From: Sminthopsis crassicaudata | Lineage: Eukaryota | DNA length: 64,000 nt | Direction of reading: 5' to 3' | NCBI RefSeq assembly: GCF_048593235.1 | Contig: NC_133620.1 | Location: 291,167,765 to 291,231,764, forward strand | In this document: positions 1-64,000 of the stretch, piece after piece | Layout: the number at the start of each line of letters is the position of its first letter | Position numbering within the stretch: position 1 is the first letter of the stretch | Position numbers and translations under genes: made by a program | Notes under the pieces: model-generated | What the model was told of the DNA's origin: nothing | Database searches by the model: none | What the model saw: only the letters and a program-made list of their open reading frames with translations

Positions 1-1664
1 CATAAATCGAATATGTCTATTGATACACACTATGTTCATCTCCCTCCTTTCTTTCTCTCAAATATAATAGGTTACCTTTGCCTCTTCATGAGATGTAGTA
101 CCACCACTTTACCTTTTTTTATGATATAATTTCCTTTCCACCTCTATTTTTTAGGACAAATTATACATGTGGCAAAAATATATTTCTCAAGATTCCTTTT
201 TACCTTTTTAGAAATCTCTTCAGTTCTGTATTTGAAGATCAAACTTTTTGTGTAGATTTGGTTTTTTCATCAAGAATAGATGGAGTTCATTTATTTCATT
301 AAATGTCCATCTTCTTCCCTGGAAAAAGATGCTCATTTTTGCTGGGTAAGTTATTCTTGGCTGCATACCAACTTCCTTAGCCTTTCAGAATATCATATTC
401 CAGGCCCTTCACTCCTTCAATGTGGACGCTGCTAGATCCTGGGTTATCCTTATTGTGGCTCCTTCATATCTGAATTGATTTTTTCTAGCAGCTTCCAATA
501 GTTTTTCCTTCGTCTGATGGTTCTTGAACTTGGCCACTATATTTCTTAGCATTTCGATTTTAGGGTCCCTTTCAGTAGGTGATCGATGAATTTTTTTCAA
601 TGTCTATTTTACCCTCTGTTTCTAAAAAGTCTGGACAGTTCTCTTTGATAATTTCCTGGAAAATAGTGTCCAGGCTCTTTTTTTCCTCATATTTTTCAGG
701 GAGTCTGATTATTCTCAAATTGTCTGTCTTGGATCTGTTTTCCAGGTCTGTTGTCTTCCCAATAAGGTACTTGAGATTCTTTTCCATTGTTTTGTTTTTT
801 CTGATTTTGCTTGACTACTTCTTGGTTTCTCCTTGAGTCATTCAATTCTACTTGTTTGATTCTGATTTTCAATGATGTATTTTCTTCACTTTTTTATATC
901 TTTTTGTAATTGTCCTATTGAGTTTTTTTCTTCTATGGAATTTTTTTCCATTTCATCCATTTTATTTTTTAGAGAGCTGTTTTCTTTTTCCAACTCACTA
1001 ATTTTATTTCTCAATAATTTGATCTCTTTATCCACTCTGGATGACTTCTCCAGACTCTCTTGCCAAGCTTCCCTTTTCTTTTCCCATTTCTCTTCTAGCT
1101 CTCTTGTGAGAGCCTTTTTGATTTCCTCTGTGAGAGTCTTGTATTGAGGAGCAGATCATATCCCCCTTAGGGGATTCCTCTGGAGACAGTCTGCTTTTAG
1201 TCTCCTCAGGGTTTGAAGTCTGCTCTCTATCTATACAGAAGTTATCAATGGTTAGAGCCATTTTAAATTTTTTGTTCATTTTGTCAGAGCAGAATCAAAA
1301 ACAAAACAAAACAAAAAAAAAAAAACTGACAAGAGAAACAATTGGTCTGTTTGGGGAGGGGGATGGGGCTTCCTCTACAGACTGGGGGAAATGGCAGTGA
1401 GGCACTAACAGAACAGTGATGGCTGAGCTGCATCTGCACTTTGAAGCTCTAAGAACTCACTGAGTCACTCCGGGTGGGGGTGGGGGTGGCCAGTCCCGAG
1501 AGACGCTAGCTTTCTGGGGTTTTATCTTTACCTCCTATGTTTACACCCTCTCTGCTGCTCCTGGCTTGCTGCCAAGACGGAATATCCACACTGGGGTAAA
1601 GGTCATTCCACAGAAAAGGCAGAGATCACGCCCCTCCCCCCTCCGGTCTGAGCAGTGTGAGCTG

Positions 1665-1716
<52 letters not shown>

Positions 1717-1865
1717 GCCCCCCACCCCCCTTCACTTGCCCTCAGCCTGGGCCCAGTCTGTTTGTCCCTCCCCTGAGCAAAAACAGACCTTTTCTGGTGA
1801 ATTTCAAGGATGTCTTCTGTTGGTAATTATTTGTGGGTTTTTTTCCTGTCAAGCATTAATTCTGA
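1..1865 (-). mobile_element. LINE-1 5' portion (5'UTR, fragmented ORF1, start of inter-ORF region), degraded
   Basis: Minus-strand ORFs 409-600, 572-787 and 1028-1279 translate to L1 ORF1p-like peptides (DLENRSKTDNLRIIRLPE, KEKLLEAARK..FRYEGATIRITQDL), split by frameshifts. Confidence 0.9.
1666..1714. repeat. (CT)n microsatellite
   Basis: Pure CT dinucleotide run inside the L1 5' region. Confidence 0.98.
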
Positions 1866-2634
1866 GACTTTTCATGAAGTAAATTCTGAGAGAAAATGTG
1901 GAGCTCAAGCAGCTGTGTGCCTCCTCTCTGCCATCCTGGCCAGAAGTCAAGTTGGTTATTTTGTATTGCAATGTGCCCACATGTAGGAACCATCATTCTC
2001 AAACAATAGATGCTCTCCTTTCCTTTGATTTCATTTCCTGCCTTAAATGTGCCAGACCATGCTTTAAGATTGATGAGAGTACACTAGTATAGCCCCAAAG
2101 TTTTAAAAAATATATTGTCACAAATCTACTACAAGAAAAAATAGGCTTACTGGAATGTCTTCAGTCACAGCTGAAAGTAGCAGTACTGAAAATGTTAGTT
2201 TCTCTTTAAATATAAGAAAGCAATTTCCAAAACCTAATTTTTTACATGGGAGAAATTATATATTTTGTAATCATTAACCAAATGGTTACCAGTTCTTTTT
2301 ACATAATGTTTCATCTCTCTACATATACGTCTTACTTCTCATTCTTACTCATACCTTACCATCCCTTGACTTAATGCAATAAATCCCTACCTCTCTATTT
2401 TATAGTAGGAAACTGTGATAATTATAAATATCATCATCCATGTTTAACTCTATATACAAATAACGTATTGGCAGGTATCTAGTTTCAAATAGTCTCCTAG
2501 AAGATGGTAAAATAGATGTTTCTGTTTTTAAAATAAATTAAAGAAAACATTTTGGTGAAGGGAAGGAAGCTAATTGAGAACTTGTCAATGTTCCAATTTG
2601 AACTGAACACTTACCTCTTTACTTCTTGAGAAAA

Positions 2635-2775
2635 NNNNNNNNNNNNNNNNNNNNNNNNNNNNNNNNNNNNNNNNNNNNNNNNNNNNNNNNNNNNNNNNNN
2701 NNNNNNNNNNNNNNNNNNNNNNNNNNNNNNNNNNNNNNNNNNNNNNNNNNNNNNNNNNNNNNNNNNNNNNNNNNN
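2635..2775. other. assembly gap (141 N)
   Basis: Run of N. Confidence 1.
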
Positions 2776-5700
2776 AAATTATACAGAAATCTTCCATTTT
2801 CTTTTTGTCCCAGAACTGTTTTATTAAAGCTCTATGGTTGCTGAATCAAGTCTAATATTTCATGACAAGAGAAATGATAATCACCAGTAAAAGAGTAAAT
2901 GATGGTCTTCATTTTTCATCTATGCCCCCACATTTGTCTTAAAAGCAGTTTGGATCTGTTACTAAAAGCTGTTGCAATAGCTGATAGACAAAACTATGAT
3001 TTGTTTTGTAGCTCATCCAGTCTCTTTTCTGTTTTAAATAATATTAATTACTTCATCCATCTAATTCTGTACACACCTAATTTTGTCATTCCAAGGTCCA
3101 AATTTTGGTCCAGATAGGCCCCCATGGGAAAAAAAAAAAATATTGTCTTCTTCATCTAAATCTTTTTCCAGAAAGAAGAAATCTTTTCACAGAACCAGTG
3201 ATATCATCATTTAGGTGGCTCTTGAATTTAGAAAGTATCTTAATTACTCTAAAAGTTGTTTTTCTCTTCCTAATTTTAACAGGCAGATAAATAATTACCT
3301 GGGCCACCAAGAGACTTCTGATCGCCCTTGGAGCCAAGCCAGGAAGGAGAGAGGAAGAAAATAGGAAAAGGGGAGGGAGAAACAACACTGGGTGCTGACC
3401 CAGCAACAGCCACTCGGTTCATCCATCACTAGCCTGGACTAACGGGTATCCAAGCACCCCCAAAATAATATTCTTAAAGCAGAGGTCTGACCTCAGCACT
3501 CACAAACATATACACACTTCTCCTTACTCAATAAACTCCAAAGGCTCCCTATTGTCTCCAGGATCAAATATAAAATTCTCTTTTTAGCTTTAAAGTCTAA
3601 TTTTTCCAGGCTTCTTATACTTTTACTCCCCCTCCACAGATTTTGTCATCCAATGATTCTAGACTCTTTGTTCCTTGCTTTGAATGTTACACTACATCTC
3701 CAACTGTGAGCATGTTCATTAGCTGTCCCCCATCTCTCTCTCTCTCAACTAAAGTCTTAACCTCTCTCCCAATCTTTAATCTTAATGCCTTTCTTCTGAA
3801 TTTTTACCCAAATTTTTCCACACTGTATATAACTTGTTGGCATATAACTATTGGAATATTATCTCCCCATTAGACTGTGAGCTCCTTGAGAGTAAGAACT
3901 GTCTTGTCTTTTTTTTTTTTTGTATTCCCAGTGCTTGGCATAATACCTGGCACACATTAAGTGCTTAACAATAAAACATTTGGGGATTTTTTTGTTTTTT
4001 TGTGGGGGGAAGGTGTTTTTATTATTTTCTAGATGACCAACTATTTAACTGAATGTAACTAAGAAGCATGGAAGCAGGGGAACAGAGAAATCCTACTTCA
4101 GAAATTCCAGAAAAGGTATATTTTCATGAATTTTTCTGCTCATTTTTCAGATGAATCTGCCAGAAGCTGCTGTAAGTATTCTCCTTCCTTATTCTCATAT
4201 CCTTTGGTCTCCTGAGATATGGAAATTGGTAGGAAGGGAGAAAGAAAAGATCATCCTCTGGTCTGCTTTTTCTTTTTACTAAAATGAAGTGGATGGATGG
4301 GACAGAGGATTGAAACTAATCCTTTCTCAGTATCTTGTTCCCAGTTAAGGGTCAGTCACAGAGGACCACAAGATCTTAATCTGTTATTTTAAAAACACCT
4401 AAGCATAATTCCTTCATTTATGGATGAGGAAAAAGAGGTCTATAAGCTAAGTGATTTATCCAAGGTCATATAGCTAAGAAAAACCAGATCTGAGATCTAA
4501 ACTAAACCTCAGACTCTTTCCCCTACAATCTGCTGTCTCTCTTATGCCAAGAATCATCCTAACTATGGAGTGAAAAACTCTATAAATTAATTTTAAAAAT
4601 AAAAAGAGGGCAAGGTTCCTAATAGGGAGTTTTTCAAAACTCAACATAACAACAGGGTATAAGTGAATCTCTTCCCAACCCTTCAGTGCACTAGAGCTGG
4701 CATGCAATCAAGCTGATACTCCCTAGGGATTTCCTTTTTGCATATACTCCCCTGAAAAGTTATTAGTGGTAGTTCTCTTTTCTTTGAGCCAGACAAACCC
4801 CCACTGATTTCTCTCTTTGTATTAATCTTTTAACTGGAATTCCTCAGGTAAGTTCCTTTTCTTATTTGTCCATTAGATGTCTTTAGGTCCTTCTATGGAT
4901 CTTTTTTCTGTCCTTGCTGTTTTTCTTTTCTGAGGTTTAGAGCTTAAGTCTCAGTTTCTCTTGTCTCTCTTCAATATAAGATTGCCCTAAATTATTGATT
5001 CTGTGAATTATGTGATTACCATGAAGAAAGACCCTTAGAACAACCCTACCCTTAACCCTCTAATAGCCTTATGAATTTCATTCATTACAAGGAGGTCTGT
5101 TAGAAAAATTTAAAGAGAGAGAGAGAGAAATGGAGGATATTCTGAAGCAAATAGGGGAGGGAGAAAAACAAGAGGGATGAGATGAAAGACAATAATGAAA
5201 TTCAGTTAAAATGAAATTTTGGGTTCATAGATTTAAATGACCTTAGAGAAATTTATCTAATCCAACTTCACAGTTTTTACAGATGAAGAAACTAAGGCAC
5301 CAGAGGGACAGGGCATTTGAGCAACTTGTCCAAGAGTCACACAGGAAATAAATATTTAGGTGAATTTGAATAGAGGGAGTTCCTGACATCAAATCCAGGA
5401 TGCTTTTCACTTCACCAGGATGATTCCCCTTACACTCAATATACTCATTCTTAGGAAATAGCTACAGAAAGGGAAAGGACACCTCTGCTATACCCTTTTC
5501 AGGTGAATTGGAAAAAGAAGCCTCTGATGTCATCCTACAATCCAGAGCTGACTCATCAAAGCTAATGAATGGGACTGATTGGATGAAGTATTTCTCAGTA
5601 TTTTGTTCTTATATACTGCAACCATTTCTGATTTCTCTATGGCTACCTGTTTTATCTGAGGTCTTTTTTTTGGGAAGGAGAGTTGTTTTTTAAATGCTAT

Positions 5701-6739
5701 CCCAGACAAATTCATGTTCTTTCTGAGGTTTAGGGTTTAGGTTTTCTTTCTCTAAGTTTCTGTCTCTGTCTCTGTCTCTCCCTCTTTTTCTCAGTCAATA
5801 ATAATGTTTGTTCAGAAAGGCAAAACTTGCCTAACAAGATAAGGACTAAAGTCCAAGGACAAGGAAAAGATTATGAGAGCACAGGCTACTTTCAACGAGT
5901 CTTTTGACCTAGAAAAACTGGGTCTTATAGTACTGAAAGGTGAAAAGGGAATGAGTATATATATATATAGTGCCTACTATGTGCCTGGCACTGAGCGAAA
6001 TACTTTTTAAAATTACCTCATCTGATCCTCACAACATTGTAAGATAAATGTAATTATGATACACATTTTATAGTTAAGAAGACTGAGGTAAACATATTAA
6101 GTGATTTGCCCAAGGTGTCACAGAAAATATCTGAATCCACATTTGAATTCAGGTCTTTCTGACTCCATGCCCAACACTCTATACATTGTGCCACTAGCTG
6201 ATCTCAAATGATGTCCTCAGGAATAAGGTAGAAGTATGAGGATTCAATTTCACCCAAAAAAATGGAAGGAGAAAAAAAATATTTCATATCTGAATTATTT
6301 TCTTTATTATATTTCCAGGTTATTTGGCTGGAAGCACCCAAATTATAATGCAAAGAGAAATCTGGGTATGAGGAACAACAGAAGAATGCATTGATTTAGG
6401 AGTAGGAAAAATCCACTGTATTGAAGAGGAAGACTTCCAAGAATGGGGGAGAAAAGCCAGCAGAGAAAAAAACTGAGGAAAGGCTGTTCAAGAATGAGGA
6501 AAGAAATAAAGTTCTCTTTAAAGGCAAAGAAAGGGAAAATGGACTAGCTAAAATCAAATCTCTTTTGAAAGATGAAAAAAGAGAAGAAAAAAGAGGAAGA
6601 CGACAAGAAATCAAAGGTCAAGGACAGAGGGGAAGACTTAGGGAAAAGGGGGTTGTAGGATAAGGAGAAAGATGGGAAGGCTGAGAGGTACCTGAAGATT
6701 AAAAGTAAAAGTGAAGAATTTTTTTAAAGAACTAATGGT

Positions 6740-6877
6740 GGGGGAGGCAGCTAAAGTGGCATAGTGGATAGAACACCAGCCCTGAAGCCAGGAGGATCTG
6801 AGTTCAAATTTGGTCTCAGACACTTAACACTTCCTAGCTGTGTGACCCTGGGCAAGTCACTTAACCCCAATTACCTG
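6740..6877 (+). mobile_element. marsupial tRNA-derived CORE-SINE (WSINE1-like)
   Basis: GGCAGCTAAAGTGGCATAGTGGATAGA (A box) ... GAGTTCAAAT (B box) ... CTAGCTGTGTGACCCTGGGCAAGTCACTTAACCCC core. Confidence 0.9.
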
Positions 6878-7272
6878 GAGGGAGGAGGAGACTAAAGGGG
6901 TAAATTAATTAAAGAGAAAGCAAATGTTACTACAAACTCTTCATCACTGTTTCCTCTCCCAGTCATCAATTAGGATAAGAATATTCTTATTATTAAATTA
7001 TTATTATTATTATTAAAGGTCCTGCAGAGATTTTATCTTTTTAGTTCTCTTAAGTCACAAATCTTGGGTTCCAAATGTCTGTTTTATGAATTCAAGTTCA
7101 TATTATTAAGTCAGGAAGAAATAAGAATTTTCTGAAATAGCATAATGGTAAAGCACCTTAGAATCATTCCCTTTCCTTGGAATCTCTGTGGGGGCATCTT
7201 ATCAATCCAAAAGAGACTAATTAATTACTATGACTAAAAATAATAGCTCTGCATTTGTGTAATGATTATTAT

Positions 7273-7490
7273 AGGACAACTAAGTGGCACAGTGGACAGA
7301 GTGCTGAGCCTAGTCAGAAAGACTCATCTTTCTGAATTCAAAACCAACCCTAGGCAAGCTACTTCACCTGTTTGCCTCAATTTCTTCAGATGAGCTGGAG
7401 GAGGAAATAGCAAACATTCCAGTATTTTTGCTAAGAAAACTCCAAATGGCATCATGAAAAGTCAGGACAAACGCCTGAACACGCAACACC
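7273..7490 (+). mobile_element. MAR1-like CORE-SINE
   Basis: tRNA-like head, then the GGAGGAGGAAATAGCAAACATTCCAGTATTTTTGCTAAGAAAAC BovB-like tail typical of MAR1. Confidence 0.7.
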
Positions 7491-7721
7491 CTTCTAGTGA
7501 AGAATGATGATTTGCACAGTTTCTCTGTATGCTTCCACTGCCCTCCTATGGCTGCCAAATTTCAAGAAGTTGACATGCTGAAGAAGAATGTGTTGGGCTC
7601 CTGCCACAAAAATAGAAGGAATTTCAGCAACTGAGAACCAGGGAATGTCAGAGATGAAAGGAATCTTAAGAGAGTGTCTAGTAAGAATGCCCTTATTTAA
7701 TGGATAAGAGAAATGAGGCCC

Positions 7722-8812
7722 TCATCTCGAAAATATACAGAGAATTAACTCTAATTTATAAGAAATCAAGCCATTCTCCAATTGATAAATGATCAAAGGA
7801 TATGAACAATTATCAGATGATAAAATTGAAATTATATCCACTCATGAAAGAGTGTTCCAAATCACTATTGATCAGAGAAATGCAAATTAAGACAACTCTA
7901 AGATACCACTACACACCTGTCAGATTGGCTAAGATGACAGGAAAAGATAATGATGAATGTTGGAGGGGATGTGGAAAAACTGGGACACTGATACATTGTT
8001 GGTGGAGTTGTGAAAGAATCCAGCCATTCTGGAGAGCAATTTGGAACTATGGCCAAAAAGTTATCAAACTGTGCATACCCTTTGATCCAGCATTGCTGCT
8101 ATTGGGCTTATATCCCAAAGAAATACTAAAGAGCGGAAAGGGACCTGTATGTGCCAAAATGTTTGTGGTAGCTCTTTTCGTAGTGGCCAGAAACTGGAAA
8201 ATGAATGGATGTCCATCAATTGGAGAATGGCTGAATAAGTTATGGTATATGAATGTTATGGAATATTATTGTTCTGTAAGAAATGACCAACAGGAGGAAT
8301 ACAGAGAGGCTTGGAGAGACTTACATCAACTGATGCTGAGTGAAATGAGCAGAACCAGAAGATCATTATACACTTCAACAATGATACTGTATGAGGATGT
8401 ATTCTGATGGAAGTGGATATCTTCGACATAAAGAAGAGCTAATCCAGTTCCAATATTCAATGATGGAAAGAATAAGCTACTTTCAGAGAAGGAACACTGG
8501 GAAATGAGTGTAAACTGTTTGCATTTTTGTTTTTCTCCCCAGATTATTTTTACCTTCTGAATCCAATTCTTCCTTTGCAACAACAACAACAACAAAATTC
8601 GGTTCTGCACATATATATTGTACCTAGGATATACTATAACATATTTAACATGTATGGGAATGCCTACCATCTAGGGGAGGGGGAGGAGGGAAGGAGGGGA
8701 AAATTTGGAACAGAAGGGAGTACAAGGGATAATTTTGTAAAAAATTAACTATGCATATGTACTGTCAAAAATGTTATAATTATAAAATTAATTTTAAAAA
8801 TTAAAAAATAAA
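7722..8812 (+). mobile_element. 5'-truncated LINE-1 (ORF2 C-terminus, 3'UTR, A-rich tail)
   Basis: The 201-aa ORF 7802-8407 has the L1 ORF2 C-terminal motifs ([33 protein letters not shown]). Probable TSD AGAAATGAGGCCC (7709-7721) / AGAAATGAAGTCC (8813-8825). Confidence 0.95.
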
Positions 8813-10704
8813 AGAAATGAAGTCCAAAAAAATAAAGTGACATCCACTTCTTTGATAGGGAAGCATCTCTTTAATCTCACAGTCCCCAATCTCAATCGCC
8901 CTTTACCCTCACTCCCTCAAACTTGTCCTCAGACACAAAAATGTTTTGGTTTTCTGTTTTAAGTCAAGCAGTAATTTAGGATTTTGAAACTGAAGCCCAC
9001 CCTTTTTCACTTCTCAGTCTCCATTTTCCCAAAGCTCATCTCTTCTGTTTTGAGAAACTTGGAATTCTAGATTTAAAGCTGGAAGGGATCTTAAAGGTCA
9101 TCAGGTCCAACGGCTTCATTTTTAAAATGAGGAAACCGAGGCTTAGCAAGGTTAAGTGCTCATGATCACATAGCTAATGAGCATCAGAGGCAGGATTTGA
9201 ACCTAGGTCATGTTAATTAAGTCCAAATCTTTATTCACCACACTATATTACCTCTGTCAGTCTGATAAAGATCATAAGGCGATTAGATTAGAAAAACATG
9301 CCTCAAACATTCATGCGTTAGAACAGAAATCATTTATTAAGCATCGGGTACTGTGCATTCAGCATTAAGGGGGGGAGATATAAAAGAAATCTAGGAAATA
9401 TATGAAAAACTCAATCATTTATATAGTTTGATGTTGTTGTTGTTGTTGTTTTTTAGAGAAAAGCATTTTTATGCCTTGTCAGAAAAATGGAATGCCAAAG
9501 TGTTCTGGTTTTGAGGGAGGAAAGATCATAGCTCCAAATACAGTTAAACATTGTCCATTCAATTCCCTCTACCCACACACCCAGTTGCTCAGCTTTCATT
9601 CCTACAGCTATAGCTATAGGAAATAAGAAAAACAATCTCAGAGGCTCTTCAGTATAGTTATATTGAACTATATATACTGTTATACTGAACTAGGTTATAA
9701 CTATAACCTAAAGAATCTAAAACTTGTGAGTTACAAAAAATGTTTGTTGATTAATTCAAAGATTGATTAATGTATAAAGAGGAGCTGAAAACCAGAGCTA
9801 ACGACTTGCTAAGCTCTGGGAGTTGTAGGCAATGAGAGAGAAAGAAAGAGACTGAGAGACTGATAAAGAGGGGAGAGAAAGAGAGAGTTAGCTAGAGCAA
9901 GAAAGAGGGACTTGATGAATGACTGATACCAGAGGCCAACAGGAGAGGATATAGGGTCACTTCAATGATAGAGGACAGGTACGGAGAAAATAGGGATAAA
10001 GTCACAGCGTGGGGAATGTCAGAAAGGGGACATATGAATATCTACTTCAAAATGGGAACAAGAAATCTGTCATGCAATCTTACTTTTCCTATCCACTTAT
10101 TTGCCACCTTGCTGCCTTGATATGTCCCACAGAGTGCAGGACAGCAAGGTCCAGAGTTTAGTTTAGCCTGGGTCTCCATAGAACATTAAAAAGCAGCATA
10201 GGAATACCTCTATATATGCTGTAGTTCTCTACAAAGGATTTCAATATGAGTCATTCTCACAGAATGAAATAATGGGGTGGGAGATTTTGCATCAGTGACA
10301 TCACATGTCCATCAAAACACTTTGGTATGACAGGGAAGTAGAGAGTAAATAAAAACAAATGTGGGAAACTTTTCAGTTGCAAGGAATCTAAGGAAGTCAA
10401 TCAGGGATGGTCTTCATCAGAGTTTAAGAAAAAAAATTTTTAAAAAGCCCAGCTCTGACTGATCTCAGAAGCCTAAGCTTCTACCTTTCTTTTTATAAGC
10501 CAGGAAGTATCTCCTGGGACTCTTTTCCTTTGATAAACAAGCCTCCAAATAAGACAGGCTTTCTCTCTTGAACCAATAAAAATGTGATTTATTTCTGGGA
10601 ACTAATGGCAAATCTTTGAGTATCCAAAGGAATCATAGGGTTGTTAGACCTGGGTTTTGAGATATCACTTAACTCTTGAGAGTAATTTGCATCACAAGGG
10701 AAAT

Positions 10705-12900
10705 TGTAAACTACCTAATGAGTCAACAAATTAAGTGCTTACTGTATCTTCTATTTCACATAGGAAAATGATCCTAGCTCCCCCCTGACATCTATGATCC
10801 AAAAGAGGTTTTCCAGGCTCTCTAGCCTCTCCTCTTACTTAAGCTTTTCTCCTTTTGATGAGGAGAGCCTAAAACTGAAGGGGGGCCCCCATACCCTCTC
10901 TCTGAAACTCCAAGGAGAAAGTCTCCTTGAATCCTGGCCTCTGCAAAAGACCCCACCTAGAGAAACAGGACAAACAGCTTCCTTCTGTTATCCTGAGACA
11001 GGCAACACCCCCATTAATAACACTCACTACTGATTAAGCTTCCCATTGAGGTGAAGATTAACCCAGAGACACTCATTCAATTCCAAGATTCTCTATTCTG
11101 ATTCCAGCTCAAACCCTACCCAGCCCCCATCAAGAGCTGCTAGCCGAGGCTTCTATTATAAAATGAGCCAACTTGGGGCTCAGTCCTTGCAGAGGACCTA
11201 ATATGCTATACCAATGAACCTCTCTCTTTCAGCCCTACCCTCTCTTTATCTTTCTCACCTATTTCCCTAACAAGACTTTATACCTCTCTGTCAGGATTTC
11301 TCTGCTAGAAACTTTACTTCTCTGTCAGGACCTTGCCACCAAGGAATTCAGTCTTTCTATTCATGCATAGCAAAGGCTGACTTCCCAATGCCTAAAATAA
11401 ACCTCTTTTTATCAGTTCAGCTTTTCAAATTCGTAAATTCCTTTACAAAGAACCTCTGTGCCGCCAGAAGGGGGTTCTCATAACTCCTTTCTTTGTGCCA
11501 AATCCTAAGGGAATCTACGGGAGCCAAACCTCTTCATTTGGTTCCTGAACTCCAAATCTGCCACTAACCTCATCACTTTCTCCCCTTGCCAACTCTACTC
11601 CCTGTAGAGCCTCCACATTTTAGCTAGGCGTGGAAAAGCTACTTTTGCTGTCAAAAGGCAGAGGAGCACCTGCTTCCTGAAATACTAAATATCCTTGTGC
11701 TTATGTTTGAAGTATCCAGACACGTTCAGTGGTTCAGTGGCCAGAGTAAGAGTGATAGAGAAAGAAATTCAAAGGCTTTACTGAGCATCCAGGGACAACT
11801 AGGGTTCCATTGTTATGTTGAAACTGGACGGAGGTGGAGCTTGATCAAGTTCAAAATTCCTGCTGGAAGGCCCAGCATTGGGGAGACAGCTCGACCCCTG
11901 TGGGTAATCTCTCCTCCAATGTTTCTCCTGCTCAAACTCAGGGCAAAGACTGGGGAGTTTAAAGTACGACCCTCTGTAGTCCCGGGAATAGCAGCTAAGA
12001 GTAGGAATTTTTTTCCCCGATCTCACATTAATTCCATGGTTTCTCTCCTTGCCTAAAGCCTGATTCCTATCAGTACAGACTCCAAAACAAAGCTGTTTGT
12101 AACAGCAGAGTGGGAGATACTTGAGGACTTAAAATTGGCTTCTCCAGTTTCCTCGGTATGTCTGGGGCAGATCATTTTAACATTAATATCTCCCCAGGGC
12201 AGATCAAGGAGGGCATTGGCCTTGGACCCCTCAAAAGGCTGGGTGGGGTCCCCAGAGCAATGGCCAAGTTTCTCCTCAGTCTGGGAAAGATGTGACCTTG
12301 AAAGAGAACCACTGCTCTGAGTGTTTCTCCCTAAGAATTAGCCATTTCTGCCAGACAGCAGAGGCTCAAATCAGTATCCTGAAAAAAAAAAAAAAAAAAA
12401 GAGTCCTTCTCCATGTGTTGAGGAGTGGGGGCTGGGAAGTCTCAGGATCTAGTTCAGGTGACAGGGATAGAATTTCTGAAAGGGATTTGGAGTGTATAGA
12501 GAGTCCCTAGAGGAACTGGAAAGAGGGAGTTTGATTTCCTTCCAGCAAGTTTAAGCATCATCTTACACTGCTGTTTTAGTTTAAGCTTTCTAGTTTTGAG
12601 ATCTTTCAAGCCAAATTAGTCCCTGCCTAAGGAAGTATTCTTAGAAGCAGAAGTGTTTTGTCCCATTTTTGCAAAAAAAAAAAAAAAAAAAAAAAGCCTT
12701 AGTTTCCCCAATTCTATAGCTCCTCATCCATCTTTAGATGTCTCTAGAGATGGAGAGATGACAAAATGCTCCCTGAATAAGGGGGCTCTTTTTGTCAGAG
12801 AATGCAGGTATTTTCAACCAGGCATCCCTGAGAGAACACTGCTTGAACCTCAAATCTTCCCAGGTATTTGAGCGTCCAACTATACAACAAGAAAAGGCTT
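10705..12900 (+). mobile_element. endogenous retrovirus remnant: LTR (~10705-11536) plus degraded internal sequence
   Basis: Starts TGTAAA, has TATAAAA at 11157 and AATAAA at 11396, and ends ...CTTCA followed by a PBS-like TTTGGTTCCTGAACTCC. No intact gag/pol ORF. Confidence 0.55.
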
Positions 12901-12972
12901 TACCTCATCCGGGTTTTCGAGGATCCCCGTCATCAGGAAACCAAATAATAGGGTTGTAGTGGCAGTCAGAGT

Positions 12973-13484
12973 TGTGGAAATCCCCTTTTGGTCAGGGGTG
13001 CAGATCCTTTGTAAAAGAATTCACAAACCAGAAATATTAAGTGGCAAAAATGGAAGCTTATCGTTGGATGAGAAGTCATCTTTGCTAGAAAACTGACTTT
13101 TTCAGCGGCAAAGTCCTATTAGAGAAATGGAGACTGGCACTGAGAAAGCCTTCTTAGTGCACAGGAGTGCTGGCAGGCAGCTATGCCCTACTTTTGCAAA
13201 GAAATGAGAGAGTAAAAACCTATTTTATGAGTAGATTTTGGGGGGAGGAGCCTGGGGGCAGTTTGAACTGATCAGACTAGGATCTCCTAATTGAAATTAC
13301 TTTGAAGGCTTTTTCAGCCTGAATTTGAATGGAGATCTGGCTATCAATGGAGGTGATTGGCCTTAGAAATGGCCCAGCCTGAGAAGCTCTCTCATGGACT
13401 CCACAGAGCCTGGGAGGATCAGGAATCAAAGGGGACAGAATTTCAGTGTTAATTTTACAGATCAAAAGGGAACACAGTTTCACA
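12973..13484 (-). mobile_element. solo LTR-like repeat (antisense)
   Basis: TG...CA termini. Shares long blocks with 27654-28128 (GGGGGCAGTTTGA(A/G)CTGAT..., ACTTTGAAGGCTTTTTCAG) and with 26280-26400. Confidence 0.65.
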
Positions 13485-13576
13485 CCCCCATCATCCCCCT
13501 CCCCCCCAAGCAGTTACCACTCAAATTCATTTGGGGAAAAAGGGGCAAAGAGTTCAGACTTCTGTAACTACTTCAA

Positions 13577-13723
13577 GCTGGGGGTGTGAAACTGTGTTCC
13601 CTTTGGGGACGGGGGAGACTCAAACTATGAGGAAAACCTGTGCTTCTGCCACCTATGCCTGGGCATCTACATGTATTGATAGGATGGGCTCCTTCACTTG
13701 CCTCTGTCCCCCAGGTCTCATAG
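13577..13723 (+). pseudogene. NOTCH4: NOTCH4 exon 6 remnant (EGF)
   Basis: ...EEN[frameshift]CASATYAWASTCIDRMGSFTCLCPPGLI|GT vs NOTCH4 [34 protein letters not shown]. Large internal deletions. Confidence 0.9.
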
Positions 13724-14258
13724 GTACAAAGTTGAAGGGACATTGTGGGAGTAGGGAAGATGGAATTCAAAGATGTTAGAGAACAAGTAAGATATTTGTA
13801 AAACCATTAGCACAATGTAGCACATAGTAGACATTTAACAAATGCTTTTTTCCTCCCTCCATCTCATTGTAAAGAGTCCTAGAAATATGAGGATATAGGG
13901 GAAGAAAGGAGATAAGAAAGGTACACTGCCTGGTACATAGTAGGTACCTAATGTTTATTGGTTGATAAAAGGACATTGGGATAACTCAGGAGGCAATGGT
14001 ATGGGCATGGGAACACATGAATATAAGGGCACTTGAATTAATGGAAAATTAATGTAAAGAGGATACAAAATAATTAAGTATTGACTTGTTTTGGGAAAGC
14101 AGTGGATGGAATGCTGGGCTGGAATCAGGAAGATCTGAGTCAAATCTGGCCTCAGACACTAGCTATGTAACCCTGGGCAAATCATTTAACCCCTTTTTGC
14201 CTCAGTTCCTCATCTGTAAAATGGGGACACACTGGAAAAGGAAATGAGAATTCATTCC

Positions 14259-14712
14259 TGTAATGTTCTGGTTGGTTTTCTAGAGGTCTTGGAGAAGCCT
14301 TTGTTTCAGCAGAGTAATCACCATGAGAATAGCCAGCGATAAAGTCTGAACTCTTTATTGCCTCCTTTAAAAAGTCAAGTTTCCTTGCCTGGGTCCTGGG
14401 CCAGCTTTTCTTTCAGATGGGACTTGGTTTCAGTGGCGAAATGAAGGAGACCCACCAGGACCCTGATCAAAGATGGAATGTCTCTCTGAGTCTGTGTCCG
14501 AGCCCTCTCGCAGTCTGTCTCCTTCGTAGTCTTGTTTCCTTGCCTGGGACTCAGGCTACCTTTCTTGGAGGCTTTCCTGAGGCTTGGTTTCAGTGGAGAA
14601 ATGAAGGAGGACAGGCCTGCCACCACAGTGGTGTGAGATGGAATGAATCTGTCTGGCTGAGTTTGTCCCAGCTTATATGCTCTATTCTAATTACATTATC
14701 TTAGGTGTGAAT
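14259..14712 (-). mobile_element. LTR-like repeat (antisense)
   Basis: Begins TGTAAT, with a reverse polyA signal (CTCTTTATT) near the start. Architecture resembles the other solo LTRs here; right end approximate. Confidence 0.45.
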
Positions 14713-15734
14713 CTTGTGGAACTATATTAAGTACTAAGTGCATGTACTGAACTAGAGAACCATTAAGCACCATACTAAACTAGATAGCCATTGTCTTTTC
14801 AATTCCACCGAGCTAACACCTTGTAAGAATCCTTGTTTCAAGTACAGAATTCTGGCCCATCACACATTCCAATATCTTTACCAAGAAAATCTGTTAGACA
14901 AAGTCCATGGCATCACACAGAGCTAGAAATCACTGAACAACAACAAAAGTTTGGGAAGGAGGGCACTCACAGCTAATGAGGATCCTTTTGGATCATGCAG
15001 AAGGTGATACTAGAGTTATATATTCTGAAGGCAAAGAGAAATTCTCTTAGGCAGAGTTAAGAATTACATTCTAGGCAAGAGCTGCAGCCAGTGCAAAAAT
15101 ATGGATGGGATGATGGAGTGATACATGTGAGGAACAAAAAGAAAGCCAGTTTGACTAGACTAAAACATGCAGGAAGAGGAATAATATCCAGTGAATCTAG
15201 AAACACAGGTTGTGGGCAGGTTGTGTAGGGTTCTAAAAGCTAAACAGAAAGAAAAGCTAATTAGGAAAGTCCTATGTCAAATGTACATTTAAGGAAAAAT
15301 CTCTTTGGCAGCAATGTGTAAGTTAGACAAGAATGAGAAATCAGGACAGGGAGAACAATGAGGAAATTGTCATAGTAATAGAAGCAAGAGGCAATAAGGA
15401 AGGGCCAGAGGTGAAGATTTGAGAAAAACAAGTTCATAAACGCAAGAGATTGGAAGAATAGTGATTTTTTTTTCAACAGAAACAGAAAAATTGGGAAGAA
15501 AGATAAATTATGGGGAAAAGATAATGAGTTACACAAGGATCACAGGAAGATCACAAGAAAGAAGTGGAAAGATAGGCGAATATAAAAGCAGAAGACTGGG
15601 GGAGGAATAGGAAAAGAAAAAAGAAAAATAGGGAGTGACAAGGAGTAAGCAGGGAGATTCAGAAACCTCTAGAGAGAATATAAGGTAACATAGGGACCAC
15701 AATCTATTCTCTCTCTCTCTCCTCCCCACTCTAG

Positions 15735-15889
15735 GTCTTCTGTGCAGCTATAGGATATGTGCCTGAGTCGGCTCTGCCACCCCAAAGCCCAACATAGTAC
15801 CAACACCATCTCAGGAGTCATACTTTGTCTATGCCAGACTGACTACTCCGGGCCCACCTGCCATCAGGATCTGGATGAATGTCAGATGG
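15735..15889 (+). pseudogene. NOTCH4: NOTCH4 exon 7 remnant (EGF)
   Basis: AG/GT bounded, 155 nt. LLC[1-nt deletion]QL*DMCLSRLCHPKAQHSTNTISGVILCLCQTDYSGPTCHQDLDECQM; TAG at 15751-15753. Confidence 0.95.
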
Positions 15890-16889
15890 GTGAGAAACCT
15901 CAGTATTCAGTTCTGCCCCATAACGTATATGCCAACATCATTATTAAAAAACTCAGACAAGTCATGAGAGGCCCAAAGGAAATCTTATATAAAATCTGGA
16001 GATAGAAAAAAAAGGTAACAACTTTGCCAGCTCAGTAAAATTCTCTTGAAAGAAGTTGAAATTGAATTATACTTTAAAAGATGAGTAGCAATTCAACAGA
16101 TGGAGAAAGAAAAGGAAGGCATTCCAGACCTAGGGAAGTTTTTTGAAGAAGGCATGGAGGTGGGAAAGTACAAAATGAGCTATCTGGGGAACAGCAAGCA
16201 GCTGAGCCAAGGTGGAGCATCAACTATGTGGGAGGAAATACAAGGCAGGAAGAAACAGACTCCAGTGCCAGACTAAGGACTCTGAGCTTTATTAGGCAAT
16301 AAAAAAGCCACTGAAAAACACAGCCACCACCTAATTCTGGCCTTTATCATCTTCTCTCTAGAAACTGTAGTAACCTCCTAATTGGTCTCTGCCTCAAATC
16401 TTCCTCCCACACATATTTCCAATATATTTTCTACCCAACTGCCAAAATGATTTTTCTTTATTGTGTAACATGCTATTTATTCCCTTACTCAATAAACTTG
16501 ACTTCCTAATTACCTCTAGGATCAAGTATCAATTCTCTGTTAGTATTTTCAGAATCTCATAAGTAAGTTCCAAGCTACCTTTCCAAGCTTATTCCACTCC
16601 ATCTTCTTCACACAACATACAGTCTGGACGATCTTACCTTCTTAACTAAGTCTCTCTTACTTGCAATAGCATCACACCTGATCCTCCAGGGGTCAAAGTA
16701 GACTGTTTTTTCTAGAAAATTCCCTGCATAAATTTGAGTAGGATACAAAGTAGACCTTTAAGATCCCTGAAAAAGGTCCCAACAAGCAAGCACAGTTAGA
16801 AATTGAGAATTTCCCAATGTTCTAGTGACTGCTGAAAAGGGAATAGCAAAGATGTGGACCAAAGATACAAATTCTTAATTACCTATCTG

Positions 16890-17189
16890 TGTAAGAGTCC
16901 TTTTATGAGACAAGCCCAGTGCAAACAGGAGATTTGAGTGGCCTGGAAGTAATTTCTGTGGCTAGGGACTGCCAGTAATGGGAGACGGCTCCCTCGCTGA
17001 TTGGCTGCATAGGACCTCACAGACCCTTTTTAAGCCCACTGCAGCAGGAGGTCGCTCTCTTTCCTGGGTCTCTCACAGACCAGGTGTTCAATTGGGAGTT
17101 AACAGGTCAGGGCGTTATGTGAGCAAGTATAATAAAGACTTTAAGTTTGCACCCTGTCGAATATGGTTGCATAGTCTTCTCACTATACA
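16890..17189 (+). mobile_element. solo LTR-like element
   Basis: TGTAAG...TACA termini, with GATTGG box, TTTAAG TATA-like element and AATAAA (~17131) in LTR order. Confidence 0.5.
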
Positions 17190-17447
17190 GAAACTGAACT
17201 AAATCCATAACTGAATAGAAAGGGAACTGAGCTAGATCCAGTATTGAGTCAGAAGATGAAATTAGTGTTGTTCTCAATTTTCAATTCCTTCACCTATCGC
17301 TTCTGTTCTTTGTGCCTCTGTTACTCTAGGCTAGTATTTTAGGCCATCACACAAATCACCAAACCTGTGCTAAAACATTTAGGATGGCAATGATATGACT
17401 AAGAAGTTAGGATATAACTAAGGTAGGTGTTGGGAGCCTCAATCTCT

Positions 17448-18218
17448 TTATTTTTTTAATTTAATTTTTGCAATTAAATTTAATTTAAAAATAAAATTTT
17501 ATGCATAGGTAATTTTTCAGCATTGACAATTGCAAAACCTTGTGTTTCAACTTTTCCCCTCCTGCCCCCCACCCCTTCCCCAAGATGGCAGGTTGACCAA
17601 TACACGTTCAATATGTTAAAGTATAAGTTAAATACAATATATGTATACATATCCAAACAGTTATTTTGCTCTACAAAAAAAAAAATCAGACTTTGAAATA
17701 GTGTACAACTAGCCTGTGAAGGAAATCCAAAATGCAGGCGGACAAAATTAGAGGGATTGGGATTCTATGTAGTGATTCATAGTCATCTCCCGGAGTTCTT
17801 TCGCTGGGTGTAGCTGGTTCAATTCATTACTGCTCTATTGGAACTGATTTGGTTCATCTCATTGTTGAACAGGGCCTTGTTCATCAGAATTGATCATCAT
17901 ACAGTACTGTTGTTGAAGTATATAATGATCTCCTGGGCCTGCTCATTTCACTCATCATCAGTTCATGTAAGTCTCTCCAGGCCTTTCTGAAATCATCCTG
18001 TTGGTCAATTCTTACAGAACAATAATATTCCATAACATTCATATACTATTATTTACCCAACCATTCTCCAATTTATGGGCATCCACTCAGTTTCCAGTTT
18101 CTGGCCACTACAAAGAGGACTGCCACAAACATTCTTACACATGCAGGTCCCTTTCCCTTCTTTAAAATCTCTTTGGGATTTTAGTAGTAGTAGTAACGTA
18201 GTAGTAGTAGTAGTAGTC

Positions 18219-18266
<48 letters not shown>

Positions 18267-18518
18267 ACACTGCTGGATCAAAGGGTATGCACAGTTTGAT
18301 AACTCTTTGAGCATAATTCCAAATTGCTCTCTAGAATGGCTGAATGTATGCACAATTCAACAATAATGTATCAGTGTCCCAATTTTCCCACATCCCCTCC
18401 AACATTCTGCATTATCTTTCCCTGTCATTCTAGCTAATCTGACAGGTGTGTAGTGGTATCTGAGTTGTCTTAATTTGCATTTCTCTGATTAATAATGACT
18501 TGGAGCATCTTTTCATAT
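17448..18518 (-). mobile_element. 5'-truncated LINE-1 (3' end)
   Basis: Reverse complement of the same ORF2 C-terminus/3'UTR family as 7722-8812. TSD GGGAGCCTCAATCTCT (17432-17447) / GGGAGCTGCAATCTCT (18519-18534). Confidence 0.93.
18183..18266. repeat. (TAG)n microsatellite inside L1
   Basis: Near-pure AGT/TAG trinucleotide run with two interruptions. Confidence 0.97.
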
Positions 18519-19335
18519 GGGAGCTGCAATCTCTAAGCTGATTGGCAAAGCCCAGCACTCATGCAGGAACATTTCCTTCTATGATTCTCATTAGTGGACT
18601 ACTATTTCCTATATTATTTATAATTGGCTTGATTGTAGCACTAAAACATTATCTAAAAAAATCTGGTGACAAGGGGAATTTGGGCAAGTTAACTAGAAAT
18701 GATTCCACATGCATATTCTGTCCTAATAAAACTAATCTCTCACTGAGACAAATGATAAAGGGGAGAACACCATGGAAAGCATTGTCACTATCAGAGAGAA
18801 TCCAAAGATCAAAAAAATAATAGTGTTTACCAACTTAGACTCAGAAAAGATCAGTAACCAAAAGATGGTTAAAGTATAACTAAGAATTCCCCTAAATGCC
18901 TATGTACACAGTTCCAAGTCAGGGAAATAGAGGAATCAAACAATCCATAGAATTGATAAAAAAGACATAACAAAATTCACTGACATTTAACCTTGTATAT
19001 CATTTGCCTTTCATTATTGGCTTCGAATAATGTAATCAATAATTCACACTTAACCAAAAAAAACTTACTCAAATATTAAATGTCAAATATAGTAACACAT
19101 AAAGGTCAATAATTCACATATCTGAAGACTATGTTGACCTAAAGAAAAATATATAATCATGATATAGTATAAAATAAAGCCTAAACGAGCCTGAGAGAAG
19201 TAGGAGCATCACTTCCATCTCAAACCACCCCACAACTCCTGTTTTCCTTTGACACCGACCCTATTCCTCCCACTCAACCCCCTGGACCCCCTGCAGAGGC
19301 TGGACCTCTGCAGGTAGGCAACCAACTGTTATTTT

Positions 19336-19479
19336 TTTTTCCTCCCCTGAGGCTAGGGTTAAGTGACTTGCCCAGGGTCACACAACTTGGAAGTGTTAAG
19401 TGTCTGAGATCACATTTGAACTCGGGTCCTCCTGAATTCAAGGCTGGTGCTCTATCCACTGTGCCACCTAGCTGCCCCC
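19336..19479 (-). mobile_element. WSINE1-like SINE
   Basis: Full antisense SINE with poly-T. TSD CCA(A/G)CTGTTATTTT on both sides. Confidence 0.92.
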
Positions 19480-19585
19480 ATCCAGCTGTTATTTTAATAC
19501 AGAAGTTGAGGAGGGTATATTCTTACTTATTATGGCTGGCTATTTTTTGTCTATTAGTTGATTTAGTTCATAATTTTAACAACTT

Positions 19586-19667
19586 GGGGGCAGCTAGGTG
19601 GCGCAGTGGATAGAGTACCAGCCTTCAATTCAGGAGGACCCGAGTTCAAATGTGATCTCAGACACTT
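19586..19667 (+). mobile_element. WSINE1-like SINE 5' part running into a gap
   Basis: GGGGGCAGCTAGGTGGCGCAGTGGATAGAG...GAGTTCAAAT, then N. Confidence 0.9.
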
Positions 19668-19806
19668 NNNNNNNNNNNNNNNNNNNNNNNNNNNNNNNNN
19701 NNNNNNNNNNNNNNNNNNNNNNNNNNNNNNNNNNNNNNNNNNNNNNNNNNNNNNNNNNNNNNNNNNNNNNNNNNNNNNNNNNNNNNNNNNNNNNNNNNNN
19801 NNNNNN
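19668..19806. other. assembly gap (139 N)
   Basis: Run of N. Confidence 1.
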
Positions 19807-19809
19807 TTC

Positions 19810-20790
19810 TATTAGTATAATCAAATCATATGATTTATATCATCTCAATTCCAATGATCCCAGATCTTTATATCCAGCTCTCATCTCTTTCCAGAACACC
19901 AGTTCTGCATCACAATCTTGCAACTGGACTTCTACCTGGATGTCCCATAAATATCTCCAAATCAACATGTCCCAAATAGAGCTCATTATCTTTTCCCTTA
20001 AATTTCCTCAATTATTTCTTTTGAGAATACCACCAATCTCCCAATCATCTAAATACACAATCCTTTCCCTAGCCTTACCTCACATTATATAAGCAGTTAC
20101 CAAGATTTACCTTCACTTCTCAACTCTACTAAGCCAATTGTTCTTATCTCCACTCATATGGTCTAATTCCATTCATACCATCCTCTCTCTAAACTATTTA
20201 CAAGTTTCCAAATTGTTATCATAGCTTTCATTCTCTACCCCTCTTCAAACCATCCTCCACACAGTTAGTAAAATAATCCTCCTAAAGCAGAAGTTTGACC
20301 ACAGGGCCAGCCACATAAGATCATTAATGTGTATTAATTAAATGTCCAAAAACCTTCAGCATCTCTTCATTGTCCCTAGGATACAGTACAAATTCCCTAG
20401 ACAGCCATTTAAGACATTCCCAATATTTACTTTCCCAGCCTCATTTCAAACAACTTCCATTCGTGAATTTCACATTTTAGCTAAACTGGACTTCTAACCA
20501 TTCCATGAACTCCTTATCTATCCCTCCTCTATTCACATATAAGCCATTTCCCATGCCTCAAATGCACTAATTATCTGTACTTCTTAGCATCCTTCTCATA
20601 CTTCAATGCTCAACTCTATTGCTAACTCCTCTATAAAGTCTTTCTGACAATTACTGACCTCTCCTTTTTTTCGTACTATTCTTGTCCTCCAAGTATTAAT
20701 GTAAACTTCTTGAGAATATGCAATGCCATGTTTTTTTAGTCTTCACGTCAAAAGTCCCTAATAAAGTGTTAGGCATACAGTAAGCACTTT
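19810..20790. mobile_element. ancient LINE-2 fragment(s)
   Basis: TCTACCTGGATGTCCCAT...CAACATGTCCCAAATAGAGCTCATTATCTT is typical L2 3' sequence; highly diverged. Confidence 0.6.
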
Positions 20791-22061
20791 TCATTAAATT
20801 CTCCTGTTACCAAAGCCCACTCCTAAAGCCACTCCTATCTTTGAGGAACAAAATATCAATGGACATGACAAGGCCTTCCAGTTTTCCTCTGCCTAGCCCA
20901 GAATTGCCCGTCAGAGGCCTTCTCTGAGCTGATCATTTTGTCCAAGTATATGTCCAGGAATCTTTAGACACTATTACTATATCCAAATTTCAGACCCCTT
21001 ACTTTGAAAATATTTTTCTCTAGGTTCTTGGGTCCCAGTCTGATTTTCTCACTACCACCACCCAATGTTTCCACTTCAGAACTGACATTTCTCAACTCAA
21101 GCCTAATCTAAGACTGATCCTGTTATTTTTCCTTTTCTTTACTAGCCCCTCAAGGAAATATAGCTTTCTAAGAATATTTATTAGTGACAAAAAGAACAGA
21201 CTGAGAGGAAAATTCCCAAGAAGTTGTTAGCTTTGAGGTTAGAAAAGGGGACTCCAAAAGTCTGGGGTCATAGACTGGTGTCATGAGGTGTCTCAAAAGA
21301 ATTAGCAGGCTTTAGCCAAGGGGCAAACTTTATTGTAAGAGTAACACCATTACATAAGTCTGGAATTCTAAGAGAATTTAGCAGAGAAACAGAAGCAAGG
21401 AGGCACATATATCCAGCTTTCAATCATTGGCATTCTAAGACTCAGGAGTGGTCTCCAGAATTTGGTTCTCACTGACCAGCAGATTATCACTATTGTCAGG
21501 AGTTTGGTCCAAGGGATTATCCTAAGGCCAGAAGCTATCTAACAGTCAGCAATGAATTGAGGAGTAATCTATTTAAAATCAGACAGATTGTTGTTCTTAG
21601 ATTTGGAGTGTGGGAAGTCCCTGAGGCAGACTCCAAAGTCAGAAGATTTAGGATTACTGACTTATTATTAGAAGAGAAACACCCCCTAAAATCAGGGAAC
21701 CACAAAATCATATTATATCATTAAAATTTAAAGCCTTCCAAGTTGAATGTCAAATTTTGAGTGGATTGCAAAATTCACTATCCAGCCTGATTTCCGCAGA
21801 GTTCTAAGTTATTTATGTCCTGCTCAATCTCTTCATTTCTCCTTTAATATCTCAATGGAAATCTAAAATCTCTCTTTCAGATTGGGAGGTTCTGCCCCTG
21901 CATTCTTTTGCATTTCTATTGTTCCTAGAAGAAAATAGAAAGATTATGTACAATATTTACTCTGATATGACAGCTGAGGTCAGAATCATCTGAATAATTT
22001 AAGAGAGATCAAACAGCCATGTCTGCCCCTGAACACAAGGAAATAAGTAATATACCAAATG

Positions 22062-22218
22062 GGGGGCATCTAGGTGGCGCGGTGGATAGAGCACCAGCCT
22101 TGAATTCAGGAGGACCCGAGTTCAAATCTGGTCTCAGACACTTAACACTTCTTAGCTGTGTGACCCTGGGCAAGTCACTTAACCCTAGCCTCAGAAAAAG
22201 AAAGAAAAAAAAAAAAAT
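22062..22218 (+). mobile_element. WSINE1-like SINE
   Basis: Full SINE with A-rich tail, flanked by ATACCAAATGGG / ATACCACATGGG. Confidence 0.92.
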
Positions 22219-22435
22219 AGTATACCACATGGGTTTTGAAATTAGGGTTACATAATCAATTTTATTTTCAGATCCCCATTCTCTCCCTCCCACTCATGCT
22301 CTACCCTCCATTGAGAAAGCAAGAAACACAAAATCCCTGTTCTTAAGAGTTTGGCAGAGGGAAAGAGGGATGAAGGTCCCAAGTGAACCAAATTGGAGGG
22401 GATGCATGAACTCATTTGATTTACTCAACCTGTAG

Positions 22436-22549
22436 ATTTTGAGGGACAGCTCTGTGAGGTGGACACAGATGAATGTGCATCAGAGCCCTGCCAGCACTAG
22501 GGCATCTCCCATGATCAACAGAGCAGTTTCTTGTGTATCTGCCTTCCTG
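22436..22549 (+). pseudogene. NOTCH4: NOTCH4 exon 9 remnant (EGF)
   Basis: 114 nt, AG/GT. FEGQLCEVDTDECASEPCQH*GISHDQQSSFLCICLP; TAG at 22498-22500. Confidence 0.95.
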
Positions 22550-22714
22550 GTGAGTTTCTCATACCTGTACTATCACTACCACCACCCATGCCCTAAATGC
22601 CCTAAATACTCCTTACTCTGGAACTCCAGCCTCCTTCACTCTGAACTCCCTATTACCACATAACCTCAACACCTGCCTCCCTATAAAACAATCCCCACTT
22701 CCTCAAACCCCTTC

Positions 22715-23203
22715 TGTAATGCCAGAGAAATAAGACAGAGATTAAAGGTTTTTAATATTTTAATTGTGGAAAGTTTGACTGTCAAAGCCAGCCAACTTGA
22801 ATGTGATTCTTGTCTCAAAATATTCATCGAAGATCAAATAATTCCAGAGACTTTTATAGGGCTCCAGCAATCAGTGAAACAAAGGGGGAGGAGCAGAGCA
22901 CTGATAGAGTGGAAATTCCAGGAAGGACCATAACTTTTTAATTCTGACAGGTTGGGGGTGAAGAATGAAGGATCACAAATTCTGATAAGTTGGGGGAGTG
23001 AAGAAGTTAGGAGACAAGAAGTCTGGGCCCAGGAGATGCCCAAGCATTTGAGATAAGCCATCTGGAGTTTCACAGCCCTAATTATCTCAGTCCTAATGGC
23101 CAGGAACAGGGGTGGAGGGGGATTTCCATCAGGGAAACTGAGGTAAAACAATTCAGGGAAACTGAAGCAAAACTATTCAGGGAATCTGAAGCATTATACT
23201 TCA
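22715..23203 (-). mobile_element. solo LTR-like repeat (antisense)
   Basis: TGTAAT...TTCA termini. Same family as the L1-split copy at 38699-39986. Confidence 0.65.
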
Positions 23204-23538
23204 AATCTCCCATCCCACCACTGACCACAAGTTGCCCTATACACAAGTTGTCTGTCTGTTTACTTAACTCTTATGCCCCCAATATTTATTTCTATCTTCT
23301 AACTACCTCCTCCGTGTCTTCTAGATTTCATTGTCTCTTCCTCCTCCTTTACCTCTATACCCTTTCTGCCTGAATCTCCTCTTTAGCCCTTATCCAGAAG
23401 CCCTTATCTTTTCCTCCAGCTTCTTTAGTTGTCCCTTCTATATTTTTGTTCCCAACATATTCCCAGAACATCTACATTCCTTGGGAAACTCTCCCAGATA
23501 CACCTTTTTAACTTTATCCCTTCCCACATTTACACTAG

Positions 23539-23658
23539 GTTTTACTGCCCCCCCCCCCTATTGTGAGGAGTATGTAGATGAGTATGCCAGTTTTCTATGT
23601 GCTCATGGTGGAATGTGCCAAGACCAGCTTGGGGCCTTTCATTGCCAACGTCCTTCAG
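23539..23658 (+). pseudogene. NOTCH4: NOTCH4 exon 10 remnant (EGF)
   Basis: AG/GT, 120 nt (C-run expanded by 6). FTAPPPPYCEEYVDEYASFLCAHGGMCQDQLGAFHCQRPS; two conserved Cys lost. Confidence 0.93.
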
Positions 23659-23787
23659 GTGAGAACTAGAGTAGGAGAGGAAGGGACAGAGCAGCAGGAT
23701 GCCTTAAAATTGTATGGGGCGGAAGAAGTTGTACATTTCAAAAGGTTTCAAATTTCAACTGCCTCCTTTTTTTCCCCACATATACAG

Positions 23788-23895
23788 GATTTGAAAGTTT
23801 TCAATGTCAGGTAGAAATAAATGAATGTCTTAGTGACCCCTGACTCTTAGGATCTAGCTGTCTTGATTTCCCTGGCTCCTTTTCCTGCCTCCCCA
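23788..23895 (+). pseudogene. NOTCH4: NOTCH4 exon 11 remnant (EGF)
   Basis: GFESFQCQVEINECLSDP*LLGSSCLDFPGSFSCL vs GFEGPRCQTEVDECLSDPCPVGASCLDLPGAFFCL. TGA at 23841-23843; 3' end and donor lost. Confidence 0.92.
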
Positions 23896-24187
23896 CACAC
23901 ACACAAATGTTATAGATCAGCAGGAAATTGGATTAAAAATAAAAGATACTTGAATTATATTGAGGATTAAAGGAGTGGGGGAAGACAAGAGAGACATTTT
24001 CAGAATGAGGTGAAAAGCACTGTGAGGTCAATATTAGTGTCAACTATTGTGCCCAGGATTCAGCTGGGAAAGACTGGGATTAGAGGACAAAGTTCTTGAG
24101 TGTATAGAGGCTAAGGGCCCCTTGATAGGTACATAGAAGATGACTCTGAAAGTCTGACTCTTCTGCCTTGTCTTTCATCTACCCTAA

Positions 24188-24338
24188 GACAAGTCTGTGA
24201 GTTCTTGTGCCCTCCCTCCTGTGGATGCCCTCCAAAGTGGGGATGGCAAACAGAAAACCACTGTCTCTACCCTGATGGAAACCCCAACTGTTCCCCTACC
24301 AAAGGCAACTGAATCTGTAAATATGGACAGTGCCAAAA
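24188..24338 (+). pseudogene. NOTCH4: NOTCH4 exon 12 remnant (EGF)
   Basis: GQVCEFLCPPSCGCPPKWGWQTENHCLYPDGNPNCSPTKGN*ICKYGQCQ vs GQLCEVPLC...ANCLCPDGSPGCAPPEDNCTCHHGHCQ. TGA at 24310-24312; acceptor reads AA, donor reads GC. Confidence 0.85.
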
Positions 24339-25126
24339 GCAATATCTCCCCACATTCCACTTCTAAACATTCCCTTTCATTGGGATTAGGAAGGAAACAA
24401 GGGAACATGGGCAATAGTGGGACAATTAGCAAATGGTCAACAGTGAGAGAACAGATGGTAGTGATTCCAGTAAAAAGTGAGATTCCCAATGTTCAGAGAT
24501 TTTCAGTTCTTTGAATAATCTTTCAGATTATTTGAAGTTCATAATCGGGTCACCCTTCAATTTTCATTATTAGATGCATCACTCAGAGAGAGAAAAGCCT
24601 TTGCCTCCAAGCTACACCCCCCCCATATCTCTACCTTGCCACCATTTGCACCTACAAATGTGGACGATGCTGAGAACCACAGACCTGGAAGGGACCGCAG
24701 AAGTCATCTAGTTGTACTCACTTTACTGATAAGGAAATTGAAGCTTAGCAATGTTAAGTGACTTGCCCAAGGTCCATAAATATTAACTGTCTGAGGCAAG
24801 ATTTGAACTCTGTTCTTCTGATTCCAAGCCCAGTAATCTATTCATTACCCCATGCTGCCTCTACCATAAGGAGGAAAGATCTTTTGGGTCAGAGCTGATG
24901 GTGGAAGAGATCTTTAGTTCTAGTCAATGGAAAAAAAAAACCAGTTATTTTGTTGAGAATATTTTGAAAAGGGAAAGTCAACTAAGAATTGAAATCAATA
25001 ACAAAGTCAATGGAAATAATCGGTCAGCAGCAAGGAGAGAAGGAAAGTCGGGTGGGGGTCGAATTGAAATGATTGATTTTCTCATACATATGTGTCCAAT
25101 ATACACACTTCTCCAGCCTCACCTAG

Positions 25127-25250
25127 AGCTACATGTGTGTGTGATGTGAGGAGGAGTTGGGAGGCTGTGTTTCAGAGCCTTGTGCCCATGGGAATACATG
25201 CCATTCCTGGTCTCATGGTTACAACTGCACCTACCCCAGTAGATACACAG
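25127..25250 (+). pseudogene. NOTCH4: NOTCH4 exon 13 remnant (EGF)
   Basis: ATCVCDV[22-nt frameshifting deletion]EELGGCVSEPCAHGNTCHSWSHGYNCTYPSRYT; AG/GT bounded. Confidence 0.95.
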
Positions 25251-25440
25251 GTGAGAACTCTTTTGACAACCTAAGGTCAAATTTTGGAGTGGGAAAAGAA
25301 AGGAAGGAAGGGAAGGGAAGACCTATAGGAATGGAGAAATAAAGAGGAATGGAAGGAAGATAAAAGAGGGGACATACTAGAAAGGAAGAAAAGGCAAAGA
25401 AACAAGTCTTCTGGGTTAGGCTTTTGGCTATTTATCTTAG

Positions 25441-25576
25441 GCTCTACCTGTCCTGAGGACCAGGCCATGTCTTACCAGTGGCTCCTGCAGCCCTACCCCT
25501 GAAGATAACTTCTGCATCTGCCTTCCTAATTATACTATATTCTATTGTCAGATCAGCATGGACCAGTGAACATCTG
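25441..25576 (+). pseudogene. NOTCH4: NOTCH4 exon 14 remnant (EGF)
   Basis: STCPED[17-nt deletion]RPCLTSGSCSPTPEDNFCICLPNYTIFYCQISMDQ*TS; TGA at 25567-25569. Confidence 0.92.
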
Positions 25577-25702
25577 GTGAGAGACTATTGTAGGCTAGGT
25601 ACTGAGCCAGTAGCATTGGCTGAGTTCAACTTGTCTAAGTACAATTAAGTAATGATTTATGTTGAATGGAATAAGAGACACTGTTCTAAACTTCTAAACT
25701 AA

Positions 25703-25853
25703 ACTCCCTAGATTTCTGTGCTCCAGATCCCTGTATTAGCCTACTGCTCCCAGCCTGACTCCTCCTTCCAATGTATTTGCCCTGGGGGCTAGACAGGTCC
25801 TCTCAGTGAACTGCCCCTCTTTCTCTCTCTGCTAAGTGGATGCCCTGAACCAA
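25703..25853 (+). pseudogene. NOTCH4: NOTCH4 exon 17 remnant (EGF); exons 15-16 absent from the 126-nt gap before it
   Basis: DFCAPDPC[shift]YCSQPDSSFQCICPGG*TGPLSELPL...DALNQ vs DLCAQKPC..HCLQTGPSFHCLCLQGWTGPLCNLPL...AALSQ. Trp to TAG at 25790-25792. Confidence 0.85.
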
Positions 25854-26249
25854 CATATCTATCCTAGGATCTATTTAGGTGGTCCATACTCAAAGGACTG
25901 GCCACCCATCAACCCAGATGATTATTAATGTGTTTATATGATGCTTTCAGGTTTAAAAAGCATTTTCTTCACAAATATCATTATCCCCATTATATAGATG
26001 AAAAAACTGAAGCTGAATGATTGTTTGTGATCACTTGTTTGAGAGTCATGACTCTTTCTAGTCCAACAATCTTTCCGTTATCACACAAGTTAATACACTA
26101 TTTCTTAAAACAAATCAACTTTAATTGACATAGTTCAAATACAGTCACAGCAGTTGGATATAATTTAGCTACACCTAACAAACTTCAACAAACCATAAGT
26201 CAATAACATTTCCAACTCAATATAATTGAACTCAAAATATTAAGAGTTG

Positions 26250-26880
26250 GAAGAAACCTTTAACATGATCTTGATGAGGTCAGGGAACCAAATGATGAAG
26301 TTCGAGAATTGGGGTGGGAGATCCCCTCTAGCTGACAAAAGAATTTACAAACCCAAAATCTGTGTGGCAAAAAGGGATTTATCGACACTGAGAAGACAGC
26401 TTGCTGGGAAGACAGCCTTCTTAGTGGACAGGGAATAAGCAAAGGTAGGTTACACTGAGAAGATAATATCTTTACTAGTAGGTATGGTCATGTTTAGGCT
26501 ATCTTCAAAGATTCAGGGTTGAGTTGTCTTTTATTAAGTGTCTGAGACTTGGGAGATTCAATTCAATTCAAAATTGAATGAGATTACTTAATTGGGAGTT
26601 TGAGTCAATGTTGACAATACCCCAGGCCTAGATTTCCAGTTGAAAAGAGATTACTTATTTTGGTAAGGGCTCGTCTGGGACCATTTAACTTGGGAAGGGC
26701 ATTGTCTGGGAAAAGTGTGCTTTTCCCAGGGGAGAGCTTGAGACTCCGAATCACCCTTCCCCCACAAATTAAAGGGACATAGTTTACATCAGCCTGATTC
26801 AACACCCTATTGTACAAAAGAGGAAAAATAATTTCCAAGGCCCTATAGCTACTTAATGGCATGAACTATAAGATTCAAAC
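26250..26880 (-). mobile_element. LTR-like repeat(s)
   Basis: Shares GATCC...AAAAGAATT(T/C)ACAAACC...GTGGCAAAAA with 12973-13100. Reverse polyA signal TTTTATT at ~26530. Confidence 0.5.
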
Positions 26881-27365
26881 TCAGATCTTATAATTTTAAG
26901 TCTAGGACTCTCAGTACAACCCAGATAACCCAAAACAAGCCAACTAATAATAGTAATAACACAAAGCAATCACCATCAATATAGTTCAATCTTCGTGAAT
27001 ACACCTCAATCACTCCCAAGACAACATAACCATAGTCAACTACATTAAACTCAGAAGAAAATAGCCCCATACAATATAACTACATCCTATATTCTTGGAG
27101 TTATAGAAAATTTTTCATTTAATAGATACCATCTATCTCTCATAATCTTCAGGGAGGGGCAGGCAGATTGTGATTTTAATCTATTGCCTGCCAAGGTTTC
27201 CTAGGCTCAGAAAAATTCTCTGCTTAAACCAGGAATGTAAGAGAATGGTTATTTTCCCTTCTAGTTAAGTTTCTCACTGATTTTATCTAAACATTCCGTT
27301 GGGCAGATCCCTCCTCACTTCTTTTATGATATCCCTCCCCCCTTTTTTTTTCCACCTCTCCCTAG

Positions 27366-27548
27366 GCATAGATATCTCTTCCTTGTGTCAGAATGGAGGG
27401 CTCTGCATGGACGATAGGATGTTCCATTTCTGAAAGTGCCCACCTGGGTTCCAAGGCAGCTCATGCCAGGATAAAGTAAATGTATGTGAGTTGAGGCCCT
27501 GCCAGCGGGGCTACATGTTTGACGCGTCCCAATGGGTACTTCTGCCAG
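27366..27548 (+). pseudogene. NOTCH4: NOTCH4 exon 18 remnant (EGF)
   Basis: [45 protein letters not shown][2-nt deletion][17 protein letters not shown] at 27431-27433; donor reads ATGAG instead of GTGAG. Confidence 0.96.
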
Positions 27549-27653
27549 ATGAGAGGGGCTGAGGTACAAGAAAGATTCAGGGAGCTTAGAGGAGTGGGAA
27601 TACAGTCATATTGATGCAGTTCTAGTGGTAGAGAACTGAGGTGTGAGAATTGA

Positions 27654-28128
27654 TGTGAGAATCCCCTCTGGACTCAGCACAGGTCCAATGTGAAAAGAAT
27701 TCAGGAACCTGAAATGTTAGTGGCAAGCAAGGAAGTTTTATTTTTCACTAAGAAGCTCTCTCTTAGCACAAATCTCTTAATGAGGAGATTTGCAAAGAAT
27801 GTGTTAACAGAAATTTATTTTATGAGCAAATCTTGGGGCTGGGGGCAGTTTGAGCTGATTATCAGATCAAGATATCCCAACTGAATGAAATCACTTTGAA
27901 GGCTTTTTCAGAATCTGGAATTTCCTGAATGAGGATCTGGCAACCAAAAAGATCAATGGAGGGTGATTTGCCCAAGAGCTCCAGTTGAATGATGCTGCTT
28001 ATCTTAGGAAAAGGCATTGGAAAATATGCCCCCTCCCAGGCTCACCCTGAATCTCCCTTCTTTTACAGATAAAAGGAAACAGTTTCAGAGTGACTGTTTT
28101 ACAGATTAAAGGTGACACAATTTCAGCA
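27654..28128 (-). mobile_element. solo LTR-like repeat (antisense)
   Basis: Same family as 12973-13484. Confidence 0.65.
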
Positions 28129-28760
28129 TTCATCCCAGTCAATATAAGGAACAACAAAGAGATGTTTGATCTGGGAGAAGACCTTAAGTTACAGAGTTGG
28201 AATAGTTGAGTGTTGAAGAGGGGGACAAGGAAATATGTTACCTAAAGTTTAGTTGTATAAAACAGGCATGTGTTTGTATGTTTTGTCATTATAATAAGAT
28301 GAATGACTTAAGACTAAGTCTGGATCCCGAGTTGAAATTAATAGATGGTGATAAGTTATGTTGAGTGAACAGAAGAATAATTGAGTTGTGGGGATATATA
28401 GGTAAAAATTATTTTATTTTAGATCTGGAAAGATCCTCAAAGATCACCTTAGTCCAAGTCCTTTTAATCTATAAATAGAAACAGGCCAAGAAAGAATAAA
28501 AGGGAGTTGCTCAAGTTAACAGTAGAGCCAATATTATAATTCAAGACTCCTTGACTCAATTCTTAGTTTGGTGCCTTTTCCATACACTCATTTGTTAAAC
28601 TGTTTTTAATCACGAATAGCATTATTGTATTGAATTTTGTGAAATTGCATTGAGTTATGTCAAACTGCATTAAATTATATTTGGTTGTAGTGATTTGTGC
28701 TGGGCTAATCATAGATTCACATTCCCTACCTCAGCCTGAGCTACCCTCCTGACTCCACAG

Positions 28761-28980
28761 TGTGCCCCTGACTATCATGAACAGAACTGTTCAGAGGTGG
28801 ATGCTTGTCAGTCTCAACCCTGCCATAATCATGGCATCTGTCCTTCAGTCTCTGGTGGCTTCCAATGTTCCTCTCCCCCAGGCTTTGTGGGACTCCTTTG
28901 TGAGGGTGATGTGGATGAATGCCTGGACTAGCCTTGCTATCCTGCAGGCACTGTGGCCTGTCATTCTCTGGTCAATGGAT
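28761..28980 (+). pseudogene. NOTCH4: NOTCH4 exon 19 remnant (EGF)
   Basis: CAPDYHEQNCSEVDACQSQPCHNHGICPSVSGGFQCSSPPGFVGLLCEGDVDECLD*PCYPAGTVACHSLVNG. TAG at 28929-28931; 3' end and donor lost. Confidence 0.96.
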
Positions 28981-29612
28981 ATTGAGGGCAGAAGTCAAAG
29001 ACAGGGAGACTGGAGTATGGATATCTTTGAGATACAACTAAAGAGTAAGAGAGAGCACAGCTGTAGAGTACGGGCTAGCTCCCTGGAGGGCCTCAGGGTC
29101 AGCCAGAGTCAGGATAAATTAAAATCCTTGGTCTTTGGGGAGAGAAGTGAAAGATGCAGGTAAGCAGAATCCTGGATTTGGGAGTCCAGAGTCACCAACT
29201 TCTCTCCTCCTTGTCCTGTGGCCAAGTGCCTCTGCCTCCTTCCCTCAGCCCTCTAATCCTTGCCTATGATGAACACCAAGAGCAAGCACCCACAGTGAGA
29301 AGAGCCATTTTTCCAAACATGTGCTAATAGAGTCATTGTCTCACATTGAATAGGTAATTAGCCGTAAGTGCTTGGTTGTCTGATTCGAGCACACCTTTTT
29401 GGAGTTTCAGCCCTCTACACAAAGCAACATCTCCTTCCATCCATCCCAATCCACTGCTGGGCTTCCTTCCCCTACATTCCACAATCCTTCTCTTCTAGGG
29501 AAGGAGACTTTGCCCATACCTCTCATTTCCAGCAGTAAATAGAAGAGAAAAATTTAAAAAGAAGTGTATGAAACACTGATTCTACACACTGGGGGCCATC
29601 CTCACATTCCAG

Positions 29613-29700
29613 GTCATCAGTGTGAGAAGCTGGATGCTTCCATGGTGGGACCAATGAAGTTATTGTTGGAAATCACCTTGGCTTCATGTGTCACTGTCCC
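29613..29700 (+). pseudogene. NOTCH4: NOTCH4 exon 20 remnant, copy A (left inversion arm)
   Basis: HQCEKL[19-nt deletion]CFHGGTNEVIVGNHLGFMCHCP; truncated at 29700 with no donor. Confidence 0.92.
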
Positions 29701-29753
29701 TTACTTCTTTCTCCATTGCTTCAGAGTCATTTGAGGGTATCTCCTGCTCTTAC

Positions 29754-29979
29754 TTGAGTCCAATACTATCTTCACCCAGAGGGGGCTGACATCTACAGGA
29801 GGCAGGTTTCGTTTGTGGTCGAGGCCTCCTGCAGAAACCAGAGGCCAGCCACAGAGTACCATGTTCCCGATGCCTTCTCCGGATAAGTTGGAAGACCAGG
29901 AGGCTCCTCAGAACTAGGAGAATCATCCCAGCCATTGGGGAACAGAACACAGACCAGGGAAGCTGAAGTGCTGAGGGTG
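29754..29979 (-). pseudogene. NOTCH4: NOTCH4 exon 24 (TM plus start of RAM), inverted
   Basis: AG/GT intact, open frame PSALQLPWSVFCSPMAGMILLVLRSLLVFQLIRRRHREHGTLWLASGFCRRPRPQTKPASCRCQPPLGEDSIGLK, on the strand opposite to exons 6-20A. Confidence 0.97.
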
Positions 29980-30336
29980 CTGGGGAACAGAAATGAAGTC
30001 TGAATCAGATAAAGATCCAGGAAGGCATACATGAAACAAATGTATCTTTTTAAGGAAGCTGTATGTAATACAGAGTGTCTAAACAGATAAACAGAGAAAT
30101 CGGGGTTAGTGGGAGGGGCAGAGAATCAGGGAGGGAGAAGAATCTCTCTACTGGCTATTCTGAGATTGTAGTCATTTTATTCCTTCTTGTGTAGGCATGA
30201 GTAAAATGATGTTCAACAGGTAGTTCTGGGAAAGGTGATAGATGAGTGTGGGATAAGATGGTTGAGAATCTGTGACTGGTCTAAGATGGAGGGAAAATTC
30301 AAGAGAAAATTAAAAGCTGAGGGTGATGGCATCTAC

Positions 30337-30472
30337 ATGTGCCTTCTTGCGGATAGGCAACTATCAGGGGCCCAACAGCAGCCATTGCAGCTAGGAAGTA
30401 GAGCAGAAAGCCTGGGGGGCAGGAGGGGCAGAATCACAGCAGGATGAATCTATCCCCAGCACCACCATAGAT
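30337..30472 (-). pseudogene. NOTCH4: NOTCH4 exon 23 remnant (HD-C), inverted
   Basis: SMVVLGIDSSCC...PGFLLYFLAAMAAVGPLIVAYPQEGT vs FVVVMGVDLSRC...PGLLLRFLAAMAAVG...PLLAVHPHAGT; internal deletions. Confidence 0.9.
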
Positions 30473-30560
30473 CTGTATGAGTGGAACCATAAACCCTTAA
30501 TTATTTGGGCACTGGTTAGTTGTCCCCTTCCCTAGCCTACTTTTTCTTAATCTTCCTTAC

Positions 30561-30720
30561 CCAGAAGAGAAGGTGTCAGTCTCTTTGCTGAACAGGTGTG
30601 TGTGGGGTACTGTTCTTTCATGTTGTGGTTGTTCCTATTTCTGTGAAGCTCTTCTTCCGTTTGTGGTCCAGGGTAAGGGTATACTATCTCTCTGCCTTTT
30701 TGGTCCCCTGAGGCCAGGAC
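30561..30720 (-). pseudogene. NOTCH4: NOTCH4 exon 22, 3' half (HD-N end), inverted; LNR-C part deleted
   Basis: GREIVYPYPGPQTEEEL...[shift]SKETDTFSSG|GTAAG vs GRDMVYPYPGARAEEKL...GKETDSLSAG. Confidence 0.88.
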
Positions 30721-30768
30721 CTGGGTTTGGCTGTTATGTTACCCTTTCTCTCCCCCAGTGTTCCTCAT

Positions 30769-31296
30769 GAGCAAATTTGGGGTGTCTCACAATTGCAGCC
30801 ATCAAACAGACACTCCTAAGTGTTGCACTGTGGGTGACATTGCCCATCTCTGAAGGGGAACCAGCATCAAGCATGGAGAGGACAGCCCTTCCGGGGATCT
30901 GTGATCCCCAGGGAATAATCTCCCCTATCCCAGGCACCATCGGGACTACTGCAGTCAGGATGACTGGCCCCATCTCCATATCGGCCTTTATATTCCTCTG
31001 CCTCTGATGTTTGGCATCAGGGTCCCAGGAACCCAGGGGGGCAGGAACAGTAGAAACTAGAGCTACAGGGTCCTTTTCTCCATGGGACTCTATGTAGCTG
31101 CCATCGTGTAGGCAAGGGGAAAGAGATCTACAACCCCGAGTGACTGGAGGAAGCAGGCAATCAGGACCCCCATAGCCTTTGAGGCAAACACAGTAAGGGA
31201 TAGATCCTGGATGGGAAAAAGATAGACAGAAGCCCCGTGATGGCAGTGGGGGGAGATACAGGAAGGGACATCATGGAGGCATGTGGGACCTTCAAA
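30769..31296 (-). pseudogene. NOTCH4: NOTCH4 exon 21 remnant (last EGFs plus LNR A/B), inverted
   Basis: FEGPTCLHDVPSCISPHCHHG[1-nt deletion]FCL..CLKGYGGPDCL..GP*CQ..GDGASHPDCSSPDGAWDRGDYSLGITDPRKGCPLHA*CWFPFRDGQCHPQCNT*ECLFDGCNCETP. Stops at 31017-31019, 30867-30869 and 30816-30818; acceptor and donor both lost. Confidence 0.96.
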
Positions 31297-31343
31297 GGGG
31301 GGGGGGGGAGTTAAGACTAAGGACTCTGGATAGCTCATTCTCT

Positions 31344-32330
31344 CTTTTAATTTTATAATTATAAAAAAATTTTTGACAGTGCATATGCATGAGTATTTTT
31401 TTATAACATTATCCCTTGTATTCATTTTTCCAAATTTTCCCCTCCTTCCCTCTACTCCCTCCCCTAGATGACAGGCAATCCCATACATTTTACATGTGTT
31501 ATAGTATAACCTAGATACAATATATGTGTGTAAATACCATTTTCTTGTTGCACTTTAAGAATTGGATTCCAAATGATGGACAGAAATAACTACACCCAGA
31601 GAAGGAACACTGGGAAGTGAATGTAAATTGTTAGCACTGCTGTCTATCTATCCAGGTTACTTATACCTTCGGAATCTAATACTTAATGTTCAACAAGAAA
31701 ATTGGATTTACACACATATATTGTATCTGGGTTATATTGTAACATATGTAAAATGTATGGGATTGCCTGTCATGGGGGGAGGGTGTGGTGGGAGGGGGGG
31801 ATAATTTGGAAAAATGAATACAAGGGATAATATTATTTTTTAAAAATTACTCATGCATATATATTGTGGGAAAAAATTCTAAATTTAAAAAAAAAAAAAA
31901 AAAAGAATTGGATTCCAAAGGTATAAGTAACCTGGGTAGGTAGACAGTAGTGCTAACAGTATACATTCATTTCCCAGTGTTCCTTCTCTGGGTGTAGCTG
32001 ATTCTGTCCATCATTGATCAATTGGAATTGGATTAGCTCTTCTCTATGTTGAAGATTTCCACTTCCATCAGAATACATCCTCATACAGTATTGTTGTTGC
32101 CGTGTATAATGATCTTCTGGTTCTGTTCATTTCACTCAGCATCAGACCATGTAAGTCTCTCCAAACCTCTCTGTATTCCTCCTGCTGGTCATTTCTTACA
32201 GAACAATAATATTCCATAACCTTCATATACCATAATTTACCCAACCATTCTCCAATTGATGGACATCCATTCATCTTCCAGCTTCTAGCCACTATGAAAA
32301 GAGCTGCCACAAACATTTTGGCACATACAG
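31344..32330 (-). mobile_element. 5'-truncated LINE-1 in NOTCH4 intron 20, interrupted by a nested L1
   Basis: ORF2 C-terminal ORF 32068-32316 plus 3'UTR. TSD TGGA(T/C)AGCTCATTCTCT at 31327-31343 and 32331-32347. Confidence 0.93.
31574..31902 (+). mobile_element. nested L1 3'UTR fragment with polyA, opposite orientation
   Basis: Perfect 17-bp TSD AAGAATTGGATTCCAAA at 31557-31573 and 31903-31919, preceded by TTT (L1 endonuclease-like site). Confidence 0.93.
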
Positions 32331-33451
32331 TGGACAGCTCATTCTCTATGGAACCTTTTTTTGTTTTTTTAGGGCTTGATAAATTGTTTTATTGACTATG
32401 TAAATGTAAAATAGGGATATAGAAAAATGCAAATAATACATATTAAACTTTAAAATTCATTTTGTGTATAATTTGTTTGAGAATTGGTTATTAAACATTT
32501 ACCAGCACACCCCTGACATATTTACAAAGCATATGCATGGGTAATTTTTCCAACATTGACCCTTGCAAAATCTGTTGTCTATAGAACTTTTTTCTACTTC
32601 CAAGGCAATACTTGTGATCAACTCACATTTTTATGGTACTCTTTTAAACACTAACCTTGTAAGGTGAGAGGTAGGGAAGGTTTTATTATGTTCACTTTAC
32701 TGAGAAAACTGAAGCTTAGGAGGTCATGTGACTTGCTTACTGTCGTCACACTGTATTGGTATCAGGATTTAAGCCTATTGGAATTTGTCTCCTTGCCCCG
32801 TGATTTTTCTGATGCATCATACAGCAACAATGTCAAGAGTTAGAAGGGACCTAAAGGTCACCTGACCAACTTCCTTATTTTATAGATAAAGAAGGCAAGC
32901 AGATAAGATGTGTAATATATGTAATATAGATAGTATGTACTATAGATAAAGAAGTGTAGCAGATAAGATACTGGACTCAGGCACCAGCTATATATGGTCG
33001 AGTTTCAACTTCAGTACAGTGGAGGTAGTTAATAATACTTGCTTCACAGAGCAGTTTTGAGGATCGAATGAGATAATATATGAAAGTGCTTTGTAAAGCT
33101 TAAAGTGATACATAAATGTTCATTATTATTGGTTGCAGAGCTGAGACAAGAACCCAGACTTTGTCACATAGCTTTACTGAGCCCACATTCTAATTATCAC
33201 CATTCACTTGTTCTTGATGTCCTGACGCCTCCACATTTTAGGCATATATGTTATATGTATACACATCTATGATACTGACTCCTGAACGCTCTCGCACAAG
33301 TCCTTCCCTGAGGATCTCCTCTTGTGCCTCTTTCTGGTAGTCCCCTCCTCCTGTAATTATGACCCTGATCTCCTTGGTTTTTTACTTTTTTTTTTTTTTT
33401 TTTAGTAGAAGTGACCAAGGTAGACTGTGGGATGAATGGGATTTGACTCGC

Positions 33452-33561
33452 CACGGGGCAGTGACACATGAAGCCAAGGTGATTTCCAACAATAACTTCA
33501 TTGGTCCCACTATGGAAGCAGGGCTGAATCTTGCAAGCACCCGGCTTCTCACACCGATGAC
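33452..33561 (-). pseudogene. NOTCH4: NOTCH4 exon 20 remnant, copy B (right inversion arm)
   Basis: AG-bounded, HRCEKPGACKIQPCFHSGTNEVIVGNHLGFMCHCPV, GC donor. Inverted near-duplicate of 29519-29700. Confidence 0.95.
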
Positions 33562-33689
33562 CTGGGAATGTGAGGATGGCCCCCCCGTGTGCAGAATCAG
33601 TGTTTCATACACTTCTTTCTTTACTTTTCTCTTCTATTTACTGCTGGAAATGAGAGGACCACAACCATAACACTCTTACTCTTTTATTG

Positions 33690-34100
33690 TTGTTCGCTTG
33701 CATTTTTTTTTTTACTCGTTTACTTTCCTTTTTGATCTGATTTTTCTTGCGCAGCAAGAGAGTTGTATATGTCTACACATATTGGATTTAACATATATTT
33801 TAGCATATACAACATATATTGGGGTTGCTTGCTATCTAGGGGAGGGGGTGGGGAAAGGAGGGGAAAATCTGAAACACAAGGCTCAATGTTGAAAAATTAT
33901 CCGAGGGGCAGCTAGGTGGCGCAGTGGATAGAGCACCAGCCCTGAATTCAGCAGGACCTGAGTTCAAATCTAATCTCAGACACTTAGCACTTCCTAGCTG
34001 TGTGACCCTGGGCAAGTCACTTAACCCCAGCCTCAGAGGGAAAAAAAAGAAGAAATTATCCGAGTACACGTTTTTGAAAATAAAAAGCTTTAATAATAAT
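33690..34100 (+). mobile_element. older L1 3'UTR fragment interrupted by a SINE
   Basis: GCTATCTAGGGGAGGGGGTGGG...AATGTTGAAAAATTATCC marsupial L1 3' end. Confidence 0.7.
33906..34052 (+). mobile_element. WSINE1-like SINE
   Basis: Full SINE. TSD AAATTATCCGAG at 33894-33905 and 34053-34064. Confidence 0.93.
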
Positions 34101-35324
34101 AAATAATAATTACAAAAAGTAAATTACAAGGCATTTTGAGGGGGGAGCAATCTTCTCGAAGGAAACAACTTTAACCAAGCCTTAAAAGAAGCTACAGGCA
34201 GAAGCAAAGAGGAAATCCAGGACGAACAGTCTGAAGAAAGGCCCAGACACAGGATACGGATTATCATATTTGGGGAGATTGTAGGAGAGCTTGTCTAGAA
34301 CAATAGCACATTAAAGAAAATAATATGAAATAAGTCGGGAAAGGCAGGATGGAGAAAATCTGTAGAAAGTTTGAACTATTAGGCTGAGAACAATTCTAGT
34401 CATTGGTTCAACGATTCCCTAAACAATTTTCGATAATTTAAATTATCCCTTCTAATTTCCATTTTAAAATTGGCTTAGAATCAGGGTACATTGCGCCCAT
34501 TCCTTTTCCTGCACCTCCACAATCTTCCACCACCCCGCATTTCTTATTTAATTTTATCTTTGCTTTTCCTATTTTTAAGGTATTAATAACTGTTATTTTC
34601 AGTCACCTTAACTACGATAAGATATCTATCATAAAAGGGTCATCAGTCACAGAAATTATCAGTAGCAAAGGTATTTTTCAGAACAGGGCTGTAACTGACA
34701 CAGACTGAACAAGGACGCCTTGTTCCTGTCACAGTCTCCATCACGATGATTCCGTGGATCCCAAGGGCGTCTTTCATTGCTCCGGGAGCCAGGGAGCGGG
34801 CGCGCGGGATGGTCCGGCCTCAGAGAGCGGGTCTGGTAACACCCGGACCGACTCTCCCTGCGCCGGATCCAGTACTGCGCTCCACCCAAGGTCCGTTTCG
34901 GTTGGATGGTGAGGGTGAAATCAGCCAGAGCGGGGAGGAAGTGCAGGCTCGGATAAGGGATAATTAAGGCAGCCAGACGTCAGCGTCAGGCTTTCCCTAA
35001 GGGAAAGGTGAATCCGGGGAGCAGACAGTCTGCCAGTCCCATCAGCGGGGAAAGCAGTGGGAAGGGAAGCAGGGGAAAGGGAGGGGGGGTGATGGAGAGG
35101 AGGGGGGTCCCTATCTCCCCGGCCACAAAACAAAGCCCCATTGTCTCCGAAGATCTGCACCCGTGCCATCTCCACGGCAAAGCTTCCCGCTCCTGACCAG
35201 CAGAGGGCGCCCCAAGCCAGCTCTAGCTGTCCCCCTAGCCCAGTCCTGAGAGAAACTTCTCGCAGACAGCTACCCCCAGGGACTCGAACCCGCCTCCGGA
35301 ACCCTCCCTTTGCCTCCCTGCCTG

Positions 35325-35393
35325 GCGGTGAGCAGTGCTCCGCCGCCAATGCCCTCTCCAGGTACGGGCAGACGAGGGCGCTCAGGACCGCAG
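35325..35393 (+). pseudogene. NOTCH4: NOTCH4 exon 29 remnant (ANK)
   Basis: AVSSA[-1]AANAL[-1]QVRADEGAQDR vs AVNNARAARSLLQAGADKDAQDNR. Confidence 0.75.
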
Positions 35394-35407
35394 TCAGACA
35401 GGGCCAA

Positions 35408-35528
35408 GTCTCTTTTTTTTGAGGCTGGGGTTAAGTGACTTGCCCAGGGTCACACAGCTAGGAAGTGTTATGTGTCTTGAGGCTGGATTTGAACTCAGGT
35501 CCTCCTGAATTCAGCACTGCACCACGTA
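35408..35528 (-). mobile_element. WSINE1-like SINE with internal deletion (NOTCH4 intron 29)
   Basis: Poly-T, then GAGGCTGGGGTTAAGTGACTTGCCCAGGGTCACACAGCTAGG...GATTTGAACTC. Confidence 0.88.
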
Positions 35529-35787
35529 GGGTGACGTCTCTTAAAGAGGGGGCAAAGTCCAAAGGGCGGCTGAAAAGGGGAAGGGGAGGAAGAGGCGGAA
35601 TGGGGAGGAGGAGGAGGAGGAGGAAGAAAAGGGAAAGGAAAAAGAAAGAAGGGAGAGGAGGGGGCAGAGAAAAAAAAGTCAGAGAGGAGGAAAACTGGGC
35701 GGAGTCAACACGTGACGTGGGGAGACGGAACGTCTAGGAGGACTCGCGCCTCCTGGGAGTGCCCTGCCCCCCCTCCACTCTACGCAG

Positions 35788-35908
35788 CTCTTCCGGACTG
35801 CCCGAGAAGGGGCAGTGGAAGTAGCTCGGGTGCTGCAGGACCAGGCCCCAAGACGCTGCTGGTCAGCGAGGACACGGGGGCCTGCTGACGCTCCTGGAAG
35901 AGGAAGGG
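35788..35908 (+). pseudogene. NOTCH4: NOTCH4 exon 30 remnant (last ANK repeats); weak similarity continues to ~36300
   Basis: LFRTAREGAVEVARVLQDQA[shift]DAAGQRGHGGLLTLLEEEG vs LFLAAREGAVEVAQLL...LRDQAGLAPADVAHQRNHWDLLTLLEGAG. Confidence 0.88.
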
Positions 35909-37354
35909 CTTCCAGAGTCCGGCCCTCTTTGCGTCACAAAGCCTCTCAGGATGGTGACAGGACCCGGAAAGCGCCTTCCGGCTCTCTAGGACGTTACTTG
36001 AGGGCGGGGCTTTTCTATGCGGCCGTATGACGTCGGAGGAAGAAATAGAAGCTTCCCCTCCCGGCCGAACAATGTCAGCGAATGTGACTCGGCATTGGGG
36101 CGCGGCCTGTCTTTGTAGCGGGAGCCTCTCCGGAGGCGGAGATTCCCCCCCTACGCGGCCTGAGGTGCCCAGCTAGCATGCGCGAAGCTCGACCCTGTCC
36201 TAGGTTACTACTGGATCGGCCCTGCGAACGACGAAAGTGAACTACAGTCACCCGGTCTTATGATTGGATCCCCAGAACTCCGGATCCCTCCCTCTTTTGA
36301 ACAAAGTTCCTCTATCCTCCTGTGTACCCAAACCTCGGAGTGATGCGCTAGGCTAAGCCGAGAAAGTACTGGGGATAAGGTGGGGGTGGGTAGGGATCTG
36401 ATGGATGCTGAAAGCAGCAGTCTGGGGACGACCCAAATTCTAGGCCATGAGGCTCTAGTGCAGGGAAACCCCCACAATGGAAATAGAGGGATGTGCCTGC
36501 ACCTAAAATAAGTGTTCACCCCCTTGACTGAACAATACTTTCCCTGAAATGGGAGAGAACCTCAGCTATGCCTTTCCTGCATTAAAATGGACACTGTATT
36601 ATCCTTCAAAGGGAGGGAGGGGGTGCGCAATACCATTATCACCATTGCCACCCCCCAAAAAAGATTAGGAGCCTGATGAGGAGCAAGGAGCAACAGAAAA
36701 AGGGACAAGCAAATCCCAAATACAGGGATGCTGGGAGACCCCAAAACTGGTGTGAGGATTGCCCCCAAAAGAAAGAAAAACAAGATATGAAATTGTTTTC
36801 CCTGTGCAGATGACTTCCCATGGGTGCCTGCCTCTGGAACAGTTCAAGTTTCTCCCCTTACCCTAGGATGAGATCACTTAAGGATGGAGCATCCAATCAT
36901 GTCCCCTCTATCCATAATGAACTAGATTCTGTTATCTCCTAATAAAGCTAAGTAGAGAAAGTGAGAGCGCATGACACATAATTGGAGTGGGACTTCTCAC
37001 ATGCTCCACCTCCCCTCCAAAAAAAGGAATGAATATTTCAAATGCTTGTAAAAAAAAAAAAAAAAACAACAAAACAACTTTGGGGTTCCCACAGAGAATC
37101 TGTCATTTATGGTCACAGCAATTAGATGTAAAACTTCTCAAACTATCTTCTTAACTCAATGGAGGAATCCAAATGCCACCTTATTCTTTGCTGACATTCC
37201 CTAATACAAATGCACAGTAGCCACTTAAATAACTAAAGGGCAGAAGTTAAGAAATTTGAAAAAAAAATTAGTATCTCTAAGGAGATGTCTACTGGTGGTC
37301 TGGCATTATAGTCATCTTGTTCAGGAATGAGAAACTACCTAATGCTTAGTAAAG

Positions 37355-37512
37355 CAGGGGTTCTCAAACTACAGCCCGCAGGCCAGATGCAGCCCACGGG
37401 TTATGGCAAATGGAGGAGACAGTGTGGGTTTTTGTTTTTACTCTAGTCCGGCCCTCCCACAGTCTGAGGGACAGTGAACTGGCCCCCTATTTAAAAAGTT
37501 TGAGGACCACTG
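37355..37512. mobile_element. non-autonomous hAT (OC1/OposCharlie-like) MITE
   Basis: 158 bp. TIRs CAGGGGTTCTCAAACT / AGTTTGAGGACCACTG (14 of 16 match). Right flank GCTTAGAA; GCTTAGTA lies 3 nt before the left end (near-TSD with central TA). Family name is from recall. Confidence 0.78.
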
Positions 37513-38698
37513 GCTTAGAATCTTTGGGAAACTGAAAGGCTAGACATTAGGAAAACACTCACCTATGTGTCCTAGGCATACAAGTCCATGAAGTCACATC
37601 CTCCATCATATCTCTCAGCGCCAACCCTGCTTATAACAGTTTTCTCTATTCAAGAGATCCACAGGAGTTATTACATTTCCTCATTCTAGTTTCCTAGTCC
37701 TCAATACTGAGAAGTTGCCCCTGCCCCAAGACCTTGATCCTTCCTAGTCTTGACTTTCCAACTCTTTGAGGAAAAAGATCATCCTATTTTACATTATATA
37801 TCTTTGTATTTTTAGCATGGAGTTTGAGAAACAGGATCATAGGATGGTAGCCAGTAAAGACCTTAGAAGAACCCTAGTGCCATTATTACAGAATAATAGA
37901 TCAAGAACTGAAAGGCACCTCCGAAGTTAGTCCCAAAAACACAAGGAAGTGAAAGGACACACAAGTCGGAAGTTAGATTTGAACATAAGTCCTATAATTC
38001 CAAAAACCATGTCTTTCCCCCATACTATGCTGAAGAAACTTAAATGGGTCTGTGATTTCAATGATGGGAAATCCCTTCAATAAAATAGGCCATCCATGCA
38101 CATCTTCCTACTCTCTACTACTCTTGTTCATGCCTTCTACGTTTGCCACAGAGTGTCTCCCAAACATGTTGGACACCATTCTAGTTTCCTTTTAACATTG
38201 TGAGACTATCAATGAAGTGTGTAGGTGCCCAGTAGTTAGCCCATCTTACCATCTCAGTAACCCACTCTTATTTTGAATGGATTACATGTTCCCACCTGCC
38301 ATGTGCTTCTCCATTGTTCTTTGAAACTCATTTTTTAATTCTTTGGAAACTCATATCATATAGCTCACAACCATACAGCACTTTTAGAAACTGGTATTTA
38401 AAAGACAGGAGTTTGTTTCAAAAAGAAGCTTCTGTTGAAGAGACTGCAGAGTTGTTCTACCAAAATACTGCATTTATACAAGTTGTAAATACTTATGATA
38501 TAATCAACTGATATAGAAGCTTCTCAGATTCAAATTCCTCACTCAAGTTGGAGGCATCCATTCACAGCAGGAAGTTCTGACCCAGAAGAATTTCTGGCAA
38601 GTCACTTGGTCTCTCAGAATCTCAATTTCCTCATTGGTAAAACTGGCATAATAATATTGGCATTCCTATTTCAAGACATCTTTGCTTTTGTTTTTTAA

Positions 38699-39986
38699 TG
38701 AAGCGACAGATAAATGTGAGGTATGTTATGCCCATTTCTTTGAATTGTTCTTCCTCAGTCTTGCTGGAGGCAACTCCCTTCCCAGACCTGGCCACTCAGG
38801 CATTCCAAAGAGTCATAAAACTCCAGGTGGCTTATCTCAAACACTTGGTTTCCGGCTCAGACATCCTATCTCTAACTTCTTCACTTATTAGAATTAATGA
38901 TACTTCCTTTTTTATTATAATTATAGCTTTTTATTTACAAAATATATGCATGGGTAGTTTTTCAACACTGACCCTTGCAAAACTTTCTGTTCCAACTTTT
39001 CCCCTCCTTCCCCCCACTTCCTCCCCTAAACGGCAGGTAGTCCAATACATGTTAAATATGTTAAAGTATATGTTGAATGCAATATATGTATACATATTTA
39101 TACAATTATCTTGCTGCTCAAGAAAGATCATATCTAGAAAGGTAAAAAAAAAAAAAACCTGAGAAGGAAAACAAAAATCCAAGCACACAATAACAGAAAG
39201 AGTGGAAATGCTATGTTGTCGTCCACATTCATTTCCCATAGTTCTCTTTCTGGGTATCTCTGGCTGATTCTCTTCATCACTGAACAACTGGAACTGGTTT
39301 GGATCATCTCATTATTGAAGAGAGCCATGTCTATCAGAATTGATCATCATATAGTATTGTTATTGAAGTGTATATTGATCTGGTTCCACTCATTTCACTC
39401 AGCATCAGTTCATGTAAGTCTCTCCAGGCCTTTCTAAAATCATTTTTTACAGAACAATAATATTCTATAACATTCATATACCACAATTTATTCAACCATT
39501 CTCCAATTGATGGGCATCCACTCAGTTTCCAGTTTCTGGCCACTACAAAAAGAGCTGCCAGAAACATTTTTGCACATGCGGGTCCCTTTCCCTTCTCTAA
39601 GATCTCTTTGTAACATTGCTGGATCAAAGGGTATGTACAGCTTGATAACTTTTTGAGCATAGTTCTAAATTGCTTTCCAGAATGGTTGGATGATCCTTCT
39701 TTACCCCCAACCTATCAGAACTGAAAAGTCATGGTCCTTCCTGGAGTTCCAGCTCACCAGTACTCTACCCCCCCCCCTTGCCTTTGTTTCCCTGATCACT
39801 GAAGCCCTATAAGAGTCTCTCAGGAATCCCAGAATGCTGAGACAAGAGTCTGATTCAGCTGGCTGGGGTGAGCATGAGTCCTGTTTGGTCATGGATCCTG
39901 TTTGGCTGCCAGTCTAAACTCTCGATTAATAAAATATTAAAAACGCTCTCTAATCTCTATCTTGCCTCAGTTTCTCCAGAATTACA
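38699..39986 (+). mobile_element. LTR-like element split by an L1 insertion
   Basis: 38800-38900 and 39930-39986 are sense-orientation homologues of the antisense LTR at 22715-23203. Ends ...AATTACA. Confidence 0.6.
38908..39689 (-). mobile_element. 5'-truncated LINE-1 (3' end)
   Basis: ORF2 C-terminal ORF 39334-39660 plus 3'UTR. Flanks ATGATACTTCC / ATGATCCTTCT. Confidence 0.92.
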
Positions 39987-40160
39987 GTATCACTAATATC
40001 CTCCTGCTTCCCAGCAGGAAAGAATCTCTCCAATCTAAGTAGATGGGGGAAAGAGGGAGAGGAGGAATGCTACACTGAAAGATTATTCTACTAGGTCAGG
40101 GGTATTCCCTAGGGGAGGGGAAAGACTAGGGGTGGGGGTGGGGAACAGCCTGAGGAGTAA

Positions 40161-40175
40161 AACCACTTCCTCTTC
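40161..40175. promoter_or_regulatory. overlapping RUNX-like / PU.1(ETS) motif upstream of GPSM3
   Basis: AACCACTTCCTCTTC, ~480 bp upstream of the GPSM3 ATG. Confidence 0.4.
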
Positions 40176-40638
40176 AGCTAGTTCCTGTGTTGACAGTCAG
40201 CTAGGAAGGATAGAGGACCTGCTATGGGGGAGGGGGAGAGAAAGAGAAAGGGGGAGCAATGTTGCAGTCTGATAATCCCCCACAATACCTATTTCTCCTC
40301 ATCAACATCCACTTCCCCAGGACCCTCAAACAGAGAAAAGTTAGTTTTATTGTATCTTTTTTCAGTACTTTCCAGAGGATAAGAGACTGCAGGGGAGGGT
40401 GGAAAAGGGGAACAGGAGGAAGTTGGTTGGGGGGGAGGGGAAACATCACTAAGAGGGATGGGCGGGGTTTGGGGGGACTAACCCAGAACCCATCTTCCTT
40501 CTTAGAACCCAGGCAACGGGCCCTCAAGTTCTCCCTCAACCCTATTCTATCTCCTGCTACCTTCTAGGGCTCAGGTGTCCAAGCCTACACCACCACTACT
40601 GCCTCCAATTCCCTTCTCACCTCCCCCTACTAAAGGGG

Positions 40639-41903
40639 ATGGAAACAGAGAGACTCCAGGAAGAAGACGGCGATGAGATTGAGCAGGTAAGAAGGGGAAA
40701 GTTGGGAGAAAAGCAAAAAGGAAAATAGGTACAAGACAACAAATTTAGACTTTTAGAGAGACAAGAGTATACAGAGAAACAATGCATTGGAATACCAAGC
40801 AGGCACTCTTTCTTGCCTGGAGATTTGCCTACCTGTGATTGAAGTACCTACCTATCATTTTCAGAGCCTGCCCCCAGATGATCAAGACTGGCCCCCTCTC
40901 AATACTATCAGACCTTGGAGATCTGCACCCCCAACTCCTCCTCATTCCAGGAATCAAAACCCAGGTAATCACTCTATTACTTCTCTGTGCTCTTTAAATC
41001 ATTACCTCAACCTTATTTTTGGCCTAAGTACCAATCTCAGATTTGATCCTAACCTCATTTATAAGACACTCGTTTCTAACTGGTACTCTCCCTCAATTAT
41101 TCCAGAATTTTCATCATCCCATTCCCTAACTGTAACAAACACACCTTTTACAATGCTCCAATATCCAGTCTCTCCATTTACAGCTTCTCCTATCCCTAAC
41201 TCCTCAACCTCCACATTTCTGATCCTCACCCCTACACATACTCCCCCAGCCCTAGGACCCCGCTCCGCCTCCATGCTCTCTCTGCAGACAGAACTCTTCT
41301 TGGACTTAGTAGCAGAAGCTCAGTCCAAAAGGCTTGAAGGACAGAGAGCCACCTTCCACATTTCCTCTGGCTCCCTAGCCACAGCCTCAGTCAGAGTCCA
41401 GGTTTCAGAGGACAAAGACCAACTCTACAGCACCATCCTCAGTCACCAGGTGAGACCAGAGCTTTCCTAACTTCCCTTAGGTATAAGATCCAGTCTGCCC
41501 CTCTGCCCTCAGATTCCCTTTTACACAGCACTCACTTCTCTAATGGACCCAGAAATCTGCATCATCCCCACCCCTCTACCCTTATCTGTTCTTATCCCCA
41601 CTTTTGCTCCCTTCAGAGAGAAAATCAGGTATCCAGCTCCAACCAGTTCTTGAATCTTCCCCTACCCAATCCCCTAACTCCAGTATATCATTCCCTCAGG
41701 AATTCCCTCAGACATCCAATTTCCCCCTCCCCTGCTCACCTTACCTCTACCCCCTTTCTCCCCAGTGCCAGCGTATTGAAGCTCAGCGCTCAGACCCACC
41801 TCTTCCACCAGGAGGGCAAGAGCTTCTGGAGCTGTTGTGGAGGGTGCAGGGAGATGGCCGAATGGAGGAGCAAAGATCCAGACCTCCTACACATAACTGC
41901 TGA
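40639..41903 (+). CDS. GPSM3: G-protein signalling modulator 3 (GoLoco protein, 161 aa)
   Basis: Exons 40639-40686, 40865-40964, 41250-41449, 41766-41903; all GT-AG, 486 nt. GoLoco motifs ELFLDLVAEAQSKRLEGQRA, QLYSTILSHQCQRIEAQRS, ELLELLWRVQGDGRMEEQRS. AATAAA at 42728. Confidence 0.97.
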
Positions 41904-43597
41904 TCTTTCCCCTCTCCTGCTGAAGTTGGGAGGTTGTGGGGTGGAGGTGAAGTGAGGAGTAAGGGACTGAGAGCACTGTCTAAAAATTGTCTCAGCCTGG
42001 GCCTGTCTCCAGGGGTTATCAGGATTTGCAGAACACAGTGAACAATCAACTCCTCTCCTCCATTCTTCTCTATGGGAATAGTGATGCTGAGACCCCTAAA
42101 GTTTCCCCACTGAGACCAGGGCACCTGACATTCCTCTAAGAAAATCAGATTGGGGATGGGAAGAACAGAGAATAATAGCAATGTAGGAGAAAGCCTGAAA
42201 AGAGGGAATCTTGGTAACTTAAACCCTCCCAGGAGGATACCCACACCTTTGTCCACTTGGATCTGAAGTACTGAGGTTAGAATAGAATTCGGTCTTCAGG
42301 AATGACTGAGAAACTATCCAGATCCAACCAGAAATGAGCTGCCTAAGAAACTTCCAGAGGGAGGGGAAAAGGGACAGCACCTCTATCTACTCTATCTTGT
42401 TCCTCTCAAGATACAAACATCTTTGTCCCCTAAGGGGGACCAGTTTTATCTGCACTCTCTCCCAGTCTTCCAAGAAGCCTAGACCTTTGAGGGAATAAGA
42501 GTGCTGCCCTGTATAAACAACTGTGGCCTCTTTCCTATCAGTGAAGGAAAAGGCTTGGAAGGTTGGAGGAAAAAGATCGGAAGCCTCCAGCCCCTTCACC
42601 CTACCACCCATTTCATCCTTTGAGAGGACAGGATGAAGGGAGGAGGCCCAAAGACCGGGTGATCCGAGACTTCACACCCCTTCTCCTTAATCCCACCTCC
42701 CTGAAAGCATATTGTTTCAATTTTATGAATAAATTTAATTTCCTTTTCATCTGAAGACTGGTGACTAAGTGAGAGGGGGCATGGGATCTTTGGGGAGAGG
42801 AGCTAAGGGGAAAGGCCTGAGGCAAGGGCTGGATAGCTCTTTCCTTTGTCTGGCTGCAGGCCAGCTCACCTCCGAGGCTGGTTAATTACTAGCTCATTAA
42901 GCTTCGGCTGGAGACCTCCCTAATTACATACTTACCCCCTCCCCTCTCTGCACAGCTCCCACACTCCTGGTCTTAATTAAGTAAGACAGGAAGGGAGTCT
43001 TTAGGACTAGAAATATGAACAGAGCTGTCCAAGAACCCGGGCACCTGGCATCTCTAGCCATCCCTTATCAGGAGTCGAACGCCACCTCTCCCTCCAGGCT
43101 TTGGTTTCCTTCCCTATAGAAGATCAAAATAAGCATCAGGCCCTTAACTCTCGCAATTCCAATCTTCTCTCCAAAGAACCTTCTCCTTCTCCCCACATCT
43201 TTCTCTTTTTTCCCCACCTCTTCTTTGGTCTCTGTTCTTTGGTCTATCTCTCCGCCCACAACTCCTCCCTGTTCCTCCTCTCCTCTCTCCTCCTCTTCCT
43301 CCTAATCTCCCCTCCCCCAGCTTCCCCCCTCCTCCCTCCCTCTCTCTCACACACACCCCCGCCCGGGCCTCCTCTCTCTTCGGCTCCATTTTCTCCGCCG
43401 CCCGGGGCCGGGGTCTCCTCTGGGGGGGCCCATCCCATATCTCCGAGCTTCCCCCAGGGCAGGGGCCCCCCAGGGAGACAGGTGGGGGGGTGGCAGTAGG
43501 AGCATCGGCCCAAGCAATTTTTCAAGAAAAGGGGGGAACCCGGGAGAAAGGAGGGACTGATCAGGGAGGGGCTCCGGGGGGAGGCCCCCCCCCAGCC

Positions 43598-47270
<3,673 letters not shown>

Positions 47271-47505
47271 TCCAGTCTCTGTCTCAGGGGGTGGGGGGAC
47301 ACATTGGATGACTCCTGAAGAGAGTCATGAAGAGGCCCAGTACATCCTGTGAACACACCCCACCCAAAGGAGAAGCACAAGGCAGAGGGACAAATGGGGC
47401 TTTTCCTCATAAAGGTGTCTCAGTGCTAGGTGTGCAAACCAGAGAGTGGGAAGGATCTCCTAAGGGATCCTTCTCTGTTTGCTTCATTTCTCCCCTCTAC
47501 CCTAC

Positions 47506-47644
47506 NNNNNNNNNNNNNNNNNNNNNNNNNNNNNNNNNNNNNNNNNNNNNNNNNNNNNNNNNNNNNNNNNNNNNNNNNNNNNNNNNNNNNNNNNNNNNNN
47601 NNNNNNNNNNNNNNNNNNNNNNNNNNNNNNNNNNNNNNNNNNNN
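47506..47644. other. assembly gap (139 N) in the PBX2 3'UTR
   Basis: Run of N. Confidence 1.
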
Positions 47645-49471
47645 TATTCCTCTTGTCCTCCCCACTCCACCCTATCCCACTTATCCACTCTAGAATTAGG
47701 CAGAGACGCCACCCTGCCTGCCTAGTGACGCCAAAAATGGAGACAAAATTTTTGGACAGAGGACACAGGCCATGCCCCCTGTGCACCCCACCCCCTGCCC
47801 CCTAAGACAGCTCTTATTACCTCATATGCAGCTCATCTTAAACCAATAGAATTGCTCGGTGGACAAGAGTGTCTGACTCAGATATCTACCTCGAAGGGAG
47901 TTTCTGCTACTTTAGAAAAATGTTGACAGGCTTTGGATTTTTTTTTTTCTAAAAAAAAAAAAAAAAAAAAGAAAAAAGAAAACCTGGGATTCATCTGTTG
48001 GTTTTTTATTTGTTTTTAATTTAGGTTTGTTTTGTTTTGTTTTGGGTGAGGAAAGGGGTTAAGTGTATTGTTTCTTTTGATTTCTTCCTTTCCCATATTA
48101 GGGTTAATAGCCATTAGTATTGGATGGGGGGGGAAATGAACAAATTTAAGAGGACCTGCCAATCTCACTCCCCAAATGGGTCCATCAATCTGATCTACAG
48201 GATATGTTGAAAGAGAATAAAACCCTCCCTTTAGACCTTGCTGGGTACTGAGAACTTTTTCATTTGCATGTGCAAATAAGCTTGCTTCATTCTTCCAGAT
48301 ATCTGGTAATAGGAAAACTAAAGGGGATAAATGACCTCCCCAGGAAATTACTTGAGGAATGGGTCAGCAGAACTGAGGATTGTAATTTTAAGGGAAAAAG
48401 TGAAATCACTTGCCTCCTCTCCCAGGGACTAACACATCTTAAATATGTTTTTGCATTTTTTTTTTTTTATTGTTATCCTAGCTTGGGGGGAAGGGAGGCT
48501 TATTGCCAAATACATGAAATAGGAGGGTATGCTTGTTGTCTCTCCCTCAGTTTCCCCAGAAATGAGGTTTCTGATCTTAGCCCAAAATCTGGGGTGTAGA
48601 GGAGAGCAACAGGGGTGAAGTGTGGGGGGGGGAAGTATTAGAAATGTCCCTTATCTCCACCCCTCTCCCCTCCTGGCTAAACTCCTCAAACATCCTCAGG
48701 ATTTGGTGTGTGTGTGTTGGGATGAGGGGACTCCTCCCAATATAGGGATTCTGGGGCAGGGTCAGGAAGTAATGGGGATGGGGGGGGGGAGGGTGAAGGG
48801 GCAGTTATCTCCTCACTTGTAAACTTGTAGTTTCACAGAACAAATGACAGTTTTAAATAAAGAAATTTTTTTTTCCCCTGGGTTTGGTGAAGAATTTTTT
48901 TCACGTATATGAGAACTTGGATTTCTCTAGGTTTTTAATCTTTCCCCACACATGAAATCTGACATCATCATGGCTTAATGGGACAGACATGGTCTGGAAA
49001 TCTAGGAGTCCCGAGTTTGACACTTGATTTCACAACTCACTTAAAAGTGTTATCCCTTGCCTGATTTTTCCTTCTTTCTCTCAATTCAATACCCTTTCTC
49101 CTAGGGAGAATAGACTTATGCCTAGTCCTATCTAGCAACTTCTCCTCTCTTAGAAGAGGGTCTACTATGCCCACTAGTCTTCAGTGGCTTGGCTTGGGGG
49201 TGCCAAGATTTAGAGCATGTTTCTCCCCAGTTCCCATGGGTGTGGCTTTGCTAAGAGTCAGCAGTACCTGGGTTGGGGAACACAACAGTTTCTTCTGGTA
49301 CTTCAAGGGCCCTTGTTGAGAACCCAGCTGGATTCCTGGCATTCTCCAGGGGAGCAGACAAAAGAGATTGGGGAGAAAAGGGGGAGGAGAATCACAGGGT
49401 GCTGGCTTTATGTGGGACAGTGGCAAGATACTAAGAGAGTCAAACAGCCAGGAGCCTGGGAAGAAGACAGG

Positions 49472-52361
49472 ATGGCATTTCAGACAAACACAGGAGCCTG
49501 GGTGCTGATTCTTAGCATAGGGGGTAAGGGACTTGCCCAGATAAGCCCCAACCCCCTTGAGTATTCCTTCTCTTCCCTATTCAACTGCAATTCCCCCACC
49601 ATTCCTACTCCTCTTCTACCTCCCATACCTATCCCTTATGTTCTTCTCTAGCTATTTCCTTGCCTGATGCTACTTCAAATAGGGGACTCCAACCCTGTGC
49701 TGGCTCTGTCACATATTCTGGCCTTCCCCATCCCTACCCCAAAAATCTATCATGCTTTCTCCTTGAGGGCAGTGGTTGGCAGTCAGAACATCTCAGCCAG
49801 GATCGGGGAGCCCTTGGTGCTGACCTGTAAGGGGGCTCCTAGGAAACCACCCCAGCAACTTGAATGGAAACTGGTAAGTTAGGAGTTATCTCTTAAGCCT
49901 TCTTGCTTTCTAATTCACATGAACTTTTTCCCCTGTTCAATTGTCATCCTTTGCTTCCTAAACTCTTCCCAGAACACAGGCCGGACTGAAGCCTGGAAAA
50001 TCCTCTCTCCTGGAGAGAGCCCTTGGGAGAGTGTGGCTCGAGTTCTCCCCAATGGCTCCCTTCTCCTGCCAGCTGTTGGGATCCAGGATGAAGGAACATT
50101 CAGGTGCAAGGCAACCAATCGCCATGGGAAGGAGTTCAAGTCCAACTATCGACTTCGTGTCTACCGTAAGGGCAAAAAGAGCTTCTCTTTGGCAATCTTC
50201 AGCATCTTCAAATCTGGGGCTTCTTCCCCCCACACCCACATCCTCCTCTACCTGGATTAAAAAAAAAAATCCTTTGAGGACCTCTGATTTCATTTTTCCC
50301 TCTAGAGATTCCAAGGAAGCCAAAAATAGTGGGCTCTGCCTCTGAACTCATTGCTGGGATCCCCAACAAGGTAGAATTGGAAAAAAAAAAAAAAAGGCGG
50401 GGGGGGAATGGTGCATGAGGGGTGGAAAAGGCATTCCAAAGGGCAAAAATGGAGGGTGATGAGGTCATTCTGGTATACCAGGTAGGAACATGCCTATCAG
50501 AAGGGGGATACCCAGCAGGGACTCTTAGCTGGCATCTAGATGGAAAAGCCCTGGTGCCTGATGGGAAAGGTGAGTGTTTCCTTAAAGAAAACTTTCTTTA
50601 CAAAGTTTATTTCCTCTCTGTGATCTTTCAAATCTTAAAAACTTTCTTCTTGCCATAGCCTTTTCCCCCTCTATATCCAGTCCTCTACTTTTTGGGACAT
50701 GAATCTTTTTCCCCACCAGGAGTATCTGTGAGGGAGGAGACCAGAAGACACCCTGACACAGGACTTTTCACAATACAATCAGAGCTGACAATGACCCCAG
50801 TTCCAGGAGGCCCTCTGAATCCCACCTTCTCTTGCAGCCTTAGCTTCAGTCCCAGTGTTCCTGGACAACAGGCCCTCCACACAGCTCCTATTCAACCCAG
50901 TGTCTGGGGTGAGAGTTGAGTGGAAGAGAATTAGAAGAGGCTTATATATAAAAGGGGGGGTGGTATGTATTTCAAATGAGGAAGCAGTATGCAGTAGAGG
51001 AATTAACCACCATTGCCATTCCCAGAGCCAGTATCTTTGGAGGAAGTTCGACTAGTAGTAGATCCAGAGGGTGGAGCAGTGGCCCCTGGAGGGGCAGTAA
51101 CCCTGACCTGTGAGGTCCCTGCTCAGCACTCACCACAAATTCATTGGCTCAAAGATGTGAGTGACTCAGTTCCTTAATGGTACAGTGAGTTTAATGAAAA
51201 GGAGAGCCATGTGAAACACTGGGAGGTGAATGATTTGGGTTGGAGAAGGGGGAAGGAAGAAGAAGTTACAGAAATACTAAGTTGGGGGAGAAGGAAATTT
51301 GGAAGATAAATGGGACAATACCGTAGAAGGGGATCCCTGATAATCATCTAGTATCTCTCCTCCCCCATCCTTTCCCAGGGTTCTCCTTTGCCTATTGCAC
51401 CAAGCTCTGTGCTGTTCCTTCCTGAGATCACAGTCCAAGACCAAGGAATATACAGTTGTGTTGCCACTGACCAAAGTCATAGGTCACGAGAAAGTCCTGG
51501 TGTTAGCATCAGCATCATTGGTGAGAAAAGTCCTCCTGTCCAATTTTCCAATCCCAGACCAGACTGAGGCATGAGTCACAGAGGCCAAACTTCAGGTCTC
51601 AATCCTCCATCCCTTGCCAGCTCCCACTTACCATACTGCCCCCCCCAAGAAGGCTATTCCTTCCAGGCTCCTGTCCAGGCTCCTCTGCCCAACAGAGGAA
51701 GCCCAACAAGCCTCCTCCATTGCCAGAAAAAAAACAACTTTAGCTGCAAGGGTGTTCTGTGAGGAATGGGAAGTAGGGGGGGAGGGGAGGGGGAGAATAA
51801 AGGAGTTCATCTTCCTTGGGAATCCGAGCGATGGAGAGAAAAACAGGTCCTAAGTACAGTAGGGATACTTCCCTGCCTCCTTCCCCACATTCTAGCTCTA
51901 ACCCCCTTGACTAAGATCTATTTTGACTTTCAGATTCTAGAGAAAATGACCAAGTAGAAGGTAAGAATCATAGATATGTGGATGGCTGGTGAGACAAACT
52001 GGAAGTAACACTAAAATTGTTCTTTCTCCAATCATGTTTTGTCATCTCCCCACAGGCTCTGAGGGAGGCCCAGGATTAGGCTTACTGGCCCTCATTCTAG
52101 TAGTTTTGGGTGGCCTGGTCACAGCTGCCCTGCTGGGGGGATTCCTTTTGTGGAAAAAAAAGCGGCTCTTCCACAAAGAAGAGAGGTAAGTGAAGAGAAT
52201 GGAAAGTCTAGGGCCAGAGATCAGAAGCCAACATCTAGGGCTCCCTCCCTTTTTCCTTCTGTAGGAAGGTTCCTGAGTGCCCAGAGGAAGAGGAAGAACG
52301 GGCAGAACTAAATCAACCTGAAAAAGAAGAAACAGCTGAGAACAGTGAAGGGGAACCCTGA
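49472..52361 (+). CDS. AGER: receptor for advanced glycation end-products (RAGE), 404 aa
   Basis: Exons 49472-49523, 49773-49873, 49973-50165, 50306-50370, 50482-50569, 50720-50908, 51026-51156, 51379-51520, 51934-51960, 52056-52185, 52265-52361; 1215 nt. V-C1-C2 Ig domains (QNISARIGEPLVLTCKGAP, WKLNTGRTEAWK, LPNGSL), TM and acidic tail. ATTAAA at 52545. Confidence 0.97.
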
Positions 52362-53157
52362 GCAATCCTTGGCTATCCATCTAATTCCATCCATCTTTTT
52401 CCCACTCCCTACCCTAATGCTATTTCTCCTGACCTCAATATCCCTTCCCCATTTTCACTACTTCTCCTGAAAAGTCAGTCTTTCTCACATCAACTGAGAG
52501 CTGAACCTGTTCCCTGCTTGTGCACACTCATCCAAACAATGATTATTAAATATCTGATAATCCTACACTTTGTGTGTGTCTCACTTCTTCACTGCCCTAA
52601 AAACCTCAAAGGAAAAGTATCAAATAAGAAAGATCTTGAGGGGCAAGGAGCAGGGGAATGGGGTGGAGAGAATGGAGTAGGGTTGGGAAGTTCCCACAGA
52701 CATATTTTCAATTTTTTTTTTATTGAATTCCTTACAAATTATGGAGTGAGGATGGGGATGAAGGTAGGGAGACAGAACCCATCCTAGGCATAGAGGGGGA
52801 AATTAAATTAAATCAAAAATTGGGAGAATAAAGAACACTTCCTCTTCATCCCAAATAAGAGAACTTGGGAAGAAGTAGAGAAGAAAGTAGACAGTCCCCT
52901 TACCCATTTCTCACTCCCTCACCCCTCAAGTTGGGAGTAAAGTTGCATCTGAACTTAGCAACTAGAGAGGAAAGGGTTCTCTGGCTCTCCCACTCAGTAC
53001 TCAGTTGATTCCCTCTCCCTCACTTAAGAGGGATGGGATTGGGGGGGAGGCTGTGTCTGTCCTCAGCCAGCAGAGAGCAGATACCTAAAAAAAAGTTTTG
53101 GGGCCCCCCAATACTGATTCTCCTTCTAGTTGGGGGAGGCCCCTAAGACGGGGCAGC

Positions 53158-56100
53158 TCAGACACTGAGCAGCCAAAAAAAGAAGAATATGGCAAGGAGG
53201 AGGAAGAGGGAGTCCTGCCAGCCGGAGCCTGGACGGCCGGGTCCCAGGTCCATACCTATAAGAGAAATCAAAGAGTTGCAGAAAAGAGTCCCTTGCCCCA
53301 AGGAATGAGCTAGAAGACTCTCATCCTGAGGAAAAAGGGAGAAGGCTCTTACCTGGGCCCCGGTAGAAAGGCTCATGGGCATTGAAGACAGTTGTGAAAA
53401 AACCAAAGGGAAAGGCACCCACACCAAAAGAAAGGTGGAAGCCTCCAGCATCTCCATACGAATGGAATCCCTGTTGAGATGAAAAAATGGTAGATATAAG
53501 ATAAGTGATGAAAGAGGAATTTTGGGGATACAAAGTCATGATGGGAAAAAACAAGTCTCACCCCTCTGCTTTCAGGGGCAGGCCTCTGGCCCTGTGGACG
53601 TGGCGGTGTTTTCAATCTGTTGAAGATAAAGATTACATGAGGAAGCCATCACCTGCTTTTTCTCAAGACTTAAAAAGTTATCCCCAGAGCCTGATTCTAC
53701 CCTCATATTCTCCTTCTCACCTAGGGTCCTGTTGTTTCTGGCTTCCTCTCCCATACAGTGGGACAACTTTCTCCCGGCTTATTCCAGCCTTACACACAGG
53801 GCATTCTTGTCTTTCAGGTCGAGTCTCCAGCCACTGAGGAAAGAAGTGTGGTATACAGTAAATAGGTTGGGTCTCCCACTCCCCAGGCCTCTCCATTTCT
53901 CAGCACCCATCTCCCACTTCCCTTTCCTCTCCATCCACGCCACTACTCACCTGGTGGAGACAAGGCCAGCTTGGTGGGAGGAGAGATCAGAGGTCAGAAC
54001 AGCTGCAGATAGAAGATACACAGAGGTCCCAGGCCCCAACTGCCTCCCAGCCCCATTCCCCTCACCATTCATTAGTATTCCTTCAATCTTTTTCAACCTG
54101 TCGTCACATCAAAATGAATTCATATTATCCCAAATGCCCTAAGTCTCCCCTACAAATACAATCCTTTGTGTCACTTCCTTAACACCAACCCTTCACAATC
54201 TGAATTATACTTTAATCACTTCATATCAAACTGATCTCTTAAAGTTATATTAAAAAAAAATGCAATAGCCTCAGTTACACTGAATAATCCCTCCTTCAAG
54301 ATACCTATCTCCTCCCTTGACTTCAGATGCGCCGCATTCCCCTTAGTTTTCCTCCATCTCTAACGATGCCTTGAATCCTTGGCTGACTCCTCTTCTCAAC
54401 CCTTCAAGGCAAGTTCTTAACCCTCTTCTATCTCCTTTAGTACAATCTCTTACCTCCAGCCATGACAGCTACATAAATGGTTCTGCACCTGGCTATCAGA
54501 CCAAATTTTCCAGTTCAACAATTTAGTAAATCTAAGTTCATTTATATAGCAGAATGTTTATTATATTCTGAGTCAATGGAATCAAGTTTGAATCTGTGCT
54601 GGCCTGTTTTCTGTTTAACCCTGGGCAAGACATTTGACTTAGCTGAATCTGTTTCCTTATTAAGAAAATGAGACTAAACTAAATGATTTCCAAGGTTCCT
54701 TTCAGGTGTAAATCCTAAGATTCTATCATTCCCTCCAAACCTGTTCTCCCTTTTGACTTCATTATTTCTGCCAATGGCAATAAACATCATTCTTACAGAC
54801 TCCCATATTCAAAACCAGTATTACTTTTTACACTTTCCCCTTTTTTAACTTCTTACATCCAATCAGTTGGCCAGTCCTATTAACTTTCACCTCTACCTTT
54901 CTTTCATCAATGTTCTTTCTACTACCACCATCAGTAAAGATTTCCCTCCCAAATACTTTCATTTCTTCTCAGACTACTGCCAGGCCAATTTTCTTTAAAT
55001 ACTGGTCAAGTCACTTTGATCACAATTCCCTAAAACCTCTGCGTGGAATTCACGCATCTCTGCAGCTGGAAACAACTTACCTTTCCAATTTAATTTCATA
55101 GTATTCCCCCCTGTGTACTCTACTTTCCAAATTAGATTACTAGCTATCACAACTCCAGGTAGCTGACCTCCTCCGAGTCCAACTCTGAGAAGGACTGCTT
55201 TTTTTAAAACCCAACACCGCTCCTCCCTTTCTGACACCCTCCAGCCATAACACATTCACATTTGACCTCTCACGCACTTTTCATACACTATTTTGTCCAT
55301 CCATCCATGTTATTTATACTCGTGGTACACCCCCCTGGAGGCTCCATGAAGTCAGGTACCACACCTGATCTAAACTTTTGTATCTGTTGCTCAGCACACT
55401 GGGCAGTTAATAACTATTTATTTAAGTACTATAAGTTGGACGTGCATCCTGGGTGCACAGGGGAGTCACCTTTTCTACCCCCCGCCAGCATGTGTGTGTC
55501 TATGTCCCCTGGCGGTCCCCAGCACAGACACGGGATCCCAAGCTCTCATCAGGAGCACAAGTCCGTGTACGGTGTTTATCCAAAGCTGCCATTGGAACAA
55601 GTACCTGTGAGTGTTCCAAGAACCTGGGCAACGTGTGCGTGTGGGCGCCTCCTAAGGCTGCCAGACATACAGGCAGGATTGCAGTTAATAGGGTCCATCT
55701 CTTCAAATGTCTCACATAGACATCTCTCTCACACACGTCACCCACCAGCGTGAGGAGGGGGCGTGTGCATGTGTTCAAGGGATTCTTACCACTCTTACAC
55801 ACGGAGAGGTGGGGGTGTCTTGGGGAGAACACCCGGGGGACCTCTCACCAGTCGGTCTCCCCGAGCTCTCCCACCAGCACCGGGGACGCGGCCGTGGATG
55901 TGCTGCAGGCTTATGCCATTAACTAGAGGCGGGTTAAGCAGAGGTCTGTCCCTTAGGGCTCTCTGGGAATATGCATGAGCGTGCATATGTCCCAGAGTGT
56001 CTGTTATTAGGGAGGGGAGCTCAGGATAGTGTGTCCCAGAACTCCCTCTAGGAGAGCGAGCGAGAGAGGAGAGACACAGAGAGGAGAGAGACAGAGAGAG

Positions 56101-56388
56101 CCAGAGCCAGAGCCGGGGCGGGGGGGAGGGAGCGGGGCAGTGGGAGGGAGGCATATTCCAAGGCCCTCACTACTTTACTAGTAAAGGTCCATGTCCCGGG
56201 TTCTCATTGGTGTGGTGGGAGGAGTGGGGGGTGTCCCGGGGCTCTCACCAGTACAGGTGGCCGCACATACTGACCACCGCCTCCCGCGCTGTCTCCAGAC
56301 AGATGTTACACTCGAAGGCCGCACCTGCCCCTCCCCGGTCTCGGTTTGGCCCTTCGGAGCCCCCGTCCTCCTTTCTGGCCGCTGCCAT
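53158..56388 (-). CDS. RNF5: E3 ubiquitin ligase RNF5 (RING, C-terminal TM anchor, 180 aa)
   Basis: Exons 56249-56388, 53951-53969, 53721-53833, 53562-53616, 53353-53470, 53158-53255; 543 nt. C3HC4 RING CNIC...CGHLYCWPC...CPVC. AATAAA on the minus strand at 52719-52724. Confidence 0.98.
54130..55420. mobile_element. ancient L2 and MIR fragments in RNF5 intron 1
   Basis: Diverged L2-like (ACATCCAATCAGTTG...CTTTCACCTCT, TAAATGGTTCTGCACCT) and MIR-like (ACCCTGGGCAAGACATTTGAC, AAAATGAG...AAATGATTTCCAAGGTTCC) blocks. Confidence 0.55.
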
Positions 56389-56399
56389 GGCCCCTCAAC

Positions 56400-57420
56400 A
56401 GTTGCCCGCGCAACACAGGTCTTCCCCCACTAAACACATATACAAACCCAGAAGGTCCAAAAAGCCCACCCCCCTGCTCTTGCCCATTGGTCATCCGTCA
56501 AGGTCTTCGAGCCTCCATTGGTGATCCTGCCCACCAGTCACATCGCGTTCGGAAAGAAAGGATTGGTCGCCAGTCTGGGGAGGGAGAGGCACACATTGCC
56601 CCGCCCTTAAAGAGTGATTATTGGACGAAGCAGTCGACAGTCAAGATGCTTGCGTCATAGGATAAGCCGTAAAATGTTCCGGCGGACCCTATTGTCCGCT
56701 GCAAAGAAGAGTCTACTATATCAGCAGCACCACTCGTCCCCCACTGCTATGTGTCGTCTCCATCGGCTCCAGGACCCAGATTCTAGCTATTAATGATCCA
56801 GCCAATTCCCGCCCCCGTCCTTCCTCCAGTTCATTCACAATCCAGAGATCCTATTGGACTGTGAGCGCGTAAATTCCGAAGCAGACGGTTGGCTAGGAAA
56901 GGGTCGCAAACACGCAGTGAGAGACAGAGCGGGCCTATCCGGAGGAGGTTTTCCTTCCTTGGACCCACCCTTTCCTCTCCGTCTTTCCCGTTGCTATAAC
57001 GACTGGGTTGCAATTGGTCTCGGTTTGGCCACCACCCCGGCCTTAAATTCCTTCTCCGTTCGCCACTTCCAGCAAACCCTCAAATTTGATTGGCTACCTG
57101 TAGACCTCGCAGATTAGCCGGGATTGGAAGCAAAAAAAAAAAATCATGCTAGTCACCGGGTTCAAAATGGCTTCAGCCGTTTCGGTGACGTAAGAAACCG
57201 AATCTGAGTACGTCCGGCGCCTTTTACAATGATGTTGCCCGAGAATGGCAATTGGCCCCATCTCCTTGACGTCACAGATCCTCCATCGCTTGCTTTATAA
57301 AACTCTTCCGCCCCACCCCCATCCCTAAGAGCGCCCACGCACTCCATCCCCCTTAATCTTGGCCTACGCACGGAGCGGAACTCTCCAGATTCCTTTCTTC
57401 GATGACGCACAGAGCAGAAA
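56400..57420. promoter_or_regulatory. CpG-island bidirectional promoter RNF5 / AGPAT1
   Basis: CpG-rich. About 10 CCAAT/ATTGG boxes, a perfect CRE TGACGTCA at 57267-57274, YY1-like CAAAATGGC at 57163-57171, and GC boxes and ETS cores, between the divergent 5' ends. Confidence 0.8.
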
Positions 57421-59059
57421 CGATTTTAAATCTAATTCAGCTCGAGTGGTGCAGTGGAGAAAGAGTGCTGAGTTTGTAGTTAGAGTCCCGGGGGTCAGAG
57501 TCTGACTCGGCCTGATTCTTTGGGTGGCCTCCGCCACTGGCCTTCCGCCAGATCCTCATGTTTTCGGCGTCTTTGCACAGTGCAGCTGGACGGTCTCGTT
57601 TCCATCATGCTTCGGATGATCTCCGGGGTCCTTCCCAGTTCTGATACTCTAATGTTTCTGCCATGATCTGCAGAGCTAGAATTAGGACCGCCCCTTCCTC
57701 CCTGTGACACACCAAGCAGAACTGGGGTCTTCTTCCAGGGCAGGTGCCCCTGCTCTACCCGCTACCGCTCAGCGTGGCTCAAGTGCTTGGTGTAGGCAGC
57801 CAGGCCTAGGCAGTGAGTCTCCCTCCTGTGGGGCCCAGGCACAGCGACCTGGTAATAACCCGCCCTTTCACACACCCCTCCACCCGCCCCCGCCGGCCGC
57901 TCCCGCCCTGGCTGAGAGGCCGTGGGGAGACCCAGGTTAGCTGTGGGAGGAACGAGGAGAGGAGAGGAGAAGCCGTCTCCTTAGCATCAGTTTCTTTGGG
58001 CCTCTGTAAAAGGAGGACAGGTGGTCTCCAAGGTCTCCAGCTCCGACATTCTGTGTTCCATGGTTCTATGGGAGGGAGGAGACAAAGCAGACAGGGGCCC
58101 TCAGAGAGAAACCAAGTGGGGCAAGAGCCCAGAAGAACCCCAACATCTGGGGGAGTGGAGAGGAAAGGGAAAGCGAGAGGGCGGTCCCGAATTGATGGAG
58201 TTGGTTAGCTGAAGGTAGGGCTTTTATTGGAGAGAGAGAAAACAGGGCCTGGCCCAGCGAGGAAGAGAAGGGAAGAGGTGATGATGGAGTGTGTGGTGTT
58301 TTGTTTGGAACGAGATAGAGAGGGGAGAGAAAGGAACGAAGCCAGTAGTATCAAGGAGGGTCCGAGAAGTGAGGGGAGCAGCCTTAGAAACTGGGGGAGC
58401 GAGCTCGAGGGCTGAGTGTGCCCCATCTCACCCGCCCCCTCCCAGGAAGAGTGGACAGCCAAGCCCTGATTCAGGGTGGGAAAAATAGGCAATTCCATCT
58501 CTGAGGTGGGGGAGAGAGGCCCCAGAGGGCAGGTGCAGGGAGGGAGCCGGGGGGTTGGGGGCAGGAAGATCAGAAAGAGGGCAAGATGAAAAGGGGGGAG
58601 GGGCTGGTGTCCTGAGAGCGGTGAAGATACCGCGAGGACAGAGAGAAGAGGACAGCCACCGGCCGGCGGAAAGATTAGGAGAGACAAGAAAGATAAGGAT
58701 GGGAGAGGCTGAGATAGAGGAAAAGCAGCTGGAGAAAAAGGATGGTGAGAAGGAGATGCAGAGGAACGGAAGGAGGAGGAAAGCTGTTCTAACGGAGAGA
58801 GAGGAGAAGGCTGAGAACGGAGGAGGGATAAATGAGCAGGGAAAGATCGGGACCAGAGACAGGGGAAAAGGGGTTATGAAAGAGACAGCTGGAGGGAATA
58901 GCCAGAACCCTCAGCAGGAGGAGCTAGCGGAAAAAAGAAGAGGCAGGGAGGGCCAAAAGCTGGAGGGAGGGAATGCTTGGGTCCCTGTCCAGGCTATTGG
59001 CAAGATAGCCCGCCTGTCACCGCCCCCCACTTCCTGGCCAGCCCCGGAAACAGGCAGGC

Positions 59060-59353
59060 GTTGGGGGGGGGGGACAGCAGCAGCATCGGCAGCCCCAGCC
59101 CTCCGAGGGAGAGACAGCAGTAAGGGAGGGAGGGAGAGAGCCGGGGGAACACCCTCCCTCCCACCATTCTCACCACTATGGGTCCGGCCCCCCACTCCCA
59201 CAGCCCCTCCACCAGCCGGGGCTAGGATACCCCTAAACCCTGAGGGCCCCTTGGCACCGACTCCCCATCAGAGACAGAGACACAGCCGCCACCACCGCTG
59301 CCGCAGCCTGGCTGGGGAGGGGGCCAGCCCCCTAGGCCCCCTACCCCACTGAG
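59060..59353 (+). other. AGPAT1: AGPAT1 non-coding first exon (5'UTR)
   Basis: Resembles the mammalian AGPAT1 leader as I recall it (GGGGCTAGGA..CCC...GAGACAGAGACACAGCC...GCCGCAGCCTGGCTGGGGAGGGGGCCAGCCCC). Ends GAG|GT at 59353; start approximate. Confidence 0.75.
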
Positions 59354-62300
59354 GTGGGGGAGGGATGGAACTGGGGAGGGGGATGAGAGATGGGTCGGGG
59401 GAGGAGGGAGCTGGGAGGTCATGGAGGTGGAGAATGGGGTCTGGGGAAAGAGTGCAAGGCAGACTTGGGAGAGGAGTGGCTGAGAAAGATGGAGAGGATC
59501 CAGACAGAAAAGAAAAGGGATGGAGGAGGGCCTGGTGAGTGGAGGGTTGGCCTGATTATGGGATAGTGACGGGGTGGGAAGGAAGTGTGCTTGGTGAGGG
59601 GACTGTGGAATTCCCTGCACCCCTCCCCCCAGTTGCTCTTTCGGTCCCTTGTATCCCTTGGAAGGAGTGTAGATTATAAACTACATTCCTGACTCCTCCT
59701 CCAAGAGAATATTGGTTGCCAGGATCATACCAGGACACCCCTCTGTTTCCATGCACAGAACCTAAGGTCTCTACGTTCCTATGTGCATGTTAGGCCCTTT
59801 CTGACACACGTGTCTTGTTTCCTTTTCTCCACCCAGTGTGCATGCTTCAGATAGTGGCTGTGTAGCTAAATGTGCTCCCATATGATCCATGGTTGTGGCA
59901 GATGTGCTCATATTAGCTAGATGTTATATCCATCCCCCGTTAGGAAGGATGGCTAAAATGCTTTTGTTTTCTAAGTTCATACTTGTCCAATCACCTAGTG
60001 TAATATGACCTGTCCCTTGTGTCATATCCTTTTGGAGCATATTTAAATATCTTACACAAATATATATTCAAATTCAAATATATTCCTACCTTCTCAGATC
60101 TTTCCATTACATATTAGTTGTATGTTTATATTCATATGCTCTGCCCATGACTTTCACTACCCAGGTAGTTATCTTCACATAGTTTTTATATATACATGCA
60201 TATGTATATATGCACATACACCCACACACATTGTGCCCGTGGCATGTTTTGTTGCATTTCACAAGTTGTAGCTGTGATTATTGCCCTATTGAACAATCAG
60301 GTGTCTGAGTCCATGATTCAATTTATTTTTTAACATACATCTTTATGTTGTATTAACCTCTTTTGCTGCATTTAGTTTCTAAGGAAGTTCTAGCATTGCT
60401 TGAGCACGTATATCTTATGTTATATATCTTATGTTATATAGCATTTCTGGTCATATGATAACATCCATTTCACCATTTCTTTCCTGTACTGTTTTGTAAA
60501 CAATATGTTTATGTAACACAACTGGCAATCTTATATGGTTGGATATCCTTTGGATATTCTTAGATATGTGTTCCTGAAGAAATTGTGCACATAGCCCATG
60601 TGGACTTCACACACACAAAACCCATCTCATGTTCATGGGCCCTTGCATGTATTTGACTTGACCCACATTTCTGCATGACATGTTATCTATACTACTGCTA
60701 TAATTTATCAGTGTGTACTTATATGGATGTGTATGAGTATGTCACTCTCATCTGTCCACGTTTTTATTAATGTTGAACATTCATTCCACTGCTTTCATCA
60801 TTTGCATGTTTAATGAGTTAGCATGTTATTTTCACCCCAGACATTTTATTAGTATCTTTGTTTCTGTACTGCATTGAATGTTATCTCCATATGACTTACA
60901 TTTGTTATATTCATTCCTCCATTATGTTACCACCATTCTGCCTCTTCACATTATTGAATTTCCCCCTGTGCACTTTCCCATTCCCTCTTCAGTAGTTATG
61001 AAATCCTCATGATTTCTGTGTCCTTTATGAAAGCATGTTATACTTTTGGCATGTTGTGCATGTACTTAGAATACATCGTATTTCATGTTAGTGTCTATAG
61101 TCCTACAGTATTAAATACCTGGTGTTTTTGTTATCAACAGCGTGAGCATGTCTTCATTCTTGAATTCTTCACCTGGTACATATATGTATGTGTGTGTGTG
61201 TGTGGGTGTGTGTTCAGAGGATTGTTACACATGGAGGTTGATTTCTGTCATCACCATTTCTTCATTCCCAAGGCCTCCTTATTCTCTGTCTGGTTACCCC
61301 TTCCCCCCCATGAGGACCTTTATCCTCTCCATTTGTGCTCACCCGTTAAGTATCTATTATGTGTTTCCTACTGCAATTCTTGACTCAATTAAGCTAATAT
61401 ATATTGTGTGCTTAATGTCATCATCCTCAGGAAAGAGAAAGAGGCATAGGTGATGTACTATGAGTGTCTTTGTTTGTCCCTGTTCAGTTATGTCTTCTCT
61501 GCCAGGCCACTTGAAAATGTGTATGTGTTTGTCACATGTTTCTTCCTTGTGATGTTATCACACTTGGCCAATGGGATTGAGCTCTTTTACCTTTGACACT
61601 CAAGTCAGCCACTGCCTTCCCTTAATGGGGGGAGGAGAAGGAAGATGAATTGTGTCCACTTCTGAGGGAGACGTCACTGTCTTCTTTTTCCTCATGTCAT
61701 ATTGTCTTCTTTTTCTCCTGAGCCACTTCTTCCTCCTGAGGCAGGTAGTGTGATCTTCGACACATACGCACCCCACCTCTTCTTTCACAGTACTATGGAT
61801 TCTTTACAGTTCTGTGGGATTCTTAACTCATCACCTAAGTAATCCTCATCATGTTTCCTCTAATACCTGGAGAGGTTGTATATTGGGTGGGGGACAGAGG
61901 AAAAGAGGAACATAGCTCTCTGTTCCTGGTTCAATCTGTGTCTGTCTTTTGTCCTCAGATTTTTCTATGTATTTTTAGAGGGGAACTAGGGGAAAAGTTT
62001 GGGTGAAATTGGGATTCTCTGGGTGTGTTTAGCTCTCTCTGCCTCTGAGAGAGACAAGATGGCTGTGTAGTCACGAAGATTTGGATTCACATTCTGCCTC
62101 CAATACATACCCTGGATAAACTATGAATTGTATTGAAAGTGCTGATCTAGATTGGTTAAGGGGATTTCCTCACTTGGGAGTACTTACATTAAAGAAATCA
62201 TAGATCTAGTCCCTATCCCTATATATCTATATTTGTCTTTTTCCATATATATGTCCAAGTGTATTTATATATATGCATGTGTCTATCAGGCTGTTAATAG

Positions 62301-62696
62301 GTATGACTATCTTGCTTTCAATTCTGATGTGTGTTTTGTGTATGTCTTTTTTTTTTTTTTTAATACCTCTATGTGTATACATTTATGTGTTTTTGTTTAT
62401 ATATCTTGGAACCAGGAAGGATTTCTCAGTTCTTATGTCCCTACTATCTTTCTGAAGTGGATTGACTGGGTGGGAATTTGGGAATGGAAGGCCCTTGTCT
62501 CTACCATGACTTTACCCCTCATCCCTCCACCCCCCTTCAATCTGACCCCCTAAGTTCTTACTCTCCCACCTGTACTTTTGTCTTATTGTCTCTCTGCTCC
62601 GGTCCCTGTTGGCCACTCCCCCCAACATCTCCCTTCTAGTACTCCAGGCCCACTATCTATCTCCTCCCTCCCCACTGCTCCTTACAGGTGGCCAGC

Positions 62697-64000
62697 ATGG
62701 AGCTGTGGCCAGGGCCATGGACAATGCTGCTGCTCTTTCTGTTGCTACTTTTGCTGCTGGTGCCTGTGCTCTGGGGTTACAGCACCAGTGCCAAGTACTT
62801 CTGCAAAATGGCCTTCTACAACGGCTGGATCCTTTTCCTGGCAGTGCTGGCCATCCCTGTGTGTGCTCTTCGAGGACGAAACGTGGAGAACATGAAGTGA
62901 GAGAGAAACCCAAGGAATGGGGAATGAAAACAGGGTGGGGGAAATGGATTACTAGAGGTACCAGGCACAAGGGATTACAGAGTGGGGAAGATATAGAAGG
63001 ACCCAGGGGAGAAAGATCATACACATAAGGCAAAAAAGAAACAGAAAAAGAGAAGGGAAAATTGAGATGGAGAAAAAGATAGATGCAAGAAGATGAGGGT
63101 GGGGTTAAAGGAATACTAGGGAAATAAGTAGAAGAACTATGTGATCCTTTCTGCCAAACACTCAACTGTGGTATCCTGGGTCTATCCCCATAGGATCCTT
63201 CGACTAATGCTGCTGCACATCAAGTACCTGTATGGGATCCGGCTGGAGGTTCGAGGGGCCCATCACTTCCCCCCCTCCCAGCCCTATGTTGTTGTCTCCA
63301 ACCACCAAAGCTCCCTTGACCTACTAGGTAAGACAGTCCTCTCTCATAACCATAGGAAAATTTCTCCCCGAGTACCCTCTTCTCCCTCTAGGTTTTAAAA
63401 CTCTCATCTCCAAGGAGCCTTCTACCCTAGAGATATTCATTACCCCACACCCCAGATACATTGGTTCCCAATGGGAAATGTTCTTAGAGCCTCTCACCTT
63501 AGAAAGTATTGCTCCCCCTTTCCCTACTGTTTTCTCCTTGAGAATTTCCTCCCCATCTATATTAGGAACTTCTCTTCCCTCTTCTTCCTTCCAAACCTTA
63601 AGGTCTCTCCTGCCTTCCTCCTTCTACCCCTCTCCACCTGGTGTCTGATCTCCCTTTAAAGAACTTTCCCTGGGAGGTAAATCTCCCTCCAAATTACTTC
63701 TCTCCCCTCTAAAATAGTCTTGACACCCTTTGGGTGTCACTTTCCTGTCATTCCATTACTCTTCCTCTCAAGTAAAAGCACTTTCCCTTACTGTCCCACA
63801 ACCTATTTTCTGCTCTTTACACTGAGAGTGAATATCATACTCACTGGCTCCTATCACTACTATTTCCCTGCCTTAGGAATGATGGAAGTGCTCCCAGGTC
63901 GTTGTGTACCCATCGCCAAGCGGGAACTGCTATGGGCTGGGCCAGCAGGGCTAGCGTGCTGGTTGGCTGGAGTCATCTTCATTGACCGGAAACGGACTGG
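62697..64000 (+). CDS. AGPAT1: 1-acyl-sn-glycerol-3-phosphate acyltransferase alpha (partial, runs off window)
   Basis: Coding exons 62697-62896, 63194-63327, 63877-64000+. MELWPGPW...KMAFYNGWILFLAVLAIPVC, catalytic NHQSSLD motif, PIAKRELL, GVIFIDR. Confidence 0.98.

What the first reader, a model, noticed from the sequence alone, without database searches (positions are those of the whole stretch)
13577..36300. NOTCH4 is a dead gene here: candidate lineage-specific loss of a Notch receptor in a marsupial
Seen: about 19 exon remnants translate to NOTCH4 EGF/LNR/HD/TM/ANK sequence in the syntenic position. They carry at least 11 in-frame stops (15751, 22498, 23841, 24310, 25567, 25790, 27431, 28929, 30816, 30867, 31017), frameshifts in exons 6, 7, 13, 14, 18, 20A, 21, 22 and 29, destroyed splice sites (e.g. 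donor AT at 27549), lost EGF cysteines and missing exons. The five neighbouring genes reconstruct with open frames, so assembly error cannot explain this. Established: NOTCH4 is one of four mammalian Notch receptors, is single-copy in MHC class III, and acts in endothelium and immune cells; mouse knockouts are viable. Inference: this is a unitary pseudogene, so this lineage may run on three Notch receptors. I do not know whether the loss has been published.
Basis: partly seen in the sequence, partly recalled or inferred. Interest (0 to 1): 0.95.

Follow-up and report, generated by a model that had tools for sequence, protein, structure and literature searches.

The report
Dead NOTCH4 gene in dasyurid marsupials
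The fat-tailed dunnart carries only the wreck of NOTCH4 in its usual place beside GPSM3. Antechinus and the Tasmanian devil share some of the same damage, while opossum, wombat and bilby keep a full-length gene, so dasyurids lost one of the four mammalian Notch receptors in a common ancestor.

Summary
The window is Sminthopsis crassicaudata (fat-tailed dunnart, GCA_048593235.1). About 20 exon remnants between 13,564 and 36,330 match NOTCH4 far better than NOTCH1-3 and lie directly upstream of an intact GPSM3.

Ten of the 11 listed stops are real in-frame stops. "15751" is only the tAG of a splice acceptor. I also confirmed frameshifts, a GT-to-AT donor, lost EGF/LNR cysteines and a ~4 kb inverted block. 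Residues 1-360 and 1531-1751 (RAM and most ANK repeats) are absent. The N gap lies in an intronic SINE and touches no lesion.

New here: loci anchored on GPSM3 show a called gene of 1,972-1,978 aa in this position in opossum, wombat and bilby. No gene is called there in dunnart, Antechinus or devil. All three dasyurids share an 11-nt and a 2-nt frameshifting deletion in the last exon and have lost its acceptor. The gene therefore died before crown Dasyuridae, after the split from bandicoots and bilbies.

The loss is partly published: Cheng et al. 2012 list a "NOTCH4 pseudogene" in a devil BAC table, at the orthologous spot.

Not excluded: an intact copy elsewhere in the genome.

The parts
13564..13725 (+). 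First detectable NOTCH4 remnant (EGF, aa 361-406 of donkey NOTCH4). Two EGF cysteines are replaced, and the devil has the same replacements.
   Evidence: tblastn; dunnart-devil alignment
15754..15897 (+). EGF exon remnant (aa 413-460), 69% identical. It has a Cys-to-His change shared with the devil. The TAG at 15751 is its acceptor, not a stop.
15914..15934 (.). Deletion junction. About 6 kb present in the devil (L008 2711-8791), including remnants for aa 445-524, is missing here.
   Evidence: blastn; tblastn
19668..19806 (.). Assembly gap inside an intronic SINE. No NOTCH4 remnant abuts it.
22429..22551 (+). EGF exon remnant (aa 521-561) with an in-frame stop at 22498.
23505..23891 (+). Two EGF exon remnants (aa 554-633) with an in-frame stop at 23841.
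24169..24339 (+). EGF exon remnant (aa 634-692), 39% identical, with an in-frame stop at 24310.
25145..25819 (+). Three EGF remnants: aa 706-743, aa 752-788 and aa 872-901. Stops at 25567 and 25790. About 80 residues between them are deleted.
27356..27550 (+). EGF exon remnant (aa 909-973). It has a stop at 27431, a 2-nt deletion near 27508 and a donor GT changed to AT at 27549. The devil orthologue is open from an internal ATG onward and serves as the first coding exon of annotated GPSM3 isoforms.
28758..28982 (+). Best-kept EGF exon remnant (aa 973-1048, 71% identical) with a stop at 28929. It is the only piece that still passes the Pfam EGF cut-off.
29519..29700 (+). Left arm of the inverted duplication: end of intron 19 plus a truncated copy of exon 20, carrying a 19-nt deletion.
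29753..31329 (-). Inverted block holding EGF exon 21, LNR, heterodimerisation-domain (HD) pieces and the TM/RAM exon. Stops at 31017, 30867 and 30816. Frame changes, LNR cysteines lost, and about 80 residues (aa 1271-1349) missing.
   Evidence: the wombat intron plus TM exon aligns to the minus strand here
33437..33657 (-). Right arm of the inverted duplication, with the fuller copy of exon 20 (aa 1068-1100).
33658..34113 (.). Place where the RAM and ANK exons (aa 1531-1751; wombat L006 604-3522) should lie. They are deleted, and a SINE sits here.
35325..35393 (+). Remnant of the penultimate (ANK) exon. The acceptor and 5' part are deleted, and there are two 1-nt deletions.
35782..36330 (+). 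Remnant of the last exon (last ANK repeat and C-terminal tail). The acceptor AG is deleted. The 11-nt deletion after 36046 and the 2-nt deletion after 36313 are shared with Antechinus and the devil. Many further private indels and stops.
40639..41900 (+). Intact GPSM3, the downstream neighbour used as the anchor for orthology.

Best explanation
This is the orthologous NOTCH4 locus of the fat-tailed dunnart, now a unitary pseudogene.

Shown: the gene was already broken in the common ancestor of Sminthopsis, Antechinus and Sarcophilus. Each lineage has since decayed on its own, through stops, frameshifts and kilobase deletions. In the dunnart there is also a ~4 kb inversion with a short inverted duplication.

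Inferred: no Notch4 receptor can be made. The signal peptide, the first nine or so EGF repeats and the promoter region are absent. The negative regulatory region is riddled with stops. The RAM domain and most ANK repeats, which are needed for CSL-dependent signalling, are deleted. Dasyurids therefore run on NOTCH1-3.

Inferred: the CpG-rich 3' end survives because it serves the neighbouring GPSM3, not NOTCH4.
For: - Identity as NOTCH4: the TM/RAM piece is 71% identical to donkey NOTCH4 and matches Notch1 only weakly. Over all remnants the score is 1,074 bits for NOTCH4 against about 600 for NOTCH1-3.
- Orthology: the order is remnants, then GPSM3, PBX2, AGER. In opossum, wombat and bilby a called gene of 1,975, 1,978 and 1,972 aa ends about 3 kb upstream of GPSM3. 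Those species have clean ANK exons and last-exon ORFs of 207-222 aa.
- Lesions: see the observation check.
- Shared ancestry of the loss: an 11-nt, a 3-nt and a 2-nt deletion lie at identical columns of the last exon in all three dasyurids. The last-exon acceptor is lost in all three. A SINE sits just after the penultimate exon in all three. EGF cysteine losses are shared by dunnart and devil.
- Neutral decay: exon remnants are 93-96% identical between dunnart and devil, against 90.5-93% for flanking DNA. The two lineages have non-overlapping large deletions.
- No gene is called upstream of GPSM3 in three dasyurid assemblies.
- Independent literature: 'NOTCH4 pseudogene' in devil BAC FQ790241 at 84027-87750. 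Using the PBX2 offset, this equals L008 365-4088, which is the orthologue of window 13564 to about 16000.
- Two DNA samples of the species hold 64-89% of the sampled 31-mers of the stop-rich stretch 30760-31340.
Against: - No genome-wide search for a second, intact NOTCH4 could be run.
The inversion rests on one assembly plus the outgroup orientation.
- The shared frameshifts lie in the poorly conserved C-terminal tail, so the first disabling event is not identified.
- The 5' exons may lie beyond the window's left end instead of being deleted. Against that, a VAMP4-like pseudogene sits about 10.5 kb upstream, at the same distance as the VAMP4-like gene in the devil BAC table.
- The intact status of the outgroup genes rests on annotated product lengths plus my check of only their last five to seven exons.
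Confidence: 0.9

Rival explanations
1. This is a decayed duplicate. An intact, expressed NOTCH4 lies elsewhere in dasyurid genomes, and this copy was free to decay.
For: No whole-genome search was possible. The protein search also failed to list the opossum, wombat and bilby NOTCH4 proteins that do exist, so its silence on dasyurids means nothing.
Against: The dead copy occupies the ancestral position next to GPSM3, where the outgroups keep their called NOTCH4-sized gene. From general knowledge, NOTCH4 is single-copy in mammals. Four runs labelled RNA (guessed labels) hold none of the sampled words of the exon-rich stretch, but this says nothing about a diverged copy.
Confidence: 0.04
2. This is an assembly or consensus artefact. 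The gene is intact in the animal, and the lesions come from errors or misassembly.
For: The window has three gaps. The inversion is seen in a single assembly. No read-level check could be made.
Against: There are ten stops, many indels and kilobase-scale absences, while GPSM3, PBX2 and AGER next door are called as full genes. Two other species' assemblies, plus a 2012 devil BAC, show the same locus dead, with identical deletions. Two separate DNA samples hold most of the 31-mers of the stop-rich stretch.
Confidence: 0.01
3. The locus is dead as a receptor but kept for another use: a transcribed non-coding locus, or a source of upstream promoters and first exons for GPSM3.
For: Annotated devil GPSM3 isoforms (P0267, P0270, P0259) start at an ATG inside a NOTCH4 EGF exon remnant and splice into GPSM3. 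The CpG island over the dead last exons keeps an observed/expected CpG ratio of 0.62, against 0.12 in the rest of the pseudogene. The ratio is similar in the devil (0.61) and somewhat lower in Antechinus (0.47). Eutherian read-through NOTCH4-GPSM3 models exist.
Against: In the dunnart the same exon has a stop, a frameshift and a dead donor, so the devil usage is not conserved. Remnants diverge about as fast as the flanks. The devil isoforms are computational models.
Confidence: 0.25

Closest known systems
'NOTCH4 pseudogene' annotated in the Tasmanian devil MHC BAC C12G5 (FQ790241; Cheng et al. 2012, BMC Genomics 13:87, PMC3414760)
   Same: It is the same locus in a sister dasyurid. Using the PBX2 offset, the BAC coordinates 84027-87750 fall on L008 365-4088, which holds the orthologues of the dunnart remnants at 13564-15897.
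   Different: That paper gives one table line with no lesion catalogue, no comparison with other marsupials and no dating. Here the species is the dunnart, the wreck is mapped over 23 kb, and shared lesions place the loss in the dasyurid ancestor.
Intact marsupial NOTCH4 (opossum, wombat, bilby gene models of 1,975, 1,978 and 1,972 aa)
   Same: Same position and orientation upstream of GPSM3. The last two exons align base for base.
   Different: Those genes have open ANK and tail exons with intact splice sites. The dunnart copy lacks most ANK repeats and is interrupted throughout.
Unitary pseudogenes, meaning lineage-specific losses of otherwise conserved single-copy genes; and mouse Notch4 knock-outs, which are viable (both from general knowledge, not tested here)
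   Same: Orthologous position, disabling mutations, function retained in outgroups, and a gene whose loss is tolerated.
   Different: This is a natural loss, fixed in a whole mammalian family, of one of the four Notch receptors. I found no discussion of it in the searchable literature.

Membership tests
NOTCH4 orthologue (by descent) | Closer to NOTCH4 than to NOTCH1, NOTCH2 or NOTCH3 | tested here: met
   The summed best scores over 19 remnants are 1,074-1,075 bits for eutherian NOTCH4 and 872 for platypus NOTCH4, against 590-629 for NOTCH1-3, including opossum NOTCH1.
NOTCH4 orthologue (by descent) | Conserved synteny: immediately upstream of GPSM3-PBX2-AGER, on the same strand | tested here: met
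   Opossum, wombat and bilby have the same arrangement with a full-length gene.
NOTCH4 orthologue (by descent) | Notch domain order EGF repeats, LNR, HD, TM/RAM, ANK | tested here: inconclusive
   The remnants follow the protein order, except for the inverted block 29753-33657. ANK is reduced to its last repeat.
Functional Notch receptor | Uninterrupted open reading frame with usable splice sites | tested here: not met
   Ten in-frame stops, multiple frameshifts, and lost acceptors and a lost donor.
Functional Notch receptor | Signal peptide and N-terminal EGF repeats | tested here: not met
   There is no match to aa 1-360 anywhere in the window. They could in principle lie beyond the left end of the window.
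Functional Notch receptor | Intact LNR/HD negative regulatory region | tested here: not met
   The LNR exon has three stops and has lost cysteines. It scores 12.7 bits against the Pfam cut-off of 21.2. Residues 1271-1349 are missing.
Functional Notch receptor | RAM and ankyrin repeats for CSL binding | tested here: not met
   Residues 1531-1751 are absent. The matching wombat segment, L006 604-3522, has no counterpart in the dunnart.
Unitary pseudogene | Functional orthologue retained in outgroup lineages | tested here: met
   Gene models of 1,972-1,978 aa, with open 3' exons, in opossum, wombat and bilby. Platypus and turtle NOTCH4 proteins also exist.
Unitary pseudogene | Disabling lesions shared with related species | tested here: met
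   The 11-nt and 2-nt deletions and the acceptor loss in the last exon are shared by Sminthopsis, Antechinus and Sarcophilus.
Unitary pseudogene | No functional copy elsewhere in the genome | not testable with these tools
   No tool searches the whole dunnart genome. Notes of this scan mention no other Notch locus, but they cover little of the genome.

The most novel reading that the evidence does not exclude
The loss is ancestral to all Dasyuromorphia, so it includes the thylacine and the numbat. It began with a rearrangement at the MHC class II/III border that removed the NOTCH4 promoter and exons 1-6. The surviving 3' CpG island and at least one EGF exon were then taken over as an upstream promoter and first exon of GPSM3. 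On this reading dasyurids are natural, roughly 25-60-million-year-old NOTCH4 knock-outs, with possible compensation in NOTCH1 and DLL4.
Probability: 0.25. Interest if true: 0.6.

Novelty: new member of a known kind. Interest (0 to 1): 0.5.

Why it matters
Notch4 is one of four mammalian Notch receptors and acts mainly in endothelium and some immune cells. A whole marsupial family that has lacked it for tens of millions of years is a natural knock-out. It shows the receptor is dispensable in the wild and gives a setting to look for compensation in NOTCH1, DLL4 and JAG.

There are practical reasons too:
- The dunnart is a laboratory model marsupial and a reference for thylacine work.
- The devil is studied for transmissible cancers and MHC biology.
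- Annotators and experimenters should know that NOTCH4 is absent, and that some devil 'GPSM3' isoforms begin in its wreck.

The interest is limited. Mouse knock-outs are viable, the devil pseudogene was already listed in 2012, and gene loss of this kind is a familiar phenomenon.

Tried and rejected
The call still counted, so no read-level check of lesions, inversion breakpoints or other species was possible.
- A protein search with the TM/RAM fragment found nothing of similar length.
- Exact look-ups of five ATG-started ORFs from the remnants are not in the protein collection.
- Devil GPSM3 isoform X3 is not on record as a gene product. The longer isoform P0267 worked.
- The search with donkey NOTCH4 listed no marsupial NOTCH4. 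I first read this as a possible marsupial-wide loss. I rejected that once the GPSM3-anchored loci showed genes of about 1,975 aa in opossum, wombat and bilby.
- I first suspected the window was the devil, because the PBX2-to-AGPAT1 spacing is 19,099 against 19,239 nt. I rejected that because the window is 100% identical to the Sminthopsis crassicaudata assembly.
- Simple motif scans for EGF, LNR and ANK found little because the cysteines are degraded.
- The runs labelled 'RNA?' that hold about 50% of words, introns included, have guessed labels and cannot be taken as evidence of transcription.

Full report
**What the window is.** The 64 kb window has three N gaps (2635-2775, 19668-19806, 47506-47644). 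A locus fetched through the GPSM3 protein of Sminthopsis crassicaudata (L004; GCA_048593235.1, CM109184.1) is 100% identical to window 30639-47505 and 47645-51903. The window is therefore fat-tailed dunnart, a dasyurid marsupial. Downstream of the finding lie GPSM3 (40639-41900), PBX2 (Met at 43598), AGER and the start of AGPAT1 (62697), all on the + strand. The assembly's own gene calls give GPSM3 161 aa, PBX2 430 aa and AGER 489 aa, the last running over the end of the locus.

**Checking the observation.** I obtained real NOTCH4 proteins by searching with the best-kept piece, a TM/RAM-like frame at 29753-30004 on the minus strand. It matches Notch1 in the PDB and is 71% identical to donkey NOTCH4. 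Cluster members gave a full-length 2,021-aa protein, P0010. A tblastn of P0010, alpaca, platypus and turtle NOTCH4 against the window finds about 20 remnants, in protein order. Residues 361-1048 lie on the + strand from 13564 to 28982. Residues 1068-1530 lie on the minus strand from 33535 down to 29753. The last ANK repeat and the tail lie on the + strand at 35782-36330. A DNA-level trace of the penultimate exon is at 35325-35393.

The remnants cover roughly 45% of the protein. They score 1,074 bits against NOTCH4 and about 600 against NOTCH1-3. Only one piece still passes the Pfam EGF threshold, and the LNR piece falls below its cut-off.

**Lesions.** The eleventh, 15751, is the tAG that forms the splice acceptor of the exon starting at 15754. 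The devil has cAG there, so it is not a coding lesion.

I confirmed these further lesions:
- The donor GT changed to AT at 27549 and a 2-nt deletion near 27508.
- Frame changes within 31329-31055.
- A deleted acceptor and two 1-nt deletions in the penultimate exon.
- More than a dozen indels in the last exon.
- Lost EGF and LNR cysteines.

No trace of residues 1-360 or 1531-1751 exists in the window. Compared with the wombat, the segment carrying the RAM and ANK exons (L006 604-3522) has no dunnart counterpart.

**The assembly gap.** The left flank of the 19668-19806 gap is a SINE copy. Nothing NOTCH4-like lies between 16,000 and 22,400. The nearest remnants are kilobases away, so no lesion depends on reading across the gap. 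The exon for residues 461-520 is missing for another reason. About 6 kb that the devil retains, including remnants for residues 445-524, is absent at the dunnart junction 15914/15934. I did not try to infer the gap's letters.

**The inversion.** Arms at 29519-29700 and 33455-33657 are 92-97% complementary. Each holds the end of intron 19 and a copy of exon 20, and the left copy is truncated with a 19-nt deletion. Between the arms, the exons from 21 to the TM exon read on the minus strand. The wombat's intron plus TM exon, which in the wombat lie in the same orientation as GPSM3, align to the dunnart's minus strand. This confirms the orientation change relative to an outgroup.

**Is it lineage-specific?** Marsupial GPSM3 proteins served as anchors to fetch 10 kb upstream in six species.
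- In opossum, wombat and bilby a called gene of 1,975, 1,978 and 1,972 aa ends about 3 kb upstream of GPSM3. Their ANK exons align cleanly, and the last exon is an ORF of 207-222 aa.
- In dunnart, Antechinus flavipes and Tasmanian devil no gene is called there. tblastn finds only broken remnants.

**Shared lesions.** Alignment of the last exon shows an 11-nt, a 3-nt and a 2-nt deletion in all three dasyurids at identical columns. The acceptor AG is lost in all three: dunnart and Antechinus share the same 6-nt deletion, and a larger devil deletion overlaps it. A SINE sits just after the penultimate exon in all three. Dunnart and devil also share cysteine-destroying substitutions in two EGF exons.

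Most stops and frameshifts, by contrast, are private to one lineage. The devil lacks dunnart 21312-27006 and 28465-34372. Exon remnants are no more than slightly better conserved than the flanks (93-96% against 90.5-93%). This is the pattern expected for a gene that died before the three lineages split and then drifted. Using published divergence times from memory, that places the loss after the split from Peramelemorphia and before crown Dasyuridae, roughly 60 to 25 million years ago. This dating is an inference.

**Literature.** Cheng et al. 2012 (PMC3414760) list a 'NOTCH4 pseudogene' at 84027-87750 of devil BAC FQ790241, upstream of PBX2 at 108416. In my devil locus PBX2 starts at 24754. 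The BAC entry therefore maps to L008 365-4088, exactly where the first three devil remnants lie. These are the orthologues of dunnart 13564-15897. The devil pseudogene was thus recorded, but only as a table line. Searches for any discussion of NOTCH4 loss in marsupials, dasyurids or the dunnart found nothing further.

**What remains open.** I could not search the whole genome for a second NOTCH4. This is unlikely on synteny and copy-number grounds, but it is untested. Independent DNA samples of the species hold 64-89% of sampled 31-mers of the stop-rich stretch 30760-31340. That is support but not per-lesion proof. The first disabling mutation is not identified, because the shared frameshifts lie in the weakly conserved tail. 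A shared loss of the promoter and exons 1-6 is a good candidate. A VAMP4-like pseudogene sits about 10.5 kb upstream of the first remnant in the dunnart, matching the spacing of the 'VAMP4-like' gene in the devil BAC table. I did not see the devil sequence upstream of the first remnant.

**Verdict.** The finding sharpens to a Dasyuridae-wide, ancestral unitary pseudogene. It is a solid, moderately interesting gene loss, partly anticipated by a 2012 annotation.

Noticed in passing
L008 14510-14686 (devil); orthologue of window 27393-27566: Annotated devil GPSM3 isoforms (P0267, 238 aa; P0270; P0259) begin at an ATG inside a NOTCH4 EGF exon remnant and splice into GPSM3. In the dunnart the same exon has a stop, a 2-nt deletion and a dead donor, so this usage is not conserved.
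   Followed up: partly
window 34750-36250: The CpG island over the dead last two NOTCH4 exons keeps an observed/expected CpG ratio of 0.62, against 0.12 for the rest of the pseudogene. The ratio is 0.61 in the devil and 0.47 in Antechinus, against 0.51-0.67 in the intact outgroups. It is probably kept unmethylated as a regulatory element, perhaps an upstream GPSM3 promoter.
   Followed up: partly
window about 2900-3050, minus strand, next to the gap 2635-2775: A VAMP4-like sequence with in-frame stops sits about 10.5 kb upstream of the first NOTCH4 remnant. The spacing matches the 'VAMP4-like' gene in the devil BAC table.
   Followed up: no
window 15914-15934, 21312-27006 and 28465-34372, compared with L008: The two dasyurids have independent kilobase deletions. 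The dunnart lacks about 6 kb that the devil keeps. The devil lacks two dunnart blocks, including the whole inverted segment.
   Followed up: yes
window about 35400-35520; L005 about 4740-4870; L008 about 16900-16985: A SINE is inserted right after the donor of the penultimate NOTCH4 exon in all three dasyurids and is absent from wombat, opossum and bilby. It is a further shared derived marker.
   Followed up: partly
window 575-1300 and 7793-8404: LINE-1 ORF1-like and ORF2-like fragments fill much of the 13 kb upstream of the first remnant. No other gene is evident there.
   Followed up: no
proteins P0030, P0037, P0043, P0044 (eutherians): Several eutherian 'NOTCH4' models are read-through fusions that end in the full GPSM3 sequence. 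Transcription running from NOTCH4 into GPSM3 may therefore be an old feature of the locus.
   Followed up: no
runs X18 and X25-X33 (organisms B-G): Genomic runs of six other coded species hold 9-23% of the 31-mers of the stop-rich stretch 30760-31340. Close relatives therefore carry near-identical pseudo-exons.
   Followed up: no

Follow-up and report, generated by a model that had tools for sequence, protein, structure and literature searches.

The window analysed here, a 64,000-nucleotide stretch of Sminthopsis crassicaudata chromosome CM109184.1, carries the remains of NOTCH4, which we mapped against the 30 coding exons of alpaca NOTCH4, rebuilt exactly from its genomic locus, where exons 1-30 are collinear and exon 20 is single-copy. 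Exons 6, 7, 9-14 and 17-19 of the dunnart gene lie on the plus strand and lead into a first copy of exon 20 (20A); exons 20B, 21, 22-23 and 24 then occupy the minus strand in descending coordinates, within a segment spanning 29701-33657 whose order is reversed relative to the ancestral one represented by the collinear alpaca exons (Table 1). The first-pass annotation of this DNA had read the same exon numbers and strands, which proved correct against the alpaca exons, and the intragenic inversion of about 4 kb that it proposed, with exons 20B-24 reversed between plus-strand exons 6-20A and 29-30, is real. Downstream, exon 25 is represented by a weak candidate only, and no credible trace of exons 26-28 is present in the window. 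At the protein level, the homologue search for NOTCH4 listed eutherian, platypus and reptile NOTCH4, with no marsupial protein among the matches listed; with a 178-aa open frame as query, most matches were short off-frame ORFs of other mammals, lying in the LNR region of NOTCH4, and one usable NOTCH4 was among them; ten window ORFs around the junctions had no exact match in the protein collection.

Table 1. NOTCH4 exons, duplicated arms and mobile elements around the inversion, in window coordinates (L002, Antechinus sequence)
Feature	Position	Strand	Remarks
Exon 19	28758-28982	+	
Left arm	29519-29700	+	Last 94 nt of intron 19 and exon 20A
Exon 20 copy A	29613-29700	+	88 nt
Intron 24 start, inverted	29701-29753	-	First 53 nt (GTAAGAGCAGG...); alpaca exon 24/20 boundaries
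Exon 24 (TM/RAM start)	29754-29977	-	Ends GEDSIGLK; open frame, 68% identity with alpaca
Exons 22-23 remnants (heterodimerisation domain)	30338-30705	-	In-frame stops
Exon 21 (EGF repeats and LNR-A/B)	30768-31329	-	3 in-frame stops, cysteines lost
L1 fragments within intron 20	31343-32330		Inside inverted segment, away from junctions
L1 ORF2 C-terminus, intron 20 fragments	32071-32388	-	
Exon 20 copy B	33452-33561	-	110 nt, open frame
Right arm	33455-33657	-	Exon 20B and 96 nt of intron 19 (33562-33657)
L1 3' UTR, cut at right outer junction	33658-33905	+	Orthologous to Antechinus L1, L002 2529-2821
SINE in L1 tail	33906-34070	+	12-nt target-site duplication (AAATTATCCGAG); absent in Antechinus
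Candidate exon 25 remnant	34733-34882	+	Weak match, GVFHCSGSQ vs GVVMCSGPE
Exon 29 remnant (AANAL...)	~35340-35400 (approximate)	+	Aligns with Antechinus exon 29 remnant, L002 4651-4716
Exon 30 remnant	35782-36267	+	With stops

Each end of the inversion bears one copy, in opposite orientation, of an ancestrally single-copy piece of the gene composed of 96 nt of intron 19 and exon 20. A repeat search paired 29519-29595 with 33581-33657 at 92% and 29635-29700 with 33455-33520 at 97%, and MAFFT alignment of 29519-29700 with the reverse complement of 33455-33657 showed 11 substitutions across 182 aligned bases together with two indels of 1 nt and, in the left copy, a gap of 19 nt, for an identity of 94% with the 19-nt deletion set aside; the inverted duplication described at first pass is thus borne out by both methods. 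The 19-nt deletion falls between TGCTT direct repeats and shifts the frame of exon 20A. Both arms retain an ancestral neighbour: the left one is flanked on its left by intron 19 and then exon 19, and the right one, read on the minus strand, runs on into intron 20 and exon 21.

Across the breakpoints the arms are the sole sequences that pair in the repeat search; no repeat element common to both was found, the L1 at the right junction being without a partner at the left inner junction. Because no transposable element is common to both breakpoints, ectopic recombination between repeats was not the cause, and the exclusion of such an origin in the first-pass annotation, made on the grounds that the arms are unique gene sequence, is upheld. 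Nor did we find any indication of inverted repeats pre-dating the event that could have served NAHR: exon 20 is single in alpaca, the products of four non-dasyurid marsupials are of normal length (1971-1978 aa), and the junctions offer no repeat pair.

An arrangement of this kind could in principle reflect an error of the dunnart assembly, such as a piece placed in the wrong orientation or a chimera of haplotypes, an explanation to which we assign very little probability. The nearest runs of N lie at 19668-19806 and 47506-47644, leaving the junctions free of gaps; the 6% difference between the arms and their 19-nt indel could not be produced from one exon 20; and the exons that belong downstream fill the interior in reversed order, with no fold-back. 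Furthermore, in the 60-nt stretch across the right outer junction (33628-33687) all three sampled 31-mers occur in each of six DNA runs (share 1.00), and the same runs contain 0.67-0.78 of the words across 28800-34400. The first-pass annotation had named two junctions for confirmation, of which the right outer one is now found in independently built contigs from these six runs; it is important to note that read support covers that junction alone, and that the runs, all of this species, come from two samples and studies, which may include the assembly's own source. With no nearby gaps, diverged arms and right-outer-junction 31-mers in the reads, an assembly artefact is unlikely.

The two novel junctions differ in character. 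At the left inner junction (29700|29701), exon 20A is joined to position +53 of intron 24 at a point 3 nt before its inferred 3' end, and a junction placed exactly at the exon 20 boundary was accordingly rejected. The right outer junction falls inside the 3' UTR of an L1, not on sequence after a second break. The orthologous L1 in Antechinus, in a sequence that reaches 10 kb upstream of GPSM3 and ends within L1 sequence, has the same 3' end and flank as in dunnart and extends at least 1.3 kb further 5'. Since the L1 is cut in dunnart and at least 1.3 kb longer in Antechinus, DNA was lost at the second breakpoint. L1 identity was confirmed through an ORF2p match in a PDB sequence search; the L1 ORF2 C-terminus was not recognised by Pfam. 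The L1 fragments within intron 20 were considered as the missing 5' part of the junction element and rejected, as they possess a 3' UTR of their own and match the Antechinus element at 77%. Beside the left inner junction there is no trace of an L1 5' part or of exons 26-28. With the L1 cut at the right outer junction and intron 24 stopping at +53, the event was not a conservative two-site exchange, and the layout is that of a duplication-inversion-deletion ("dupINVdel"), the duplication being the arms themselves and the deletion being deduced from the cut orthologous L1 and the cut intron 24.

The right outer junction also shows a near-homology of 8+3 nt between the end of the arm (GGAAATGA-GAGG) and the L1 (GGAAATGAATGTGG), comprising a 2-nt overlap (GG) that adjoins the 8-nt identical block. 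The probability of such a match by chance is 0.001-0.01, a value from a post hoc test that hinges on one base, different in the Antechinus orthologue. The match would point to joining helped by annealing, or to a switch of template, in preference to blunt joining after fill-in.

On balance we regard it as probable that the structure arose by an old germline dupINVdel in an already pseudogenised NOTCH4, in the dunnart lineage after its split from Antechinus and the Tasmanian devil. Four points were involved. They lie in intron 19 (96 nt before exon 20 begins), in exon 20 (3 nt before its end), at +53 of intron 24, and in the 3' UTR of the downstream L1. Everything from exon 20 up to intron 24 +53 now reads in reverse, the 200 bp that separate the first point from the second are found at both ends in opposite orientation, and the DNA that lay between the third point and the fourth, at least 1.3 kb of L1 together with whatever lay upstream of it, is gone. 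All of this most likely happened in one event, either through microhomology-assisted joining or through two replicative template switches; in the latter case, synthesis would have proceeded forward as far as the end of exon 20, switched to the opposite strand and run backwards there from +53 of intron 24 to -96 of intron 19, and finally moved forward into the L1. It could also be that the deletion was later and separate, abutting the junction by chance.

The main competitor is the staggered-break inversion favoured by the first-pass annotation, in which two single-strand nicks about 200 nt apart around exon 20 would leave a long overhang to be filled in, with a second break downstream and reverse reinsertion by nonhomologous end joining. 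The final layout, L - a - inverted M - inverted a - R, with unique arms of gene sequence rather than repeats and one duplicated breakpoint, is what such a break would produce, and it is exactly the pattern of the Drosophila inversions in which one breakpoint is duplicated (12 of the 18 duplicated inversions reported by Ranz et al. 2007, PMC1885836, where the duplicates have a median of 321 bp and run from 46 bp up to 1.9 kb), the size of the dunnart duplicate falling within that range. The part of the first-pass reading that concerns the inversion itself, its arms of unique gene sequence and the dismissal of TE-mediated recombination stands; the DNA lost at the second breakpoint and the near-homology at the right outer junction speak against the rest. 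A staggered break would have to be accompanied by a further loss, of 1.3 kb or more, at the other breakpoint, which could be supplied by resection in the same event, by breaks at different positions on sister chromatids, a variant that also predicts reciprocal deletions (PMC1885836), or by a later, independent deletion. It would not be expected to leave the 8+3-nt near-homology after fill-in and blunt joining, and the unwinding of a 200-nt duplex is a difficulty admitted by the authors of the model (PMC1885836). Because staggered breakage and template switching give identical final products, sequence alone keeps the former in contention, and we give it roughly a quarter of our confidence. A 180-nt staggered cut is thus possible and is not singled out by the evidence, and microhomology-mediated repair or template switching explains the structure at least as well.

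A history of several steps appears improbable to us. It would begin with the insertion of an inverted copy of the exon 20 segment downstream, proceed through a flip by homologous recombination between the two copies and end with a deletion of the material adjoining the left arm. Recombination between inverted repeats of some 200 bp could in principle flip an interval, and the region is clearly unstable in dasyurids, as seen in a 5.9-kb deletion in the devil and in L1 and SINE insertions; set against this, three independent events are needed, one deletion would have to end exactly where the arm homology does, and the left inner junction lacks the flanking remains of L1 5' sequence or exons 26-28 that such a course should leave. 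We consider even more doubtful, and indeed barely credible, a link between the breaks or switches and the transcription or splicing of a still-transcribed pseudogene, for instance by way of R-loops, or of complexes stalled at donor sites, as opposed to a random placement; the thought arises because both partners at the left inner junction adjoin 5' splice sites.

NOTCH4 had decayed before the inversion took place, as follows from cysteine losses in exons 6 and 7 that are common to dunnart and Tasmanian devil and from one loss common to both arms, a change of Cys3 to Asn in an EGF repeat. The first-pass annotation had observed that the inversion separates the ectodomain exons from the TM/RAM exon, and this arrangement is indeed present; since the gene was already dead, the separation had no functional consequence. 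At the NOTCH4 position, a gene of 1971-1978 aa is found in four non-dasyurid marsupials and none in three dasyurids. A NOTCH4 pseudogene has been described in the devil MHC, on BAC C12G5 (Cheng et al. 2012, PMC3414760): it is the same dead gene at the corresponding site, upstream of PBX2 and AGER, and differs in that a deletion starting in intron 18 and reaching past the L1 has removed both arms and the whole inverted segment. With the equivalents of window positions 28465-34372 deleted in their entirety, the devil is uninformative on the inversion.

A date for the event can be approached through the divergence of the arms, which amounts to a K2P distance of 0.0635 (11/182), next to 0.081-0.098 for flanking DNA between dunnart and Antechinus and 0.065 between Antechinus and devil. 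Taken together with published crown dates of 20.6-28.6 Ma for Dasyuridae and 16.7-22.9 Ma for Dasyurinae (PMC5715987), these values would place the event at about 18 Ma, within a broad span of roughly 8-30 Ma, and would be consistent with its having arisen in sminthopsines once they had parted from Antechinus and devil, as the preferred reading supposes.

Among the closest known systems are the fixed inversions of Drosophila (Ranz et al. 2007, PMC1885836), where inverted copies of single-copy sequence from one breakpoint likewise flank the segment, the breakpoints share no common repeat, and copies decay through substitutions and small deletions; the dunnart duplicate measures 182-203 bp. The dunnart case departs from them in being a 4-kb intragenic inversion in a marsupial pseudogene, with at least 1.3 kb lost at the other breakpoint and one junction placed in an L1 3' UTR with near-homology. 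Collins et al. (2017, PMC5338099) ascribe human inversions flanked by copy-number changes, among them dupINVdel and delINVdup, to MMBIR/FoSTeS or to multiple double-strand breaks repaired at the same time. Such inversions share with the dunnart case an inversion with duplication at one breakpoint and deletion at the other; they are large, polymorphic or de novo and were found by jumping libraries, whereas the dunnart event is small, old, apparently fixed and resolved to the base, at about 18 My of divergence. It is thus a further example of a known, ordinary class of complex rearrangement, in a pseudogene.

The importance of the finding is modest, and lies in offering a mammalian inversion with breakpoint duplication and deletion at base resolution, preserved for some 18 My because it sits in neutral DNA. 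Old, resolved cases of this sort are of help in weighing staggered breaks against template switches in organisms other than Drosophila and outside human disease. As a clean rare genomic change, the two novel junctions could also act as a phylogenetic marker among Sminthopsinae. It was not this rearrangement that killed NOTCH4; the loss of that gene in the dasyurid stem is a separate and more interesting piece of biology, already published in part for the devil.

The window covers the edge of the MHC class III region, with the gene order NOTCH4-GPSM3-PBX2-AGER. All 30 coding exons of alpaca NOTCH4 were rebuilt from its genomic locus (L005), with a translation that matches the protein exactly, and exons in the window were assigned by mapping these rebuilt exons (see the table below). 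This mapping bears out both the exon numbering and the orientation of the first-pass annotation, which had proposed an intragenic NOTCH4 inversion of ~4 kb bracketed by inverted copies of exon 20. Exons 26-28 left no credible trace in the window.

Coordinates of NOTCH4 and GPSM3 features in the window
Feature	Position	Strand	Basis or remark
NOTCH4 exons 6, 7, 9-14, 17-19	13564-28982	+	mapped alpaca exons
NOTCH4 exon 20A	29613-29700	+	mapped alpaca exons
NOTCH4 exon 24 (TM/RAM exon, end GEDSIGLK)	29754-29977	-	mapped alpaca exons
NOTCH4 exons 22-23	30338-30705	-	mapped alpaca exons
NOTCH4 exon 21	30768-31329	-	mapped alpaca exons
NOTCH4 exon 20B	33452-33561	-	mapped alpaca exons
NOTCH4 exon 25 candidate	34733-34882		weak match
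NOTCH4 exon 29 remnant	near 35340-35400	+	
NOTCH4 exon 30	35782-36267	+	mapped alpaca exons
GPSM3 exons	40649-41900		

Two further features overlie this map. The G+C-rich stretch at 34740-36360, over the exon 29-30 remnants and ~4-6 kb upstream of the GPSM3 coding exons, may be an upstream promoter of GPSM3 rather than a NOTCH4 relic. A 178-aa open frame on the - strand (30737-31270) runs out of frame over the LNR part of exon 21; the similar off-frame ORFs in the protein library (P0001-P0009, 83-182 aa), probably mis-called on NOTCH4 of other mammals, are database artefacts and not genes.

The repeat search recovered the claimed inverted repeat, and alignment of its left arm (29519-29700) with the reverse complement of the right (33455-33657) gave 11 substitutions over 182 bases, two 1-nt indels and a 19-nt gap confined to the left copy. 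The gap is a deletion in exon 20A at 29634/29635 (relative to 33521-33539) flanked by two TGCTT direct repeats, a textbook slippage loss later than the duplication. An assembly artefact is highly improbable: the nearest N runs lie more than 9 kb away, the inverted interior holds the correct downstream exons in reversed order and is not a fold-back, and arms that differ by 6% and an indel cannot be produced by mis-orienting a single exon 20. Furthermore, every word in the 60 nt of 33628-33687 crosses the right outer junction, and all those sampled occur in six DNA runs of Sminthopsis crassicaudata, which derive from two samples and studies; these runs contain 0.67-0.78 of words across 28800-34400. 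We regard the inversion as real and as correctly described.

At the left inner junction as assembled (29700/29701), exon 20A stops 3 nt short of its inferred end (dunnart CCC GTG/GCGAGT vs. alpaca CCC CAG/GTGAGT) and runs into reverse-complemented intron 24 at +53. The right outer junction (33657/33658) is the point where reverse-complemented intron 19, at -96, abuts the 3' UTR of an L1, the family being identified by a sister copy that codes for the ORF2p C-terminus (residues 1191-1261, E = 1.5e-13). Here the arm end (...GGAAATGAGAGG) and the L1 (...GGAAATGAATGTGG/AC) overlap by 2 nt, next to a block of 8 identical nt, a match equalled in 0.0008 of 200,000 random window pairs, or in 0.010 with the Antechinus base (GGAACTGA).

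This L1 has an orthologue in Antechinus (locus L002, near GPSM3) that shares its 3' tail and the flank downstream; a dunnart-specific SINE in its tail (33906-34070, 12-nt target-site duplication AAATTATCCGAG) is absent from the orthologue. Since the Antechinus L1 continues unbroken upstream of the junction point, at least to L002 position ~1230, and its upstream part has no orthologous-grade copy in the window, the comparison indicates that the dunnart lineage acquired the right outer junction and lost the DNA that had separated intron 24 +53 from the L1 point. The arms diverge by K2P 0.0635 (95% range for p 0.030-0.108), and in flanking non-coding DNA dunnart differs from Antechinus by 0.081-0.098 and from devil by 0.082, and Antechinus differs from devil by 0.065. 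Judged by published dates for crown Dasyuridae (20.6-28.6 Ma), Dasyurinae (16.7-22.9 Ma) and Sminthopsinae (16.5-22.8 Ma) (Kealy and Beck 2017, PMC5715987), the event would date to about 18 Ma, with a loose range of 8-30 Ma, an underestimate if gene conversion has acted between the arms; this fits an origin after the split, in the sminthopsine lineage.

The first-pass annotation had attributed the inversion to a staggered cut at exon 20. That reading is plausible in that the product order and the unique arms duplicated from one breakpoint match the L - a - inverted M - inverted a - R pattern ascribed to staggered breaks in Drosophila (Ranz et al. 2007, PMC1885836), but it is not uniquely indicated, as the dunnart event departs from that pattern in the DNA lost at the other breakpoint and the near-homology at one junction. 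These two features make it a CNV-flanked inversion of the dupINVdel type (duplication at one breakpoint, deletion at the other), a class explained by MMBIR/FoSTeS or by several breaks being repaired at once (Collins et al. 2017, PMC5338099). Two template switches would generate every junction in one event, the first leaving the end of exon 20 for the other strand at intron 24 +53, the second leading from intron 19 -96 to the L1. A staggered cut with resection, sister-chromatid offset breaks or later deletion reproduces every junction as well. We lean toward a single microhomology-assisted event and consider classical staggered nicks with end joining less likely, although in the sequence of one species the two look alike. 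Recombination between repeats was rejected as the cause.

NOTCH4 was dead before the rearrangement took place. In dunnart, many in-frame stops interrupt its exons and cysteines have been lost, and the third EGF cysteine is replaced by Asn in both arms (GTN in place of GSC), which makes that lesion older than the duplication. The proposed parting of the ectodomain exons from the TM exon is thus functionally moot. Cysteine losses in exon 6 (SATYA in place of AATCA) and exon 7 (KAQHSTN in place of EAQCSTN) are common to dunnart and Tasmanian devil, and a NOTCH4 pseudogene was already listed in the devil MHC (Cheng et al. 2012, PMC3414760). A gene of 1971-1978 aa that lies on the same strand and stops ~3 kb upstream of GPSM3 is present in opossum, Gracilinanus, wombat and bilby; by size and position it is presumably NOTCH4, and alpaca has its 1990-aa NOTCH4 at that position. 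In dunnart (window 13564-36267), Antechinus (L002) and devil (L003 and L004) no gene is called there. In two independent annotations, devil GPSM3 isoform models (P0244, 199 aa; P0242, 238 aa) have N-termini consisting of the NOTCH4 exon 18 remnant (L003 10001 onward; L004 14473-14668), which suggests that the dead devil gene continues to be transcribed, with splicing onto GPSM3.

In both devil assemblies the counterparts of window positions 28465 and 34372 are separated by no more than an unrelated L1 scrap, and the devil is uninformative on the inversion. This deletion (~5.9 kb in dunnart coordinates; L004 15577-15860) removed exons 19-24 and the L1, and the equivalent of 21312-27006 is also missing. 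The dunnart inversion is a real rearrangement of a known kind in a dead gene. The loss of NOTCH4 appears to date from the dasyurid stem, and its decay as a pseudogene has differed in each dasyurid lineage.
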